Positions 1 to 64,000 of a stretch of DNA of 64,000 nt are shown here, piece by piece. The number at the start of each line of letters is the position of its first letter. The first letter of the stretch is position 1. The notes under the pieces were generated by a model. The model made no database searches and had not been told where the DNA came from. It worked only from the letters and a program-made list of their open reading frames with translations. The position numbers and the translations under genes are program-made. Source of the DNA: Takakia lepidozioides (taxonomy: Eukaryota; Plantae; Bryophyta); assembly GCA_030704615.1 (NCBI GenBank), contig CM060732.1, positions 78,244,001 to 78,308,000 of the forward strand. Direction: 5' to 3'.

Positions 1-1752
1 ATGACCGGACTTGACAGCGGACTACCAGTGGATTTGCCCAGCGAACTGCCATCGGGTTTCGCCACAGGAGTCTGCCAGTGGACTGTAGCAATGGACTGCT
101 GCAGTGGACCTCGACAATGGACCGGTGTTGTGGACCAACAGACTTACCAAATAGCGTTGATTTCTGCTTCGGCATCGTCCACAATGAAGGCATTGGGTCG
201 CCAACTCGGCAAATCTGCGAGGAGTGAATCGCGCAAGGCTCTCATCCACGGAACCAGGTCTCTTGTCCGATTCCTCGCAGATAGGATATAGGCAACTGGT
301 ATACCGTTCAACCACTCGTCGAAGACCATCAACGTGTACAATGGGAACTGTTGGAATGCACAATGTAAGATGGTCAGAGCATGCAAATTCCGCTCAGTTC
401 TGCACGAGAAGACTTCATAAGAGTGATGAGGTCTGTAGCGGTTCACAATGGGTCTGCCTCTCGGTCTTCCGCAACGTACACAACCCTAAACATACAGAAA
501 GGGTCAGCACACCAAATATTATGTGAATGTTGCATGGTACTATGCTATCATGCTCGTACAAGTCCATGGAATCGTTCGAATAGTACCTGTCATGATTTGT
601 CCCAAAGGTTGCATCACATGCAACGATACGGTCATGTCCTAGTTCCAGCATTCGTCGTTTCTGCTACGGAGTCTGTATGCCAATAGTGAATGTCAAATCT
701 CCATCAAAATGCTCGAATGTTGGCTCTATTTCTCCTCTTGATAGAAAAAAACGGACAGTATTCTGGTCTCTCCATATGCGCACACTCTCTGCATCATCGG
801 CGTGCTTTTTGAAGGTTTGCCACGCACGTTTCTCTGCAAACATCTTGCTCCAACAAGAAATCATCGCGGGTCCATGCATCGCCCAAGCCGGTGTTGTTCA
901 TCACGTGCTCTTTATGCTCCATCATAATTTGGGCGACCGACAGGCCTCGGCACAAACACTCGACGACCCAGGCTTTCAATTCCTCGCTAATGTGTGGTGC
1001 ATAGGCGTGGCGGGTGTTCCTGAACTCTGCGGACTTCCCATGCGAGGGTTTCCCTTGCGCATCTGTATGCTCCATGTTGTTGTAGTACGTGAGGACACAG
1101 ATGTCAGGGGCGAGATAGCATTGTTGGACCTTGAAACAGCATTGGCAACCACGTTTGTAAGACTCTCCATACTCCGACTTCTTTCTCCTTGGGCCTTTAT
1201 GAGGGCAAGATGTTCCAACACCCACAAGAGGTCCACCACGCTTATGTTTTAGATCCTCCACTATTGCCTTGTTGGTGCGCTTGTCATCAGGACCGTAGCA
1301 GCATTGATACCTGGACAGAAAATTCTAAAATCGATATCCAACGACTTGAGGAAGCATAAAATCAGAGAACTCGTTAAACAAAAAATGGCAACAGACATGC
1401 AATGAAACGTCAAAAGGACTGAGGACGTGCACACTACTTAGAGAAATGTGTTGGCTCTGGGTGCTTTTCGCGAGCCGGGTTCCACTTTAGAATGGAACAT
1501 TCACCCAAAACTGAGTGGGGTAGTCCTCCAAACTCTCCTCTCCCAGGACGAAGTCACCAACTCTATCCAAGGTATGCAGGCCTTTTCAACATTCACTCGC
1601 ACACCCATAAACCCATATTGCGTCTCACTCTTCCAATGGAGATCCTTCCTGTTGAAGGGTCCTGGTTTTGCTGTTTGCAAACATTGTCGAAGAGGCCGTA
1701 TAAGCGGGCTTTCCGTGATCAGTATATCATCGGGTTTTGCTTCCACGTCCAT
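1..1752 (-). pseudogene. MULE-type transposase gene related to Arabidopsis At4g13970/At1g60560 SWIM-family proteins; multi-exon, frameshifted, runs off the window start
   Basis: Colinear peptide blocks on the minus strand: FNRKDLHW, YQCCYGPDD, SYKRGCQCCFKV, HG..APHISEELKAWV, TRDDFL, DDAESVRIW, FTIGIQTP, ACDATFGTN, FPLYTLMVFD..IPVAYI..WMRAL..SWRPNAFIVDD. These match my recollection of that family. GT-AG introns are present (donor near 146). Confidence 0.8.
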
Positions 1753-1914
1753 GCCATATACAGTACAAAGGACACACTTCTGAACATGCAAGAAACGCGC
1801 CGCAGTACAAGACACGATCGACAACGTGCCAGGAGAACAGTGCGCACGTTCGCGGCTGCTGGCAAGTGGCAGGCGGAAGGGATGCAGGTTTGAATTGCAG
1901 CCCTAAAAATGGAG

Positions 1915-2235
1915 GGCTCGGATGGGTTATGGGAATGGACGGTGGCGATCCTGCGCCGTCAGCGGACTGGATGGCAGGGGAAGGGCTAGGAGGGGTTAGG
2001 AATGGACGGTGGGCGATCCTGCGCCGTCAGCGGATGGATGGCAGGGGACTGGCCAGCGGACTGGGGGCGGACGGCGGACTGGCAGATGCCTGGGCACAGG
2101 ATGGCGGAACAGACTGCGGACCAGGACTGGCGGACTGGCAGACTGCGGGCAGCCGGACTGGCCAACAGCGGAGGGAAGAAGGGAGTGGCAAGCGGACTAA
2201 TGGGTGGGGGGACTGGACGCACGGCTGACGGGGGA
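1915..2235. repeat. GC-rich degenerate tandem repeats (GGCGGACTGG-like units plus a duplicated ~60-bp unit) upstream of the MULE gene
   Basis: GGAATGGACGGTGG(G)CGATCCTGCGCCGTCAGCGGA occurs twice; GCGGACTGG/GACTGGC recurs many times. Confidence 0.7.
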
Positions 2236-3499
2236 GCGGCGCGGTTTGTGCGGCAAGCCGCGCCGCGGACATGGGCGAAGCGCCATGGAGCACCCCTCCC
2301 CCCCCGCGAGCAGAGGCGGGGCTGGGGCTTGGGCGCGCGGGGTGCCTGGGAGCCGGGCGTCCGTGCGCGGGCCCACCGGCCACATCGCACGTGCCCATTG
2401 AAAGACCCTATTATCTTAAAATGAGAGGCCACAAAGACAGTCCCCACATACATTGCAATTGAAGTGTACTAGGTAAATCGATCGATGTATTATCTTTCAA
2501 TGGCATGACCAGCTGGAAGGAAATGTATGAAAGGGTGGATGTGCAAGATCATGTCTGCAGGGTCCAAGTGAGTCCCTCCTCGGGGGATAGTGGTCATCCG
2601 TTAAAGGTCCGTTAAATTAATTGAATGGAGGATGGATCTCGAGCGCTTTCCCAGCTTGTGCAAATTGCGGTTTTTTAACAGAGGCCGTTTCCCCAAGTTT
2701 TCGACTTTGTATTTTCTACCCTAGGACTTGTTGAGATGGACGTCGTGAGCACCACAGTAGCTAGAGGCAAGCCCCGAGCATCCAAGCGAATCGGAACCGC
2801 TTGTATTACAGTATTCCTTAAATGCTCAAATTCAGCGAGCTGATATTGCAAACTATCAAATTGACGTAGTTCAATACACTGCCAAAACTGCCACGGAGTG
2901 ATCATTCAGGGTACCAGGTGCATTAGACTGGTCAGAATAGTTGATTTGTCGAATTTTGTCATTAATTCTGGCTGTCCAGAAATAACAGGGATCTTGGCTT
3001 TAGGATTAGTCTCTTCTCTTCGCACGGACGTTCGAGAAATCTTCTCTTACATTTAAATTTTATTTTTTTCTCTTTCTAGCAAACATATGAGTAACGGAAT
3101 TGCATTTGCCGCCAGATTGAGGGCCAGAGCATGAAGCAGTTCTGTCCTGAAGACTTGCAAATTTAAATTAGACTCTCTCTTCATATCCTATAGCCTCAAA
3201 TTTGAAATCATATGAATCTGACTCGAGTCTGAGCATACACCCAGGCAGTCGTATATATGCAAACTCCGGATTCTCGTTGGATTTGGTGCAATTTAGCGTT
3301 GAGTCTCCATACCCCAAGGGCCCATATCTGGCTTGGTCGAATCCAGCCAACGAAGGCCTGACTGGTGTGCATGGCACTATGCAGTCAACTTGAAAAGGGG
3401 AAATCTTTTTGCTGGTAGCTACTGAATTAAGCTTGCTACTGTACATATTATTTATAATCAGTTTCAACCGAGTACTCAAGGGGATGGTAATGTTGATGA

Positions 3500-3990
3500 T
3501 CGCCATTCTACATCTGGCAGCTATGTTTTAATGATGCTGGCAAATGGTGTTGTTACCTGGAGTGGCAAGAAACAATCTACAATTTCTAATTTCTATGTCC
3601 CATGCTGAACCAGAATATGTGGCTGCATTTCAAGCCACAAGGCAATCATTGTGGTTATCATCATTTTTTTCAAGAATTGGTCAACCACAAAGAGATACCA
3701 TGATGGTCATGTATGAAGACAAGGAACGGTGTATGGCTCTCTCAAATGATCTGACTTTTCATGCTCGCACAAAGCATATTGAGATTCATCATCTGGCATA
3801 GAGAAGACTAGGCCATAAGTTGTCAAATTGGTTTTTTGCAATACCAACCACATAGTTCCACATATATTGACAAAATGACAATGCTAAAAAGTATGAACAT
3901 TTTCGGGCAAGATGGGGAAGTACATTGGAGGAAGTAGTTGGAAGTAGTTAAATGTTTAATTTGGTAACTCGTCGAGGAGGGGAAGGGTGT
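3500..3990 (+). mobile_element. Ty1/Copia RNase H remnant with polypurine tract
   Basis: NGVVTWSGKKQST, AEPEYVAAFQATRQSLWL and FHARTKHIEIHH are typical Copia RNase H motifs. They are followed by GAGGAGGGGAAGGG then TGTTAG (PPT and LTR start). Confidence 0.8.
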
Positions 3991-5615
3991 TAGAAATCAA
4001 TTCTTTATTAACTTACTTCTACTTAAAGTTAATGTGATGCCAAATTACAGTGCAATAATAGCAAAGCTGATTTGATAACAGTCGGTTAGCTTAAGTTAGC
4101 ATTGACTCATGTTAGAGTATCAGAATAGCAATGTGGAGATAACTCATGAGGAGCGTTTTTTTTTTCATTCAATAAGGCTCCTAGCTGGCCTATGAGGAAA
4201 ATCAATTGGCGACTCTGTGGCATGTGATCTCGAACCGGTGGCTACTGTCAAGAATGTTTGATGAGTTTTATGCGAACTCAACTCATGTAGTGTTCGGTTT
4301 GTGGGAGCGACAAGGGAGGTAATTTTTTCTAAGTAACAACGACACTGCATCTTGCAAAACCTAGCACAACTCTGTCACATGGATACAATCCATTGACAAA
4401 TATGACTAATCTTGTGCAAGATCAACAACTCTCATCAAAGCCTCATGTGCCAGTGCAAGAGGTGGTGCAAGTCTGCTTAAATGGAGGTGCATGATATGGA
4501 TACTAGGCGGGTAAGCGAAACCTAAATGAGAGTTCCCTCCATAGCTCGACCCCTTGGTGAAAGCGGGAAGAGTTTGAACCCAAGGCTTTGCTCCTTGCGC
4601 TGGCAGGGTGGTAGGGTTTCTAGAAATCTATAGCCAAGATCATTTGCATCTAACGAACCCAAATGGCATGTGGCTCTTTCCCTGTGCGATAGTTGTACAG
4701 GCGGCGTCCTCATTGCAGCGACATGATGGCATTAGGGAGGGCAATAATGCGAAACAGTGTCATATTTTAACCCATAATTCCTTTGTCAATTTCGTGAGGC
4801 CAATTTCTGGATCGAAAAGTGGCGAAATTTCGCACATAAAAAAAACGTTGTTCATAAGCATGCACTTATGCTATAGTTATTTCAGCTAACTTTGGAATAG
4901 ATCTTGAGTATAAATAAGAAGAACTAAAAAGGGTAATAACAACTTGTTGTATTCCTATGGTTGGGATCATTTCATATGTCATCCCTATTCTGTATCAAAC
5001 TCCAACATTTATCTAATGCATGGTGCATATATAGAGTAAGTTCAAATACTAGAGCACTGAAAATAAGCCATGAAATGTTTATTTATTTATTTTATTATTA
5101 TTTTAAATTAAAATGGGACGGAGGTCCTAAGTTTGATTATTTAATATAATAGTTTGGCCTTGGCTTTTTGTCTTTTCCCCTCATCATTCCAAATAAATTG
5201 TCCAGGGCCTCAGTCCATGTTCATAAATTTAGTCAAGGCTGACCCACACTCTCTGATAGTTGCGTTCTTTAGATCATAGCTCCCCAAACCAAGTGTAATG
5301 AGAATGACACACTTGAGTCTAGACATTGAGTTAACAAATTCTCTTGCTTCACCAATTGCTTAACCAGTTGTGATTACTGAGTCTATGTAGGTCACGGAGC
5401 AATTTGATCAACGAAGAAAGGGATTGATCTTAGCTTTTCTAAGTAAACCTTGTTGCTGTTGTAGCATGTTTTTAATGTTATGTACAATGACTTTTCTCTA
5501 TCCATTTTCCTAATATGCCGGAGCTATTCACTGAACTCAACAAGCTTTTATCAATGTCGTGAACCGTGCTCAATGTCTCTTTTGAAATATGAGGTCTCGA
5601 GACTGAAAAGCTTAA

Positions 5616-6646
5616 CCCCTAAAGGACGAAGCAACCCAAACTGGGTCGGTTAGGTTTAGAAAAGTGTATGGTTATCACTAGGGTTAAGCCTGACTTGGGC
5701 ATGTTTAGGCTCATTGGATAGGAAATCGCGTCAGCTATGAGGTGGCATTTTCCAATTCGTCATTGGGCCTGGCCCCAGCCACGTGGAACACCTAGAGTCT
5801 GCCACACTCGTGGTTTTCAGCCCCATTTTGGGCAGCTAACCTGCCCTCCATCCTACGTGTCAACTAGGGTCAGGTTAGGGAGAAATTCCACCCAACCCCC
5901 CCCCCCCCCCCCCCCCCCACTTGCGCAAGGTGGCGCATCTCCCAACACCCTTTATTGCGCCCCCTCCACCCTAAAGCGCCCCCCATTGGCAGGCAAAGGC
6001 AAAGGCACCCCCCCAAAACCCACAAACCATAGGGCTACCGGCCAAAAAATATAGGTAAACATAGGTGCACATGGAGAAGTCAGGGGAAAAAAGCATATGA
6101 AGGGAAGCTCCGATTGGCGCAAAAAAAATTTGTGCTTACACAAACCTGCCCACTACAGTACAACCGGAGCGATTGACAATTCAACGGTTCAGATCTTTTC
6201 ACCGAATTTTCTAATACAGTTTTGTGCTTGCCCCTTTGAAATTGGGAAATTTGACCCCCCAAATTGGCCATACAAAGCAGCCCACATGAGAACATGTCAG
6301 AAAAAGCTGAAATTTTCAGGGCAGGTGTCTTACCTGGCAGGGTACAAGATTCAGGTTTGTGTCATGTCAAAAAAAATCACAGCTGGGAAATTTGATAAGA
6401 AAAGCTGTGTTTTTTACCCCATTGTAAATAGGCAATTTATTTTTGGCCCAACTTTCAACATTATATCTTGCAATTCGGCGGTTCGATTTGGACCAGACTT
6501 TTTGTGGTCATAGTTGGGGTAGGTAGGAACATATTACAACGGTCAGTTTTACAGGGCTTGAGGAAATCTCAAAATATAAATTATTTAGTGGGGAAGGGTC
6601 GATTTTTTGGGGGTGGACCCAAAAATTGGGGTTAGTCCTTTAGGGG
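5616..6646. mobile_element. Non-autonomous piggyBac-like TIR element (~1.03 kb)
   Basis: Perfect 12-bp TIR CCCCTAAAGGAC (5616-5627) / GTCCTTTAGGGG (6635-6646), with TTAA on both sides (5612-5615, 6647-6650). No transposase ORF. Confidence 0.75.
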
Positions 6647-6859
6647 TTAAAGGAGGACTCTCGGACATCTCATCTCGTTGTAACCATAATGTGACACATT
6701 AGATCATATTAAATTCAGGTTACAAATAAAGAGACTAATCGTTGAACAGTTTAGAATCAATCCTCGGAACAACTTATCTGCATCACAATAATCATAAAGC
6801 TTTACTGTTGTAAGCACTATTTAAAATACCAAAAATTTGAATCCATTACAAGTCTAACT

Positions 6860-7210
6860 GAACATTCCATTGTCCTTTCTGATGCACAAACCAAAGTCCA
6901 TTGTGCCTCTCAGACAACGGAAAATTCGCTTTACTCCAACCCATAGGAGTCAATGCCCAGGGTTAGCCACAAATTGGCTCACGACCCCACTGCTTGTGCA
7001 ATATGTGGTCTTGTACAGACAAATATTGCATACATGTCCCTATCAATAGTGGTCTTTGTCATAACGTCTCCGATCTCTTTTGACACTCTAAATGATAATT
7101 GAAATACAACAGTTTTTTTTCCATGGATATCAAGACTAGTACAATATTTGTCTCCAAGATACATTTTGTGTCCTAAAGAGAGTGTTTTTGAAGGTTGAGA
7201 ATGCTTCACT
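6860..7210 (-). mobile_element. Degenerate Ty1/Copia reverse transcriptase C-terminal fragment
   Basis: MYAIFVCTRPHIAQAVG followed, after a frameshift, by SQFVANPG..WVGVKRIFRCLRGTMDFGLC. Confidence 0.75.
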
Positions 7211-8636
7211 TTGGAACTTCATATGTTAAGAAGCTCCCGAATCAATGAACCATACAACCCTACTACTCCTAGAGACCCTCTTCTCTTAGAGTCTCTTTGT
7301 CGTAAGGACTAGCCTTGCTCAGAAGTGTTCCATGTAGCCGTGATGATCTCTCTATCTTTAGGTTGCACTTGAACTTGTGCAACCTCTTGTCCCGATATTA
7401 TCTACCACCAATCCTTCTCATGAAGAATGAACTTCATCTTAATTTTCTATGTATGAAAACTGAGACCATCTAGATGCTTTAGTCGGATATGATCAGCAGA
7501 AGATTTCATGATGATAATTTTCATGTTTTGTGGAGTACACAACACCCTCAAACTTTCCAATCCAACACCAAGCACTCAAGCCTATAGGTTGGCCTATAAG
7601 GTTGTGGATCAAACATTTTTCTTCCTCTACGTTTTATACAGAACATCGCTCTACTACCATGACAAGGAATAGGGATGAAATATGAAATGATTTACTAAGA
7701 GTTCTCTACCCAACCATAAGAACACAAGCTCTTATTCCCCCTCCAGCTCTTCCTATTTACACTCACGATCTATTCCAGAATTAGTTGAGATAACTAGAGC
7801 ATAAGAGTAAAAGTAAAGTTTGGCAATGAATTGATTTCCAACAGATAATACATTCTAGTACTAATTTTAGCAAGCACATTGTTTTTTTTGTTGTTTTTTG
7901 TTAAATAAATAAATAAAATGCATGTAATACATGCAAGCCCTGTGATATAGGTTGTGACGCAAGTCCTCATGGTTGAGTTGAGGTTATGTAGCCTTCATGT
8001 TCTCTCCAATCACTTAATGCAGAAGATTGCTCCAAAAAACAATACCTTCATACTGTCTTTATCTGGCCTATTCATTTCTTTTCTTTTCTTTGTTATGTGG
8101 GAGACTCAACTATTTGTTTCATGAAGCTCAATCTCTCACAGAAGTCTTTCATTATGAGGATCTTTCCAGTTTTATGCCAGCCACCCATGTGACACAGATC
8201 CCAGTCGCGAACTCGACTGGCCTCTGGACATCTCCGTAGAAAATCAGGCCGATGGGTGTCAAGAGCAAATAGGAGGAAAATACACACGGTAAACTTATAG
8301 GAAGAAATACAAATCATTGTAATCTTTGAGGAGAGAATGTTAGCCTGCGATAGCAGGCTAGCAGACATACTCATGCATGCATAAAATTATTCATCAAAGG
8401 ATTTCATTCAATTGTAGATATGGATGAAATATTCTCATATGCCTATCTTGATCTAATTCGAAAGTTAATCAGAAGTATCAGTGCGGCAGCCCTTTGCGTT
8501 AGCCAATAAATGCTGCACAATTATCAATGTCCCCACTACACCACCCCGGAGCACCCCATGTAAAGAGGCTATCCTAGATTCCGAGGAATAACACCTAATT
8601 TCAACTTTCAACACCCATCCAAACAAGCCAAAAAGG

Positions 8637-8792
8637 GTATATATATATATATATATATATATGCGACGCGTAGATTATGGTGTCTCTTGACCCCAAGGGC
8701 TACTGCCTTTTGTGACACCGACCGGTGGATTGAACCCACAACCACTTCCGAGGTAGTACGTGCCCATTACCATGGGCTACAACTTGGTTGTC
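8637..8792 (-). mobile_element. tRNA-derived SINE with (AT)n tail
   Basis: Minus strand has A-box-like TAGCCCATGG and B-box GGTTCAATCC and ends in (AT)n. Flanked by the 10-bp direct repeat GCCAAAAAGG (8627-8636, 8793-8802). Confidence 0.75.
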
Positions 8793-10718
8793 GCCAAAAA
8801 GGCAGGAGGCGTGTCTCCACAAAATCGGTATGACTGCCATGGTGGATTTGTTAAAACGTGCCACTTGTCATACTAGAGGTGCCAGCTCTTTTATCTCTTT
8901 TGCCACCTGGGGCTGGGGCGGTAGGTAGAAGACATGGCCGCGCTATTTCTTTTTTTTCAATTACAGAGACGAGAGAGGAACGGTGGCCTCAAAATTTCAT
9001 AAATAAGGACAGCCGAGAAGTCCAAGAAATACAGAAAGGTGAGGAAAAAATAACCTTACATAAGCCATGAAGGCTGAGAAACCAGACACTGCTCCGAGCG
9101 CTAATTCTGAAAAATGAAAAATAAACCCGCTGGAAGCCACACCCAAAAATATTTAAAAATAGCCTTTATGTACTCAATTTGATGGGACGATTAAAATAGC
9201 CAACAAAAACAGCAAAAGAAAAAAAGAGGAGATATGGCAATTGCAGAGAGGAATGTAGTGATGAACGGTGAATGGTGGAGAGGGACGAGCTGCATGATCG
9301 CTACCTACCGGCGCTAGACACGTATCGACATGGCTGCCAGCACCACCCTTCGTGTAAGCGAGAGGATGGCCGGAGGACCCCGTGGTGCACAAGTATCCAG
9401 CGTTTGTTTGGGACATTTGAAGGTCAATCAAATAGATACGGTTGGAGTGGCCAATTGCGAGGTAGGGACAGGTGTTCGATAGCGATGTAAGGTAGATGAC
9501 CCATAATGGACCCTTTAAGCAGTTTAGGGTGCTCTGAGTGGCAGATTTTGAGTTTGTTTGTCGTTCGATTAGGAAATGAAAACTAAGGGGATTGCCAAAG
9601 TTTCAGGATTTTTTGACTTTATATGTAATTTCTATGAATTTTTAAGGTGAAAAATGCAAAAATACCCACTTATGACTAGTAGCTCCTACCAAGTGTGAAC
9701 AAAACTCATGCCAAAATGACCTCAAGATGGCGGTAACCCGGATCATCTACACAATATGAACGGTTTGGGAAAGCTGTCAAAAGTGACTCAATCATGTAAA
9801 TAAGAAAATCAGTAGGAGTCATGATATGCACTTTCTACTGCCGGAATTCGGCCCATCAGCACACTGAAATCTGTGAAAGGGGGTGAGTTGAGGCGGTTAC
9901 AGCCATCCTCCCTCACACCACCATGGATCGTAACTATCACTAAGCTCCTCTCAATTATAGAACTCTTCCTCCCCATATTAGGTCGCCATCATCCGTAAAC
10001 AGTCCAACTAGCGTATGTAATCTGATCACCCTCATGCAGTTCACCGCTTATCTTTCCCACCACCTGCTCGTCTTTTCTCCCGCGTATCAATAATCGATTC
10101 CTCCGCTCACAATTCACAAAGAGCTCGGATAGTTTCCTTCCTTTCTGCAACCTCAACAACATGGAAAAACAATAGGCAAAAGTGGTGGCTTTTCCTCTCT
10201 AGCTCTTTTCACATTTTTGACTCCTGGATAATGGGTGTTCTTTCCAAGTTTTCGTTTGATCGAAAGATACTTACTCGTACATCACTGAGTCAAGGTCCAA
10301 ATAGCATGCCAATGCCACTTGGTATTGAAGCTAAGGCCTTGCATTGCTTCAAGTGAGATGTGATCCAGTAGAGTAAGTTCCTTGTCTGCAAAGTCAACAG
10401 ACCCTTCTGCAAAGTCAAGGCATGAATGTACCTAACCTCGAATGTCCAAGATTGCATTTACGTTAGAACTTGAACGACACGATAATAACAGGATTGAGTT
10501 GCATCTCCCTCTCTCTCTCTCTCTCTCTCATATGGTGGGGTAGATGCATTGCTAGCTTGATACCATATAGTTTGAGATAAACTATTTATTGGAAGCAAGA
10601 CTATCCTGTTAAACAGGCTAAAGGGTAGAAGAGATTTTCAAGTATCTGAATTTTAGTCCAGAAGAATTGACCCTACGGACCTGGAGGAGTTGTGTCCAAA
10701 GCCATGTCTCATGCCCAA

Positions 10719-13700
10719 GGGGGATTGCTAAACCGTGAGCAGAATCTGTGAGCAGAAAATTCCATGAGCAGAATTCTGCTCACGCTTCTGCGTGTGCTCA
10801 CCTATAACCGCGGACACCTATTCGGCCTAGAAGACCTACTACTGCGGGTTGTGTCTAGTATATCATGCATACGTCATTCATCGTTATGGATGAATGATGG
10901 ATGAACGATGGATGAATGGGAGATGAATGTATGTTCGACGAATGGCACATGGATGAATGTAGTTTGTGGATGAATTCAAAACTAAGATGCATTTTTGAGT
11001 AGTGGTTGCTAAATCCACCTAGCTCTAGAGTGAACCTCTGCCCACTGGTGAGGGTTGTGATTGTCCTTTCATCAGGTATCAGAAGTCGACATAGTTGCTG
11101 ACACACAATTGCAAAGAAGGTGGAGAGGCCATTTGGTGCTTCAAACTAAATAGTTTAAAAACTGCAGATTCATTCCGACGAAGAATATTCTATGCTACTG
11201 GAGTCGGCGTCCGAAATGAAGGCAGAACTGTCTATGAAGACACTAGCCCTACTTTGCACAAAACCCTCTCTGTTTAAAAGCACAGCAGGGGGAGAAGAGA
11301 TGAGACTAAATTCCGAAGCTGCAGCCTCCGCATAACATGACAATTTAAAATCTGCTTTCGGACTTGGGAAAAATTGCGGGTTTGCAAAGAAAAGGAAGAA
11401 CCGTGGCGACCTTGGGCTCATGTACACACACACAAACAATGTAAGTCCACATACATTCTGCTGGCCCAACTTGTGCAGGAAAGATAGAAATAGAAGGATG
11501 TGCCGTCATGTCAGTGAAGTACCACAACTGAACTAGCACTTACTCACATGAGAAATCGGAATCAACATCTAGAGCATTGGGCTTTTGCAGATCCTGCTCC
11601 ATAACAATGTTCTCGGTCTGGGTCGAATGCGATAAACCCCCAGACAAAGGTGCGATGACTTGAGAGTAGAGCTGCTCGTCCCACTCCATCCCAAAAGATC
11701 CCAAAATGGTTGCAATTCACTCTCAAGATTAAGGTGTCGTCAACGACATCTTAATCCAGGCACTAAGAGGCAGGACTCCATAACTGATGTTGGCAACTTT
11801 CAAAAAAATCTGACCATGTAAGATCCTCATTCATGGCAAACTCATCCCAAGAGGGCATGGATTTAAGGTATCATCAACGACACCTTAATTCCATCTCTCA
11901 AATAACAATCAAACAAGAGAATGGCACAACACAGAACAACACAAGACTACATTGAAATTGAAAGTAGGGACAAAGGTGCAGAGTTGAGGCCACCTTGAAT
12001 CAAACGGTACCAAAGGTTGAGATAAATGCTCACACCCAAATCTAAAGAAGGCAGAGAGGTGAACTCGTACTTTATAAATAAACATCTCAAAACACGTACT
12101 GGGGATTAAGGTGTCGTCAACGACACCTTAATCCCCAGCACATGCACACACACTGCCTTACCGCCAAGGCTTGTTCGTCATCAGATTTCTTCGGGTGAAT
12201 TTTTTTGGGGTTTTTGATTTTTCCATGAATTGTCATATGCCAACTCGTACTGGGAATTAAGATGTCGTTGACGACACCTTAATCTGGCACATTCAGGGGG
12301 AAAATAAAATAAAAGAGTTTTTTTTTTTTTTTTTTTTTTTTGGGGGTGGGGGAAACTTGCTGGGAATTAAGATGGCGTTGACGACACCTTAATCTGGCAC
12401 ATTCGGGGAAGGGGAAAAAAAACAAACAAACAAAAAAAAAACAAAAATCTTTTTTTGAAAACTTGCTGGGAATTAAGATGTCATTGACGACACCTTAATC
12501 TGGCACATTCGGGGAAAAACAAAAAAAAAAAAAAAAAAAAAAAAAAACGGTTTTTTTTTTCTTTTTTTGAAAACTTGCTGGGAATTAAGATGTCGTTGAC
12601 GACACCTTAATCCCCACCACTTGCCCACACACCGCCAAGGCTTCTTCGCCTAGAAAATTTTTTGGGTTGAAAATTTTTTGGTTAATATTTTTGGAAAAAA
12701 AAAATTCAGGGATTTTGGTTTTTTCATGTGCCAACTCGTACTGGGAATTAAGATGTCGTTGACGATACCTTAATCCCAAGCACCTTCACACGCACCATGG
12801 TTCATTCATGTCGCTCATTTTTCATCCAAAAGTCATCCATCATTCATCCATTCATTTTTTCATTCATCTCAAAACCATTCAACATGCAGCTTTTCATCGC
12901 ACATTCGTACCATATGGTCGTCACCCATGAAGGATTCTTCCGTCGGATGGGGTGGAGATTGTGTCCGTACAGTGTAGTTTTTGTCCATGGCAATAGGTCA
13001 TATTCTTCCCTCGGTTGTAGGCTCCCATTCACTAATCTGCTCACGTTTGCAATCTGCTCACGCTTAAGGGATTCTACTCATGTTTACCACTTAAAGCGTG
13101 AGCATGCTCACGTGAACTGCTCACACGGTAGCTACCCTCTTGCAAATGAGACCAGTCACTCTTCATGGATCCACTTTGTTCAAGTAAACCCAAACCTTTC
13201 TCCATTTTTGGGCTTATATATATATATATATATATATATAGTGTTTTATCCTGTTTGGTGAAATTCCCATGTCCAAACAGGGTAGGGGATTAAGATGTCA
13301 TTGACGACATCTTAATTCGTGCTTCCCTGAGCAGGATTACAACTCCCCCCCATGGTTTTTTCCAGGCAAGATTTTTTTTCTTGCAACAATTTTCATGGGT
13401 TCATTTCTCATGCTGACCATACGATTTAAGATGTCGTTGACGATACCTTAATGTCTGGTCCCTGCGCTTGCTGATCCCTCACGAGACATGCTCATACAGT
13501 TGTCCATAGTCCCCTCATCTAGACAACTTTTCATCCGTGCTTCATCCAACGTTCATCCATTTCACTTTTATGTCCATCCAAAATCCATTCATCTGTGAAT
13601 GTTTCATCGTGCATTCGTGCCACTTTGTCGTCATGGAGCCTTTCTATCTTCGGTCCGATGGAGCGGAGATTGCGTCGTTGTAGTGAAGTTGGCGTCCACG

Positions 13701-13840
13701 GCAATAGGCCCACTTGTTCCCACGGTTTTGGGGTCCGCAACAGAAATCTGCTCACGCTTTGAATCTGATCACGCTTCGGGGAATCTGCTCACACATCCAG
13801 GAATCTGTTCACAGGTTCTGCTCACGGCTTTGCTGCCCTC
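10719..13840. mobile_element. Non-autonomous derivative of MULE family A
   Basis: Perfect 9-bp TSD CATGCCCAA (10710-10718, 13841-13849). Ends match 26402 and 53055. Imperfect TIRs GGGGGATTGCTAAACCGTGAGCAGA / GAGGGCAGCAAAGCCGTGAGCAGA. Retains part of the last exon of the MTase-like gene (~11540-11700) and ~10 palindromes. Confidence 0.9.
11729..13451. repeat. Cluster of ~10 family-A palindromes TTAAG(G/A)TGTCGT(CA/TG)ACGACA(C/T)CTTAA
   Basis: Copies start near 11729, 11863, 12106, 12257, 12367, 12473, 12585, 12748, 13290 and 13426. Confidence 0.9.
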
Positions 13841-15140
13841 CATGCCCAAAGACTATCTACTGTGAATACATGCTTCCTTCTCTCTACACAAAATCATGAA
13901 CTGAATTGTATACTCTATTTTGATGTGTAAAACACATGCAGAATTTTCCCTGTGTCGTTTGAGGGGCCTCAAATGACATTAATTTTTTAAGGTTATTATG
14001 GATGGGGTCCTCACAGGTCTGTAAGGTGCTCCCTTGTTTCTTCTCTTACATTTATTTTTCTCTTATGCACATACACACTCTCCTTAGTGGGGCTAGGTTT
14101 TAACCAGCGAAAGCCAGTCCCTGTCTCAGATCTTGAGGGGCTTCATCATTTGGCATCCAAGGCCAACTTTCTTCCCCTCTCCCTCACTTTTCTTATCTTT
14201 GTTTGACTCCATCTCTCTCTTGATTTTTCCCGAAACACACATGCACCAGTGAGTTGTCAGAGGAAAATCTCCACCCCAGCCGATTATTTGCCATATTATT
14301 GGTTGGTATCGGAACCGCTCAAGGGGGTCTTTTGCAAGTTATGTTGTGGGCAAATCAACTCTTCTCCAGAGGCTATCTCCGCTCACATAATACTTTTTGA
14401 CAAGGTGCAAGGTCTGAGGTCACATGCACAGTTCATTGCTACATTCCTGCCTCTAGTAAAATGTCATTTTCATGCACATACAGACTATAGTTTAGGGTTT
14501 ACCTCTCCCTCTGGTCCTGCAATATGCCTCCGTAGGTCCCAAGAAGGCTGAACTTGTAGTTGTACTAGAGATCAAATATACACAGGAGTTTTGCCTTACA
14601 GCTTGAAGCAAACTATCAATCCCATTGCCAGCAATACCATCCAGTGTGCAGGCCTAGAATGGAGATAGTGAGAGATCGGTGAGTGACCATTCTCTGCCAG
14701 TGTTGGCTCTGGTGTGCCCTTGTGGCTGTAGTCCACATGATTTTGAGGTTTCAATCCACCAGGGTATGAGAGAGAGGGTTGCAAGACTATTAAAATGTCA
14801 CCAACGACGCAATGGCGCGAGCGTTGTGCGTGAGCGCGCGAGCGTACGCTCACGCATGAGTGACGTGGTGTGAGCGTCATGTCAGCATGCTGATGCGGCC
14901 ACCTTCCTCCTTCCTCAAATAACAATGAGAGTTAGGATCATCTTCAAAAGATGATTGTAGTGCATAGCGACAGCAAGACATGTAGACTTCGAACGGTGCA
15001 ATGACAAATGTGCTTTTAAAAGTTGTCACTCAGAGCTCACTCCGTATAGTTGGAGGCCATATCATTGCACCGCCGACGAATTGATGTGAATTACACATTT
15101 CAAATCATGGTCGTCCACATACCACATTGCATAGTTGATG

Positions 15141-17418
15141 CTACCCATGTGTTGTATCCCGCTGCAATAGAGTATCGACCTCGTTGAAACTCATAGTGGC
15201 CTGGTGAATGAAGTTGTCACGTTTGGGATCGCAAACCATCATCTTAAAAAATATGAAATACAAATGTTTGCAGGGTATGAATTTACCTCTCTTGCCCAAA
15301 CTGGTTGATAGCATATTCACAAAATCAGGACATGTGCAATTGGGGAAATTGGAAACCGTGATGTCGTAGGTCCTGTCATGAACAGCAGATGTGGAAGTGA
15401 TGATTGTGAATACCCGACCATATCCTGGATGGGGTACTTCCGTGGTGCTTCCAACACGAGCTTGGAGCATTCTTGCGGACTCCACTTTGCCAAAGTGTTC
15501 AGCGGTTGGAGGGAAACGCCGAACGAGCTTTCCATCTGGAACAAAGTGTCCGCCTCCTTCATTGTTCTAGCATCTTTGTACTCTTTGCACAATTTACGGT
15601 GCTGAGTCTATATCTTTGGTTTGATGTCCGACTTTGTATGTTTTTCCAGAGATTGTGTCCAATGGAATAGACATGTACGCTCTCTTCCTCGCATTGGCAC
15701 TTTTGGGTCGCCCGATCCGAAGACAATACGAATAGCATTGAAATTTGCTTGAGCACTATCCGCCATGAAACCTGCGAAATTTGGAGATGGCAACCCATGA
15801 CACGTATCAGGGAATTCCACATGAGCTTCTGGGATTCCGTATCCTCGGATTGCATGTCACAAACTGCAATTGTCATAACTCGTTGGTACACTGGATCGTA
15901 GACATGACAAGCCATTGTCGTCCAATCCTTCACTCGTTTCACATGATCAAACATAAGAAAACAGTTCTGCAAGTCCCCAGTCTTCTGCATCCGCTTCACG
16001 AGGCTAACCCCACTGCCCTCCCCAATAGTCGACATTTTGAAAAGAAAAACTTTGATGGCACCTTGACCTGGGAATACATTGTCCTGGATGTAATCGTACT
16101 TGCTCACTCGTTTCAACTCCAAAATGTTGTCTATGTAGCCTCTGATACCAAAGCCCATTCTTAATGCATTGATCTGATGCCGAATGTTAAGTGAACTCAA
16201 AGTGGAAAAATGATCCATGACCAGGTCCAATGCTGCACCGTCAAGTTTAGTCCCCACAGAATCCCCTCCACTCAAAATATGGCTTTCCAAGAAGGATTTG
16301 CTTGCGCCAAGAGCAATTGCAGATGTTGTTGCGGATGGGTTTCTCCCAAACTCCTGTTTAATCAACCTCGATACTGTCTCAACACTCTCCCTGTAATCCC
16401 CCTTCGAGACAGGATGGTTATGGAATCCGAAATGCACACAAGCTCTTGTCATTGTTTTCAAATGGTGGACAACATAGTACATTCTTGCTCCGCAGAGCGC
16501 CAAGCAGGATGGCACAAGTTTGCAGAATTTGCAGACGAAAGTGTTTGCCGGTGGAGGGGCAGTCCCAGGCTGAAATGGATTTTCCGCCAGACCCTCCCAT
16601 TCGCTTTGATTATGAACCCCAGACTGAAAAAAATGTCTGCAATTCAAATTATCACACCTAAGGTGTCCATTGCAAATTGTTCTCCTGAAAACAAGCTGGT
16701 CATCATTCTGAATATTGGATGTTTTTGTTCTGCACCACGGGTGCCCGTCGTGTTTCTTGTCCATTCCATGCATCATGATTGTTACACCTCCAACTCGCGG
16801 AGGAGGAGGCAGCTCGAATAGGATATCGCCATCAAAAGTCTCTGGCAAGAACTTCACAGGCACCTGCTTCAAAGATTCCCAATCAATTCCTCGCAACTCA
16901 CTTTTGAATCCAGCCATTCCTCCCATCGCCCGTAATTTTGGAATGACACTACAAATCTCTTCTTCATCAGCTTCTCCAACCACAGTAGGAAGGACTGGAT
17001 TTGGAATTTCACTTATGTCATCATCGGACGAATCCGAAAGCTCAACGATTGGAGTGGAGGACGTCTGTTCTTTTTTCACCACCACCTCCCTCTTGTCTTC
17101 AACGATCGAAGCAGCAGTCTCGGGCGTCACATATGACCCAAGGGACTTTCGCCGAGGCTCTCCAAGTACTCTGTATCGACCAGGGCGCACTCTCCACTGG
17201 CTGATATGAGTCGTCTCATCACGGTTTTGGAAAGAGTATTTCAACAACTTCCCTTTCAAATCGTACACCTCTTTCTCCAAAAAGATGGAGCCATTCTAAA
17301 GCTGAAAACGGGTAGCCAAGACATGTTCCAGAACAATTGCAAATCCATTGTCAAGGACTTCCTGGGAGAACGACACTGGTTTGTCGTCAGAGAAGAACTC
17401 CGCTTCAGAGGAAGCCAT
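15141..17418 (-). pseudogene. MULE transposase, family B: GCM-like Zn domain, DDE core, SWIM finger; has a stop, frameshifts and an internal deletion
   Basis: DGHPWCRTKTSN..ICNGHLRCDNLNC..CKFCK..C..FGFHNHP (GCM-like); FDHVKRV, FMADSAQ, CLFH (MULE D, D, CxxH); CTCPDF..CKH (SWIM). Relative to family A it lacks the segment carrying the third acidic residue (junction ~15530). Confidence 0.85.
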
Positions 17419-20400
17419 CTTCCTTCCTCGCGTACGTTGATACCTTGTTATCGCAGACCTTCAGTGTAAATCGGTTTACTGATGTCTCCAGAACACAGTT
17501 GAAGAATGAGCAGAGAATATGGCGGAGGAAGCTCAGACGACGACTGTGCATATTCTGTTATTCTTTCCAGATATGCAGCCGTCCATTTTAATTACTTTTC
17601 TTGTGGGCCCAGTGGTCAGAGTATCCCTAGGAGCAATGTCGGCAGCTGTTAAACCGTTAATCAGAACCTCATTAACAAACACAATAACAAGCCGACTTCC
17701 TGGAAGCATGCCACAAGGTCTGAGGGTGGGATTGCAGATTAAGTAAATGTATCTTTATACTACTACCAATGATCATGTGCACCTGGAAAGTTCAAAATGT
17801 GAAACGAACGTGGGGTTGGCTAACAAGGATGACCGTGTATGATATCCCAAAATTTGTCATCAAACTCTCGTTCATTTACATATATTTGTCTAAGATTGTG
17901 CGCCAAGATTTCTGGGATTCGCTGTTATTTTTAAATATTGGAACTGTTCTAATAAAAAACACGCCGTTTATTTTGGGCGACACATGCCAGTCATCGATAA
18001 CTGAATTCGAACAGCTGTACACTAATTGCTGGCATGTGCACTAATAAGGGAACGACTATGTGTAACGGTCACGCGAGAGGGAATCCGATGCTTCTAGAGA
18101 TAAGCAACAACAAACGCAATCCCGCAAGAAATCGGAAGTCACTTCGTTTTCCAACTTTTCGCGCTTAGAGGGAGAGTGGTAGTCAAGCTGGAGAGGGTTT
18201 CTTCTACTATACGAAAGACAAGAAAGTCTCTTTAACTTACTTCCCTTAGAGAGAGACGCAAAGCAAGAGAGCAAATGACGAGGCGTCGTTTGTTGGAGAA
18301 CACAGGGCCAAGGCAGTAAGTGAACGCGGAGACTGATTCACAAGAGCAGACCGAGACTGAGGCAGCGGCTGTGACACAGTCGGTGATAACAGTGCGCGTT
18401 GGAAACCAGCCTGTGGATGCAGAGATGTCTCACAGGGAAAATTGAAGGAGGTGGAAGCACGAGGAACGCTAAACCGGGAGAAGGTCCAGAAACCCTAGAG
18501 CAGACAGAAATTCCAGCAGATGTGAGAGGGAAGAGGAAAGCTGCAGAAGGGGATCCAATTTCAAAACCTAAGAAGGCGCCAGTAAGTTTTCTGTAACTTA
18601 CATTTCATTGTTGAAGATCTGCGTAGAGATTGAGTTCAATGTCCCAGAAAGGGATTGTCGCTACCGACCATCACCACGAAACAACGGTGATTTGCTTTGT
18701 ACTCCTCTGTTAAGGGTTTACCGCACAATGAGTGGGTGACTGACGGTACCGTCAATCACCGTTGTTCAGATCAAACAGTCTGTCTGATTGCCTTTCAAGC
18801 AGTCCTTCCTCTTCCCTTCTTAAGTAGGAACATGTGATTGAAGTCTGCTGAATTGCGAGCGTCGTTAACGCCATTCGATTCAGGTAGAGTATGGATTGCA
18901 AAGTACTCTCGATATAGACAGGAAACCGTGAATGCTTGCAACGGTAATCACAATGGAGTCAATCTGAATAATCTGCACTTACTGTCCGCCCTAAACTATA
19001 CTGAATGTCGTTGCCGCAAATCACTTACACATATATGTCATTACACAACACCGATCCGGCAGGTCCTTATCTTTTGTGATTGTCGTTAACGCCGTTCACT
19101 ATCGCTCTCGCTTTTGTTTTGAATTCGGCAGGATCAGCTTTGCTTGTGTAGATGGTTCTGAATTTGTTTCACACCATTCCTTGTGAGTTTCTTCGAGATA
19201 GAGTGATGGTCGTTCACTATTTGCATATTACTCAGTCAGATTTGAATGGCATCGTGCAGAAAACTGTGAGGTCCAAGCCTACAGGATCAGAGGGGAAAGG
19301 ATCTGGAGATGGGGAGGAGTCTGGAAAAAGCTCAGAGAATACAGATGAAGCAGATGAATCTGAAGTGCACTACCTTGACAAGGTGAAAGAACTCATGTCA
19401 TTCCAGAAGGTAAACCTCAGGAGGTTATAAGGGACATGCTCGTATCTGGGAGGCGTCTGGACGTCCCTCTGTGCCGGATGATATCTATGCCTGTTGTGCG
19501 TCCACCTCTTTCCCATGACATAACAAAATTGGAGAGTGATTTTGTGCATGGATACAGACTTGGTGGTCAAGTTTTTTATGTGTCACTAACGGATATAAAT
19601 GCGAAAAGCACATTAGTGTCTCCAGAGATCAGTGATAACTGGGATGAGTGTTGGAAAGATGCCAATGAGGAGTTCGAGCTGGGCCTCATGATGGGAAAGA
19701 ACACCCAGCAATTCTGCAACCACGTGTTCTACGTCTGGGACGGCAATCACCGATTGCTGGCATGGATGGGATACATCCAGAAACACCATGCGAAAGACAA
19801 AGACAAGCATGTTGTTGTGGAGGCAATGGTTTTGGATCCTGGAAACGACATCGCTAGGCTTCTTACAGCTATGCACGACGTGAACAAGTAAGTCATCCTA
19901 GAGATTTCATTCCCTCTATAGTGTCTTGTTAATCCCCAAAAAACAGAGTTAAGGAGTGCAATGTTTGCAATGTTTTTGCAGATCGACAGAGAAATCGCAT
20001 GTGACAACAAGCTTGGTCCACACACTATTCCGAATTCAGAGGATTGGTCTGATGAAGCTGGATGATTTTCGGACAGTACTCCCACCCAATATAATCAAGA
20101 AGTGTGAAACAGGAAGAGCTGCAGGCACTTGGTATTCTTTGACTCGAGAGGCGTTTCTGGAGTACATGTATGCGGTAAGCCCGAGTCTGTACTCAGTTTA
20201 CTTTTTGAGTACATGTTTATAGTCCCTTCGGTGCTTATCACTATTTGAATCAATGCAGCAAGAACTGGCAGAGGCAGCTGAGAAGGGAAAATCCGAATAT
20301 TACTGCACTACACCAGAGGAACTAAGGACATCAAAGGGTGTGGAAGCAGCAATAAAGAAGGAGTTTGAAATGCGAAGAACCAAATTGATGTCCGACTTCG

Positions 20401-21089
20401 GAAAGCAGCTTAGAATAGTAGATCCTGGACTTGGTTCTGAGTTCCTTCAGCAGATCAAATCTCACTATGACAAGCATGTGCATCCGGAGATGCAGCAGGA
20501 GAAATTGCACCGGTTGGCCATATCCATGGTCGACCCACAAACAAAAATAAGGTGGCTGGAGATATGGAACTCAGATCAGACAGTAAAGGACTTGAATCAG
20601 TTCCCAAAGAGCACAATACAGCCTGGCACAAAGGTGGAAGGAATCAGTGATTTGGTGTTTGATAACTGGCTCCACAAGGCTACATTTTGGAGTCAGGTGT
20701 GTATTCAAATAAGCCGTTTTCTTTTCTTCAATTATGTGATGAGTACCTTATTTGCAATACTGACAAATATACAATTTGCAGCTCGAAAAGCGCGCCGTCA
20801 TTGTGCTGGAACAGACTTTGAAGGACTTGAACATTTCGATTGTTTCCCCTCCCCAAATGTCATTGGAGGCATACATAAGGAAGTGGAGAGGTCTCACGTG
20901 GAGGTACTGTTTTTTCCGGGAGTTCTCCAAAGATGGTAACATTTTACGGTCCAACGACTTTGACAGTCAGGTTGGAGGAGAGTGGGCCATGATGCGAGTT
21001 GTGTACAGGTGCAATATCATACTGGAAACTCTACTGCATTTTTTGGGAAATAATTTGGCTTCATAAGGATTGTAATCATAGATCCAAAT

Positions 21090-22226
21090 TGAATGTCGTT
21101 GACGACATTCACTTATTTGTCTGAGTCATTCTTAAGCGAGAATTTGAATTCACCTGGATTAGGAGCTTAGGGGGTAATTATAGTGTCCCTGATTAGAATT
21201 GATAATGTCCCTGAATGGCGTTGATGACATTCACATCCAGAGTTGTTGAGATGTCCTTAGAGTTATGTAAGTTTTTGTAATATCCATAGATTTTACAGTG
21301 AGGGTTCCTCACTTCAGTTTGCTGAATGTCAATGCAGACAATCAGTTGTTCTGCATTGCTTTTGCCTCTTGTGAGAAATCTTGAGGCTTGATTAGTTGTG
21401 TTATCAGATATCCGGAGTGAATGTTGTTGACGACATTCACTTCTATGTCTGTGTCATTCACCAGCGACAATTTGAATTTATATGGATTGGGAGCTAATTA
21501 AATGGTTCCTTGTTGGTAATTTTGTGAATGGCGTTGACGCCATTCACATCCACTGTTATTATGAGGTCCTCAGTGTTATGTTCGTTATGAATGTCAATTG
21601 GAAACCAGTTTTTGGGGAGGGTTCCTTAGTCGACTTTCTATTTTCCATCAAATGAATCAAGGCCCCCCACATTGAGGCACAATGAAATTACCACTAGTAC
21701 CTCAGCAACCCATCTGTTGAAAACCTTGCTTCATGGATGTCAAACCCCACAATTTTTGAACATTTTTCATGATGCTAGAATGTTGATCACCAAGATGTTG
21801 AAATTGTTGTGCAGGGTGTTGGGGAGCTTATATAACCTTGCAGACTTGCGGTTTCTTCATTCATGTATTAATGACGTGGTTGCATAATATCTCCCGCAAA
21901 GCTGCACCAACTATGTGGCCTCTTTCCACGACTGGTTCTTGACTGTGGGTAACATTGTCTCGCAAGAGCATCCATTTCATTGTAGATGTCCTCGAAATCA
22001 ATCTCCTTGAAATCGACCAAGATGTTGTACAAGATGCAACAGGCATGGACCTGAGAAATCATTAGGCTTGATTAGCAGTGTATTCACAAATCCAAAGTGA
22101 ATGTCGTTGACGACATTCACTTCTATGTCTGTTTCAATCCAAAGCGAGAGTTTGCATTCACGTGGATTAGGGTGTTTTTACAGTATCATTGAATGGAATG
22201 TTTTAAATGGCGTTGACGACATTCAC
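21090..22226. repeat. Six family-B palindromes (G)TGAATGTCGT-TG-ACGACATTCA(C) within one intron
   Basis: Copies near 21090, 21212, 21417, 21524, 22095 and 22204, arranged as three pairs in a triplicated unit. Confidence 0.9.
21660..22065 (-). mobile_element. Possible PIF/Harbinger transposase C-terminal fragment inserted in the intron
   Basis: HACCILYNILVD resembles the ACCILHN end motif of Harbinger transposases, and the segment interrupts the triplicated intronic repeat. No TSD found. Confidence 0.4.
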
Positions 22227-24699
22227 ATCCGGAGCAGTCGTGTGGTCCTGAAAGGTCCTTGGAGAGTTCTCAGAGCCATTTCATTCTATGTTTTTTTCAT
22301 TCTGTGTTACTTGTATCTTACTCACTTCGCGCTTTGGTGGGTTGGGATTTATCTTATGTTTAACAGGTACACGAAATATGTGCTTATGGAAGGAAATCAC
22401 CTGAGCGGTATTCCAGACTATCTTGACATGTGGTCGGACCCTGCAAACGATCCAACCATGTATACTGCAGGGATATTGAAGGACTGGAGTCCTTCTCACT
22501 TCAGAGACTGTGGCTGGTACCTTGACTGCCCACCGGAGCACACGACCTTTCAAGAACAGCATATGAAATATTTGAACAATAATGTTGAGATGCTGGCGCC
22601 TCTGACTGACAAAGAGTACCAAAGAAACATAGCAACATTGGCTGCCAAGGAGCCTGATGATCAGGGAACGCCGCAGAAGGGAAAGAAGGCGGGCCGCAAA
22701 CCAAAAGACAAGGCTCTTGATGTCATAGCCATCTCACCAGCAAAGCCAAAGGACAAAGACAAGTCCAAAGAGAAGAAAAGGACAAGGGGAAGGAGAAAGA
22801 AAAGGAGATGGAGAGTGGGCAGGACTTCACTGCTGGAAGATATACCCACACAGTTCAGTGCGTGTTCGATGCCAAGCCACACCCTTCCCATTCTGATTCG
22901 GCAGGAGAGATTAAAATTGTCAATGAGGGTTGGCTGGCAATGATGCAGAGTCGAAAGAGAGGATACACTGGGGTGCCTTCGCCTACCTGGGACAACATAA
23001 TCTCATTCTTCAATTTGGTGAGAATTCCAGTTTCTTTCCTTTTTCTCTAAAAGTTTCATTGGCAGTATTTCAGTCTGGTTCTTTGAAAACATTATTGCCA
23101 TCGTTCTTATAAAAAAACATGTCTGTTGCAGGTGAGCACAGGTCCCACCTTCGTGTGCGGTGTGCAGAAAACATATGCGGCTGACATTGTCATTCTCGAC
23201 ATCCCGGATGGCCAGGCTGTGCCAGAAGTTCTTCCAAAGGGCAAGACGCCAGGCTGGAACAAATTCGAGGACAACTACTGGAGTTGGGTGTTCGGGTTCT
23301 GTAATAATTTCTTGCTGATGCAGGGACACTTCTGCTTTTTCAATCATGTGACAATGATAGTCGTCGGGCATTGGCATCATACCTCAAGTCTTCAGGGTTT
23401 GAAGTTTTGCGCACATGGAATTGTGTGAACAGCCTCTACCTTGTGAAAGGGGGTTTCCCTGGTCAGCTGGTATGGCGTCTCCCTTCTGCTTGTGCTTTCA
23501 TGATGAGTTTCAATGTTCTTTGCAGCTCCACTCTAGTAGAATCTGTCATGATCGACACCTATCATCACCGATTCGTGATAAAAATGATTGTTTTGTGCCT
23601 GAGTTCTGAATAGCCTATGTACACACTTCCACTATAGATTGTGTTTACCACACTAACCTGTTATCTTTGGCAGACGAGGATGTTCGAGGCGATCTGCCTG
23701 CGGAGGATTCGCACCTCCAAGACACCATCCTCCATCCGCAGCTTTGAGATTTCTGACCAGGGTTGTTTCGTCAACCCCCCCTATGAGCCGCATGTCGATG
23801 ACATTTTGTACAACTTCATGCAGTCCAGTCAGACCCTGAAGAGACCAGATGGCACTCCCTGGAGAGGTGCAAAGGAAAAATCCCAAGCGTTCATGCAAAT
23901 ACTGTTGGAGTCATGCAGCCACCACTCTGCACGGGTGGTCGATCTTTCTGTGTCCACAAGTTCGTTCTCTCCCTTCCGAATTGATTTTCTTTCACCTGTT
24001 CCATTTGCTTAAATCCCCCCTACCAAACTGTTCATGTCCTCCTGTCTGGTGGAGGAGCAACTTACCATGCATACGCAGGCGGAAGAAGCATTTTTGGCAT
24101 GGAGGGTGATTTTGACCTCTACAACACAGTGCTCCTCCCCCTTTTGTCTGGCTCCACTTCAGGCACACAGACTGATTGGATTCAAATTCGAAATGATGAT
24201 GATCCCGAAGATAAGCAGGTCGAAAAACGACTTTTCATGTGAGTAAGTGCTAAACCCACTTTGGGAGTCATACTCAATTTCTCAATAACATGAAAGTTAC
24301 AGTAATAACTTTTTCAGGCTGTCTTTCAGGAAAAGCAGCGGTGGATCTTCAGGTTATATAGTCATTTGTGGCGAGTCTGTTTTCGACAGCCCCCTTTCCA
24401 ATTTTCTGCTTCCTGGTTATGCCGAAGCAATGGCACTTCACGCGGCCGAGTCCCTATCCCGTGAATTTTTACTGCCCGGCCGTAGGTGTAGCCAGCGTAG
24501 ATCCGGAGTTCTTAAATACTTAGACTTAGATGCAGAGGAAGTGGGGATACATTGTACTGACTCTGAGTCAGACTGAACTATGTTCTTTTACTATTATGTT
24601 TCTTCCTCTTTGGAAAACGTTGAATCCCCTTCCTCCACCGTAGTTGTTCCTTTGGAAAGAAAAATAATCAAAGAATCAACTACCATTTAAATTGCAATA

Positions 24700-25125
24700 T
24701 GTATGAATCCATCTCACAAACCTCCCTCACTCTTGTCATATCCATTGTGCTTTCATCTACAGTGTATTCATGCGTGCTCCATTCATGAATGTTTTCCTTT
24801 GTTCAACATCCATTGTGCATTCATCCTCTGTACTCTTTCATCCACCCGACAAACCTTCCACACTCATGTCATATACGTTGTGCATTCGTCTAAAGTTTTA
24901 GTCATGCATCTTCCTGTCATGAATGTTTGTCATTGCTCAACATCCATTATACATTCATCCATTTGACTCTTATCCATCCCTCATTCATCCATCTACATTC
25001 ATTTTTCACACTCATCCATCTATTTATCATCCAACTATACATTCATCCATCTACATTCATTTTCACACTCATCCATCTGTTTATCATCCAACTATACATT
25101 CATCCATCCTTTATTCAATGCCTTT
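24700..25125. repeat. TCATCCAT-rich low-complexity subterminal tract
   Basis: Repeated CATTCATCCATC units with a ~58-bp tandem duplication. Equivalent tracts lie near both ends of family A (10870-10985, 13530-13620, 26540-26645, 52760-52850). Confidence 0.7.
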
Positions 25126-26672
25126 TATTATGTCGTCCAGCTTGTTTCCGCGGTAAAGGGTGCCAATCCGCGGGAATACACTCCACTTCTTTCTGGGTGC
25201 ATGGTGACGCGGTCTTCAAGTGTGATGAGGTGGAGTGAGCCCCGTGATGTGGCATTGGTGCAAGGTGACGTGGCGTGAGCGCAGTTGCGATCACGCGACC
25301 AGGCTCACGCCGAGGCATCCCTGAAATGTCACATTCCAGACAATGATGCTGGTTGAGATTTCCTCCTGTTCCACCTTCCCCTCTGATGGGACTTTTGAAT
25401 CCCTCCAACCGGACTTTGGCACATATGTCAGATATGAAGAACTTCACTTTAAAAGATGTATATGCTATGCCAGTGAGAGCAGGCACAACATACCCTCATT
25501 GACCATTCTGTGTCAGATCCACTGGAAGTAATCTGAGAACTGAATGATCAAAGTGCTCTTGAAGCATGCTCCCCTATAGAGAGCATGCAAGAGAACATAT
25601 TTACTTGTTGACTAGTCTGCTTGCCTGTCGGGTGTATTCAAGGATGCCATCTGTTTAGGGAACAATCAGAACCTGCTGCAAAATTTGAAAAGAAAATCAC
25701 AACAGGCATGAATCAACATGTACCATTTCACCAGCGCTGCAACATTCTTTCCAGACTTCCTTCTTGGCCTCTTCTTGGAAATTCAAATCTTTGGACCGTT
25801 TGTTACACACACTTGAATGAATTGAGATGGCCTTCTTACTCCTATAATGAAAACAAAGATAGTCAAGAGTTTGAGTGAAATAGGACGCACCAAATTTGTT
25901 GCAGGGATGTGCCAACAACTCAAAAGAAATCCTTCATTGAAGCCATGTGCATGGACAAGTGAGAGAGTGGGAGGGGACTCTTTTACCAGAAGTGCAAAGC
26001 ACACACTACATTTCCTTCATTACTTGTTGATTCTTCACAAGAGGAGTTCCCGACATCTGAGACATCAACCTTGATCTGCAAGCTCTTACTCAATAAAATG
26101 TCGCTCTACACTCTCTTCTACAAAAAGTGCTCCAGATAGCTACTAACTCTAAAACTATTTGTGCCACCTCAATGAGTATGACCAAGGCAATATATATGTA
26201 CCTACACCATGCCTGTGTAACAAAAATGCCCATAGACCCAGAGAAAGAGAGTAAGAAACTTGTTAAACTGTGTTGTCCATGGTCACATGGCCAGAAATGA
26301 GTGTGACAATTTTCTCAGTGCCTTCACTCACATGCCCGTGCAGATCAGCGATCACTGATCTAACATAGGAGCTAAAGTCCTATTCATATCTCTACGTAAT
26401 TGGGGATTGCTAAACCGTGAGCAGATTCTGTGAGCAGAATTCTGCTCACGGATCTGCATGTGCTCACCTATAACCGCGGAAACCTATTCGGCCTAGAGGA
26501 CCTATTACTGCGGGTTGTGTCAAGTATATCATGCATACGTCATTCATCGTTATGGATGAATGGTGGATGAACGATGGATGAATGGGGGATGAAAGGATGT
26601 TCGACGAATGGTACATGGATGAATGTCATTTGTAGATGAATGCAAAACTAAGATGCATTTTTGAGTAGTGGT

Positions 26673-27827
26673 TGTTAGAGGACTGTCTGGGACTTAGACA
26701 CTTATACGGGATCTGTAGGGTACCCTTAATTTTTGCACAGACTGAGACCAACAGGAGCCTTAGGGGTGACAGAAGCGCACTGTAGAGGGGGGTTACACAG
26801 CCCGTCACAGCCCACACAGCCCACACAGCCCGTCACAGTCGTCACAGCCCACACAGCCAACACAGCCCGTCACAGTTGTCACAGCCGACACAGCCAACAC
26901 AGCCCGTCACAGCCGACAAAGCCCACACAGCTCGTCACAGTCGTCACAGCCCACACAGCCAACACAGCCCGTCACAGCCCACACAGCCCACACAGCCTGT
27001 CACAGTCGTCACAGCCGACACAGCCAACACAGCCCGTCACAGCCCACACAGCCCACACAGCCTGTCACAGTCGTCACAGCCGACACAGCCAACACAGCCC
27101 GCCACAGTCGCACAACCAGTCACAGTCCGTCACAGTTTCACACAGCCAGTCACAGCTTGACACAGCTGTCACGACCATAGGGAACGAAGAGCAGGACAGG
27201 GAACGACTGTGGGGAACAACACCTGCAAATGGAACATGTTAGTTCACGGACGACGGTTAGTGAGGAAAACGGTTAGAGCCACGGGTAGGAAGATAAAGGG
27301 AGAAGCAAGGACGGAGAAGGGGGGATTCTTGGAAGCACTTGAGGGGAGGACTTCTGGGTCATGCATGGGAGGAGATCGGGCGGAGAGGAAGATCGGAAGC
27401 CAAGATGGAGAGCGCGGTGAAGGAGGAACGAGGATTAGTAGATGCTTGTTATATGCAAAGCGGTAGTGATATAGTAGAGCAGATTAGAGACACAATGGCT
27501 TCGGCCTGATACCTGATAAATCCTAATCGGATACTTATACGATACAATCACACTGTGTAGAGAGATCTGAGTGAAGCTGTGGAATGAATGGATGAGTTGA
27601 TGGAATCCAATAGATTGATAAAGCAAACTGATACTTAATTATCAATGGTAAGGTAGCTAACATGAATGCCAAAAGGGAAACAAATAGGAAACACCCCCAT
27701 GATACACTAGCTGTAGGTCATGACTGATTGTTCTGCGCGGGCTGAGTACTTAGAGATTTCCAACTCTTCTATCTTGGAGTTTCCGCCTCGGATAGCGAAG
27801 GGATGGGTGAGTAAAAGCAGCGCGACA
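26673..27827 (+). repeat. 5' LTR (TG...CA) with CACAGCC tandem repeats
   Basis: Near-identical to 39085-40082; longer because of extra repeat units. Confidence 0.95.
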
Positions 27828-27855
27828 TTTGGCGACCATACTGGGGAACTGAGTC

Positions 27856-28416
27856 ATGAACAACCTAGATGTGACAGGCATCTGGTGGGATCATGGTGGT
27901 TGGACCATTAAAGAATTTGAAGTGAATCAAATTCCCTGTGGAACGAAGGAAGAAAGATTGTCCAAACAATTCTTTCAAAGGTTCTTGGAATTGCCAGACG
28001 GTTGTAAAGAAAATATTCTTAAGCGAGTGCATGATGCTGATCCGGAATGGGGTCTGGAAAAAGGAGTGATAAAGATTTATCAGGTAGCCTGTAGAGGAAG
28101 AGCACGTTGGTTACCAACATTGGTTTATGTGATAGCATTGCTATCCATTAAGCGAGTAGAGTTTGAAGGCTGGGAAGAAAGAAAGGTGAATGTTTATACT
28201 CATATGCATGAAGAGCTTGTACTGGTAAAGAATTGGATTCCAAAGGATATTTTGTGGATCAAACTCACACCAAGAACAGCTTTTCAGACTTGTTTGCCAT
28301 ATGGTTATATGGTAACGGAGACTTCAAGTATAGCCAAGGGTGCATTGAAGCTTGAAAGAAACCCAGGCATATACGAGAGATATTACAGAAGAGAGTTTTG
28401 GTTATTGCCACATTAA
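27856..28416 (+). CDS. Unassigned 186-aa ORF between PBS and gag (extra ORF or stop-separated gag N-terminus)
   Basis: ATG-initiated ORF in the same frame as the 28438 ORF, separated from it by TAA and TGA. Confidence 0.5.
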   Translation: MNNLDVTGIWWDHGGWTIKEFEVNQIPCGTKEERLSKQFFQRFLELPDGCKENILKRVHDADPEWGLEKGVIKIYQVACRGRARWLPTLVYVIALLSIKRVEFEGWEERKVNVYTHMHEELVLVKNWIPKDILWIKLTPRTAFQTCLPYGYMVTETSSIAKGALKLERNPGIYERYYRREFWLLPH

Positions 28417-28437
28417 AAGAAATGAAAGACATGGGAC

Positions 28438-31241
28438 ATGAGTGATGAAAGAGAAGCTAGACGCCAGAGATATTCAGCAAAAAGAGAAAGCTATCTGAAA
28501 GCTAATTATCCATATCTTTGGGAGAGAGGAATAGACATAGGGGAATCATCTGGACCTCTCACACCATTAAGATCAAAGAGTACATCACCTATACCGGAAG
28601 AACTAGAGTTGGATGCCACTCCTTCTGTTTCTTTGCAAGAAAGATTAAGGGAATTGGTACAGGAAGAAGATCAATCACGAGGTGAAAGATCTGAGGTACA
28701 TCCCTGGATAAAAGATTTGACAGAAATCTTTGATAAGAGTTGGCATGGAACACCAAAAGCAGGAACTCCAGTTTCTGAAGCAGAAGGTGAAGAAGGAGAA
28801 GAGGATGTGGCAGAGCCAACGGAGAGTTCAGACTCTCCAACACCATTACAGTTGAGTTACATGAGTGAAGAAGAAACCCAAGGGCAGAACTTGGAGGATG
28901 AAAACAGAGAGAAGAAATTGGAAGAGGAAGAATATGAAGAAGTAGATCCAACAGCTGAGGTTGAGACTACAACCAGGACATCCCAACCCGTTGGACCTGG
29001 ATCAAGTGGAGCACTTGGATCACAGGCCAACGAAGGTGTCGGCTCAGGGGGATCAGGCGGGCGGCCTGGATCTGGCTCTGGGGGGACAGGGAGTGTGGGA
29101 AGTAGTGCAACTGAAGCTGGGAATACTGTGAATATCGTGGGGCTAGAAGCAGGGAGTGCTCAAGGGCCACCACTTGGTGGAAGATCCACCACAAAAACAA
29201 CAGGTCCAGAAGGACCAGCACCAGCAAGGGTGCCAGCACCTGTCAGTGGGCAGAAGGTAGGGCCACAGATGGCGTTACAACCAACACGGGCAAAACCACC
29301 CTTTCCCTTTTTTTTCTATAAGGGGATCCCGATGTACACATTAGCCAATTTGAGCACATGTGTATAGTGAACAATGAGAATGGCGATGATGCCAAGATGA
29401 GATTGTTTCCTTGTTCACTTATCAAGAAAGCAAGTGAATGGTATGCAAGATTCCCTGATAATCATTTCCTAACCTGGAATGGCTTGAATACAGCATTTCG
29501 AAATAGGTTCAGGACAAGTAAAACTGAAGATGAAGTGTATGGAAGTTTACAACAGTTAAAGCAAAAGAAGCATGAAACTGTTGAGGAGTATATGGAAAAG
29601 ATGGAATTGATGATGAAAAAGCTGGCTGCAGTACCAGCACCCGGTTTACAGAAGACTTGGTTTGTGAGTGGACTAAGACCAGAGTTGCAAAAGAAAGTGG
29701 ATATGTTACCCCATAATACAGTGGAGGAGGCATTTGAAACTGCAAACAGAATTGAGCAATTGGGAATGCTCAGGAGAGAGAAAAGAGATGATGAGGACTC
29801 TGAGGATGAGTCAGATGAAGAAGAAGAGCAAGAACTAAAAAGGAAGAGTAAGAGAAAGGAGAAGTTGAAGAGGGATAACTATGAAAAAAGATTGGAAGAA
29901 ATCTTGAAGAAGTATGCCACAGAGGCTGCAACACATTGGAGGAAGGGTGTATGGTGTGCAAAGTGCCAAAATGAAGGCCATACCACCACAGAATGCCACA
30001 TGAAGGAGAAACACTGTACTATCTGTAAAATGGATAACCATTCTACTGAGAATTGTTACTACAACAGAAGGACAGCTGCAAGAGAACCTAGGCAAGTAAG
30101 GGTGCATCAGGTGCAGCCCCAGCCAAGAAGAAACAATGATCAGGACCACTATGGTAGGTCTGGTGGTTATAACAATGGCATGGAAGGGAGAGGTAATTCA
30201 AGAGGGAATTACCAAGGAAATTCCAGAGGCAACTATCAGGGTAATCCAAGGGGGAATTACCAGCCCGGGAATCAGGATTATAGAAATAATCCAAGAACAG
30301 ACCAAGGGCGAGGACCCAATGGTGAAGAACTATGTTACTATTGTAATCAGCCAGGACATCGCAGGGCAGCCTGTTCATTCTGGATAAGACACCAGAATGA
30401 GATGAGAGCTCCTGTGAATGAGGGCCCAGTGGTGGCAGCTCACATGGTTAGGCCATGTGTTGTACCAGAAGTAAGTACAATGATAGTAACAAGAAGTAAA
30501 GCCAAACTAATACCTCCAGTAGTAGAGGAAGAAGATGATAATGAAGGTGGCAATGATATGCCTGAAGATGAAGAGACTTGGAAAGATGAGAAGGAACTGC
30601 ACAAGGAAGTGGCAGATACTATAAGGGAAATGCAGAAGAGTACTGATATTCCTGTGGCAGATTCCTCTGATTCTGATGGAGAAGAAGAAGGGAGTGAAGA
30701 AGAAGGGAAGAGAGAAGATGCAGACATGCAAAGTAATGAAGAAACTTTGGCTGAAGTAATATGCCAGACCAAAGCAGAAATTACCATTGGACAGCTATTA
30801 GCTGTGGCACCTTATTGTAGGCACAGGCTGTATCAAGCAATCAATCGAATTGCCCAGGAGACAGGAAACACAGACCTGAACAGCAAGGTGACAAGTTATA
30901 ATGTGAAGCCGGAAGGGCGAGAAACAGTCATGGACTTTGATGATTCTATGCCAGTAATCCAATTGAGAATTGGAAGCACAGAACTAACTGATGTACTGAT
31001 AGATGGAGGTTCTGGAGTAAATATCATGACAGACCAATTAAGGAAGAAGCTTGGTCTAAGTAACATGAAACCAGCCCCATTTACAGTAACAATGGCAGAT
31101 CAAAGAAGTGTACAGCCATTGGGATTAATAAGAGGAGTTAAGATACAGATACAGAAGATGATCTTTATGATCACAGTAACTGTGTTGAAAATGGATGAAG
31201 TCATGGAGGCTTACTCCTTATTATTGGGACGTCGTGGCTGA
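28438..31241 (+). pseudogene. gag: Gypsy gag-protease (frameshift ~29310)
   Basis: Retrotransposon gag block RLFPCSL..ASEWY; three CCHC knuckles (CAKCQNEGH..C, CTICKMDNH..C, CYYCNQPGH..C); protease VLIDGGSGVNIM. Confidence 0.9.
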
Positions 31242-34200
31242 AACAGGCCAGGGTATTCCATGACTGGAATTCTCAGTTACTAACCGTGCATAATGGGATA
31301 CACGAGATACAAATTACCACAAAGAAATCTAGTAGATTACCTGCTACAAGAAGACCTCGAGGAGTCAGAGAGTATGACTGGAAAGGAGGACTGGATGAGG
31401 AGCAGGAAGCTACCCTATTTGCTGCACACCCAGAGTGGGAGCAGGTTGCAGAGATGCGGCTGGAAAGCCTAAGTTGTTTGAGAGGTATCTGCTGTGGTGT
31501 AGTGACAGCAACACCAACTGAAGAGGAAACCAGCATTTACCCATCACATTTCTATGAAGAAAGAGAAGGAGAAATAGAAATCCTAGAAGAACCAGCCACT
31601 GTGAGCTTACAGGATGAAGTGGTGACTGGTTGGACAATCACAGCTGATGAGCAGGTGAGGGAAGTGAATGTGGGAACTAAAGAGGAACCGAGGATGGTGA
31701 AAGTAGGAGCTGATTTGGAGCCGGAATTCTTCGAAGAAGCTAAAAGCTTGTTCATCAAATACAGAGATGTATTTGCTTGGAGCTATGAGGATCTAAAAGG
31801 GATACCACCTGAAGTCTGTCAGCATAAGATTGAACTGGAACCAGGGTCAGTACCAATCAAGCAGGCGAGGTACAGAATGAATCCCAACTACGCACAGAAG
31901 GTTGGAGAAGAGATAAAGAAGTTGGCTGAGGCTAAGTTTATATACCCAATAGAGTATACAACTTGGTTGTCACCCATTGTTATAGTTCCCAAGAAGAATG
32001 GCAAACTAAGAGTATGTGTGAACTATAAGAAGCTGAATGCTTGTACGAAGAAAGATCCTTTCCCCTTGCCATTCACAGAAGCAGTATTAGACACTGTGGC
32101 AGGCCATGAGATGTACTCATTCATGGATGGCTTCAGTGGTTATAATCAAGTGCAAGTGGCAGAAGAAGACCAAGGGAAAACAGCTTTCATCACAGACTGG
32201 GGGGCTTATGCATACAAAGTCATGCCCTTTGGACTTTGTAATGCACCAGCGACCTTTCAGAGAGTGATAAGTGAATCTTTTCATGAGTATCTGGATGATT
32301 TCATGCAGGTATTCTTGGATGATTTCAGTGTGTACAGCTCTAAGAATGAGCACTTGCATAAATTGGAGTTATGTTTGGCCAGATGCAGGATGAGAGGTCT
32401 GGGCCTGAATCCAGAGAAGTGTACTTTCTGTGTGAACTCAGGGGTGCTTCTGGGACACATTGTGTGTAAAAAGGGACTTTTTGTGGATCCCAGGAAGACA
32501 GAGGCCATTAAAGCCTCTCCACCACCAGTGAATGTTAAGAATCTAAGGAGATTCCTTGGGCAAACCAGTTATTACAGAAGATTTGTCAAAGGTATGCACA
32601 AATAGCAGCACCATTGAGCAAACTACTGAAGAAAGATGCAGTGTTTGCCTGGACAGCTGAATGTCAACAGGCGTTTGAGGAACTTACACTGTCAGTAACA
32701 ACTACACCTGTGCTGATTAACCCTCACTGGCATGTAGTATTTCATGTTCACTGCGATGCATCAGGAGAAGCATTGGGAGCGGTGTTAGCCCAGAATGTTA
32801 CAGGAAATATAGATTCACATGTGTACTATGCTAGCAGGTTGATGAACAGTGCTGAAAGGAACTATAGCACGACGGAAAGAGAAGCATTGGCAATGATCTA
32901 TGCAGTGAAGAAATTCAGCATTACCTGTTGGGCAAGAAGTTTATGTTCTATGTGGATCACCAGGCTCTGATATACCTAGTAAACAAACCTCTGATAAGCG
33001 GAAGAATAGCAAGATGGTTGATAATCTTGCACGAGTTTGAGTTCGAGGTTGTTTACAAGCCTGGGAACTACATCTTGTGGCGGATCACTTGTCACGGTTA
33101 TCAACAGGAGAACCAGCCACAGGAAAGATGATCAATTACCAGATGCGAGTCTCTTTGCAGTGGAGGTGCAGGGAAGTGCAGATGACTGGTTAGATTGGCA
33201 GTGGCCAATCAGATACTACCTTGCTCATGGTCAGTGCCCACCTAGTTATGGAAGGAGCAGAGGAAGAGAATCGCTATCAAAGCTTTACCTTATACTATGG
33301 TAGGAAGCAGAATGTATAAGCTAGGACCTGATGGAGTACTAAAACGATGCTTGTACCACCATGAAGTAAATAAAGTTTTGGAGGAAGTTCATAAAGGAGT
33401 GGCTGGAGGTCATTTTGGAGAAGAGACTACCAGTAGGAAGATACTACTCGCAGGTTACTGGTGGCCTACTTTGTTCAAAGATGTACACGAGTATTGTCAG
33501 AGTTGTGATGAATGTCAGAGGCTAGGACCTTTGCAGAGATCTGGAAGGATGGCCTTGCATCCTACAATGCCTACGGAACCATTTCAGAAATGGGGACTAG
33601 ACTTTGTTGGACCAATTAACCCACCAGCCAAGAATACACGGAGCAGGTACATAATTACAACCACTGATTATACTACGAAGTGGGTGGAAGCTAAAGCTTT
33701 GAGGGACAACACAGCCAAGTCCACAGCAAGGTTCCTGTACGAGAACATACTTACACGATTTGGCTGTCCCTTAGAATTTATCAGTGATCAGGGAAGTCAC
33801 TTCATGAATGAGACCATTGAGTTGTTGACTAAAGAGTTCATGATTGTACATAGAAAGAGTACAACATATTACCCACAGGGTAATGGGCAGGCAGAGGCTA
33901 CCAACAAAATACTATGCACTATCTTGGCTAAGATAGTCAATGCAAACAGAACGGATTGGGATACAAAGCTGCTGACAGCTTTGTGGTCATACAGGACTTC
34001 CTATAAAGTCACCACTAAGTATACACCATTCCAATTAGTTTATGGTATGGAAGCCTTACTTCCAGTGGAATTCCTGTTACCTACCATGAGAACGGAGTGG
34101 GGAAAAAGAATGGAATTGCAAGATTCCATTAAGGTCAGGAAACATGAATTATACCATGTGGAAGAAGTACGTGCTAATGCAGCTGATAATATGACCAGAA

Positions 34201-34826
34201 TTCAGATGAAGAGGAAGGAACAGTTTGATGAAGGCAAGTTAAAAACTTTAAAGACGGGAGATTTGGTTCTATGGTTGCAGAAAAAGGGAAAGATTAAAGC
34301 TTCTAAGCTTAAATCACCATGGAAAGGACCTTATGTCATACAAAAGATGTATGATAACAACACCGCCATGTTACAAACCATTAACAAAGAAATGCTGGGA
34401 AGAGTCAATGCCAATAAGTTGAAGGGGTACAGTGGTATCCATGACAAACCATTGCAGCATGATTTGCATGTTGAAACGCAAGAGCAGTCATGGGCTGCAC
34501 CAGTGTTACGAACGGAGTATGGAGCACTTGTCGCTAGGCCGAGCATATATGACCAGGGCGGGCAAAACAAGCGTGACACAGCCTATCACAGCCCATCAAG
34601 GCAAAGCACAGCCTATCACAGCCCATCACGACGTAACACAGCCTATCACAGCCCAGCACGGCGCAACACAACCTATCACAACCTACCACAGCGTGTTACG
34701 GCCTATCACAGCTTACCACAGTGCATCACAGCCTATCACAGCGTACCACAGCGTATCACAGCGTACCACAGTATGACACAGCCTGTCACAGCTCAACACA
34801 GCCTACTAGGGTTACACGATCCATAG
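31242..34826 (+). pseudogene. pol: Gypsy pol (RT, RNase H, integrase), frameshifted
   Basis: KDPFPLPF, MPFGLCNAPATFQR, FLDD; HCDAS..NYSTTEREALA; integrase HHCC, WGLDFVGP, SDQGSHF, PQGNGQAEA, WKGPY. No chromodomain. Confidence 0.95.
34575..34805 (+). repeat. Tandem ~30-bp ACAGCCTATCACAGC repeats at the end of pol
   Basis: Repeating TAYHS peptide; related to the CACAG repeats in the LTR. Confidence 0.8.
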
Positions 34827-35494
34827 ATTCAGTGACAGGTGGACGCATAATAACTTCAGGAAAATGGCTAACGGAAGAAAAGACGGAAACTAGTTTAAAA
34901 ATAGACACGTGGAAGTCAGGGCGCGACACACAGCTGAGAAGGAAGTGCAAGAACAGGTGTCATAAAGAAAGAGGACAAGAACGGCCGTCAAAAGGGATGA
35001 AAGGCGGGCCCATTACTGAATACGGAAAAAGGGAAACGGAACGAACGGCAAGTACAGAAAAGTGAAATTCTTGTCACATGTGTGATCCTAGTGGACTATC
35101 CAGCAGGGAAAGTCCACTAAAGAAAATGAAATCTAAAATCCAGTCACAGCGAATACAACCAATAGAAAACCAGAGAAAGGATCAAGAAAATGGAGGGAAA
35201 TTGAGCGCAAGAGGCGGCGTCGTTCTGAGTAACGGGCGTCTCGACGGGACAGACCATCAATGCTATAGCTTGGAAACTATGGAGGAACTAACAGACTATA
35301 CGCTCGCAATATTAATTACGCAGTGGCATCGACACGAAAGAACAGAGCGGAGCTTTTCTCTTGAGCGATGCTTGCAAGCCCCGCAGGCTTACAAGAAATT
35401 ACCCATAGCTTTCTGTGGCAACCATACGTTTATGCTTTGTGCACTACAGGCATTTCTGCAGTTGTTACAGCCAAAACATTTCTGTGAGTCTAAA

Positions 35495-38400
35495 ATGAAG
35501 AGAGGGAGAGGAATGGAGGAAATCAGGGTGAAGAGCACCACAATTCTGCAGAAACAAACGATTGCTACCCCACAGGCGATACAGATACTGAAGGAGCTGA
35601 GATTGCAAGGATTGCAAAGCATAGATTGGACATTACACCATAGATAGTACATGTTACAATTTTTGCAGAACTTTGAGCCAAGGACAGGAACAACAACGGT
35701 GAAGGGAGTTGAATTAGCAATTACTCCCCTATACCTCCAGCAATTGTTTCGATTGCCAGCAGGTCAGGTGCATGTGGAGGAACACAGGGCAAGACTGCAA
35801 ATAGGGGACTTATTCCAAGAAGGGAGTTTCTTTAAAACTCAGGGTTATGCTTGTACCAAGGCTGTGTACCCAGGGCTAAAGGAGGTAGGACAGGTATTGA
35901 ACGTTCTGATTGCCATGAAACAGAACCAACAGTATTTGAGCAGATCCTTCACAGAGGAAATACTCAAAGCCCTGAAGGGACAAGAGGTAGAATGGGCGGA
36001 CATAATGTACAACGCACTGGTGGAGGAGATGAAAAGATTACAAGGTACTACCGCAAAGTCTCCTATCATAGTGTCTGGCCCAATCATTGCTCAAATAATT
36101 CTTGATTCTGGCATACTTGATGCGCAAGAAAGAAATGAGATGGGAGTGTTTGAGCCAGAAACCACTGCAATGGAAGAGCAAGGCTCTTCACACAGTGAGG
36201 GTGGACTAGCAGGGCAACCCGAGACTAAGAGGCAGAGACGGGGAAAGACTGTAGTGGCGGATCCACTGGCTTCACGGATTCCGCATGATAATGTTTCCCA
36301 AGCTCATGTGCAGGAAGGGGCACAGCAGCACAGAGAAATGCTATTTCTGGAAGCAGGACCTTCAGAGAGGGAGGAGGAAGTTACTTCAGTATCACAACCA
36401 TCACAGCCAGCTGATCGGCTTGTCACAAGGTTACAAGTTGTCCATGCAGCTCAACCAGAAATAATTGATTTGGAAAGAGAAGGGTTAGATATTCCAACTA
36501 CAGAACAGATAGTGGAAGAAATGGAGAAGGGGGACCTTCTCTATGAATATTCTGGTCTGGTCAAGGAGACAGAGATTCCAGAGGTGCAACAGTTGCCCAA
36601 GGAAAATCCTGAGGTGCATATAATACACACACCTATATCAGAGGTACCACAGGCAGAAGGTCATGACACTGTAGCACCGGTGATAGATGAAGTGGTTCAG
36701 GAAGAAAATCCGGTGGGACAATGGCCTGAGTGGTTCGTGAGACATCACACGGTTGAGGATCAAGAGGAACAGCAGCAACCTCACCATGATGACCCTCAAC
36801 AGGCAATGCTGATGAGTTCCATAGGCAGGACACTTAATTTGTTGGGGACTTATGTCAAATCCCATGTTCCAACTACCCAATTGACAGCCTTGAGAGAGGA
36901 ACTCAGGAAGGAGTTTGAGGCTCGACTAGCCACTGAGTGTGCAAACAAGGTCAATGAAGAGGTCACTCTCAAGATGCAGCAGGACTTGGGAAATACAGAA
37001 GCGGCTTTGCAATTGGCCAATGAACAATTGATTGAGGCAGGCCTCGCGCAAGACCAGTTGCACGAAGCACATAAGCAACAGCTATACCAAATGCAGGTGC
37101 AGCATGAAAGCAAGTTGCAAGAAGTAAATGCACTACATACGGAGTTACAAACAGTCCATGACAGGATGGCGATATAATGTGCTACATTCACAACTATGCT
37201 TGACCAATCTACAAAAGAAATAAACAATAAAGCGGAAAAATGTACGAAGGCAGAAGAAGAGAATGTTGAACAAATGAAACTCATTGTCGATATGAAGAAT
37301 ACAATCTGTCGCAATGAGGATACTTTCAAGCAATACAGGCAGATTGAAGCTGATCAAGAGAAGCACATCGTGGAGTTGCAACAAACCATCATGGCCAATA
37401 GAAATGAAATCGCGGTCAATAACAAGGCTTGGAGGGAAGCCAATAATTTACTGGCTGCTTATGCGAATTTGGTTGAACCTCATGCAAGGCGCATGGAGGC
37501 TTTACAACAGGAGTTAGAAGTGTACAAGCTAAGAGAGGAGCACACTCTCAGGGGAACCACAAGCAACTTGGTGGATAACAGCCTTATGCAGGTCTGGTTA
37601 GCACAAGGGCCAGTAGAGGGCAAAGCACCACGAAAGCTCACCCAAAGCGAGATGAATGAGCTCAGACTGCAAGTGCAGAACATTGCCACAACTACTATAG
37701 ACAATGTCTATAGTAGGATAGCCGAGTTACAGGAGGATGTAGATGGACTGCAGACTCAAGTGGAGGACCTCACTTCAAACATCGACAAAAGAGTCTATAT
37801 CCCTCAGGAACAGCTAATGGCTTCTTATTTACAAGCCAAAACTTTGGCTTTTCAATCTTCACAGGAGGTGCAGGAGATGCCAATGATACAAGAGCCAGTA
37901 CCACCAACACCACAACAAGTCACTGTACCAGTAGCTGAACCTGTTGTTACTACAACCACACCGCAACCACCACAGCCTGAGGTATGGGGCACTGCTGATT
38001 TTAACCCACCTAAAACTCTAGCTGCAAGGGAGTACAGTAGGGCTATGATTATGCCCTTCAACCAAATTCCCATCATGTTGGATTTGGCTTGGAAAGAATT
38101 TAGTCCTCCGCAGTCATTCGCACATTACTACCAAATCATGCGTATTTGGCTGCCAGTGGCAACTAGGACTAAAGTTCTTCCGAACAATCGACATATTGAG
38201 GATCATCACTTTGCACAGTACTAGCACGAGGCAGGTACCATGTTAAGGGAATTAATTGCTTTCCAGGTTGTACATGGACTCATTTATACCAAGACCAAGG
38301 AGGTAGCAAGTATTGTCATGGGATGCGGGTTATACTACGCTGCTTGTTTTCTGGTACGTTATCACATTGAGCAACAAAAGATGCAAGCACGCTTTCTGAG

Positions 38401-39046
38401 TTATTCCAGTGGGGATCATTGGGTATTACCTTCGGTGCCACCTCATATGTACCCCTATGACCCAAAAGTTATGATGCAAAAGGATTCTCAAATTCGTTCA
38501 TGGTTTCAAGCGGCCTGGAACAATTTGTCAACACAGAAATTCGGCATTGATGATATTTTCTATAAGGGACATGTGGCATGGAAATACTTGCACGCTGCAC
38601 CAGTAATTGGTACCCCACTCACCTGGACAGACAAGGAGCTCAGTGTCTACACCAATTTTGCTATTCAGCGATTACAGCAGGTTGTAAAATATAAACTTCC
38701 AGACATGGTAGGACAACATTGTATGCCCCAGAGGATTCCACAAAAAGTTCGAAAATTAAAACACCTGAGAGGCGATGAGGATTCTGATACAACTGTTTCT
38801 TCACCGAATTCTTTTGACATGAGAGAAGACTATGCAATTCAGATGGCAAAGAAGAAGCGACGGGGGTCTCCTATGCCTGAAAGGTTACCTCGATATCAGC
38901 CTCCAGAAGGCCTCACTTATCCTGGTAGTGATCAACCATTTCCATCAACCAGAGACAGACCTCGAGCTCGTACACACAGTCCGCCACGAAACTCTCAATG
39001 TCAGAAAGGTGCTCACTCACAAAGGTTTGCTAATCGCAATCAGTAA
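35495..39046 (+). pseudogene. Long extra 3' ORF of the Gypsy (env-like position), broken by three in-frame stops
   Basis: ORFs starting 35078, 35651, 37196 and 38240 are all in one frame and separated by single TAG/TAA/TAG. The N-terminal block LQFLQNF..TVKGVELAITP..LFRLP..VEWADIMY resembles the plant-transposon domain of Athila/SIRE extra ORFs; a coiled-coil-like region follows. Confidence 0.75.
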
Positions 39047-39084
39047 ACCGTGAGGACACGGCTTTTTGAGGGGGGAAGGGGTAA

Positions 39085-40082
39085 TGTTAGAGGACTGTCT
39101 GGGACTTAGACACTTATACGGGATCTGTAGGGTACCCTTAATTTTTGCACAGACTGAGACCAACAGGAGCCTTAGGGGTGACAGCAGCGCACTGTAGAGG
39201 GGGGTTACACAGCCCGTCACAGCCCACACAGCCCACACAGCCCGTCACAGCCGACACAGCCAACACAGCCCGTCACAGCCCACACAGCCCACACAGCCCA
39301 CACAGCCCACACAGCCTGTCACAGTCGTCACAGCCGACACAGCCAACACAGCCCGCCATAGTCGCACAACCAGTCACAGCCCGTCACAGTTTCACACAGC
39401 CAGTCACAGCTTGACACAGCTGTCACGACCATAGGGAACGAAGAGCAGGACAGGGAACGACTGTGGGGAACAACACCTGCAAATGGAACATGTTAGTTCA
39501 CGGACGACGGTTAGTGAGGAAAACGGTTAGAGCCACGGGTAGGAAGATAAAGGGAGAAGCAAGGACGGAGAAGGGGGGATTCTTGGAAGCACTTGAGGGG
39601 GAGGACTTCTGGGTCATGCATGGGAGGAGATCGGGCGGAGAGGAAGATCGGAAGCCAAGATGGAGAGCGCGGTGAAGGAGGAACGAGGATTAGTAGATGC
39701 TTGTTATATGCAAAGCGGTAGTGATATAGTAGAGCAGATTAGAGACACAATGGCTTCGGCCTGATACCTGATAAATCCTAATCGGATACTTATACGATAC
39801 AATCACACTGTGTAGAGAGATCTGAGTGAAGCTGTGGAATGAATGGATGAGTTGATGGAATCCAATAGATTGATAAAGCAAACTGATACTTAATTATCAA
39901 TGGTAAGGTAGCTAACATGAATGCCAAAAGGGAAACAAATAGGAAACACCCCCATGATACACTAGCTGTAGGTCATGACTGATTGTTCTGTGCGGGCTGA
40001 GTACTTAGAGATTTCCAACTCTTCTATCTTGGAGTTTCCGCCTCGGATAGCGAAGGGATGGGTGAGTAAAAGCAGCGCGATA
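39085..40082 (+). repeat. 3' LTR (terminal CA mutated to TA)
   Basis: Direct repeat of 26673-27827. Confidence 0.95.
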
Positions 40083-40602
40083 GTGGTTGCTAAATCCCCC
40101 CAGCTCTAGAGTGAACTTCTGCCCACTGGTGAGGGTTGTGATTGTCCTTTCACCAGCAATCAGAACTCGACATAGTTGCTTACACAGAGTTGCAAAGAAG
40201 GTGGAGAGGCCATTTGGTGCTTCAAACTTAAAATTTTAATAACTGAAGATTCATTCCGACAAAGAATATTCTGTGCTACTGGAGTCGGCATCCAAAACGA
40301 TGGCAGAACTGTCTATGAAGACACTAGCCCTGCTTTGCACAAAACCCTCTCTGTTCAAAAGCAAACTAGGGGGAGAAGAGAGGAGACTAAATTCCGAAGC
40401 TGCAGCCTCCGCATAACATGGCAATTTAAAATCTGCTTTCGGACTTGGGAAAAATTGCGGGTTTGCAAAGAAAGGGAGGAACCGTGACGACCTTGGGCTC
40501 CTGTACACACAAACAAACAATGTAAGTCCATATACATTCTGCTGGCCCAACTTGTGCAGGATGCGCCATCGTGTCAGTGAAGTGCCACAACTGAACTAAC
40601 AC

Positions 40603-43600
40603 TTACTCACATGAGAAATCAGAATCAACATCTAGAGCATCGGGCTCTTGCAGATCCTGCTCCACAACAATGTTCTCGGTTTGGGTCGAATGCGATGAAA
40701 CCCCAGACAGAGGTGCGATGACTTGAGAGTAGAGATGCTCGTCCCCCTCCATCCCAAAAAATTGCCTGCCTGCATACTTGCATGCATGGAAGGAAGCCCC
40801 TGCAACAGTGCAAATGGATCCACGAAACAAAGTAAGAAGCAGAATCTGAAGGCAAAGAAGTGCACCCAAGCAATGGAATCTGATTGGGTACGAACCTGTA
40901 CCCATGGACAAGTCCACCACTTTCCCACCATGCCGGCTGCATGTCTCAATCAAAGTCTGCATGAAAGCGGGTGACTTCTCCCGAGCACCTCTCCATGGAA
41001 TGCCACCAGTTTTTTTCAATGTCTGGGAGGGGTCCACATAGTTGTGGATAACATCGGATTGCACATGGTCGCATTCAGGGTCTATGTGAAGCCCCCCTTC
41101 CCAAACGTTGAAATGGCCAACATGAGCAGGAGTGGTGTTTGGCCGAATTCGAGCAAGACAAATGGCCTTGAACACATGTGTCTGCAGCAGCACCAATATT
41201 AGAAACGTTGTGAAGGGAAATTCCACGAAACAATAACACACAACAAAGCCCAGGCGAGCACCTTCTGTCCGGGAAACTCTGCATTAGATTGTGGCAAGGT
41301 GTTCACACAGGTCCAAATTTTGCGGATTTTGAACCCCGACGACTTCAAGTAGCTGTGAAGCAACCGGCGGGATGCCATGTCCTCACCCTGGAAAATCAAA
41401 AGCGACCCAGTGTCAGACAGAAACTTGTTGCTGAAAGAGAAGGCCCACTGCCAGTAAAGTGGATTATGAGCATTCCAGGCTGGAGTCACATCTGTGGGAA
41501 TGATATCAGGCACTGGAAGCCCATCTGGGATGTCAAGGATGACAAGATCTGTCGCGTAGGGCTGCTGCACTCCATTCACCCAACATGGCGTCTTGGTCAC
41601 CTGAAATGAGGACAGGCAATCGTATGAGATAGACAAATTGTAGTGGAGACACCCGAACCAGTGATCCATTGCACCTCCCATATTAAGATGTCATTGATGA
41701 CACCTTAATGCACCACCTACGCTCCCCCAACAATGCATCAAAAATGACCAGAGTATGATAGATGCGGCGGGCTCACCAGGGTGAGGAAAGAGCACAGATG
41801 GTCCCATGTAGGTGACTTCACACCCACGAAAGTGGACTTTCTTGACTCCATCATACAAAGGAAGCTCATGTTGGCCATTTTACGCTGAAAGTGCGGGCCC
41901 ACAACCCTGGACACACACAGCCGTGCTTTGTAAGGGCGTTTCTTTGCTATGTGTGTACTGCACCGATCTACAGCGGTGGATGTGTTGGCGACCTGTGTCT
42001 GCTGTTTCTGGGCAGGTTGCACAGCCAAATCAACAAAAGCCCCAGCTGGCCCAGCAGTGTCAGGAGGGTTTGCCACTGCTTCCCCAGCAGCCCAGCACCC
42101 GCATCAGCCGCTGTAGCCTCCACTGTCTGTTTCCCCTTCTTTTTCTTCTTGCCGTCAGAAGGGGTGGCCGGTTTTGTAGGCTCTTTCTTATTCAGTAACG
42201 CCAAGGCTCTTTGCTGCAACTCCTCATCTGTCCGGGGGGCCAGTGAATCTGCGTTTTCGTTCTGATTCCTCATGACATTCTCCTCCCAGGGAGTCGAAGC
42301 TCTCGGGCAGTCCACGTACCACCCACAGTCATGGTAATGTGCCCGACCCCAGTCCTTCACAATGCCAGTAGTGTACATTGTGGTTTAATCGTTTGGGTTC
42401 GCCCATCCACGAATGAAGTCTGGATCCTCGCTCAGGGTGTTCTCCGGAATAAGAACAAAGCGAAAGTACCTGCAGAGAAGAAGACCATCCCGCTTAGAGA
42501 GTTTCCTTGAACACAACAGAAATGGCCATTGAACTGCTATAAATGGTTGGATTTCACTCTAAGGATTAAGGTGTCGTCAACGACATCTTAATCCAAGTAC
42601 TAAGAAGCACGACTCCACAACTGATGTTGGCAATTTTCCCAAAAATCAGACCATGTAAGATCCCCCTTCATATGCTCACTCATCCCAAGAGAGCATGCAT
42701 TTAAGGTATCGTCAATGACACCTTAATTCCCATTCTCAAATAGCAATAAAAAAAGACAATGACACAATACAGAACACCACAAGACTGCTTTACAATTGAA
42801 AATAGGGACAAAGTTGGAGACATTGAGGCCACCTTAAACCGAACCCCCTTACAGGATGAAAGTCCCAGAAGGTCCAGTATAAGCAGGAATGGGCCTAACA
42901 ATAATGCGCAAATTAAGGTGTCATTGACGACACCTTAATTTCCCCCTCACAGAAAAAGAATTGAGTTAGTGCACACACCTGTACAGCAGACGTTTCATTG
43001 CCTCCTCGCCATTGTACTGATGATCGAAATCTTTAGATCGAAGAATCCCTCCCTCCTTCTTGAACTCCCGGAAAAATGCATACTTCCAGAGCTCCCTTCT
43101 CCATTTACGAACGTAGGACTCAAACTTGATGCTGGGAGATGTCATGGTGATTTTGTAGTCTAGTAGTGACTTCTCCAATGTTTCAATGGCCCGCTTTTCC
43201 AGCTGCAAAAACAACGATGTACCCTCAGTGGTTAAACCCAAAAACTAGTGAAGTCATTGCGAACAATGTGGAACGTGGGAAAATTCTTACCTGGCTCCAG
43301 AAGGTAGCTTTATGCAACCATGTCTCAAATGCACGGTCGCTCACAGGTGTCACCACTCCTGTCTCAGGGTCCCTATGCGGTTTTGGGAAATTGTTGGTGT
43401 CCCGGACGATTGGATCTGAGTTCCAGATTTCAAGCGACCTCACTTTTTGAGCCGGCTCAACCATGGAAATCGACAGACAGTGGATCTTTTCCTGTGTCAT
43501 CTCAGGCTTGGTGGGCTTGTTCCAGTGTATCCAAATCTGCTCCAGAAACCCCTTTCCTAGCCCAGGGTCAGCAATTCGTATGTGCTTGTCAAACGCATTT

Positions 43601-46600
43601 TTGAGGTTTTTTTCTCGCCGTATCCATCTCATCTTTCATTTTGGTTTCCACCCCGTTCGATGTTCTCTCTTCCTCCGGGGTAGTGGCATAATACTCCAGC
43701 TTTGCTCGCTCTCCAACATCCGCAATTTCTTGCTGTGACACAAGAACGTTGCCCTATTATTACATCTTCAATCCAAAAATGAAAGAAAACTCAAGATTGA
43801 AAAGGAACTAGTCTTACCGCGTATAAGTACTCGAGGAAAGCTTCCCTCGTCAGATTGTACCAAGTTTTAGACTTCTTGATTGTTTGGCATTTCTTAAGTG
43901 TCTCCGCAGACAAGATGCTGGCGAATGTTTCCAACGGCATGACTCCTATACTTTGCATCCGAAACAGTGTATGCACTATGTTCGTGGTGGCGTGTGATGT
44001 CTCCGTGCCCCTGCATTGAAAGCAAATGAGTACAAGAATCTTGAAGCAAGGGACTTCATGTAGTTCATAAAAGGATACCAAACAAGACTTACTTGTTGAC
44101 ATCGTGCATGGCAGTCAGAAGCTGTGTTATTCTGCCTTGTGGATACAAAACCATTGACAGTACTCGGTGATGCCAGTCTTTGTTGTGGGCATACATTCTC
44201 GTGATATATTCCATCCAGGCAACCAAATGGTGATTACCATCCCATACGAAGAACATCTTCCCCGTGTACTGCCTGTAAGATGGGTTATAGGAAAGCTCTG
44301 CCTCAAACTCCGAATTCACCTCATTCCAAAGCGGATCCCAACCGGCCATAAGATCTTCGTCAACCATTTTCTCTGATCCCTGGATATCTGTCATTGAAAC
44401 GTAAAAAATTGCGGAGCCCTTCAAGTACCCATGGATGAAATCACCCTGAAGCTTCTTGATATCATGATGCAGGGCTGGACGAACGGCAGGCATGGAAATC
44501 ATCCTGCATAGGGGAATCATAAGAGTGTCGTCCCGAACTTCCATGGAATTTATGACCTTCCTGGAGTTTACCTTGGAGGTGTATATCAGTGAATGCACTT
44601 TATCTTCGTAATTGTCAGATTGGTCTTCATCTTGATTATCAGGAGCAAATGTCTCTTGTGCAGCCTGGCTTTCCCCCGCCTTCTTCCTTTTTTTCTGCAT
44701 TCATTTGTGTTTTCCCACAGCATCAATGTCTACTTGACAGTACAGAATAAGGTGTCGTCAACGATGCCTTAATCTGCCTCCTTATTTCAGTTTAAAACAC
44801 TCATTCAATATGACTACTCTCCACACCCGATCCTCTTCCTCTATGCATCGAAGTCCACTTTGTACACTCCAGATTAAGGTATCGTCAACGATGCCTTAAT
44901 CTGCCTCCATGTTTGTATTTAGAACAGCCCTACCCACCACTACTCCGGTTTATATCTGCTTCAAAGTATGCCTAGAAAGTGTTTTTGACAGGCCAGATTA
45001 AGGTGTCGCCTTAATTTGCCTCCTTATTTTTGTTTAAAACAACCCTTCTATGAGCATATTCCCCACCCTTGATCGTGTTCCTCTCTGTTTCATAGTATCC
45101 CCAGGAACTGCTTTTACACTCCAGATTAAGGTATCGTCAACGATGCCTTAATCTGCCTCCTTCGTTTATGTCCTAGACATCCCTCAAAGTGCAGACTACC
45201 CACCACTAATCCAGTTTACATCTGCTTCAAAGTATGCCATGAAAGTGTTTTTGACAAGCCTGATTAAGGTGTCGTCAACGATGCCTTAATTTGCCTCCTT
45301 ATTTCTGCTTTAAAAAGCCCTTCTATGACATGGTTTTTCACCCCTGAATGTGTTTCTCTCTGTTTCATAGTATCCCCAGAAACTACTTTTACACTCCAGA
45401 TTAAGGTATCGTCAACGATGCCTTAATCTGCCTCCTTCGTTTATGTCCTAGACATCCCTCAAAGTGCAGACTACCCACCACTAATCATGTTCATATCTGC
45501 TTCAAAGTATGCCATGAAAGTGTTTTTGACAGGCCTGATTAAGGTGTCGTCAACGATGCCTTAATTTGCCTCCATGTTTGTATTTTAAACAGCCCTTCTA
45601 TGAACATATTCTCCACCCCTGATCGTGTTCCTCTCTGTTTTATAGTATCCCCGGAAACTAAATCACTCCAGAATAAGGTGTCGTCAATGATGCCTTAATC
45701 TGACTCCTTATTTCTGTTTAAAGAAGCCACTGAATTTTGATACTCTCCACCCTGGATACTGTTCATCTCTACTTGAAAGTCCACTGAAAACTAGGTTTCA
45801 CTCCAGATTAAGGTATCGTCAACAATGCCTTAATACCACTCATATTTATGGTTTTGACCGTCCCCTCAATAGTCAGACTATCCACCCCTAAACCTATTTA
45901 TCTCTGCCTCAAACTATGCCTCTACGTACATTTTATAGGCCAGATTAAGGCATCGTCAACGATGCCTTAATCGTCCTCCATGTTTCAGAAAAAAAACAGC
46001 CACTGAATGTGCTCCTCTCTGCATCAAAGTATTCGAAAAACGGATTCTAACTCCCAGATTAAGGTATCGTCAACGATGCCTTAATTCCCCTCCTCATTTC
46101 TGTTTCAGATATCCCCTCACTGTGCAGACTACCCACCACTCAAACACTCAACTCGGGAATGACAGACTATATTAAGGTGTCGTCAACGATGCCTTAATTT
46201 GCCTGATTCATTCTGCTTCAGAAACCCCCTCACTTTGCCGACCAGTAAGCTTGTTCGTCTCTGTTTCGAAGAAACCCTGGGAATAGCATAGTAGATTAAG
46301 GTATTAATCTGCATTCTTCATCCTGCTTCAGAGTCCACTCATACAGCGGAAACTTGTGCTTTAATCGTGATCCTCTATGTTTGAAAGAAAACCCTCAATA
46401 TCTGAATGGCTGACCAGATTAAGGTATCGTCAACGATGCCTTAATCAGCCCCCTTCTGTCTGTATCAAAGTCTCTGAATAACCCACCAGCCTTGTCTTCT
46501 ATGCTTCAAAAAACCATGGCAGACTTTGAACTTTAGCACCTCTTTTCTGCTTCACAACAACCCTCACAAATGAGAATGGGCAAGCTAGAATAAACCTTCG

Positions 46601-47700
46601 TAGGCTTTGGACGGCCGCTGGAAGACCCCTTCTCTGCAGGTCGCATTGTTCCTTGCACTTGTGTCTTCCCCTTCACTCGTGGTTGTGTGTCAACTGGCTG
46701 CTCAACTGTTGCCACAGCCCGCTGCGGAGAGTGAACCCTGGATACCTCCTCCTCAGTCACCACGTTGATGTCCACTTCAGGGTTCTGGTCTGGTGCGTTC
46801 TTCTCGGCTGGTAACTCTCGGAGACTCTCCCAGGCTTTCTTCCGTTTCCTCTGAAAAACATCACACATTGTTTGAAAGACAAATCAGGCCCATTTTAAGC
46901 TTGTGTTGATGACACCTTAATTTGGCACTTGCATTAGAACATGAGGGAAACAGAGAGGAGGGTAAGGCGGGGAGGATGCGATTGCAGATTAAGCTGTCGT
47001 CAACGACATCTTAAAATGCAGGACATACTTCGATGGCTCCACCAGTTTTCATCTCTAACAATGCAAAAACAAACTGAACTATGCATCACAATGGTGGTGC
47101 TACCTGAAGGAGACTTTGTTCAGCACTGTCCATCTCCAAATCCACTGCTCGCATGCTGCCTCCCACTTGTGCCTTGTCCTTCAACGCCCGCAAAGACAGC
47201 GCTGTATTGGATGGGCACTCCCGGGTATTCACGGCCACCTGCTTCGTTACGACCTCCTGCACAGGAGTAACATCACTGCCTGGCATGCCTTCCTCCTCTC
47301 TTATAGGTGACATTCTTTCCATCTCAGCCTCACGCAAAAGGGGAAGTTCCAAAAGCTCCTCCAGCTGCTTTTCCACATACGGCTCCACAACTCCCCTATT
47401 CTGTAACCCTTCGCCAGCAGATCCCTCCCCTTCACGGTCACTCTCCCCCTCGGAAAGATCAAGCGCCCTCCGAGTCTTCCTCATCCTCTCTCTCGCTTTC
47501 AACCTCTGCCTCGCCGACGTGTAGTAAAGAGACTTCCTACGCGTCCTCTTCTTTGCACTAACAATGACGTTCTTGGGAGGCTCCAGTGTGAATAGTTCAA
47601 AATGACACTAACGGGACACTCATCTTCCAACACTCCATTAGGGTCCACGAAACGGATGGATGGATGGCGGTTGGGGTTTCATCTCCGAAATCATCCATTT
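40603..47700 (-). pseudogene. Multi-exon ParB/Srx-like plus beta-class amino-methyltransferase-like gene, family A
   Basis: About 10 exons: FVWDGNHHLVAW (~44230), WLHKATFWSQ, DCGWYVDCP, TDLVILDIPDG (~41525), FLSDTGSLLIF, REKSPAFMQTLIETCSRHGGKVVDLSMGT/GASFHACKYAGRQFFGMEGD, DFSCE* (40603). Colinear with 18275-24246. The start is approximate. Confidence 0.82.
44745..46446. repeat. Intronic array of 14 palindromic units ATTAAGGT(A/G)TCGTCAACGATGCCTTAAT, period ~105-145 bp
   Basis: Units near 44747, 44874, 44998 (centre deleted), 45126, 45264, 45401, 45539, 45673, 45808, 45945, 46059, 46172, 46275 (centre deleted), 46419. Spacers are related to each other, with an alternating ~275-bp dimer in the middle. 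Confidence 0.92.
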
Positions 47701-48127
47701 AGGATTATCCCAAAAAACAGAAACGGCTCTTAATTGACTTGTTCGAATTGCGGCTGGGGGGGTTGTCTGCTGTGCAACTTGGGAATGGCCAACTGGCATG
47801 GACCATCATTGCCGATCTGGGCCCTTTTAGTGGAACCTCTGCATGGAGACCACGTACCCGTGGGTGTCAGTTGGTGTTCCACCAACATAGAGGTCGTTAT
47901 GGAATGGGCTGCGGGTTTGTCCGAGGGAAATATGTCATTCTAAGAAAATTGAACGCACCCTTGTAATTCTTAATACTGCTGAGCTGTTTCTAGGGCGGCA
48001 AAATGCTGCAAGATTATCATGAGAATGATGGAAAAGAGAAAGTACACTGTGCGAAGATAAACAGTATGAACACAGAATATGAGTTCCCCACATTGTCTAG
48101 TGTGCTTCATCCCAGTCCATGCGTACC

Positions 48128-51100
48128 ATGTCCCCCACCTCAGACGTGGTAACACTGTACTCCCCTCTGCAAGCCGAGTACCTGAGCGCCGTGGCTGACG
48201 ACAATGGCCTGGCCATTTGTTGAGGAGGATTTGATTTGCATAACATTCCGCTTTGAGCCAGGGACCGTCCATGTGGTCAGAGAGGTGTACGACAGTAGTG
48301 AGAAGGTCGAGGGAACATAGGTTCAAAAGCCGCATAAACGGGATGGTCGAAGAGAGTGGAGAGTTCCACCCGCCAAGTACCGCGTTCATGGAGATCAGAG
48401 ACGCCTTTCATCGGACACTATACTCACGCCCGGAACAGCAGCTTCGGTGGTGCAGGCACCAAAGTCGGTCCCCATCAAGACAGAAGAAACTACCTCCACG
48501 ACATTTGTCGAGCTCTCGGATAGTTCGGAAGACGATGTCACGGAGGTCCCTCTTCCTACGAACCCTCCTATACTGGTAGACCCCGATGTCCATGAGATCA
48601 TTAGTGTCATTCCCAAGTTGCAGTCGTTGAGAGGGTTGCTAGGATGCAAGAGCGATGTGAGAGACATTGTTTGGGAAACACAGCGGATCCAAAGAGCGAA
48701 ATTTCTACCCCCTTACTTTGATGGAGACATCGTTTTTGAACTGTCACCTCCGACGTCATGTGGAGGTTTGGCTGGACTCATGGCGGGCATGGACAAGAAA
48801 CACGATGGACACCCATGGTGTCAGACTAAAACTTCCAATATCTGTAATCCGCATGGCCTGAAGTTTTGGAGATCCATTTGCGCTGGGCACTTGCGTTGTG
48901 CAAATTCGGATTGCCAGCATTTCCAAATGGCCAGTGTGGCAAATGAGACGGAGTGGGAGGGAGTCTGTGACAACCCATTTCAAGTAGGGTGTGCTCCTCC
49001 AAAGAGCAGTTTCGTCGTTTACAAGTTTTGTAAAGTCGTGCCACAATGCATGGCGGAACGCAATGCACGGATGTACTACGTGCTGCACCATATCAACCAC
49101 CTCACACGGGCTTGTATCCATTTTGGCACCCATGCCCATCCAGTGTCGCAAGGAGATTGCAGGGAGAGTGTTGAGACAATGCGTTCGCTGCTTCAGCAAG
49201 AATTTCAAAATGCTCCCATCGCATCACCATCAGCCATTGCTATGGCAGCAAACAAAGGCTTCCTACACAAACATCTGCTGGGGGAGTCAGACGAGACAAC
49301 GACTAAGTTTGATAGTGCATCGCTTGACTTTGTGATGGACCAATTCTCAACATTGGCTTCTCCAAATGCTCGTTATCAAATCAACGTTCTTAGGACTGGG
49401 GCAGGCAACAAAGGATACGTAGATAACATCCTAGAATTGAAGCGCAGAAGTCGATACGACTTCATCCAGGACAGTGTTTTCCCAGGATAGGGGTCCCAGA
49501 AAGTATACTTGTTCAAGATGTCCACTGTTGCGGAGGGTTTTGGAGTTAGCCTGGTGCGTAGAATGCAGGCCGGGGGTGATCTTCATAAGTCCTGGGTAAT
49601 GTTTGATCACGTGAAGCGAGTGAAGGATTGGATGACCATGGCCTGTCATGTGTATGATCCTACGTACCAGCGAGTTATGACTATTGCTGTTTGTGACATG
49701 CAGTCGGAGGACACAGAGTCCCAAATTCTTATGTGGAAGGCTCTAGTTAACGTCATGAGAGTTCATGGTTTGCCAGATGCAAATTTCACAGGGTTCATGG
49801 CAGACATCACACAAGCTAATTGGAATGTTGTGCGGACTGTGTTTGGCTCTGGTGACCTGAAAATACCAATGCAAGGCCGGGAATGCACTTGCCTCTTTCA
49901 TTGGACCCAGTCCCTTCGTCGGCACACAAAAAATTCCACAAAATTGGAGTTGCAAGAGGAGCACCTGCGACTATGCCGTCTATACAAAGATGCCACCACA
50001 GAATGGGAAGCAAATGCCATGTTTCAGACTATCAGAGCATGGTGGTACTCCTCTGAGGCGGCGAGTCTGGAGGGGATCAAAGAGCTAGAAGACTGGTTGG
50101 GCTTTTGGCACTTCAGATACAGACAGTGGGGTGCCTTTATGACCGCTATAAGTTAGACTCATACTACCATGATTTTCAATTTTTCTTATATATATGGGGG
50201 TGTGCACCAACGGCCTTGCTGTCCAGTCCAGTCCAGTCGAATGCTGCTCCACATAACAGTGACATGTGTGTGGCATTTACCTGCAGAATATGTAACTGGA
50301 AGACATTGCGGATATGCCATCCTGCAATCTCGCGGAGACTGTTCATAGTATGTGGATGGCACAATCCGGTAAGAACGGCCGGAACCTTTACGTTGCAATT
50401 GCAGATGACCTTATCCGCGCTCTTTCGCAACAAACAAAGTACCGAGACTTCCTCAGGGGACGGGGTGCTGGTAAGGGGCCGGACAGGGCAGAGTTGCTGC
50501 TCAGGGCTGCTAACAGATGCAAATATCCTACAAAAATGGCGCGGGCTGTTAACGAGTACACGATTGGAACACCTTTGCAGTCCAAGCTTCCACATCTGGA
50601 AGGTGAAAAGAGATTCAGATCATGTAAGCGCAAACTGGACACCCCTCCAGGATCGGCGGATGACTCCCATTGGCATGATAGAGACAATTTCTCCATACCT
50701 CGTGTGCCTGTGCCACCCAATTTCGGATGTATTTCTCCATCTGTGGATGCAGGTTCTTCTGCAGATTTCGATGCAACATATGCCACAGCTCCGGCACGGG
50801 GAGAAGGACGGACGCTGCTGCCGGTTGAGGAGACCGATTGTGGTGATGCAATGTGGCACATAGAACAGATTCCGAAAGGATCGAAAGTTGGTTGTTCTGT
50901 TATCATGGCATTGTCTTTTGTGAAGTGCACAACTAAAATTTGCAGAGGTGCTGGCGGGACTCCAGCACCGACAATCACAGGTTTGTTCAAATATTACTCA
51001 GCGCGGGAGTTTAGACCTCACAAGTTCTAGTTCTGCCCCGATGACATTCAGCATTGTGTGATGGGGACTTGTCGGGATTCAGTCATCAGCAAGCCTACCA

Positions 51101-51713
51101 TCCCTATCGTCTGGCCAGTCAAGGTCGGAACATCTCTCTCCAAACAAGAGATAGACATGCTGGAGGATGTTGGGTTTCGACTTCCAAGAGGCCCAACAGT
51201 CCTAACACCAACATCATCTCGTGGTACGCCATCCGCATTCCCTACACGTCCACCACATGGGAACGACTGGCCAATGAAAAGGAATGGAAAACCGGTTCGT
51301 CGTATTGAGGCAGGTGCGGATAACCAGTGCAAAATTGAGTCTACGAGAACCTTGCAGTGTCGGGTTACCCAAATTGTTAATGTCCCCCCTCCAGGCTATG
51401 GGCGGGTGTACAGTATGGTGACTTCGGGATCGGTTCTTCATGATAGGACTTATGAGATTACTATTGGGAATTTTCCTAATTGCACATGCCCGGACTTCAA
51501 CAACACGATAAACAGCTCCATTGGAAAGAGAGATAAATTAGGGACGGTGTCATTGATATAAAGAAATCCATTGTCATATGCAAACATCTTTACTACATCT
51601 ACAATCACAGGATGTTTTGTGATCCTCAACGAGACACGTGCATTCACCAATGCACAATGGGTCCCAGTGACGTTCAAACACTTCTGCAGAGAGATAGGGT
51701 AGTTGACATCTGA
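48128..51713 (+). pseudogene. MULE transposase, family A: GCM-like domain, D-D-E core, extra Cys-rich block, SWIM finger; stops and frameshifts
   Basis: DGHPWCQTKTSN..ICAGHLRCANSDC..FGTHAHP; FDHVKRV, FMADITQ, CLFH, CNLAETVH; CTCPDF..CKHLYY. Intron ~50148-50286; in-frame TAG at 49488 and 51028. Confidence 0.88.
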
Positions 51714-51822
51714 CGTGTTTTGTCGGAGTTCTGTATGTGTCAATGACTCCACTTTGCTGAATTATTTTGATATGCTCCACTATCGCGAGTTCACCAATGT
51801 TTCTTAATTTGTCCACTATTGG

Positions 51823-52685
51823 AAATGAGACCAGTCACTCTTCATGGATCCACTTTGATCAAGTAAACCCAAACCTTTCCCCATTTTTGGGCTTTTATTT
51901 ATTAATTTGATTTAATTTAATTTTTGTCTCTTATCGTATTTGGTGAAATTCCCATGTGTAAACAAGGCATGGGATTAAGATGTCGTTGACGACATCTTAA
52001 TTCGTGCTTCCCTGAGCAGGATTACAGCTCCCCCCTATGGTTCTCTCCAGCCAATCTAATTTTATATGCTCCACTATTGCGAGTTCACCATTGTTTTAAT
52101 AGATCCACTAATGCAGTCAATCTTCATGGATCCACTTTGTTCAAGTAAACCCAGCCCTTTCTCCATTTTGGGGCTTACATATATATATATATCTAGTGAT
52201 TTATCCTGTTTGGTGAAATTCCCATTTTCAAAGAGGACAAAGGATTAAGATGTCGTTGACGACATCTTAATTCGTCATTCCCTGAGGAGGGTTACAACTC
52301 CCCCCTATGGTTTTTTCCAGGCCAGATTTATTTTCTTGCAACAATTTACATGGGTTCATTTCTCATGCTGAGCATGCGATTTAAGATGTCGTTGTCGACA
52401 CCTTAATGCCTGGTGCATGCACTTGCTGATCCCTCACGAGACATTCATGGATCCACTTTGTTCAAGTAAACCCAAGCCTTTCTCCATTTTTGGGCTTACA
52501 TATATATAGGGCAGGGGATTAAGATGTCGTTGACAACATCTTAATTCGTCATTCCCTGAGCAGGGTTTCAACTCCCCATATGGTTTTTTCCAGGCCACAT
52601 TTTTCTTCTTGCAACGATTTTCATGGGTTCATTTCTCATGTTGAGCATGCGATTTAAGATGTCGTTGACGACACCTTAATGCTTG
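51823..52685. repeat. Subterminal tandem duplications carrying five family-A palindromes
   Basis: TTCATGGATCCACTTTG..AAGTAAACCC unit occurs three times; palindromes near 51976, 52225, 52381, 52519 and 52654. Confidence 0.85.
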
Positions 52686-54191
52686 GTGCATGCGCTTGTT
52701 GATCCCACAGGAGACATGCTCATACAGTCCTCCATAGTCCCCTCATCTGGACAACTTCTCATCCGTGCTTCATCCAACGTTCATCCATTACACTTTTACG
52801 TCCATCCCAAATCCATTCATCCGTGAATGTATCATCGTGCATTCGTGCCACTTTGTCGTGATGGAGCCTGTCTGTCTTCGGTCCGATGGAGCGGAGACTG
52901 TGTCTTTGCAGTGAAGTTGGGGTCCACGGAAATAGGCCCACTTGTCCCCACGGTTTTGGAGTCCGCAAGCGAAATCTGCTCACGCTTTGATTCTGCTCAC
53001 GCTTCGGGGAATCTGCTCACGAATCCAGGAATCTGTTCACAGGTCTGCTGCCCTCTGCGTAATTGGCGCTTTATGTACCCAAGATGGTTCTATGAGTGCA
53101 TACAATGAAGTTTCCTGACCTACGCGTCTTGCATTGCGTTTAGCAATGGCAACCTTTTGATTGTGGCGACAGATTTGAGGAGCATAGCCACAATATACAC
53201 CTTTGTAGCTATTTGGCGTAAGTGGTAACTGATTCCGGATTGCATTGTGGAGCCGTACACTAGCTTTAGTACACGCTTTTGCTGTCTACTGTTATCAATT
53301 TTTTTTTTCAGTTCTCTCTCCTCTGCACGTATGCGTTTCTCAGTATCTTTCTCAGCCTTGTCATGTACACGCTTTAACTTTGCATTTGCTCCTCCTTGCG
53401 CTGTTCTCTGGCTTTCACCGCGTCTTCCTTACGCTTCACTTTCTACTTGAGAGAGGAGAGGTACTCATCACTAGTCATTAAAATTGACTTAGAATAATCG
53501 ATCATGGGCTCCGATGCATCTCTGGGTCGACGCTTTTCTTGGATAGGGATCTCAGGCAATGTAAGAAATTGATTAATTGAAATTGGTCTCCTTACAGGTG
53601 CAAAAATCATTTCCTCAGATTGTGAGGACTGAGGATCGGTGGCAGAAGGAGAACTGGAGGGAGGGGAGCTGTTGTTGTCATCCACATCATCGGTACCTTC
53701 CTCATTTTCAACAAAGTAATGATTCATACCTGGTTGAGCAACCTGAATGATGTTACCAGCTGTTACCTCCTCAATTCGTAACTCCTCAATACGTAACTCA
53801 TTTTGAGCTGACAATATATCTTTTGGCTGGGGATGTGGATCGTCCGCCTCGAATGTGAATGCCTCAGATAGGCCCATCCTACCATGCATGGCTTCAACAT
53901 TTAGTGGCCAGATGCCGATGACTTTGAATCCACTTTTCACATTCTCCTTTGTCAAAGCTTTCCTCAATGACAGCGATACCCAGTGGGCTGGATCCTCCTT
54001 CCGTACTGTTTTTCCTTTGTTTCCCATAGTCTATACGTCTCTGTAGGCACGAAATGCAGTCTTAAAAGTTTTGAAAATTGTTACGTCAAGTGGCTGAAGT
54101 GCGTGAGATGTGTGCGATGGCAGGGTGATTAAATCCAACCCAACCTCCTTTGTTGCCTTCACCACATGAATAGTAACGTGACTGCCATGAC

Positions 54192-57100
54192 TGTCGCGCA
54201 CCTCACTTCGGTAAGCTCCCCTTCAAGTCATAGTTACTCGCTTTGATGCGCGCGCTTGACTCCCAACCTGGCCGCCGGGCCAACTTGGAGCTTCGGCTGC
54301 TCACCGGGACATAACGGTCCCCCTTCGCTCTCCCGATAGACCCTCGACTTATTTGGGCCTAGTGGAATTCCCTTTGGTAGATGGCAGTCCGGAACAACTC
54401 CCCACTCTTTGGTCGCTTTCCGGCTCGCTCGCTTACTCACTAGTTTTTGGTCACCAACGGGCTTGCACCGTTCTCGGGGTTACTACTCCCTATATATACT
54501 TCTGTAGCTGTCCGCGGGGGTTCCACAAACAGCCATGCCATTTTATGGTGAACCCGCACGAAGACCCTCGACTCCCGGTGGTGAGTCGCGGTGAGTCTTG
54601 GCCCACTCATCGCGGCCCCAATGGACCGTGATGAGTCCCAAGACTCCCCACGACTCCCACCTCGAGGTCTCCACCCCATGGTGAGTCCTATGCCACCCCC
54701 ACTAAGTCCCGCTAAGCTACCACTACCCCTTGTGGAGCCACCCCCACCGCCACCCGGTGTGCGGGGCTCCGCCTAGTGAGCGCCTCCGCCTCCTTGAGTG
54801 CTTTGGGCACTCAAGGGTGCTTCAGCCCCCGTATCTATTGCTGCCACTGCCCCCACCACAGGGGCAACCCCTTCCGTGTCCCGACCCCCTACCCTCAAGG
54901 CAAAGGGCCGCGACACACACCCCTACCAACAGGGAGTCGATGTCCTCATCGACTTGTCCATTTTGTAGAAACGACATCCAAGTTGTGGCGTCCCACATCA
55001 AGGAGTTTGTTTCCACACCATGGCGTCCCATGGCAAAGAACCAACCCACACTCGACTCTACTCTCCACTAGCTAGTTCGGCCGACTTCCTCCAAGTCCCG
55101 GCTAGGGGTGGAGCCTCTCAAGCTCCTCCCAGTGCACTCTTCTTGGCCTACCTCAAGGCCAAGGAACAATCCTCCCCGAGGATCGAATCGCCTTACTGCA
55201 ACAACATTGCTTGCGACCGCTCATGATGCCGCTTTTGGCATCACCTTGAGCAAGGGTTCACATGGAACCCTCTTTGACTAGGAAGATAACCTTGAATCAA
55301 CCGTGCGCCCCAATCACTACAATTGGGTCCGCCTTGGAATGCTGGCCTGAGGTAACGGGAACACGCCGAAGCCGCACACTACGACTTCGTCCCGAGGCTA
55401 CACGATTATAGTACGTGAACGGAAGCACGTAGCTTCCGCGTTAGCCCGCACTACAAGGCAACCCCCTCAGTAGCGCAGTTATAGTATGCGCACGCGCCAG
55501 GTGCGCACTAGCACGTGAACTCCCAAAGAAGGCGCAAGTTGCCTTGCCCCTTGGATGGGGGTCACCCGATTTCGGCACTACGCAAACACACGATTAACCC
55601 AATTTACCTCTCCCACTTTTGTAAGCTAGCATGCATTCTACACACTAGCCAACCATACCATGCATCACCATTCCAAACAAAATAGGACGCACAACATTTG
55701 GAAGCCATTTCATTTATAGCAAGTTTTGTACAATACAAGTTTTTGCAATCGGATTCCTGAGCTAGCTAAGCCGGGCTAAGCATGCATTTCCTCCCCCATG
55801 CTCCAAGGTTGATGTCCCCATCAACGCTTCTTTCGCTTTTGAGGTCGCCCTTCGAACGCTGCAACCGCCTCGGATGCGTTTCCCAATTCTGAGGCACGTA
55901 CCCAAGATGCCTCCACAATATGATAGCCCTTCCATTTCACGAGATACTCCATTTCTCGGTTCCGGAACCTCCTTGACTTAAGCTATGCCTCCACCTCGTA
56001 CTCAGGTTCATTTTCATGATCCAACAGCATAGGTGGCGGACGCAATACTTGATGCCAATTCGGACGTGCTTCATCTTTGAAGTAAGGCTTCAAAAGGGAG
56101 ACGTGAAATACTGGATGCACCTTGCTGTTTGCCGGTAGCTCCAATTCATACACGTCCTCATTCATAACCTTCCGGATGCGAAAAGGTCCCGCATACGGAG
56201 GTACGAATTTTGGACTCACTTCCGGAGGTAGTCGGAAATTCTTGATGTTCAACCAGACCTCCGTGCCTACCTCAAACTTCACTTCCCTCCGCTTCCGATT
56301 CGCCTGCCTTTCATACCGTTTCCTAGCTTTGGCAATGTTGTACTTTGCGAGCTTCAACAAACGCTCGCGTTCTTCCATTACCGCCGCTACTGCCCGGTTC
56401 CTCAACGTCCTGGGCGGCCCCCAACTGTCGGCACCAGAGGTGCTTTTCCATAGACCAATACGAAAGGGGAGACTCCCGTTGCGGAGTGTTATGTGTTATT
56501 ATAACAGAACTCTACCGCGTCTAAGTGTTCCACCTAGTCTGATTGGTCTGCCGACACGTAATTCCGCAAGATCTGCTTCACTACGGAATTCACTCTTTCC
56601 GTTTGGCCGTCAGTCGTTATAGGTCGAAAGGCGGTGATCATCTTCAGCTCGTCCCCATCTTCTTCCAGAGCGTCCTCCAAAATTTACTCGTAAAACTTTG
56701 GATCGCGGTCCGAGACGATATCCTCGGGACTCCATGATGCTTTAAGACATGGGCGAAGTAAAGTCGCCATGTCTCCTGCGCCGTTGCCGTCTCCTTGGTG
56801 GGGATGAAATGGCCAATTTTACTTAACCTATCCACCACCACCATGATTGCATCAAATCCTTTTGACAGCGGCATAGCAGTCATGAAATCCATCGAGACGC
56901 TTTCCCAAGTCCCTTCTGGAATCGGCAAGGGTTGTAACAGCCCCGCTTGCTTTTTGTACTCGCTCCGGTTTTGTTGGCATGTGGTGCATGTCTTGACATT
57001 ACTCCTCGGCCTCCTCCCTCAGTTGGGCCAGAAATACTCTTTCTTCAGAGTGCCGCAGTGCGCTTGGCTCCGCCGTGGCCCGCAAGCGGGCTATCATGGC

Positions 57101-60100
57101 ATTATCTCAAGAGGCTATCTCTGATCCATCCTTCGGCACGTAGAGACGCTTTTGCTTATATCGGAGCAGTCCATTTTGCAAGTGGAACTGCGATTTAACC
57201 CCCTTCCTCAAGTCCTGCATCACGGATTTCGCCAGCTCATCCTTTCGGCAAGCCTTTCTGATCTTCCTTTGGAGCGCCGTCTCGCCCTGGTACACCAACA
57301 AGAGCTGCTGCTTCCTACTTAAAGCATCGGCCACCACATTGTCCCGCCCCGGTTTGTATTGGATATCCACGTCGAACACCGCCAAAGTATCTTGCCACCT
57401 AAGTTGTTTTGGGGACAACTTGGGCTTGCGTGGCAAAATACTTCACCGTGACATTGTCCGTGAACACCTCACTGGGTTAGAACCAACATAGTGGCGCCAA
57501 AGCTCAAGACAGTGCACCACCGCCTTCATCTCTTTCTCATGAGTCGGCCACCGTCGCTCCACTCTATTCAGTTTCTTACTTTCGTAAGCCACTAGACGTC
57601 CATCTTGCATCAGTACACCCCCAATTGCGAAGTCCGACGCATCTGTATGAATCTCGAACAGACGATCGAACTCCGGGATTTTCAAGACTGGAGCTTCCGC
57701 CATCCGCTGCTTTAATTCAGCAAAAGCTTGGCCACAAAAGGTGTTCCATGCCCAGACCTTGGATTTACACAGAATGTCCGACAGCGGCCCCGCGATCTTG
57801 GTGAAATTTCTCACATACTTCCAGTAATAGGAGGCGAGTCCTAGGAAGGATCGCACTCCCGGGACCGAAGTCGGAGGCTCCCAGTCCAAGATCGCCCTCA
57901 CCTTTCTGTCATCCATTTTGATCTCATCCTGTGTAATCACATGCCACAAGAACTCCACTTTCGTGACCCTGAATTTGCACTTTGAAGCTTTGGCGTACAG
58001 CTTCCCTTCCCGCAATTTTTGGAACACCCTTTTGAGGTGCTCCAGGTGCTCCTCCTTTGTCTTCGAGTACACCAAGATGTCGTCGATGTACACGATCACA
58101 AAGTCATCCAACCACTCCTGGAAAAGGCTGTTCATCAGCGTGCTAAAGGTCGCGGGTGCGTTGGTGAGCCCAAAAGGCATCACCAAGAACTCATACGAAC
58201 CATACCTCGTCCTGCACGCGGTCTTCTCCTCATCTCCTTCCGCCACTCGAATTTGATGATAGCCGGAGCGCAAGTCGATCCGGCTGAAATACTTCGCTCC
58301 TGCCAACCGATCGAAAAGGTCGTCGATCCTTGGCAAAGGGTACTGGTTTTTGATAGTCACCTTATTCAGAGCCCTGTAATCGACACACATCCGCAGCGTC
58401 CCATCCTTCTTGTCTGCGAATAGCACCGGGGCTCCGTAAGGTGACTTACTCGGCCAGATGTACCCCTTTGACATTAGATCCTTGAGCTGAGTCTTCAGCT
58501 CGACCAACTCTCTGTGGCTCAACCGGTAGGGCGCCTTGGCAGGCGGTTCCGTTCCCGGTATCACCTCAATCTTGTGGTCAACTCCTCTTCGCGGTGGCAA
58601 GCCGCTTGGTAAATCCTCCGGCATCACATCTTGGTATTTCTCCAAAATCCCCTTGATCCAATCTGGGCTCGGCTCCCCATCGCCTTCTCCCTTCACTTCT
58701 CTAATGTAAAGCAAAAACTGGGGCTCGTGTGCCTCCTCCACGGCCCACTCCCTTGCTGACAGAAGGTTTATTCGCCCTCCCACGGGTTTGGGCGTTTCCG
58801 ACACTCGTAAGACCTCGCCACCATTCCCACATGGCAGCGTGACTACTCTCTTGCGGCCATCTATGACCGCTCTGGATTTGCTCAAAAAGGTCATACCCAA
58901 AATGAGATCCACTCCATCGATCTTGCAGATTGTGAAGTTCTCACGTCCTTCCCAACTCCCCAGTTGAAGAGGAACATCAAACGCCAACCTTGTTGCCAAT
59001 TGCGGTTCTCCTTTGGCAGAACGCACCTCAATAGAGGCCCCCACGTCACTCGTCGGGAGTCCCAACTTTTGTGCCGTTGCCGGTGTCATGAAGGAGTGCG
59101 ACGCTCCTGTGTCCACCAACAATGACACGTTAGTTCCGGATATTATCCCATCCATGAACAGTAACTGACTCCCTTTACGTAAGGCGCCAGTTTCCTGGTA
59201 CAACTCACAAGAAAATTTGCCTACCTTGCAAGTCCTGGCGACCACCGCTTCCACCAAGCGACTGATGGTATCTTCCGACAGCTCTGTGGTCGCCCGAGTC
59301 ATGTTCAATTGCCGGGGCTTCGTGCACTTCTTGGCCATGTGCCCGGGCTCTCCGCAATTGAAACACACTCCATCAAAGGTCGCCTTCTGTCCGCCATAGG
59401 CCGCTCCACCCACTTTTCCTTTCGAAGCACCGGGTGCCGCCTTGACTTGTGAAGGCCCTCCCTTCGATTTCCACGTGCCATTGTCGCCGCGTGGCCTATC
59501 CCACTTCTTTTCCGGTCGGAAGGAGTCACCTTCCCGCCGGGTCTTCTTGTGGTTCAGCTCCGTACGGCCTTGTCTTTCACCCCTAGGGACATTCTAGAAA
59601 CATTCAGCCCTCTCAATTGCCTCATTCAAAGTCTTGGGTGGCTTCTCCTCCAACTTCCGCCTGGCCCATGGGGCCAGTCCCGCCACAAAGTTGAAGACCA
59701 TTTCTGGTTCTGCCATGTCCGCGACTTCGAGCAACAGCACATTGAAAGCCTGGACATATCCCCGAATGTCGTCTGTTTGCTTCAAATTCCTCATCTTGTC
59801 CCGGGCGAGCCAGGACGCGTTGAGGGGCACAAACTGTCTCTTCATCAATTCCTTGAACCCACTCCAGTTCAAGGTTTCCGGATTTGGACCTCGGTCGTGA
59901 AGGCGTTTCTGCCACCATTGTTGAGCATAGCCCCTCAAATAGGTGGGAGCCACTTCCACCCGATCCTCGTCACTCAACTTGGCCGCCCGGAAGTACTGCT
60001 CTAGCTCCAGGAGCCAGGTGTTGAGTGCCTTCCGATTTCGGACGCCCTCGAAGATGCCGGGTTCCTTAGGCTTCACCTTAAACTTCGCCTTAGTGGAAGT

Positions 60101-61163
60101 GACATAGCCGCCTTCAACACATCTTTCAACGTCCCGCCAAAATGCGCCAACAACCCTTCCCAAAAGGCTGCCGGCATGGGAGGCATCTGTTGGTTTGTCG
60201 GAGCTCTCAAGGATTCCTCGGGCTCCGACTCCTCGGATTCCTCCCGCTCTTGAGCGGCCTCGTTTTCAGAAACCTGAATCGCTTCCTCAAACGGCCGCCT
60301 CTGTGACACGTCGCCCCCATCGGGCTGACCCGGATCATCATCTTTTGGGTCCTTCTGCTTTCGCTTTGGCTTGCCCGACCCCATGATGAGGCCAATCCCA
60401 AGGACGATCGCGTACTGAACTCTAAGCTCTGATACCAAGTGTCGCGCACCTCACTTCGGTAAGCTCCCCTTCAAGTCATAGTTACTCGCTTTGATGCGCG
60501 CGCCTGACTCCCAACCTGGCCGCCGGGCCAACTTGGAGCTTCGGCTGCTCACCGGGACATAACGGTCCCCCTTCGCTCTCCCGATAGACCCTCGACTTAT
60601 TTGGGCCTAGTGGAATTCCCTTTGGTAGATGGCAGTCCGGAACAACTCCCCACTCTTTGGTCGCTTTCCGGCTCGCTCGCTTACTCACTAGTTTTTGGTC
60701 ACCAACGGGCTTGCACCGTTCTCGGGGTTACTACTCCCTATATATACTTCTGTAGCTGTCCGCGGGGGTTCCACAAACAGCCATGCCATTTTATGGTGAA
60801 CCCCCACGAAGACCCTCGACTCTCGGTGGTGAGTCGCGGTGAGTCTTGGCCCACTCACCGCGGCCCCAATGGACCGTGATGAGTCCCAAGACTCCCCACG
60901 ACTCCCACCTCGAGGTCTCCACCCCATGGTGAGTCCTATGCCACCCCCACTAAGTCCCGCTAAGCTACCACTACCCCTTGTGGAGCCACCCCCACCGCCA
61001 CCCGGTGTGCGGGGCTCCGCCTAGTGAGCGCCTCCGCCTCCTTGAGTGCTTTGGGCACTCAAGGGTGCTTCAGCCCCCGTATCTATTGCTGCCACTACCC
61101 CCACCATAGGGGCAACCCCTTCCGTGTCCCGACCCCCTACCCTCAAGGCAAAGGGCCGCGACA
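54192..61163 (-). mobile_element. Full-length chromovirus Ty3/Gypsy LTR retrotransposon
   Basis: 724-bp LTRs at 54192-54915 and 60440-61163 (TG..CA); TSD ATGAC (54187-54191, 61164-61168); Met-i PBS TGGTATCAGAGC (60426-60437); PPT-like sequence next to 54916. Confidence 0.95.
55821..60385 (-). pseudogene. Chromovirus gag-pol (gag, CCHC, protease, RT, RNase H, integrase, chromodomain) with frameshifts
   Basis: [78 protein letters not shown]. Confidence 0.93.
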
Positions 61164-61911
61164 ATGACCATCTAGAACGAGTAAGTGCAGTTCTGTAGGG
61201 GAAACGTCATCTCCTGTTCTCCGAATACAGGTGATGAAGCGTGAGATCCATTTCAGAAATAAATAACCTGTCATCCAGGCTTTTGGCTGCATAGCCATTG
61301 TAGCTCCATACTCATATCTCTCGATATAATTTCTCCTCATTCTCTTCCCTTTAAAGATGTAGAAGTTTGGAATAGTTCCCCCACCTGCATTGATAGCCGA
61401 CAATACAGATAGCCATTCTCTTTCATCTGGCATGACTGAATGGATTGAGCGGGTTCATTTTTTTACGATAACGAGAGCACCTCCATTTCTGCCTACCTGG
61501 GCCCCTGATTCATCGCAATTCCAAATTCGATCAGGTCTATAGTTATGCTTCTTGTACACATCACTGAGATTATGGTAAAATGATGACACATTGTCTGGAC
61601 ACAGCACTTTAGCCCGGCCTATTCCAAACCCTGTGAGACACGGAGAGCTAAATCGGGATGTCGATTCTTGAACCACCTGAGCCACCCCCAACCTGGAATC
61701 CCGTTCTTGAATGGTGTTTGACGCTCCTAAGTAATTTTAGCAACCTTCAATCTAAGCTGAGTGAGTGTGAGAGGGTGACCAAGGTATTGCATGGATTCGA
61801 TGTAATTCACAATCAATCCTTCTTCTGCTTCTGATAGTGTGGCTTTTGTGCCCTTCTTCCTGCTCAATGTGACTCCATACAAATGATTACGGAGACTTGT
61901 CACAGGTATAC

Positions 61912-62622
61912 TATTAGGTGCCTTGAACATAGATCGAGACCTGTCGACCAGTTTGGCGAAGCAAGTGACTGCTAGAAGACCGCCGAACTGACAGTTGCAG
62001 GTCGAATGGAGCAGGCTCGCGTTCACGAACAGATCCACGATTAGGGATTTAAGAAAGTGGGCTTGTAGATGGCAAGAGTGGAGAAGAGAAAAGAATGATG
62101 GTGTACAGGCATCTAGAGCAGATCTGTATTGACAGGAAACTAATGTAGCATGGCGTGGTGGCTAGGTGGACCGGACGTAGCCGGTGCTGTGCTTTTTGGT
62201 GAGCAGAAAAAGAGATCGTGAGAAGAAGAAAAAGGATCGATCTGCACTGGTCTATGGTGATAGAATGTGTTGATGCACGGTGTGGTGGAGGGGCGGACTG
62301 GACATCGTAGTCTAGTACTGTGCATAGATAGAATGGCATGAGATGAGTACACAGGTTGACAGGGAGATCTTTTGAACAAGGAATCAGGCCAGAGTAGGAG
62401 TGACGATCACTTGATCGATCTGTGAATTTGTAAATGAGGGAAGTGGAATAAGAATAGGGCCTTGGCTGGAATTCAGATATAGATGAGAGTCCGGTTGAAA
62501 CAAAATCCCGAGCAATCAGTTTTCCTTGGAGTTTTGGTAAATTCCCTGTGAACAGCAAACCAAGCAAAGCGCCTGAAATTTTGTCATAGTTGGACAAAGA
62601 AAAGAGAGTCAGATCTGTTACA
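61912..62622. mobile_element. Probable solo LTR (711 bp) in the pogo-like gene
   Basis: 5-bp TSD TATAC (61907-61911, 62623-62627); termini TA(=TG?)...CA; removing it restores KNWGIPVTSL. Confidence 0.8.
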
Positions 62623-63225
62623 TATACCCCAATTCTTTGAAGCAGTTTGAATTGGCATGCTAGATTCTACACCTAACATAGTAGCTGCCAATGAGAGTGT
62701 GCTCCAGTTCCCATTTTTCTTCACTTTCACGGTGACACTGCGTTTTGCTCGAGGCTTTGGTGGGACCTGTTCGTCAACGTTCACGTCTCCGGCCCCGGTG
62801 AGTTTTGAATTTGGATTGCAATTAATGGGATAACTGCCCACTCCCATGCAATAACAAATGACGACTGTTTTTGAAATTGAACCGATTTGTTTCTTATTCT
62901 AACATCTTAGGAAAGTAAATGTGCCTAACTGTGCCTTAATGTGTTGCCTAAATAAAAATCGATTTGCCTTGATGCCATATCATGAAGGGATTGTACTTGT
63001 GGGACCAAGAGCTTACTTAGCGTGTACAATATGGCCACTTATGTTAATGAAAGTTCATTCTTTGCACCTAAAACGGTTGATCTGATGTGGATGGACCATT
63101 CTAGGTCCCTGATTGTTTATTTGATGCACATTTATAGGGATCCATTTCAGAACGTGGTCTGAATTGGGTCATCTTCCTTAGGGGAGGAAGACATGGGCAG
63201 GTGTTCCATACGCCAAGTAGATAAC

Positions 63226-63290
63226 AGGGGGTTTGAACCCCAGACCCACAGGCCAATACACGACAGGCTTACCACCGGGCCACAGTCCTG
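63226..63290 (-). other. tRNA-like Pol III A/B-box remnant (possible SINE head)
   Basis: Minus strand TGGCCCGGTGG followed ~27 nt later by GGTTCAAACCC. No tail, TSD or full cloverleaf found. Confidence 0.45.
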
Positions 63291-63404
63291 CTGTGTAAAT
63301 TTTGAAAGCTCAGTAATCAACACAATCCGACGGCCAAAAGACCACAAGTAATTAGTGCCCATGTTTCGAGATCCAACGCTGCACACCAGGGATCGGAAAC
63401 AGGT

Positions 63405-63945
63405 GCCACTTCACGTGGTTTTTAGCCACGTGGCCCGTGTCAAGTGGGCTGACCTATCATAAACACGTGGTCCAACCAAGGGGAGATTCGCTGTGATATA
63501 TATATCGAAACCCTACCCACAATGCAGGGGGAGATGGGGCTTGGCGGATTTGAACCAAGGACCACCAGGATAACGGAGGGCTGCGTGCTGGAAGCTTCCG
63601 AAACAAAATGTGTCGGGACAATTGATCAACGTCGCGACGGAACGGGCGTTCCTGCCTCCCGGAAACCCGCAACGGCCCTGCTACAGCATCCTACCCGTCG
63701 ATGTTGGGTGATCGACGGCATCGGATGCGTGTGGGCTGCCGGCCGGGTATTGGACCCGAGCCCCCGTCGGGCGGTCCGTCGTCCACGTGCTTGGTCCTTG
63801 TCTTGTGCGTCCGAGTGCGTCAGACTGTTTACTTAGTTCGCCCCCAGATCGTGCTTTTGGAGCTCTGCCGATCCATCTGCATAGAGTGGATTCAGGATCC
63901 GAGGATATCCGCGTCAGTTGGAGCGTCTTGTGTTGAGCAGGTAAG
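63405..63945 (+). promoter_or_regulatory. Probable host-gene promoter and 5' UTR exon
   Basis: Three G-boxes CACGTG (63412, 63427, 63464), TGGGCT, TATATATA (~63497), telo-box AAACCCTA (63508), GC-rich leader and splice donor CAG|GTAAGT at 63941. Confidence 0.55.
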
Positions 63946-64000
63946 TTTTTTTTTCTCGGATTGTGAATGTTTGCGATGTTTGCGTCGCGAAATCGCGTCT

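Follow-up and report, generated by a model that had tools for sequence, protein, structure and literature searches.

Transposon genes with a ParB-like domain were described from algae in 2025 (PMC12477816; 10.1101/2025.02.11.637652), and the combination that the initial annotation of the present locus took to be undescribed therefore has published counterparts. In the brown alga Ectocarpus, the large Sola1-superfamily DNA transposon Sola1-1_Ec32 carries, on the strand opposite its transposase, an accessory gene for a protein of about 1100 aa with ParB-like and N4C/N6A methyltransferase (MTase) domains, and the authors, who cite green and red algal precedents for such genes, propose that this protein binds and modifies its own transposon (PMC12477816). 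The domains are those of the gene studied here; the two elements are likened by architecture alone, and palindrome arrays, which are present at our locus, are not reported in that article's passage on the gene (PMC12477816). Petroll et al. found ParB plus 2OG-oxygenase genes with tandem inverted repeats adjacent to them (10.1101/2025.02.11.637652). The red algal Plavaka gene PAG3, which has homologues in Chondrus Mutator elements, differs from our gene in that its C-terminus is a 2OG-dependent oxygenase and not a methylase fold, and in that it belongs to a three-gene cassette (10.1101/2025.02.11.637652). Overall, our observation is real, and its interpretation as transposon self-recognition is plausible and not new; what is new here is a third element copy, the pairing in three more lineages of Mutator-like elements (MULEs) and a hAT element, palindrome arrays elsewhere, and the finding that all copies in the window are broken.

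Some more distant systems share single features with this locus. ParB-parS and Noc/KorB also combine a ParB/Srx fold with clustered palindromic sites on the encoding replicon. In ParB, however, DNA is read outside the N-terminal ParB/Srx domain; our protein has DGNHR where ParB has the GERR CTP-binding box, and neither a ParA partner nor a recognisable HTH. Fusions of a ParB N-domain with an N6_N4 methylase, in the same domain order, occur in phages and bacteria, where they are compact, intron-free and carry the canonical DPPY/SPPY. VANC of the Arabidopsis VANDAL21 MULEs is, by its description, a similar case of a MULE-encoded accessory protein with family-specific repeats: it recognises short motifs amplified in its own non-coding repeats and causes methylation loss, but these motifs are not long palindromes, and we know of no sequence or fold relation between the two proteins. 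Lastly, bdelloid N4CMT and Marchantia MpDN4MT1 are eukaryotic beta-class amino-MTases of bacterial type, like the C-terminal fold of our protein. Both are host genes, N4CMT with a canonical motif and 4mC activity and MpDN4MT1 with a canonical TSPPY and proven 4mC activity, unlike the accessory gene with its DIPDG; to our knowledge, a ParB-like domain has been reported in neither.

The window, a stretch of 64,000 nucleotides from Takakia lepidozioides, contains three dead elements, which belong to a single Mutator-like transposon lineage and represent two of its families:

10719-13840: element C, non-autonomous, 3.1 kb long and derived from family A by deletion, delimited by blastn and its target-site duplication (TSD)
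14802-25323: element B, a MULE-like transposon; terminal alignment gives imperfect TIRs with GTGAGC repeats
15141-17295, minus strand: B transposase, at least three coding pieces, 5' limit provisional, translation read by eye
19379-24246, plus strand: B accessory gene, about 10 exons, from tblastn and translation
24818-25105, minus strand: GGATGAATG subterminal repeats at the end of element B closest to the accessory gene
26402-53055: element A, MULE-like, of the second family, into which a retrotransposon has inserted
26675-40080, plus strand: nested Ty3/gypsy LTR retrotransposon, 13.4 kb, within element A
40603-44700, minus strand: A accessory gene, with a ParB/Srx-like exon 1 (VWDGNHHLVAWM) and an MTase-like C-terminus
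48261-51720, plus strand: A transposase, decayed: stops interrupt its reading frame, which also changes within the SWIM exon

Both larger elements had been credited with a 9-bp TSD. That of B is perfect (aaatgtcac, 14793-14801 and 25324-25332), whereas the two copies in A, tacgtaatt and tgcgtaatt, are 8/9 identical. Element C lies beyond the coordinates annotated initially (14802-53055). It has a perfect 9-bp TSD (catgcccaa, 10710-10718 and 13841-13849), and its termini are common to elements A and C by blastn; the ends and internal pieces match A at 84-90%, with another 255-nt piece at 70%. Element C has lost both genes, apart from the 3' tail of the accessory gene, but its two ends and its palindrome arrays remain. 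The GGATGAATG motif also occurs at 26554-26625 in A and 10888-10959 in C; all 13 copies, against 1.17 expected, are within the three elements and 11 of them are grouped at the accessory-gene end, with single inverted copies at 52814 (A) and 12841 (C).

A GCM-MULE-SWIM transposase opposite a multi-exon gene had been described for A and B, and our reading agrees: the two genes are head-to-head in both elements, and the B transposase has a Cys/His finger of WRKY/GCM1 type, a DDE core marked by C-x-F-H-W and, at its C-terminus, a SWIM finger. In the Pfam search of this transposase the MULE domain was not recognised, and SWIM (PF04434) was found at E=0.003-0.004, below the Pfam cut-off. By tblastn of the B ORFs against A, the B transposase (minus strand, 15144-17295) is 56% identical in amino acids to that of A (plus strand, 48261-51695).

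The accessory gene of B runs from a ParB/Srx-like exon 1 (VWDGNHRLLAWM) through a central region to a C-terminus that resembles beta-class MTases, with DIPDG ... PWRGAKEKS ... VVDLSVSTR. It aligns with the A gene (plus strand 19379-24246 in B, minus strand 44700-40603 in A) in about ten pieces at 41-60% aa identity (tblastn), and eight introns agree between the two in position and phase, as the initial annotation had held. The A copy has DIPDG and VVDLSMGTG and ends in DSDFSCE*; the common DFSCE* end claimed for both elements is thus present in A, and B gets to NDFSCE* only past a second frame change. No gene copy in the window is intact. In the accessory gene of B there is a 1-bp deletion near 23306 in addition to the frame change before NDFSCE*, and that of A is interrupted twice, by a frameshift at about 43602-43607 in exon 3 and by the stop WANPND* in exon 5. 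We estimate the conserved protein at some 900-1000 aa; since its 5' end is not defined, this length was taken from the exon blocks.

The Pfam search recognised no accessory-gene exon of A or B, and it was by profile and structure comparison that the ParB and MTase folds proposed earlier were recovered. The AF2 model of exon 1 (pLDDT 89) supports a ParB/Srx fold: nearly all its Foldseek matches in the PDB are ParB, Noc, Srx, PadC or KorB, with a top-match probability of 0.97-0.99, although the E-values are weak (0.02-0.1, TM about 0.4), which counts against the reading we prefer below. Against a viral structure library the matches were phage ParB-like proteins, the best being a mycobacteriophage 'DNA methylase'. 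DGNHR is invariant among 45 homologues; of the earlier claim of a ParB-like DGNHR domain, the predicted fold stands, but element A has DGNHH. In the central region, several hundred residues long, no HTH and no known fold were found.

For the C-terminus, the profile matches to DpnA (1.4e-6) and CcrM (7.4e-5) and the alignment of the window branch with a branch from the liverwort Riccia (hhalign 98.8%, E 1.1e-16) bear out the earlier assignment. A circularly permuted, beta-class amino-MTase fold is supported by the model of a liverwort relative, 17-20% identical, rather than of the split protein encoded in the window; this Riccia model matches CcrM at 4.7e-14, and also HpyAVI, MboIIA, bdelloid N4CMT, RsrI and PvuII. 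In most members examined, motif IV is D-[ILVM]-P-[DSTEF]-[GD], which replaces (D/N/S)PP(Y/F/W): both A and B read DIPDG and not DPPY, and the variants include DLPEG, DVPED, DMPSG and DVPFG, with DILDN in lineage L002. The SAM (FxGxG) loop is degenerate: B has SVSTR, and L001 has SASTS. A DFAGGWG loop is retained in some paralogues from Riccia, which are also recognised by Pfam PF01555. Because motif IV has the form D-[ILVM]-P-x-G and the loop reads STR or STS, methyltransferase activity appears doubtful, and we would expect the domain to bind DNA or a partner as a pseudo-enzyme, or to have altered its chemistry, and not to write 6mA/4mC in the standard way.

Two types of palindrome are associated with these genes, the A type TTAAGG-TGTCG-TYRA-CGACA-CCTTAA and the B type TGAA-TGTCG-TTGA-CGACA-TTCA:

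11727-13453: the ten palindromes of element C, all A-type; the three left ones are centred on TCAA, the seven right ones on TTGA
21086-22229: six B-type palindromes (TGAATGTCG-TTGA-CGACATTCA), all within the B accessory gene, in its intron 4 (1358 nt)
41681-42940: four A-type palindromes in introns of the A accessory gene
44747-47016: main A array in the 3.6-kb intergenic spacer, units of about 135-138 bp, centre TCAA
51973-52681: right subterminal A array, five sites centred on TTGA, in the opposite orientation to the intergenic array

The elements had been thought to own separate palindrome sets. The flanks are indeed family-specific, but the sets are not unrelated, as they have a common 14-bp core, TGTCG-N4-CGACA, found at 25 sites against 0.96 expected, a number reached by no shuffle. 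At up to two mismatches, no palindromes were found in the window outside the elements. Three of the four intronic A sites are in intron 4, the palindrome-bearing intron of B, and the homologous intron holds palindromes in L002 as well.

Is the accessory gene an ordinary host gene, captured once in Pack-MULE style and now decaying? Both window copies are broken, as this would predict, yet the idea is effectively refuted. The 41-60% identity persists despite saturated synonymous sites (pS 0.70-0.79; pN 0.28-0.38 in all parts of both genes), and clustering at 50% identity divides the family into at least 1232 clusters, with dozens of paralogues in Riccia. The head-to-head pairing recurs in L001, L009 and L014, which makes five MULE lineages of one layout in which transposase and accessory gene co-diverge with congruent identity matrices, and it is also seen with the transposase of a hAT element. 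These data support the stable module proposed initially, and the linkage to MULE transposases expected from it was found. Lineage-specific dyad arrays adjoin the gene in 7 of the 10 lineages examined; in L002, L006, L008 and L013 they do so with no MULE transposase nearby, and no arrays were found in L009, L010 and L014.

We give about an even chance to the accessory protein being a self-recognition factor which acts in cis on element chromatin through its own palindromes. It would bind the lineage-specific palindromes of its element, which could serve as dimer-type sites every 110-180 bp upstream of the gene, in intron 4 and near one end, and might assemble there into a higher-order complex like that of ParB; through the intronic sites it may also autoregulate. 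The most likely consequence, and the weakest step, would be VANC-like cis anti-silencing or self-marking. The elements also carry further subterminal repeats (GTGAGC and GGATGAATG), which count against this reading, since the protein may pair with one of them and not with the palindromes. Could these be unrelated to the protein, as transposase or host-factor sites, divergent-promoter elements or self-propagating hairpin satellites? Tandem repeats are common inside MULEs, the protein has no identified DNA-reading domain, its central region having been searched, and three lineages gave no arrays; but the sites adjoin the gene in most lineages, some of them without a nearby MULE transposase, they recur in one intron in A, B and L002, and red algal ParB-domain genes independently show a like association, so that we find this explanation unlikely.

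It may be instead that the protein is a transposition cofactor with no primary epigenetic role, bringing the ends together from repeated internal and subterminal sites. TnpA of En/Spm binds such sites and joins the ends for its transposase, and MURB of MuDR, a second element-encoded protein of unclear function, is a looser parallel. The opposite polarity of the arrays on the two sides of A and C (TCAA and TTGA) and the retention of ten palindromes in the 3.1 kb of a non-autonomous copy fit such a role equally well, and linkage to the transposase is strict in the five MULE lineages. However, all B sites are within one intron distant from both ends, and arrays and gene occur where a transposase is absent within 6-10 kb. 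The gene also accompanies a hAT transposase, and related algal genes ride on Sola1, Plavaka and Zisupton elements, which makes a cofactor tailored to one transposase unlikely; we hold a cofactor role to be possible and rather improbable. An active site-specific amino-MTase, which would label its element as self with 6mA or 4mC on the palindromes or close to them, was envisaged in the initial annotation and suggested by the Ectocarpus authors, but seems to us distinctly improbable. The beta-class fold and motif order are kept, the domain is under purifying selection, the more canonical Riccia paralogues exist, and CpG and A/T positions in the palindromes are possible targets, but the catalytic motif is replaced in most members examined, the FxGxG loop has decayed in B and L001, and the active eukaryotic relative MpDN4MT1 retains TSPPY.

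By its folds the gene may be of prokaryotic ancestry. Scans of 185,579 prokaryotic species genomes and of viral contigs gave no close sequence relative; in the one contig that the prokaryotic scan returned, the gene is broken up over several frames, as introns would leave it, and this contig therefore looks eukaryotic and mis-binned. The nested Ty3/gypsy retrotransposon is outside the transposon-accessory system. Its LTRs are 98-100% identical, and the duplication TAGTGGTTG that flanks its insertion in A is present as one copy only in element C.

In this work we have analysed a nest of transposons, with a GC content of 42-49% across the region, and in particular the multi-exon accessory gene, with a ParB-like exon 1 and a methylase-like C-terminus, that lies head-to-head with the transposase in two of its Mutator-like elements (MULEs). 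This two-gene architecture, reported for elements A and B by the initial annotation, is borne out: tblastn recovers both genes in each element, the TSDs are 9 bp long and eight intron positions are shared. A third element, C, lies outside the coordinates considered there; A and C form one family and B a second. The features are listed below.

10719-13840, element C, perfect 9-bp TSD catgcccaa
14802-25323, element B, perfect 9-bp TSD aaatgtcac
26402-53055, element A, TSD tacgtaatt / tgcgtaatt (8/9 identical)
15141-17295, minus strand, transposase of B
48261-51720, plus strand, transposase of A
19379-24246, plus strand, accessory gene of B
44700-40603, minus strand, accessory gene of A
26675-40080, Ty3/gypsy LTR retrotransposon nested in A, 13.4 kb, with gag, RT and integrase ORFs
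10888-10959 (C), 24818-25105 (B) and 26554-26625 (A), GGATGAATG repeats, clustered at the accessory-gene-proximal end
12841 and 52814, single copies of GGATGAATG

The transposases of A and B share 56% amino acid identity (tblastn, B ORFs against A), and that of A is damaged by stops and a frame change. Reading by eye, we found a WRKY-GCM1-like Cys/His finger at the N-terminus, a SWIM finger (CxC...CxH) at the C-terminus and, between them, a DDE core (FDH...CDMQSED...RERTCLFHW) whose C-x-F-H-W is typical of MULEs. The Pfam search at E<=10 gave no MULE match, and the Pfam and PDB searches together yielded a sub-threshold SWIM alone (Pfam E 0.003-0.034, below the cut-off). The MULE assignment is therefore based on the 9-bp TSDs, the termini and the motifs read by eye. 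The termini are imperfect TIRs with GTGAGC repeats, which together with the 9-bp TSDs are of the MULE type; GTGAGC(AG) is one further repeat class in the element termini, and the subterminal GGATGAATG repeats (13 copies against 1.17 expected) are common to families A and B and also occur in C. Element C (3.1 kb) matches both termini of A and a number of its internal pieces at 84-90% identity; a further 255-nt piece matches at 70%. It has kept its termini and ten palindromes, and since the transposase is missing, as is nearly all of the accessory gene, its similarity to A marks it as a non-autonomous deletion derivative of that family. Minus the nested retrotransposon, A measures ~13.2 kb. The retrotransposon, described as young, has LTRs that are 98-100% identical, and its CpG observed/expected ratio is only 0.39, whereas the MULEs reach 0.59-0.68. 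On either side of it is the 9-bp duplication TAGTGGTTG, longer than the 4-6 bp that LTR elements usually generate. Because TAGTGGTTG occurs once in C and twice in A, C fixes the insertion point.

The accessory genes of A and B align in ~10 conserved coding blocks with 41-60% identity (tblastn) and have eight introns of identical position and phase; the introns are GT-AG and mostly 80-200 nt long. Seven follow the exon ends MHDVNK (phase 2), EY[ML]YA (phase 0), TFWSQ (phase 0), ...YR (phase 2), SF[FL][NT]L (phase 0), FPGQ[LK] (phase 0) and LS[VM][SG]T (phase 1); the eighth, in a low-complexity stretch, is placed approximately. All gene copies in the window are damaged. In the A gene, exon 3 carries a frameshift and exon 5 a stop, and the otherwise invariant DGNHR reads DGNHH, so that the DGNHR domain initially ascribed to both elements stands for B and for 45 homologues but not for the A copy. 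In B there is a 1-bp deletion near 23306, and the common DFSCE* end, which is indeed present, is reached only after a second frame change. Both B indels sit in A/T homopolymer-like runs and may be assembly errors. When scanned against Pfam at E<=10, the accessory exons of A and B all gave nothing. For two proteins encoded in the window an exact look-up returned no record, and a search of Rfam was likewise negative.

We accept a ParB/Srx fold for exon 1 on the strength of its predicted structure. The AlphaFold2 model, made from a 45-sequence alignment, has a pLDDT of 89 and a pTM of 0.83, and its Foldseek matches in the PDB are almost only members of the ParB/Srx superfamily: Noc, ParB-CDP/CTPgammaS, sulfiredoxin, PadC, KorB, SbnI and a serine kinase. 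The top matches have probabilities of 0.92-0.99 with weak E values (0.02-0.1) and a TM of ~0.4. Against a viral library the model matched phage ParB-like proteins with probabilities up to 1.00, the top one being a mycobacteriophage 'DNA methylase'. The ParB-like fold initially proposed was thus recovered by structure, but the expected recovery of ParBc by sequence profile failed: exon 1 had no Pfam match at E<=10, ParBc (PF02195) included, and neither phmmer nor the 45-sequence profile found a ParB in the PDB. Likewise, Pfam recognised the ParB part of none of the family members examined. In this superfamily a G-x-x-R phosphate-binding motif follows a beta strand (GERR in ParB, GCHR in Srx, DGQHR in DndB). 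DGNHR, which is invariant in the 45 homologues and follows a hydrophobic strand, would by its position in the sequence pattern stand in place of the ParB GERR or the DndB DGQHR. For the central region (exons 2-6), the profile search of the PDB gave no match and no HTH was found.

The C-terminal part had been described as similar to beta-class methyltransferases, and this holds for its fold but not for its catalytic tetrapeptide. Full-length relatives with gene models came from the liverwort Riccia sorocarpa alone, which has at least 18 N-terminal and at least 28 C-terminal paralogues; precomputed PF01555 is present in 5 of the 28 C-terminal paralogues listed. A C-terminal profile that included the window exons matched DpnA (1.4e-6) and CcrM (7.4e-5), as well as a cytosine-N4 MTase, Mod, MboIIA and RsrI. 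The AlphaFold2 model of residues 805-1105 of the Riccia protein P0256 (pLDDT 81) matched CcrM by Foldseek at 4.7e-14 and, like it with probability 1.00, M1.HpyAVI, M.BceJIV, MboIIA, bdelloid N4CMT, TTHA0409, RsrI and PvuII. A profile of the window branch, consisting of the joined C-terminal exons of A and B (with X at the B frameshift) and pieces from L001, L002, L007 and L008 (loci of relatives outside the window), was compared by hhalign with a Riccia-only profile, giving a probability of 98.8% and an E value of 1.1e-16 over 209 columns. In the gene DIPDG lies in exon 7 and VVDLS... in exons 9-10, that is, motif IV before motif I. We regard a beta-class amino-MTase fold with this circularly permuted order as established by the profile matches, the model of the Riccia relative and hhalign. 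The window C-terminal exons had no PF01555 match in Pfam, and P0256 scored 19.9 bits (gathering cut-off 26.7). Catalytic (D/N/S)-P-P-(Y/F/W) is absent from all members examined, as the motifs below show.

Motif IV: DIPDG in A and B, DLPEG in L007, DVPED in L008, DILDN in L002
Motif IV in Riccia: DMPSG, DLPSG or DMPTG; DVPFG in P0226
SAM loop (F-x-G-x-G): near-canonical DFAGGWG in Riccia, DLSMGTG in A, DLSVSTR in B
SAM loop elsewhere: DLSASTS in L001, D[LI]TASTG in L007 and L008

The active Marchantia enzyme MpDN4MT1 keeps TSPPY, whereas the accessory family does not. Because the deviation in motif IV is maintained across branches which share <20% identity, the domain appears to be selected for something, though judging from these motifs probably not for standard amino-methylation. 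A methylase motif that is systematically non-canonical argues against the simple reading in the literature, that such proteins write 6mA or 4mC. Several Riccia paralogues are named 'DNA methylase N-4/N-6' and several, in UniRef, 'Trimethylguanosine synthase'; the latter name, carried by P0256, P0269, P0274-P0276 and others, looks wrong. A methylase of the TGS1 type was ruled out by the order of motif IV before I and by the structural and profile matches to beta-class DNA amino-MTases.

How old is the association of this gene with transposases? Between A and B the synonymous sites are saturated (pS 0.70-0.79), while non-synonymous differences amount to 0.28 in the transposase, 0.36 in the ParB exon, 0.32 in the middle and 0.38 in the MTase-like part. 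Where dS is computable (transposase and ParB exon), dN/dS is ~0.11-0.24, a range and not an exact value because of this saturation. The non-coding DNA of A and B gave no alignment. For exon 1, metagenomes yielded 77 homologues of exon size, and a profile of 45 of them collected at least 1232 representatives at 50% identity. The linkage to MULE transposases was confirmed among the relatives: at L001, L009 and L014, as in A and B, a homologous MULE-type transposase lies head-to-head with the accessory gene, in these three loci across a spacer of 4.7-5.8 kb. The identity matrices of transposase and ParB exon group these five lineages in the same way (A with B; L001 with L009 and L014), and from this congruence it follows that the module is old and has diverged together with the MULE transposase. 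A one-off capture of a host gene by a Pack-MULE was ruled out by this co-divergence, the conserved layout in the five lineages and the saturated synonymous sites. At L010-L012 the head-to-head partner is a hAT transposase (Dimer_Tnp_hAT 7e-8, DUF659); in L010 the two genes occupy 6022-9616 and 9995-13507, and the accessory gene is present once more at 17648-19006. The accessory module is able to move to other transposase superfamilies. No transposase was found within the available 6-10 kb at L002-L005, L013 and the Riccia locus L006.

Prokaryotic ancestry of the module, suggested by its folds, found no support in sequence scans. Scanning viral contigs for the accessory gene returned nothing, and scanning prokaryote genome contigs returned L008 alone, a 4.7-kb contig (CADCWO010000058.1) from a cyanobacterial MAG bin labelled 'uncultured Synechococcales'. 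In L008 the gene is broken up over several reading frames, in the manner of an intron-containing gene, and the contig is probably a eukaryotic contaminant mis-binned in the cyanobacterial MAG.

The second component of the system are the palindromes, candidate recognition sites with the core TGTCG-N4-CGACA. Each element had been credited with its own set; the outer arms are indeed family-specific, TTAAG[GA]-TGTCG-T[CT][AG]A-CGACA-[CT]CTTAA in family A and TGAA-TGTCG-TTGA-CGACA-TTCA in family B, but both sets share one core. At <=1 mismatch the core was observed 25 times (0.96 expected; maximum 4 in 100 shuffles). Requiring the correct centre and allowing <=2 mismatches, we counted 30 sites (A 14, B six, C ten), and none in the window outside the elements or within the nested retrotransposon; a laxer search gave 22 copies in A. 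In B, intron 4 of the accessory gene (1358 nt) holds all six sites. Of the A sites, three are in the intron homologous to it and one in a later intron; the intergenic spacer is occupied by a long array of ~137-bp units, and five near the right end have the opposite orientation. C has three TCAA sites followed by seven TTGA sites. Departures from the consensus are mostly CpG-to-TpG/CpA changes (e.g. at 12479, 21422, 41689 and 42707), the pattern expected if the elements are 5mC-methylated and decaying. The window's own core motif was absent from all other loci searched, but other lineages have their own dyads beside the accessory gene:

L001, 130-bp repeat x4 with a dyad
L002, GGCTTGCAAGCC-centred dyad; upstream a 181-bp repeat x24.5, with three copies downstream and another three in the homologous intron
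L006 (Riccia), CCCGGCGGA-n-TCCGCCGGG, four copies immediately upstream and one downstream
L008, TGGGTCTCGGATCCGAGACCCA, x4 upstream
L013, TTGCTAAATTTAGCAA, within a 142-bp repeat x10.7

Searches for palindromes or tandem arrays in L009, L010 and L014 gave none. Near the contig end of L007, at 5122-5145, a dyad GCGTGAGC-ATAC-GCTCACG resembles the terminal GTGAGC/GCTCAC of B; this is likely to be one end of an element related to B (exon 1 59% identical in amino acids).

What might the accessory protein do? We hypothesize that it binds the palindrome arrays as a dimer, possibly in a nucleotide-dependent manner, and would act on its own element. The main rival to a role in anti-silencing, self-marking or autoregulation is that the protein is a TnpA-like transposition cofactor, which is favoured by the palindromes preserved in C, a non-autonomous copy, and by the arrays being inverted in polarity. 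We favour the anti-silencing, self-marking or autoregulatory role, since the gene accompanies at least two unrelated transposases in the loci studied and further ones in algae, since the arrays track the accessory gene and not the transposase, and since the B sites are intronic and not terminal. A much broader proposal is that parS/ParB-style self-recognition is widespread in MULE and hAT transposons of bryophyte-like land-plant genomes, with protein and palindrome co-evolving in each lineage and the methylase fold, with its conserved D-hydrophobic-P-x-G, repurposed as a new activity or as a DNA-clamping module which would protect the element against silencing by the host. We put this forward tentatively and consider it rather unlikely as a whole; if true, the protein would be a second counterpart of VANC, different in mechanism, and the first ParB-type site-specific loader on eukaryotic chromatin. 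To our knowledge, self-recognising proteins encoded by transposons are rare and VANC alone has been studied in depth.

The overall interpretation in the initial annotation is reasonable but unproven, and its outline is already published; the combination was there thought to be undescribed, and this does not hold. Iyer et al. (2011; 2016, PMC4738411) reported ParB-HTH with Dam-type MTases in chlorophytes and chytrids and ParB-linked MTases in phages. For Ectocarpus Sola1-1_Ec32, a 2025 paper (PMC12477816) describes a 1104-aa ParB-like and N4C/N6A-MTase protein, encoded opposite the transposase, and suggests that such accessory proteins may form a new class whose members bind their own transposon and modify it. 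Petroll et al. 2025 (10.1101/2025.02.11.637652) described PAG3, which joins a ParB domain to a 2OG oxygenase and, in the Plavaka elements of red algae, has tandem inverted repeats beside it; homologues are present in Chondrus Mutator elements, in Zisupton elements and in Fanzor-encoding elements. Compared by architecture only, our module is similar to Sola1 and PAG3 in joining a ParB-like domain to a nucleic-acid-modifying enzyme fold beside a DNA-transposon transposase, and inverted-repeat arrays adjoin the accessory gene as in the class of algal ParB-domain genes. In the literature we found no ParB-type accessory gene placed in land-plant-type genomes or in hAT elements, no report of a non-canonical catalytic motif in such proteins and no experimental test of the chlorophyte/chytrid, Ectocarpus or red-algal systems. 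The multi-copy full-length homologues in Riccia sorocarpa extend a class known in passing from brown, red and green algae to land-plant relatives. A large accessory family with at least two transposase superfamilies and lineage-specific candidate sites offers a testable system for studying how mobile DNA distinguishes itself from the chromatin of its host. For annotation, a large number of proteins now called 'hypothetical' or given wrong names can be flagged as transposon genes.

Lastly, the retrotransposons of the window have some features of their own. Degenerate tandem repeats of 9-10 bp lie inside the LTRs of the nested element (26738-27164 and 39178-39418) and within its integrase-domain ORF (34540-34826). 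A separate Ty3/gypsy fragment, on the minus strand at 55000-62600 with an ORF at 57443-59413, lies in a stretch of higher GC (0.51-0.54) and has a zinc knuckle, protease, RT and RNase H.

Follow-up and report, generated by a model that had tools for sequence, protein, structure and literature searches.

Family-specific palindrome arrays in moss DNA transposons as candidate recognition sites for an element-encoded protein

In the Arabidopsis transposon VANDAL21, the target motifs of the VANC protein are repeated in tandem, both in introns and in upstream regions, and depend on the family (PMC5735166); for VANC, binding and hypomethylation have been demonstrated, whereas the moss-type sites described here are known from their sequence. 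Like VANDAL21, the moss elements encode an accessory protein, their motifs vary among related families and their arrays turn over via duplication. We thus found the combination that characterizes a VANC-type system, i.e., an element-encoded accessory protein together with family-specific non-coding arrays evolving by tandem duplication. VANC motifs are, however, 9 bp long, non-palindromic and placed in one orientation, while the moss-type sites are palindromes of 26–30 bp across families. The accessory protein found here is ParB/Srx-like and methyltransferase-like and is likened to VANC through the layout of element and arrays, and the transposase of the moss elements matches no Pfam model.

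A second comparison is offered by red algae, in which the ParB-like PAG3 adjoins tandem arrays of inverted repeats and PAG3 and PAG2 are accessory genes of Plavaka, Zisupton and Mutator elements (bioRxiv 10.1101/2025.02.11.637652). With PAG3 the moss elements share a weakly detectable ParB-like N-terminal domain beside inverted-repeat arrays that differ across families, and with the PAG2/PAG3 set a PF01555-type methyltransferase among the accessory genes; self-binding is a proposal in both systems. PAG3 is a fusion of ParB to a 2OG oxygenase and PAG2, a separate gene, combines a methyltransferase with a SET domain, while here the ParB-like and methyltransferase-like domains occur in a single protein. 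The hosts (red algae vs. mosses) and the transposase differ too, and PAG3 is likened by domain and array layout. Bacterial ParB-parS and Noc-NBS systems also have multi-copy palindromic sites (about 16 bp or more) and a ParB/Srx-fold protein, and their specificity can be switched via symmetric site changes, which by analogy may hold for the moss sites. The latter are longer, carry family-specific outer arms and, unlike parS, lie on a eukaryotic chromosome without partition function. In En/Spm (CACTA) elements, the TnpA motif is likewise short, present in many copies and often in inverted pairs in subterminal regions; as further likenesses we set its binding by a second element-encoded protein (a putative binder in our case) and its retention by non-autonomous derivatives. 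En/Spm belongs to another superfamily with 3-bp duplications and CACTA ends, and its 12-bp TnpA motifs are no farther than about 300 bp from the ends, whereas the arrays described here are intronic and up to several kb inside.

The analyzed window, a 64,000-nucleotide stretch of Takakia lepidozioides DNA, contains two related DNA transposons, A and B, and a non-autonomous copy of A (Table 1). Each element has two divergently transcribed genes, encoding a SWIM-type transposase and the accessory protein. A nested LTR retrotransposon (about 26675-40080) splits element A, and the flanks of A, TACGTAATT and TGCGTAATT, represent an 8–9 bp target-site duplication agreeing at 8/9 positions. The second insertion has CATGCCCAA on both sides (9/9, or 8/8), and taken together the two duplications are compatible with both 8 bp and 9 bp. 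Target-site duplications of the Mutator (MULE) superfamily are 9–11 bp long. Those of Zisupton/KDZ elements measure 8 bp (PMC12730594). The terminal repeat GTGAGCAGAWTC of the right end of A recurs as inverted copies at 26417-26449, 10735-10783 and 13744-13825. This repeat differs from the palindromes and would be a more natural transposase site than they are. For element B, weak candidate ends at 14791-25335, with flanks agreeing at 7/9 positions, were read by eye, and blastn between its end regions gave no convincing inverted repeat.

The transposase has an N-terminal region rich in Cys/His and a C-terminal SWIM zinc finger, which scores 21.2 bits in the homologue from locus L083, exceeding the gathering score (19.6), and 17.3 bits in the SWIM exon of the window, under that score. 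The family B copy is frameshifted near residue 495. Among 31 transposase homologues no Pfam family was detected at E<=0.01, including the MULE domain (PF10551), MuDR DNA-binding and KDZ models, and a profile search of Pfam and PDB with the transposase returned no match. The Pfam scan of the window ORFs was blank for both genes, apart from the sub-threshold SWIM match. The window contains nothing of human appearance, and neither toxin genes nor genes of animal viruses are involved. The window copies of A and B are both decayed, and therefore nothing is functional here now.

The family B accessory-gene intron is in phase 2 and cuts an Arg codon, after which the frame reads on as VVYR/YTKYVLMEG. 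It contains six sites of the form GTGAA-TGKCGT-TG-ACGMCA-TTCAC, arranged as three pairs with a within-pair distance of 106–122 bp. A reading made earlier from the letters alone (the sequence-only reading) had listed six GTGAA-TGTCGT-TG-ACGACA-TTCAC sites in this intron; the count of six stood, while the exact string occurs only at 22097 and the other five sites are 1–3 positions off. The three TTAAGG-TGTCGT-CA-ACGACA-CCTTAA-type sites that it had placed in the homologous intron of family A were confirmed, as TTAAGG-TGTCGT-YR-ACGACA-CCTTAA. So was the dissimilarity of the two introns in all other respects, as sensitive blastn between them returned just ATGTCGTTGACGACA with short extensions (15-bp core). 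The palindromes extend beyond these homologous introns, both families having further sites elsewhere. A-type sites number about 30 in the window and are present well beyond the LLYR intron. The largest array (44747-47014) is 2.3 kb long and probably represents the first intron of the family A accessory gene or the intergenic stretch between the divergent genes; the 18735-19099 region is probably the first intron of the family B accessory gene. The non-autonomous copy retains both ends of A and a piece of the A intron (11704-11996, corresponding to 42541-42835). Between 11729 and 13451 it carries ten A-type palindromes, the first three oriented one way and the following seven the other, so that its palindrome density is higher than that of the parent element. 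The B intron also contains an insert of ~480 bp (about 21560-22040), the likeness of which by eye to a PIF/Harbinger C-terminus was unconfirmed by Pfam and was dropped.

Table 1. Features of elements A and B, of the non-autonomous copy and of three further families (window positions; tabs separate columns)
Feature	Position	Strand	Details
Non-autonomous deletion derivative of A	10719-13840	+	3.1 kb; perfect CATGCCCAA duplication on flanks
Family B transposase	15141-17280	-	Zn-finger region plus core 15559-17280; SWIM exon 15141-15485
Family B accessory gene (approximate span)	18399-24250	+	coding blocks 19436-19891 (ParB/Srx-like), 19956-20222, 20253-20714, 20776-21008, 22367-22760, 23105-23502, 23647-24012 (methyltransferase-like); frameshift near 23371-23400
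Degenerate B-type sites and a different palindrome	18735-19099		family B 5' region; three sites at 18857, 19001, 19076; GGTGACTGACGGTACCGTCAATCACC at 18735
Family B accessory-gene intron after ..VVYR	21009-22366	+	GT at 21009-21010, AG at 22365-22366
B-type palindrome 1	21089-21112		TTGAATGTCGTTGACGACATTCAC
B-type palindrome 2	21211-21234		CTGAATGGCGTTGATGACATTCAC
B-type palindrome 3	21417-21440		GTGAATGTTGTTGACGACATTCAC
B-type palindrome 4	21524-21547		GTGAATGGCGTTGACGCCATTCAC; both arms altered, T>G and A>C
B-type palindrome 5	22097-22120		GTGAATGTCGTTGACGACATTCAC; exact consensus
B-type palindrome 6	22203-22226		TTAAATGGCGTTGACGACATTCAC
Element A, whole	26402-53055	+	ends GGGGATTGC...CTGCCCTC
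Family A accessory gene, decayed	40603-44700	-	in-frame stop right behind LLYR intron; ParB/Srx-like exon 44089-44700; methyltransferase-like blocks 41199-41681, 40603-41241
A-type palindrome, different intron of A accessory gene	41683-41708		
Family A homologous intron after ..LLYR	42470-42978	-	position and phase as in B, ..LLYR/YFRFV..
Three A-type palindromes in LLYR intron	42566-42591, 42701-42726, 42913-42938		
Array of about 14 A-type palindromes	44747-47014		period about 137 bp; uniform orientation; abuts ParB-like exon upstream
Family A transposase, frameshifted pieces	48447-51561	+	SWIM part 51058-51561
Five A-type palindromes 3' of transposase	51975-52679		orientation opposite to the 44.7-47.0 kb array
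Terminal repeats GTGAGCAGAWTC, right end of A	52972-53040	-	
Family C (locus L083)			seven palindromes of own type in homologous intron, AATCAACCTTGCGT-TG-ACGCAAGGTTGATT; further sites, 4 upstream and 6 downstream of transposase
Family D (locus L086)			four sites at 145-bp intervals, array upstream of accessory gene
Family E (Ceratodon purpureus, locus L089)			8 sites between divergent genes, three units with 138-bp spacing

The sites are strongly enriched in the window: the core TGTCGTNNACGACA occurs exactly 11 times vs. 0.00 expected, the B pattern 17 times vs. 0.03 and the A pattern 29 times vs. 0.00. All sites with <=1 core mismatch lie within one of the two elements or the non-autonomous copy, and a scan for the core with the same tolerance found zero sites in the remaining ~37 kb. 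The conserved island spans ~28 bp and is sharp-edged, with information near zero in the flanks. Its symmetry is imperfect, as each site is oriented by position 7 together with a CA or TG at the central dinucleotide. Within a family the array units are related through duplication, and array spacings range from 42 to about 250 bp.

Relatives of the two transposons, also with arrays, were found in mosses, and the comparison was extended to five families. The symmetric change of both outer arms proposed by the sequence-only reading was borne out, as 13 of the 14 arm pairs were altered on both arms and the arm covariation was 0.64, compared with 0.20 for shuffled (0/500 as high) and 0.04–0.16 for slid controls. 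Its 14-bp core is common to A and B but limited to them, since A, B and C have only CGT-YR-ACG in common. The expectation that variants of the palindrome would follow protein clades stood in one part: the type of palindrome never crosses families in the 86 fetched loci, yet site distance is out of step with overall protein distance. Families B and C have transposases that are 73% identical (70–78% in the Zn-finger region) and half-sites alike at 5/13 positions; C and E have proteins that are ~40% identical and half-sites alike at 9/13 positions, and the accessory proteins are about equally distant for every family pair. The closeness of the B and C transposases, with their sites differing, we count as the transposase not tracking the sites. 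The sites share the history of the accessory gene by linkage alone, because they are located inside it. Palindrome arrays are also present in loci L001, L033 and L046, where the fetched stretch, reaching 10 kb upstream if the contig was long enough, yielded no accessory gene. L087 and L088 have gene bodies with short introns and zero arrays.

By structure models and a profile, a ParB/Srx-like fold and an amino-methyltransferase fold are joined in one accessory protein, the closest relatives of which are P0128 and P0129 (58% identity). The AlphaFold model of the N-terminal exon had a pLDDT of 85.6, and nearly all of its top 50 Foldseek matches in PDB were ParB, Noc, sulfiredoxin, PadC, KorB, SbnI or SspE, with the best match, 6sdk, at E 4.5e-3, probability 1.00 and a modest TM of 0.49. 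Pfam scan and single-exon PDB searches gave no sequence-level match of this domain to ParB/Srx. On fold similarity with modest scores, it would thus be ParB/sulfiredoxin-like. The GERRxR CTP-binding box of ParB proper is absent and the invariant nucleotide-binding loop reads DGNH(R); unlike in ParB, no HTH was recognized in the following exons by Pfam or alignment, and the alignment of the middle region contained no recognizable DNA-binding motif. In ParB, DNA is read by a part of the protein other than the ParB/Srx domain. The C-terminal profile matched CcrM as well as, at E 0.006, the 5hfj/5hek DNA methyltransferase, and motifs IV and I fell in register. Foldseek gave 177 matches at E<=1e-3 for this part, led by CcrM (4.4e-9) and followed by M.BceJIV, M.PvuII, N4CMT, MboIIA and RsrI. 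Both the fold and the circularly permuted motif order (IV before I) are those of beta-class amino-DNA-methyltransferases.

Since each family has its own arms around a shared centre, the palindromes most likely serve a transposon-encoded protein as landing sites. Our main reading, to which we give about an even chance, is that they are cis recognition sites for a symmetric-dimer binder encoded by the transposon family itself. In its support we count the enrichment and the confinement to the elements, the sharp island with its retained CpGs, the architecture repeated in five families, the symmetric turnover, the retention in the derivative, the separate end repeat, the transposase not tracking the sites, the two accessory folds (beta-class DNA methyltransferases recognize short palindromes) and the VANC and PAG3 precedents. 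The elements are cut-and-paste transposons with two divergent genes, and their arrays occupy the only free non-coding space (accessory-gene introns, the region upstream of that gene and the stretch 3' of the transposase), expanding and turning over through tandem duplication. Own arms flanking a centre that changes slowly would let each protein find copies of its own family only. The putative reader is most likely the accessory protein; the lack of an identified DNA-binding domain in it, the modest scores of its ParB-like fold, the arrays without accessory gene in the fetched stretch of L001, L033 and L046, the shared history by linkage and the mismatch of site distance and overall protein distance are counted against this assignment. 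By analogy with VANC, its purpose would most likely be a DNA- or chromatin-directed activity or anti-silencing protection for the element. That the sites are bound by a protein, by which protein, and with what effect, is what we infer.

Alternatively, the transposase itself might bind the palindromes as internal or subterminal sites that assist assembly of the transposition complex, an explanation that we regard as rather unlikely. Precedents are the TnpA motifs in En/Spm and the subterminal hexamers in Ac, and the Cys/His-rich region and SWIM finger of the transposase fit such a role, as do the arrays of L001, L033 and L046, where the fetched stretch yielded no accessory gene. Consistent with it are also the opposite site orientations in the left and right portions of both A and the non-autonomous copy, and the retention of palindromes by the latter. 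The true ends, however, bear another repeat, GTGAGCAGAWTC, most sites are 0.4–7 kb away from the element ends, and the 70–78% identical Zn-finger regions of B and C would have to serve half-sites that are unlike at 8/13 positions.

That the arrays are self-propagating, structure-prone repeats without a protein reader, maintained by tandem duplication and hairpin-templated (quasi-palindrome) repair, is improbable. The duplication that relates array units within a family agrees with it, and templated repair can preserve palindrome symmetry. Against this, the spacers decay and conservation is restricted to the palindrome, the placement is repeated in five families and the sites are kept in the deletion derivative. 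CpGs also survive inside the sites amid CpG-poor surroundings, with both core CpGs retained in 27/39 sites and a spacer CpG observed/expected ratio of 0.2–0.6.

Very doubtful is the explanation that the palindromes are methylation targets, with N6-methyladenine or N4-methylcytosine predicted on GTYRAC by the methyltransferase-like domain. The beta-class fold of the domain and the GTYRAC centres of the A, B and C sites would fit, but the centres of D, E and L001 have no GTYRAC. Motif IV is D-[ILVA]-P-[DE]-[GSN] in place of the catalytic (D/N/S)PP(Y/F/W) in all homologues inspected (P0258, P0265, P0267, P0306, P0308, P0315, P0336 and window copies A and B), motif I is degenerate, and the best Pfam score, for PF01555, is 20.8, below the gathering threshold of 26.7. 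An NPPY in copy B (exon 23641-24012) was considered as the catalytic motif and rejected, as it is not conserved among homologues. The link to methylation is speculative because the domain is without the catalytic (D/N/S)PP(Y/F). Least probable of all is a host factor reading the sites, or a role as intron RNA hairpins: TGACG, the core of plant TGA-type bZIP sites, is present in the A, B, C and E centres and many sites lie within transcribed intron RNA, but TGACG is missing from the D and L001 centres, a shared host factor leaves the 26–30 bp conservation and the family-specific arms unexplained, sites also occur 3' of the transposase and point either way, stems of 12–13 bp are short for small-RNA precursors, and Rfam had no match in the window.

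Returning to the accessory protein as the reader of the arrays, a more specific version, which we put forward tentatively and consider rather unlikely, is that a bryophyte transposon lineage converted a ParB-methyltransferase fusion of prokaryote type to a module for self-recognition, predicted to load on the parS-like arrays of its own family. The protein would then spread or act locally, modifying or shielding element DNA, and its specificity would be changed by symmetric arm switches, as in ParB and Noc. If true, a eukaryote would offer a naturally occurring series of orthogonal pairs of protein and site. With the transposase as the reader instead, the arrays would constitute an unusual internal architecture for a transposase family matching no Pfam model. 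Should the accessory protein be the reader, the moss elements would provide a second, independent kind of transposon self-recognition after VANC, built on a prokaryotic-type ParB/methyltransferase scaffold and found in mosses that can be transformed, Ceratodon among them. Ready-to-use material would come from the five families in the form of cognate and non-cognate pairs for mapping switches of DNA-binding specificity, and may be of use for studying how transposons evade or steer silencing and perhaps as orthogonal DNA-targeting modules.

Eukaryotic transposable elements lie nested in the window, whose sequence is not human and involves no toxin or animal-virus gene. Element B carries the same pair of genes as element A, for an accessory protein and a SWIM-type transposase, in mirror arrangement; none of its termini could be fixed in the window. 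Both elements are decayed: in A a stop immediately follows the intron and the transposase is frameshifted, and in B frameshifts affect the transposase and the accessory gene. In a non-autonomous derivative of A both ends persist, together with part of the A intron (11704-11996 corresponds to 42541-42835, 86%). At the true ends of A and of this derivative lies a short repeat that differs from the palindromes analyzed here; this repeat, GTGAGCAGAWTC, is present three to five times per end, in inverted orientation. The LTR retrotransposon nested in A has LTRs (26953-27825 and 39207-40080) of 97.6% identity, ORFs for gag/Ty3-capsid, RT, and integrase, 9/19/28-bp tandem repeats in its region (26738-27164 and 39178-39418) and a 10-bp tandem repeat run (34540-34826) ending its integrase-bearing ORF (33297-34826). 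On the minus strand, a second LTR retrotransposon (54192-61163), apparently a young insertion, has 724-bp LTRs (54192-54915 and 60440-61163) of 99.2% identity and a pol ORF (57443-59413) encoding zinc knuckle, protease, RT, and RNase H.

Features of elements A and B and location of their palindromic sites in the window
Feature	Position	Strand	Remarks
Non-autonomous A derivative	10719-13840		3.1 kb; perfect CATGCCCAA duplication at flanks
A-type sites in non-autonomous copy			ten: three share one orientation, the following seven the opposite one
B transposase	15141-17280	-	
B accessory gene	about 18399-24250	+	
Degenerate B-type sites	18857-19099		three; 5' region of B accessory gene
B accessory-gene intron	21009-22366	+	GT..AG; splits Arg codon, ..MMRVVYR / YTKYVLMEG..
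Element A	26402-53055		ends GGGGATTGC...CTGCCCTC; flanks TACGTAATT / TGCGTAATT
LTR retrotransposon nested in A	about 26675-40080		13.4 kb
A accessory gene	40603-44700, plus possible upstream exon	-	divergent from transposase
A-type site, second accessory-gene intron	41683		
A homologous intron	42470-42978	-	position and phase as in B; ..KRLLYR / YFRFVLIPEN..
A-type array	44747-47014		2.3 kb directly upstream of ParB-like exon; about 14 sites, period ~137 bp, single orientation
A transposase	48447-51561	+	
A-type sites downstream of transposase	51975-52679		five; orientation opposite to 44747-47014 array

The sequence-only reading had described six B sites and three A sites in homologous introns with no other similarity, an observation confirmed as written since site counts lie far above expectation and sensitive blastn between the introns returned the 15-bp core only. 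Copies of GTGAA-TGKCGT-TG-ACGMCA-TTCAC in the B intron start at 21089, 21211, 21417, 21524, 22097, and 22203 and form three pairs, two of them within a ~330-bp duplicated unit and the third after a ~480-bp unrelated insert (about 21560-22040, between the second and third pairs). By eye this insert resembled the C-terminus of a PIF/Harbinger transposase, a candidate that Pfam did not confirm. The A intron holds TTAAGG-TGTCGT-YR-ACGACA-CCTTAA-type sites at 42566, 42701, and 42913. Across the window the core TGTCGTNNACGACA occurs exactly 11 times (0.00 expected), and the full B and A patterns match 17 (0.03 expected) and 29 times (0.00 expected), respectively.

The palindromes are not specific to the intron, as A-type sites (29-33 in the window, by stringency) occur in four further places. 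Independent scattering was not seen in the window: all cores with up to one mismatch fall within A, B or the derivative. Rather than being perfectly symmetric, the site is a near-palindrome whose central dinucleotide (CA or TG) and position 7, at which the arms differ, give it an orientation. Information content across copies is high over about 28 bp only and near zero in the spacers. Both core CpGs are kept in 27 of 39 sites despite a CpG-poor window (observed/expected 0.6; spacers 0.2-0.6). Beside the degenerate B-type sites lies a 26-bp palindrome of other sequence, GGTGACTGACGGTACCGTCAATCACC (18735-18760).

Numerous unnamed homologues of the transposase occur in public assemblies and metagenomes, and the divergent gene pair is conserved in the fetched loci L002, L027, L028, L053, L056, L071, L075, and L081. 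Family C (L083, a 9-kb Logan contig) has an equivalent intron after ..RVLYR, about 1.08 kb long, in which a third palindrome type, AATCAACCTTGCGT-TG-ACGCAAGGTTGATT, occurs seven times; four further sites closely precede the exon block with the ParB-like domain, and six, with a 42-bp period, are found downstream of the transposase. Family D (L086) carries four copies of TAATCCTTCGG-TG-CCGAAGGATTA, spaced by 145 bp, upstream of the ParB-like exon. In family E, from the moss Ceratodon purpureus (L089), the transposase is again divergent, a ParB-like exon missing from the annotation precedes the annotated start, and eight copies of CAGCCTRCGG-TG-ACGCAGGCTG lie between transposase and accessory gene, with three units 138 bp apart. 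The E homologue of the C-terminal part of the accessory protein is annotated as hypothetical protein M758_9G084500; this public gene model starts at L089 position 10001 (CM026442.1), omits the ParB-like exon (8757-9188, homologous to window 19436-19891) and appears to be truncated 5'. E retains the intron after LLYR (~500 bp), here free of palindromes; in more distant relatives the corresponding intron measures about 80-100 bp, and the intergenic region has other inverted motifs that are specific to the element. The loading of this intron with palindromes is therefore derived and belongs to the A/B/C clade, while the group in general has family-specific arrays. Among 86 loci, each palindrome type is confined to its own family. 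The C transposase is 73% identical to that of B (window 15559-17280) and 56% to that of A; for its accessory protein, identity to A and B is 51-60%, varying with the exons compared. For B-C the accessory value is about 51-56%, and this inequality with the transposase hints at module exchange between families or much faster accessory-gene evolution.

To evaluate the symmetry of arm changes, forty sites from five families were aligned without gaps and scored as 14 arm pairs. Complementary cells made up 87.8% of the alignment, and 13 of the 14 pairs had changed on both sides. The covariation score was 0.64 vs. 0.20 for shuffles (0/500 reached 0.64) and 0.04-0.16 with the partner slid, statistics with no more than about five independent families behind them. 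Arm sequences have been replaced almost completely, with complementarity kept. The proposal of a kept core with symmetrically changed arms thus holds for the arms, but only the central CG-K-YR-M-CG is nearly constant across the five families. The B arms look like a derived jump, because C and E share 9/13 half-site positions at ~40% protein identity and D and E 10/13.

The model of the N-terminal exon (pLDDT 85.6), with an invariant loop DGNH(R), recovered the ParB/Srx fold in nearly all top 50 Foldseek hits (ParB, Noc, sulfiredoxin, PadC, KorB, SbnI, SspE), at modest scores (best E 4.5e-3). The C-terminal domain has a beta-class amino-methyltransferase fold: in the PDB its family profile matched the DNA methyltransferase of 5hfj/5hek (E 0.006) and CcrM alone, with motifs IV and I aligned, and its model matched CcrM (4.4e-9) along with numerous further methyltransferases of the N6A and N4C types. 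Canonical catalysis appears doubtful, since every homologue has D-[ILVA]-P-[DE] at motif IV and no family member reached the Pfam threshold for a methyltransferase domain.

We predict that each palindrome type is a cis site specific to its family and bound by a dimeric protein that the element itself encodes, most likely the accessory protein, and give this an even chance. Beta-class methyltransferases recognize short palindromes and ParB-family proteins load at palindromes, which favors the accessory protein. It is favored also because the element ends bear the different repeat, and because the half-sites of B and C agree at only 5/13 positions despite 70-78% identity of the two transposases in the Cys/His-rich region. 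The latter two points speak against the main rival, in which the transposase reads the palindromes and which we regard as unlikely. That rival gains from L001, L033, and L046, where arrays occur with no accessory gene in the fetched stretch, an observation counting against the accessory protein. Against the latter also count that no DNA-binding domain was located in it, that its link to the sites is positional alone, and that site distance follows the overall distance of neither protein. The co-divergence suggested by the sequence-only reading is partly supported, as to family-specific types, extended to C, D, and E, and symmetric arm change, but not as to overall protein distance. L001 (2421-8146) has ten CTTGCGC-YR-GCGCAAG sites with a ~180-bp period upstream of its transposase homologue, and also another composite repeat in which three different palindromes occur (GAATGCASTGCATTC, GTACCCGGGTAC, GTTACACYRGTGTAAC); ATGCCA-YR-TGGCAT clusters with 36/72-bp spacing lie downstream (L033, 14167-14275) and upstream (L046, 5572-5788) of theirs.

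The elements combine a SWIM finger with a duplication of 8 or 9 bp, and the transposase gave no Pfam match; Mutator-like and Zisupton-like elements are the candidate superfamilies (for Zisupton-like elements and their duplication, see PMC12730594). The closest systems are VANDAL21/VANC, in which a transposon protein binds 9-bp motifs, tandemly repeated in introns and upstream regions and differing between families (PMC5735166), and PAG3 of red-algal Plavaka elements, where a weakly ParB-like N-terminal domain is fused to a 2OG oxygenase, adjoins tandem arrays of inverted repeats, and the PF01555 methyltransferase sits in a separate gene, PAG2 (bioRxiv 10.1101/2025.02.11.637652). As for PAG3, array binding by the accessory protein is putative. 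Unlike in PAG3/PAG2, both folds occur here in one protein; compared with the PAG3 and VANC systems, the transposase differs, five comparable families with a common center are available and the host is a bryophyte, and the question of which protein reads the palindromes is directly testable in mosses.
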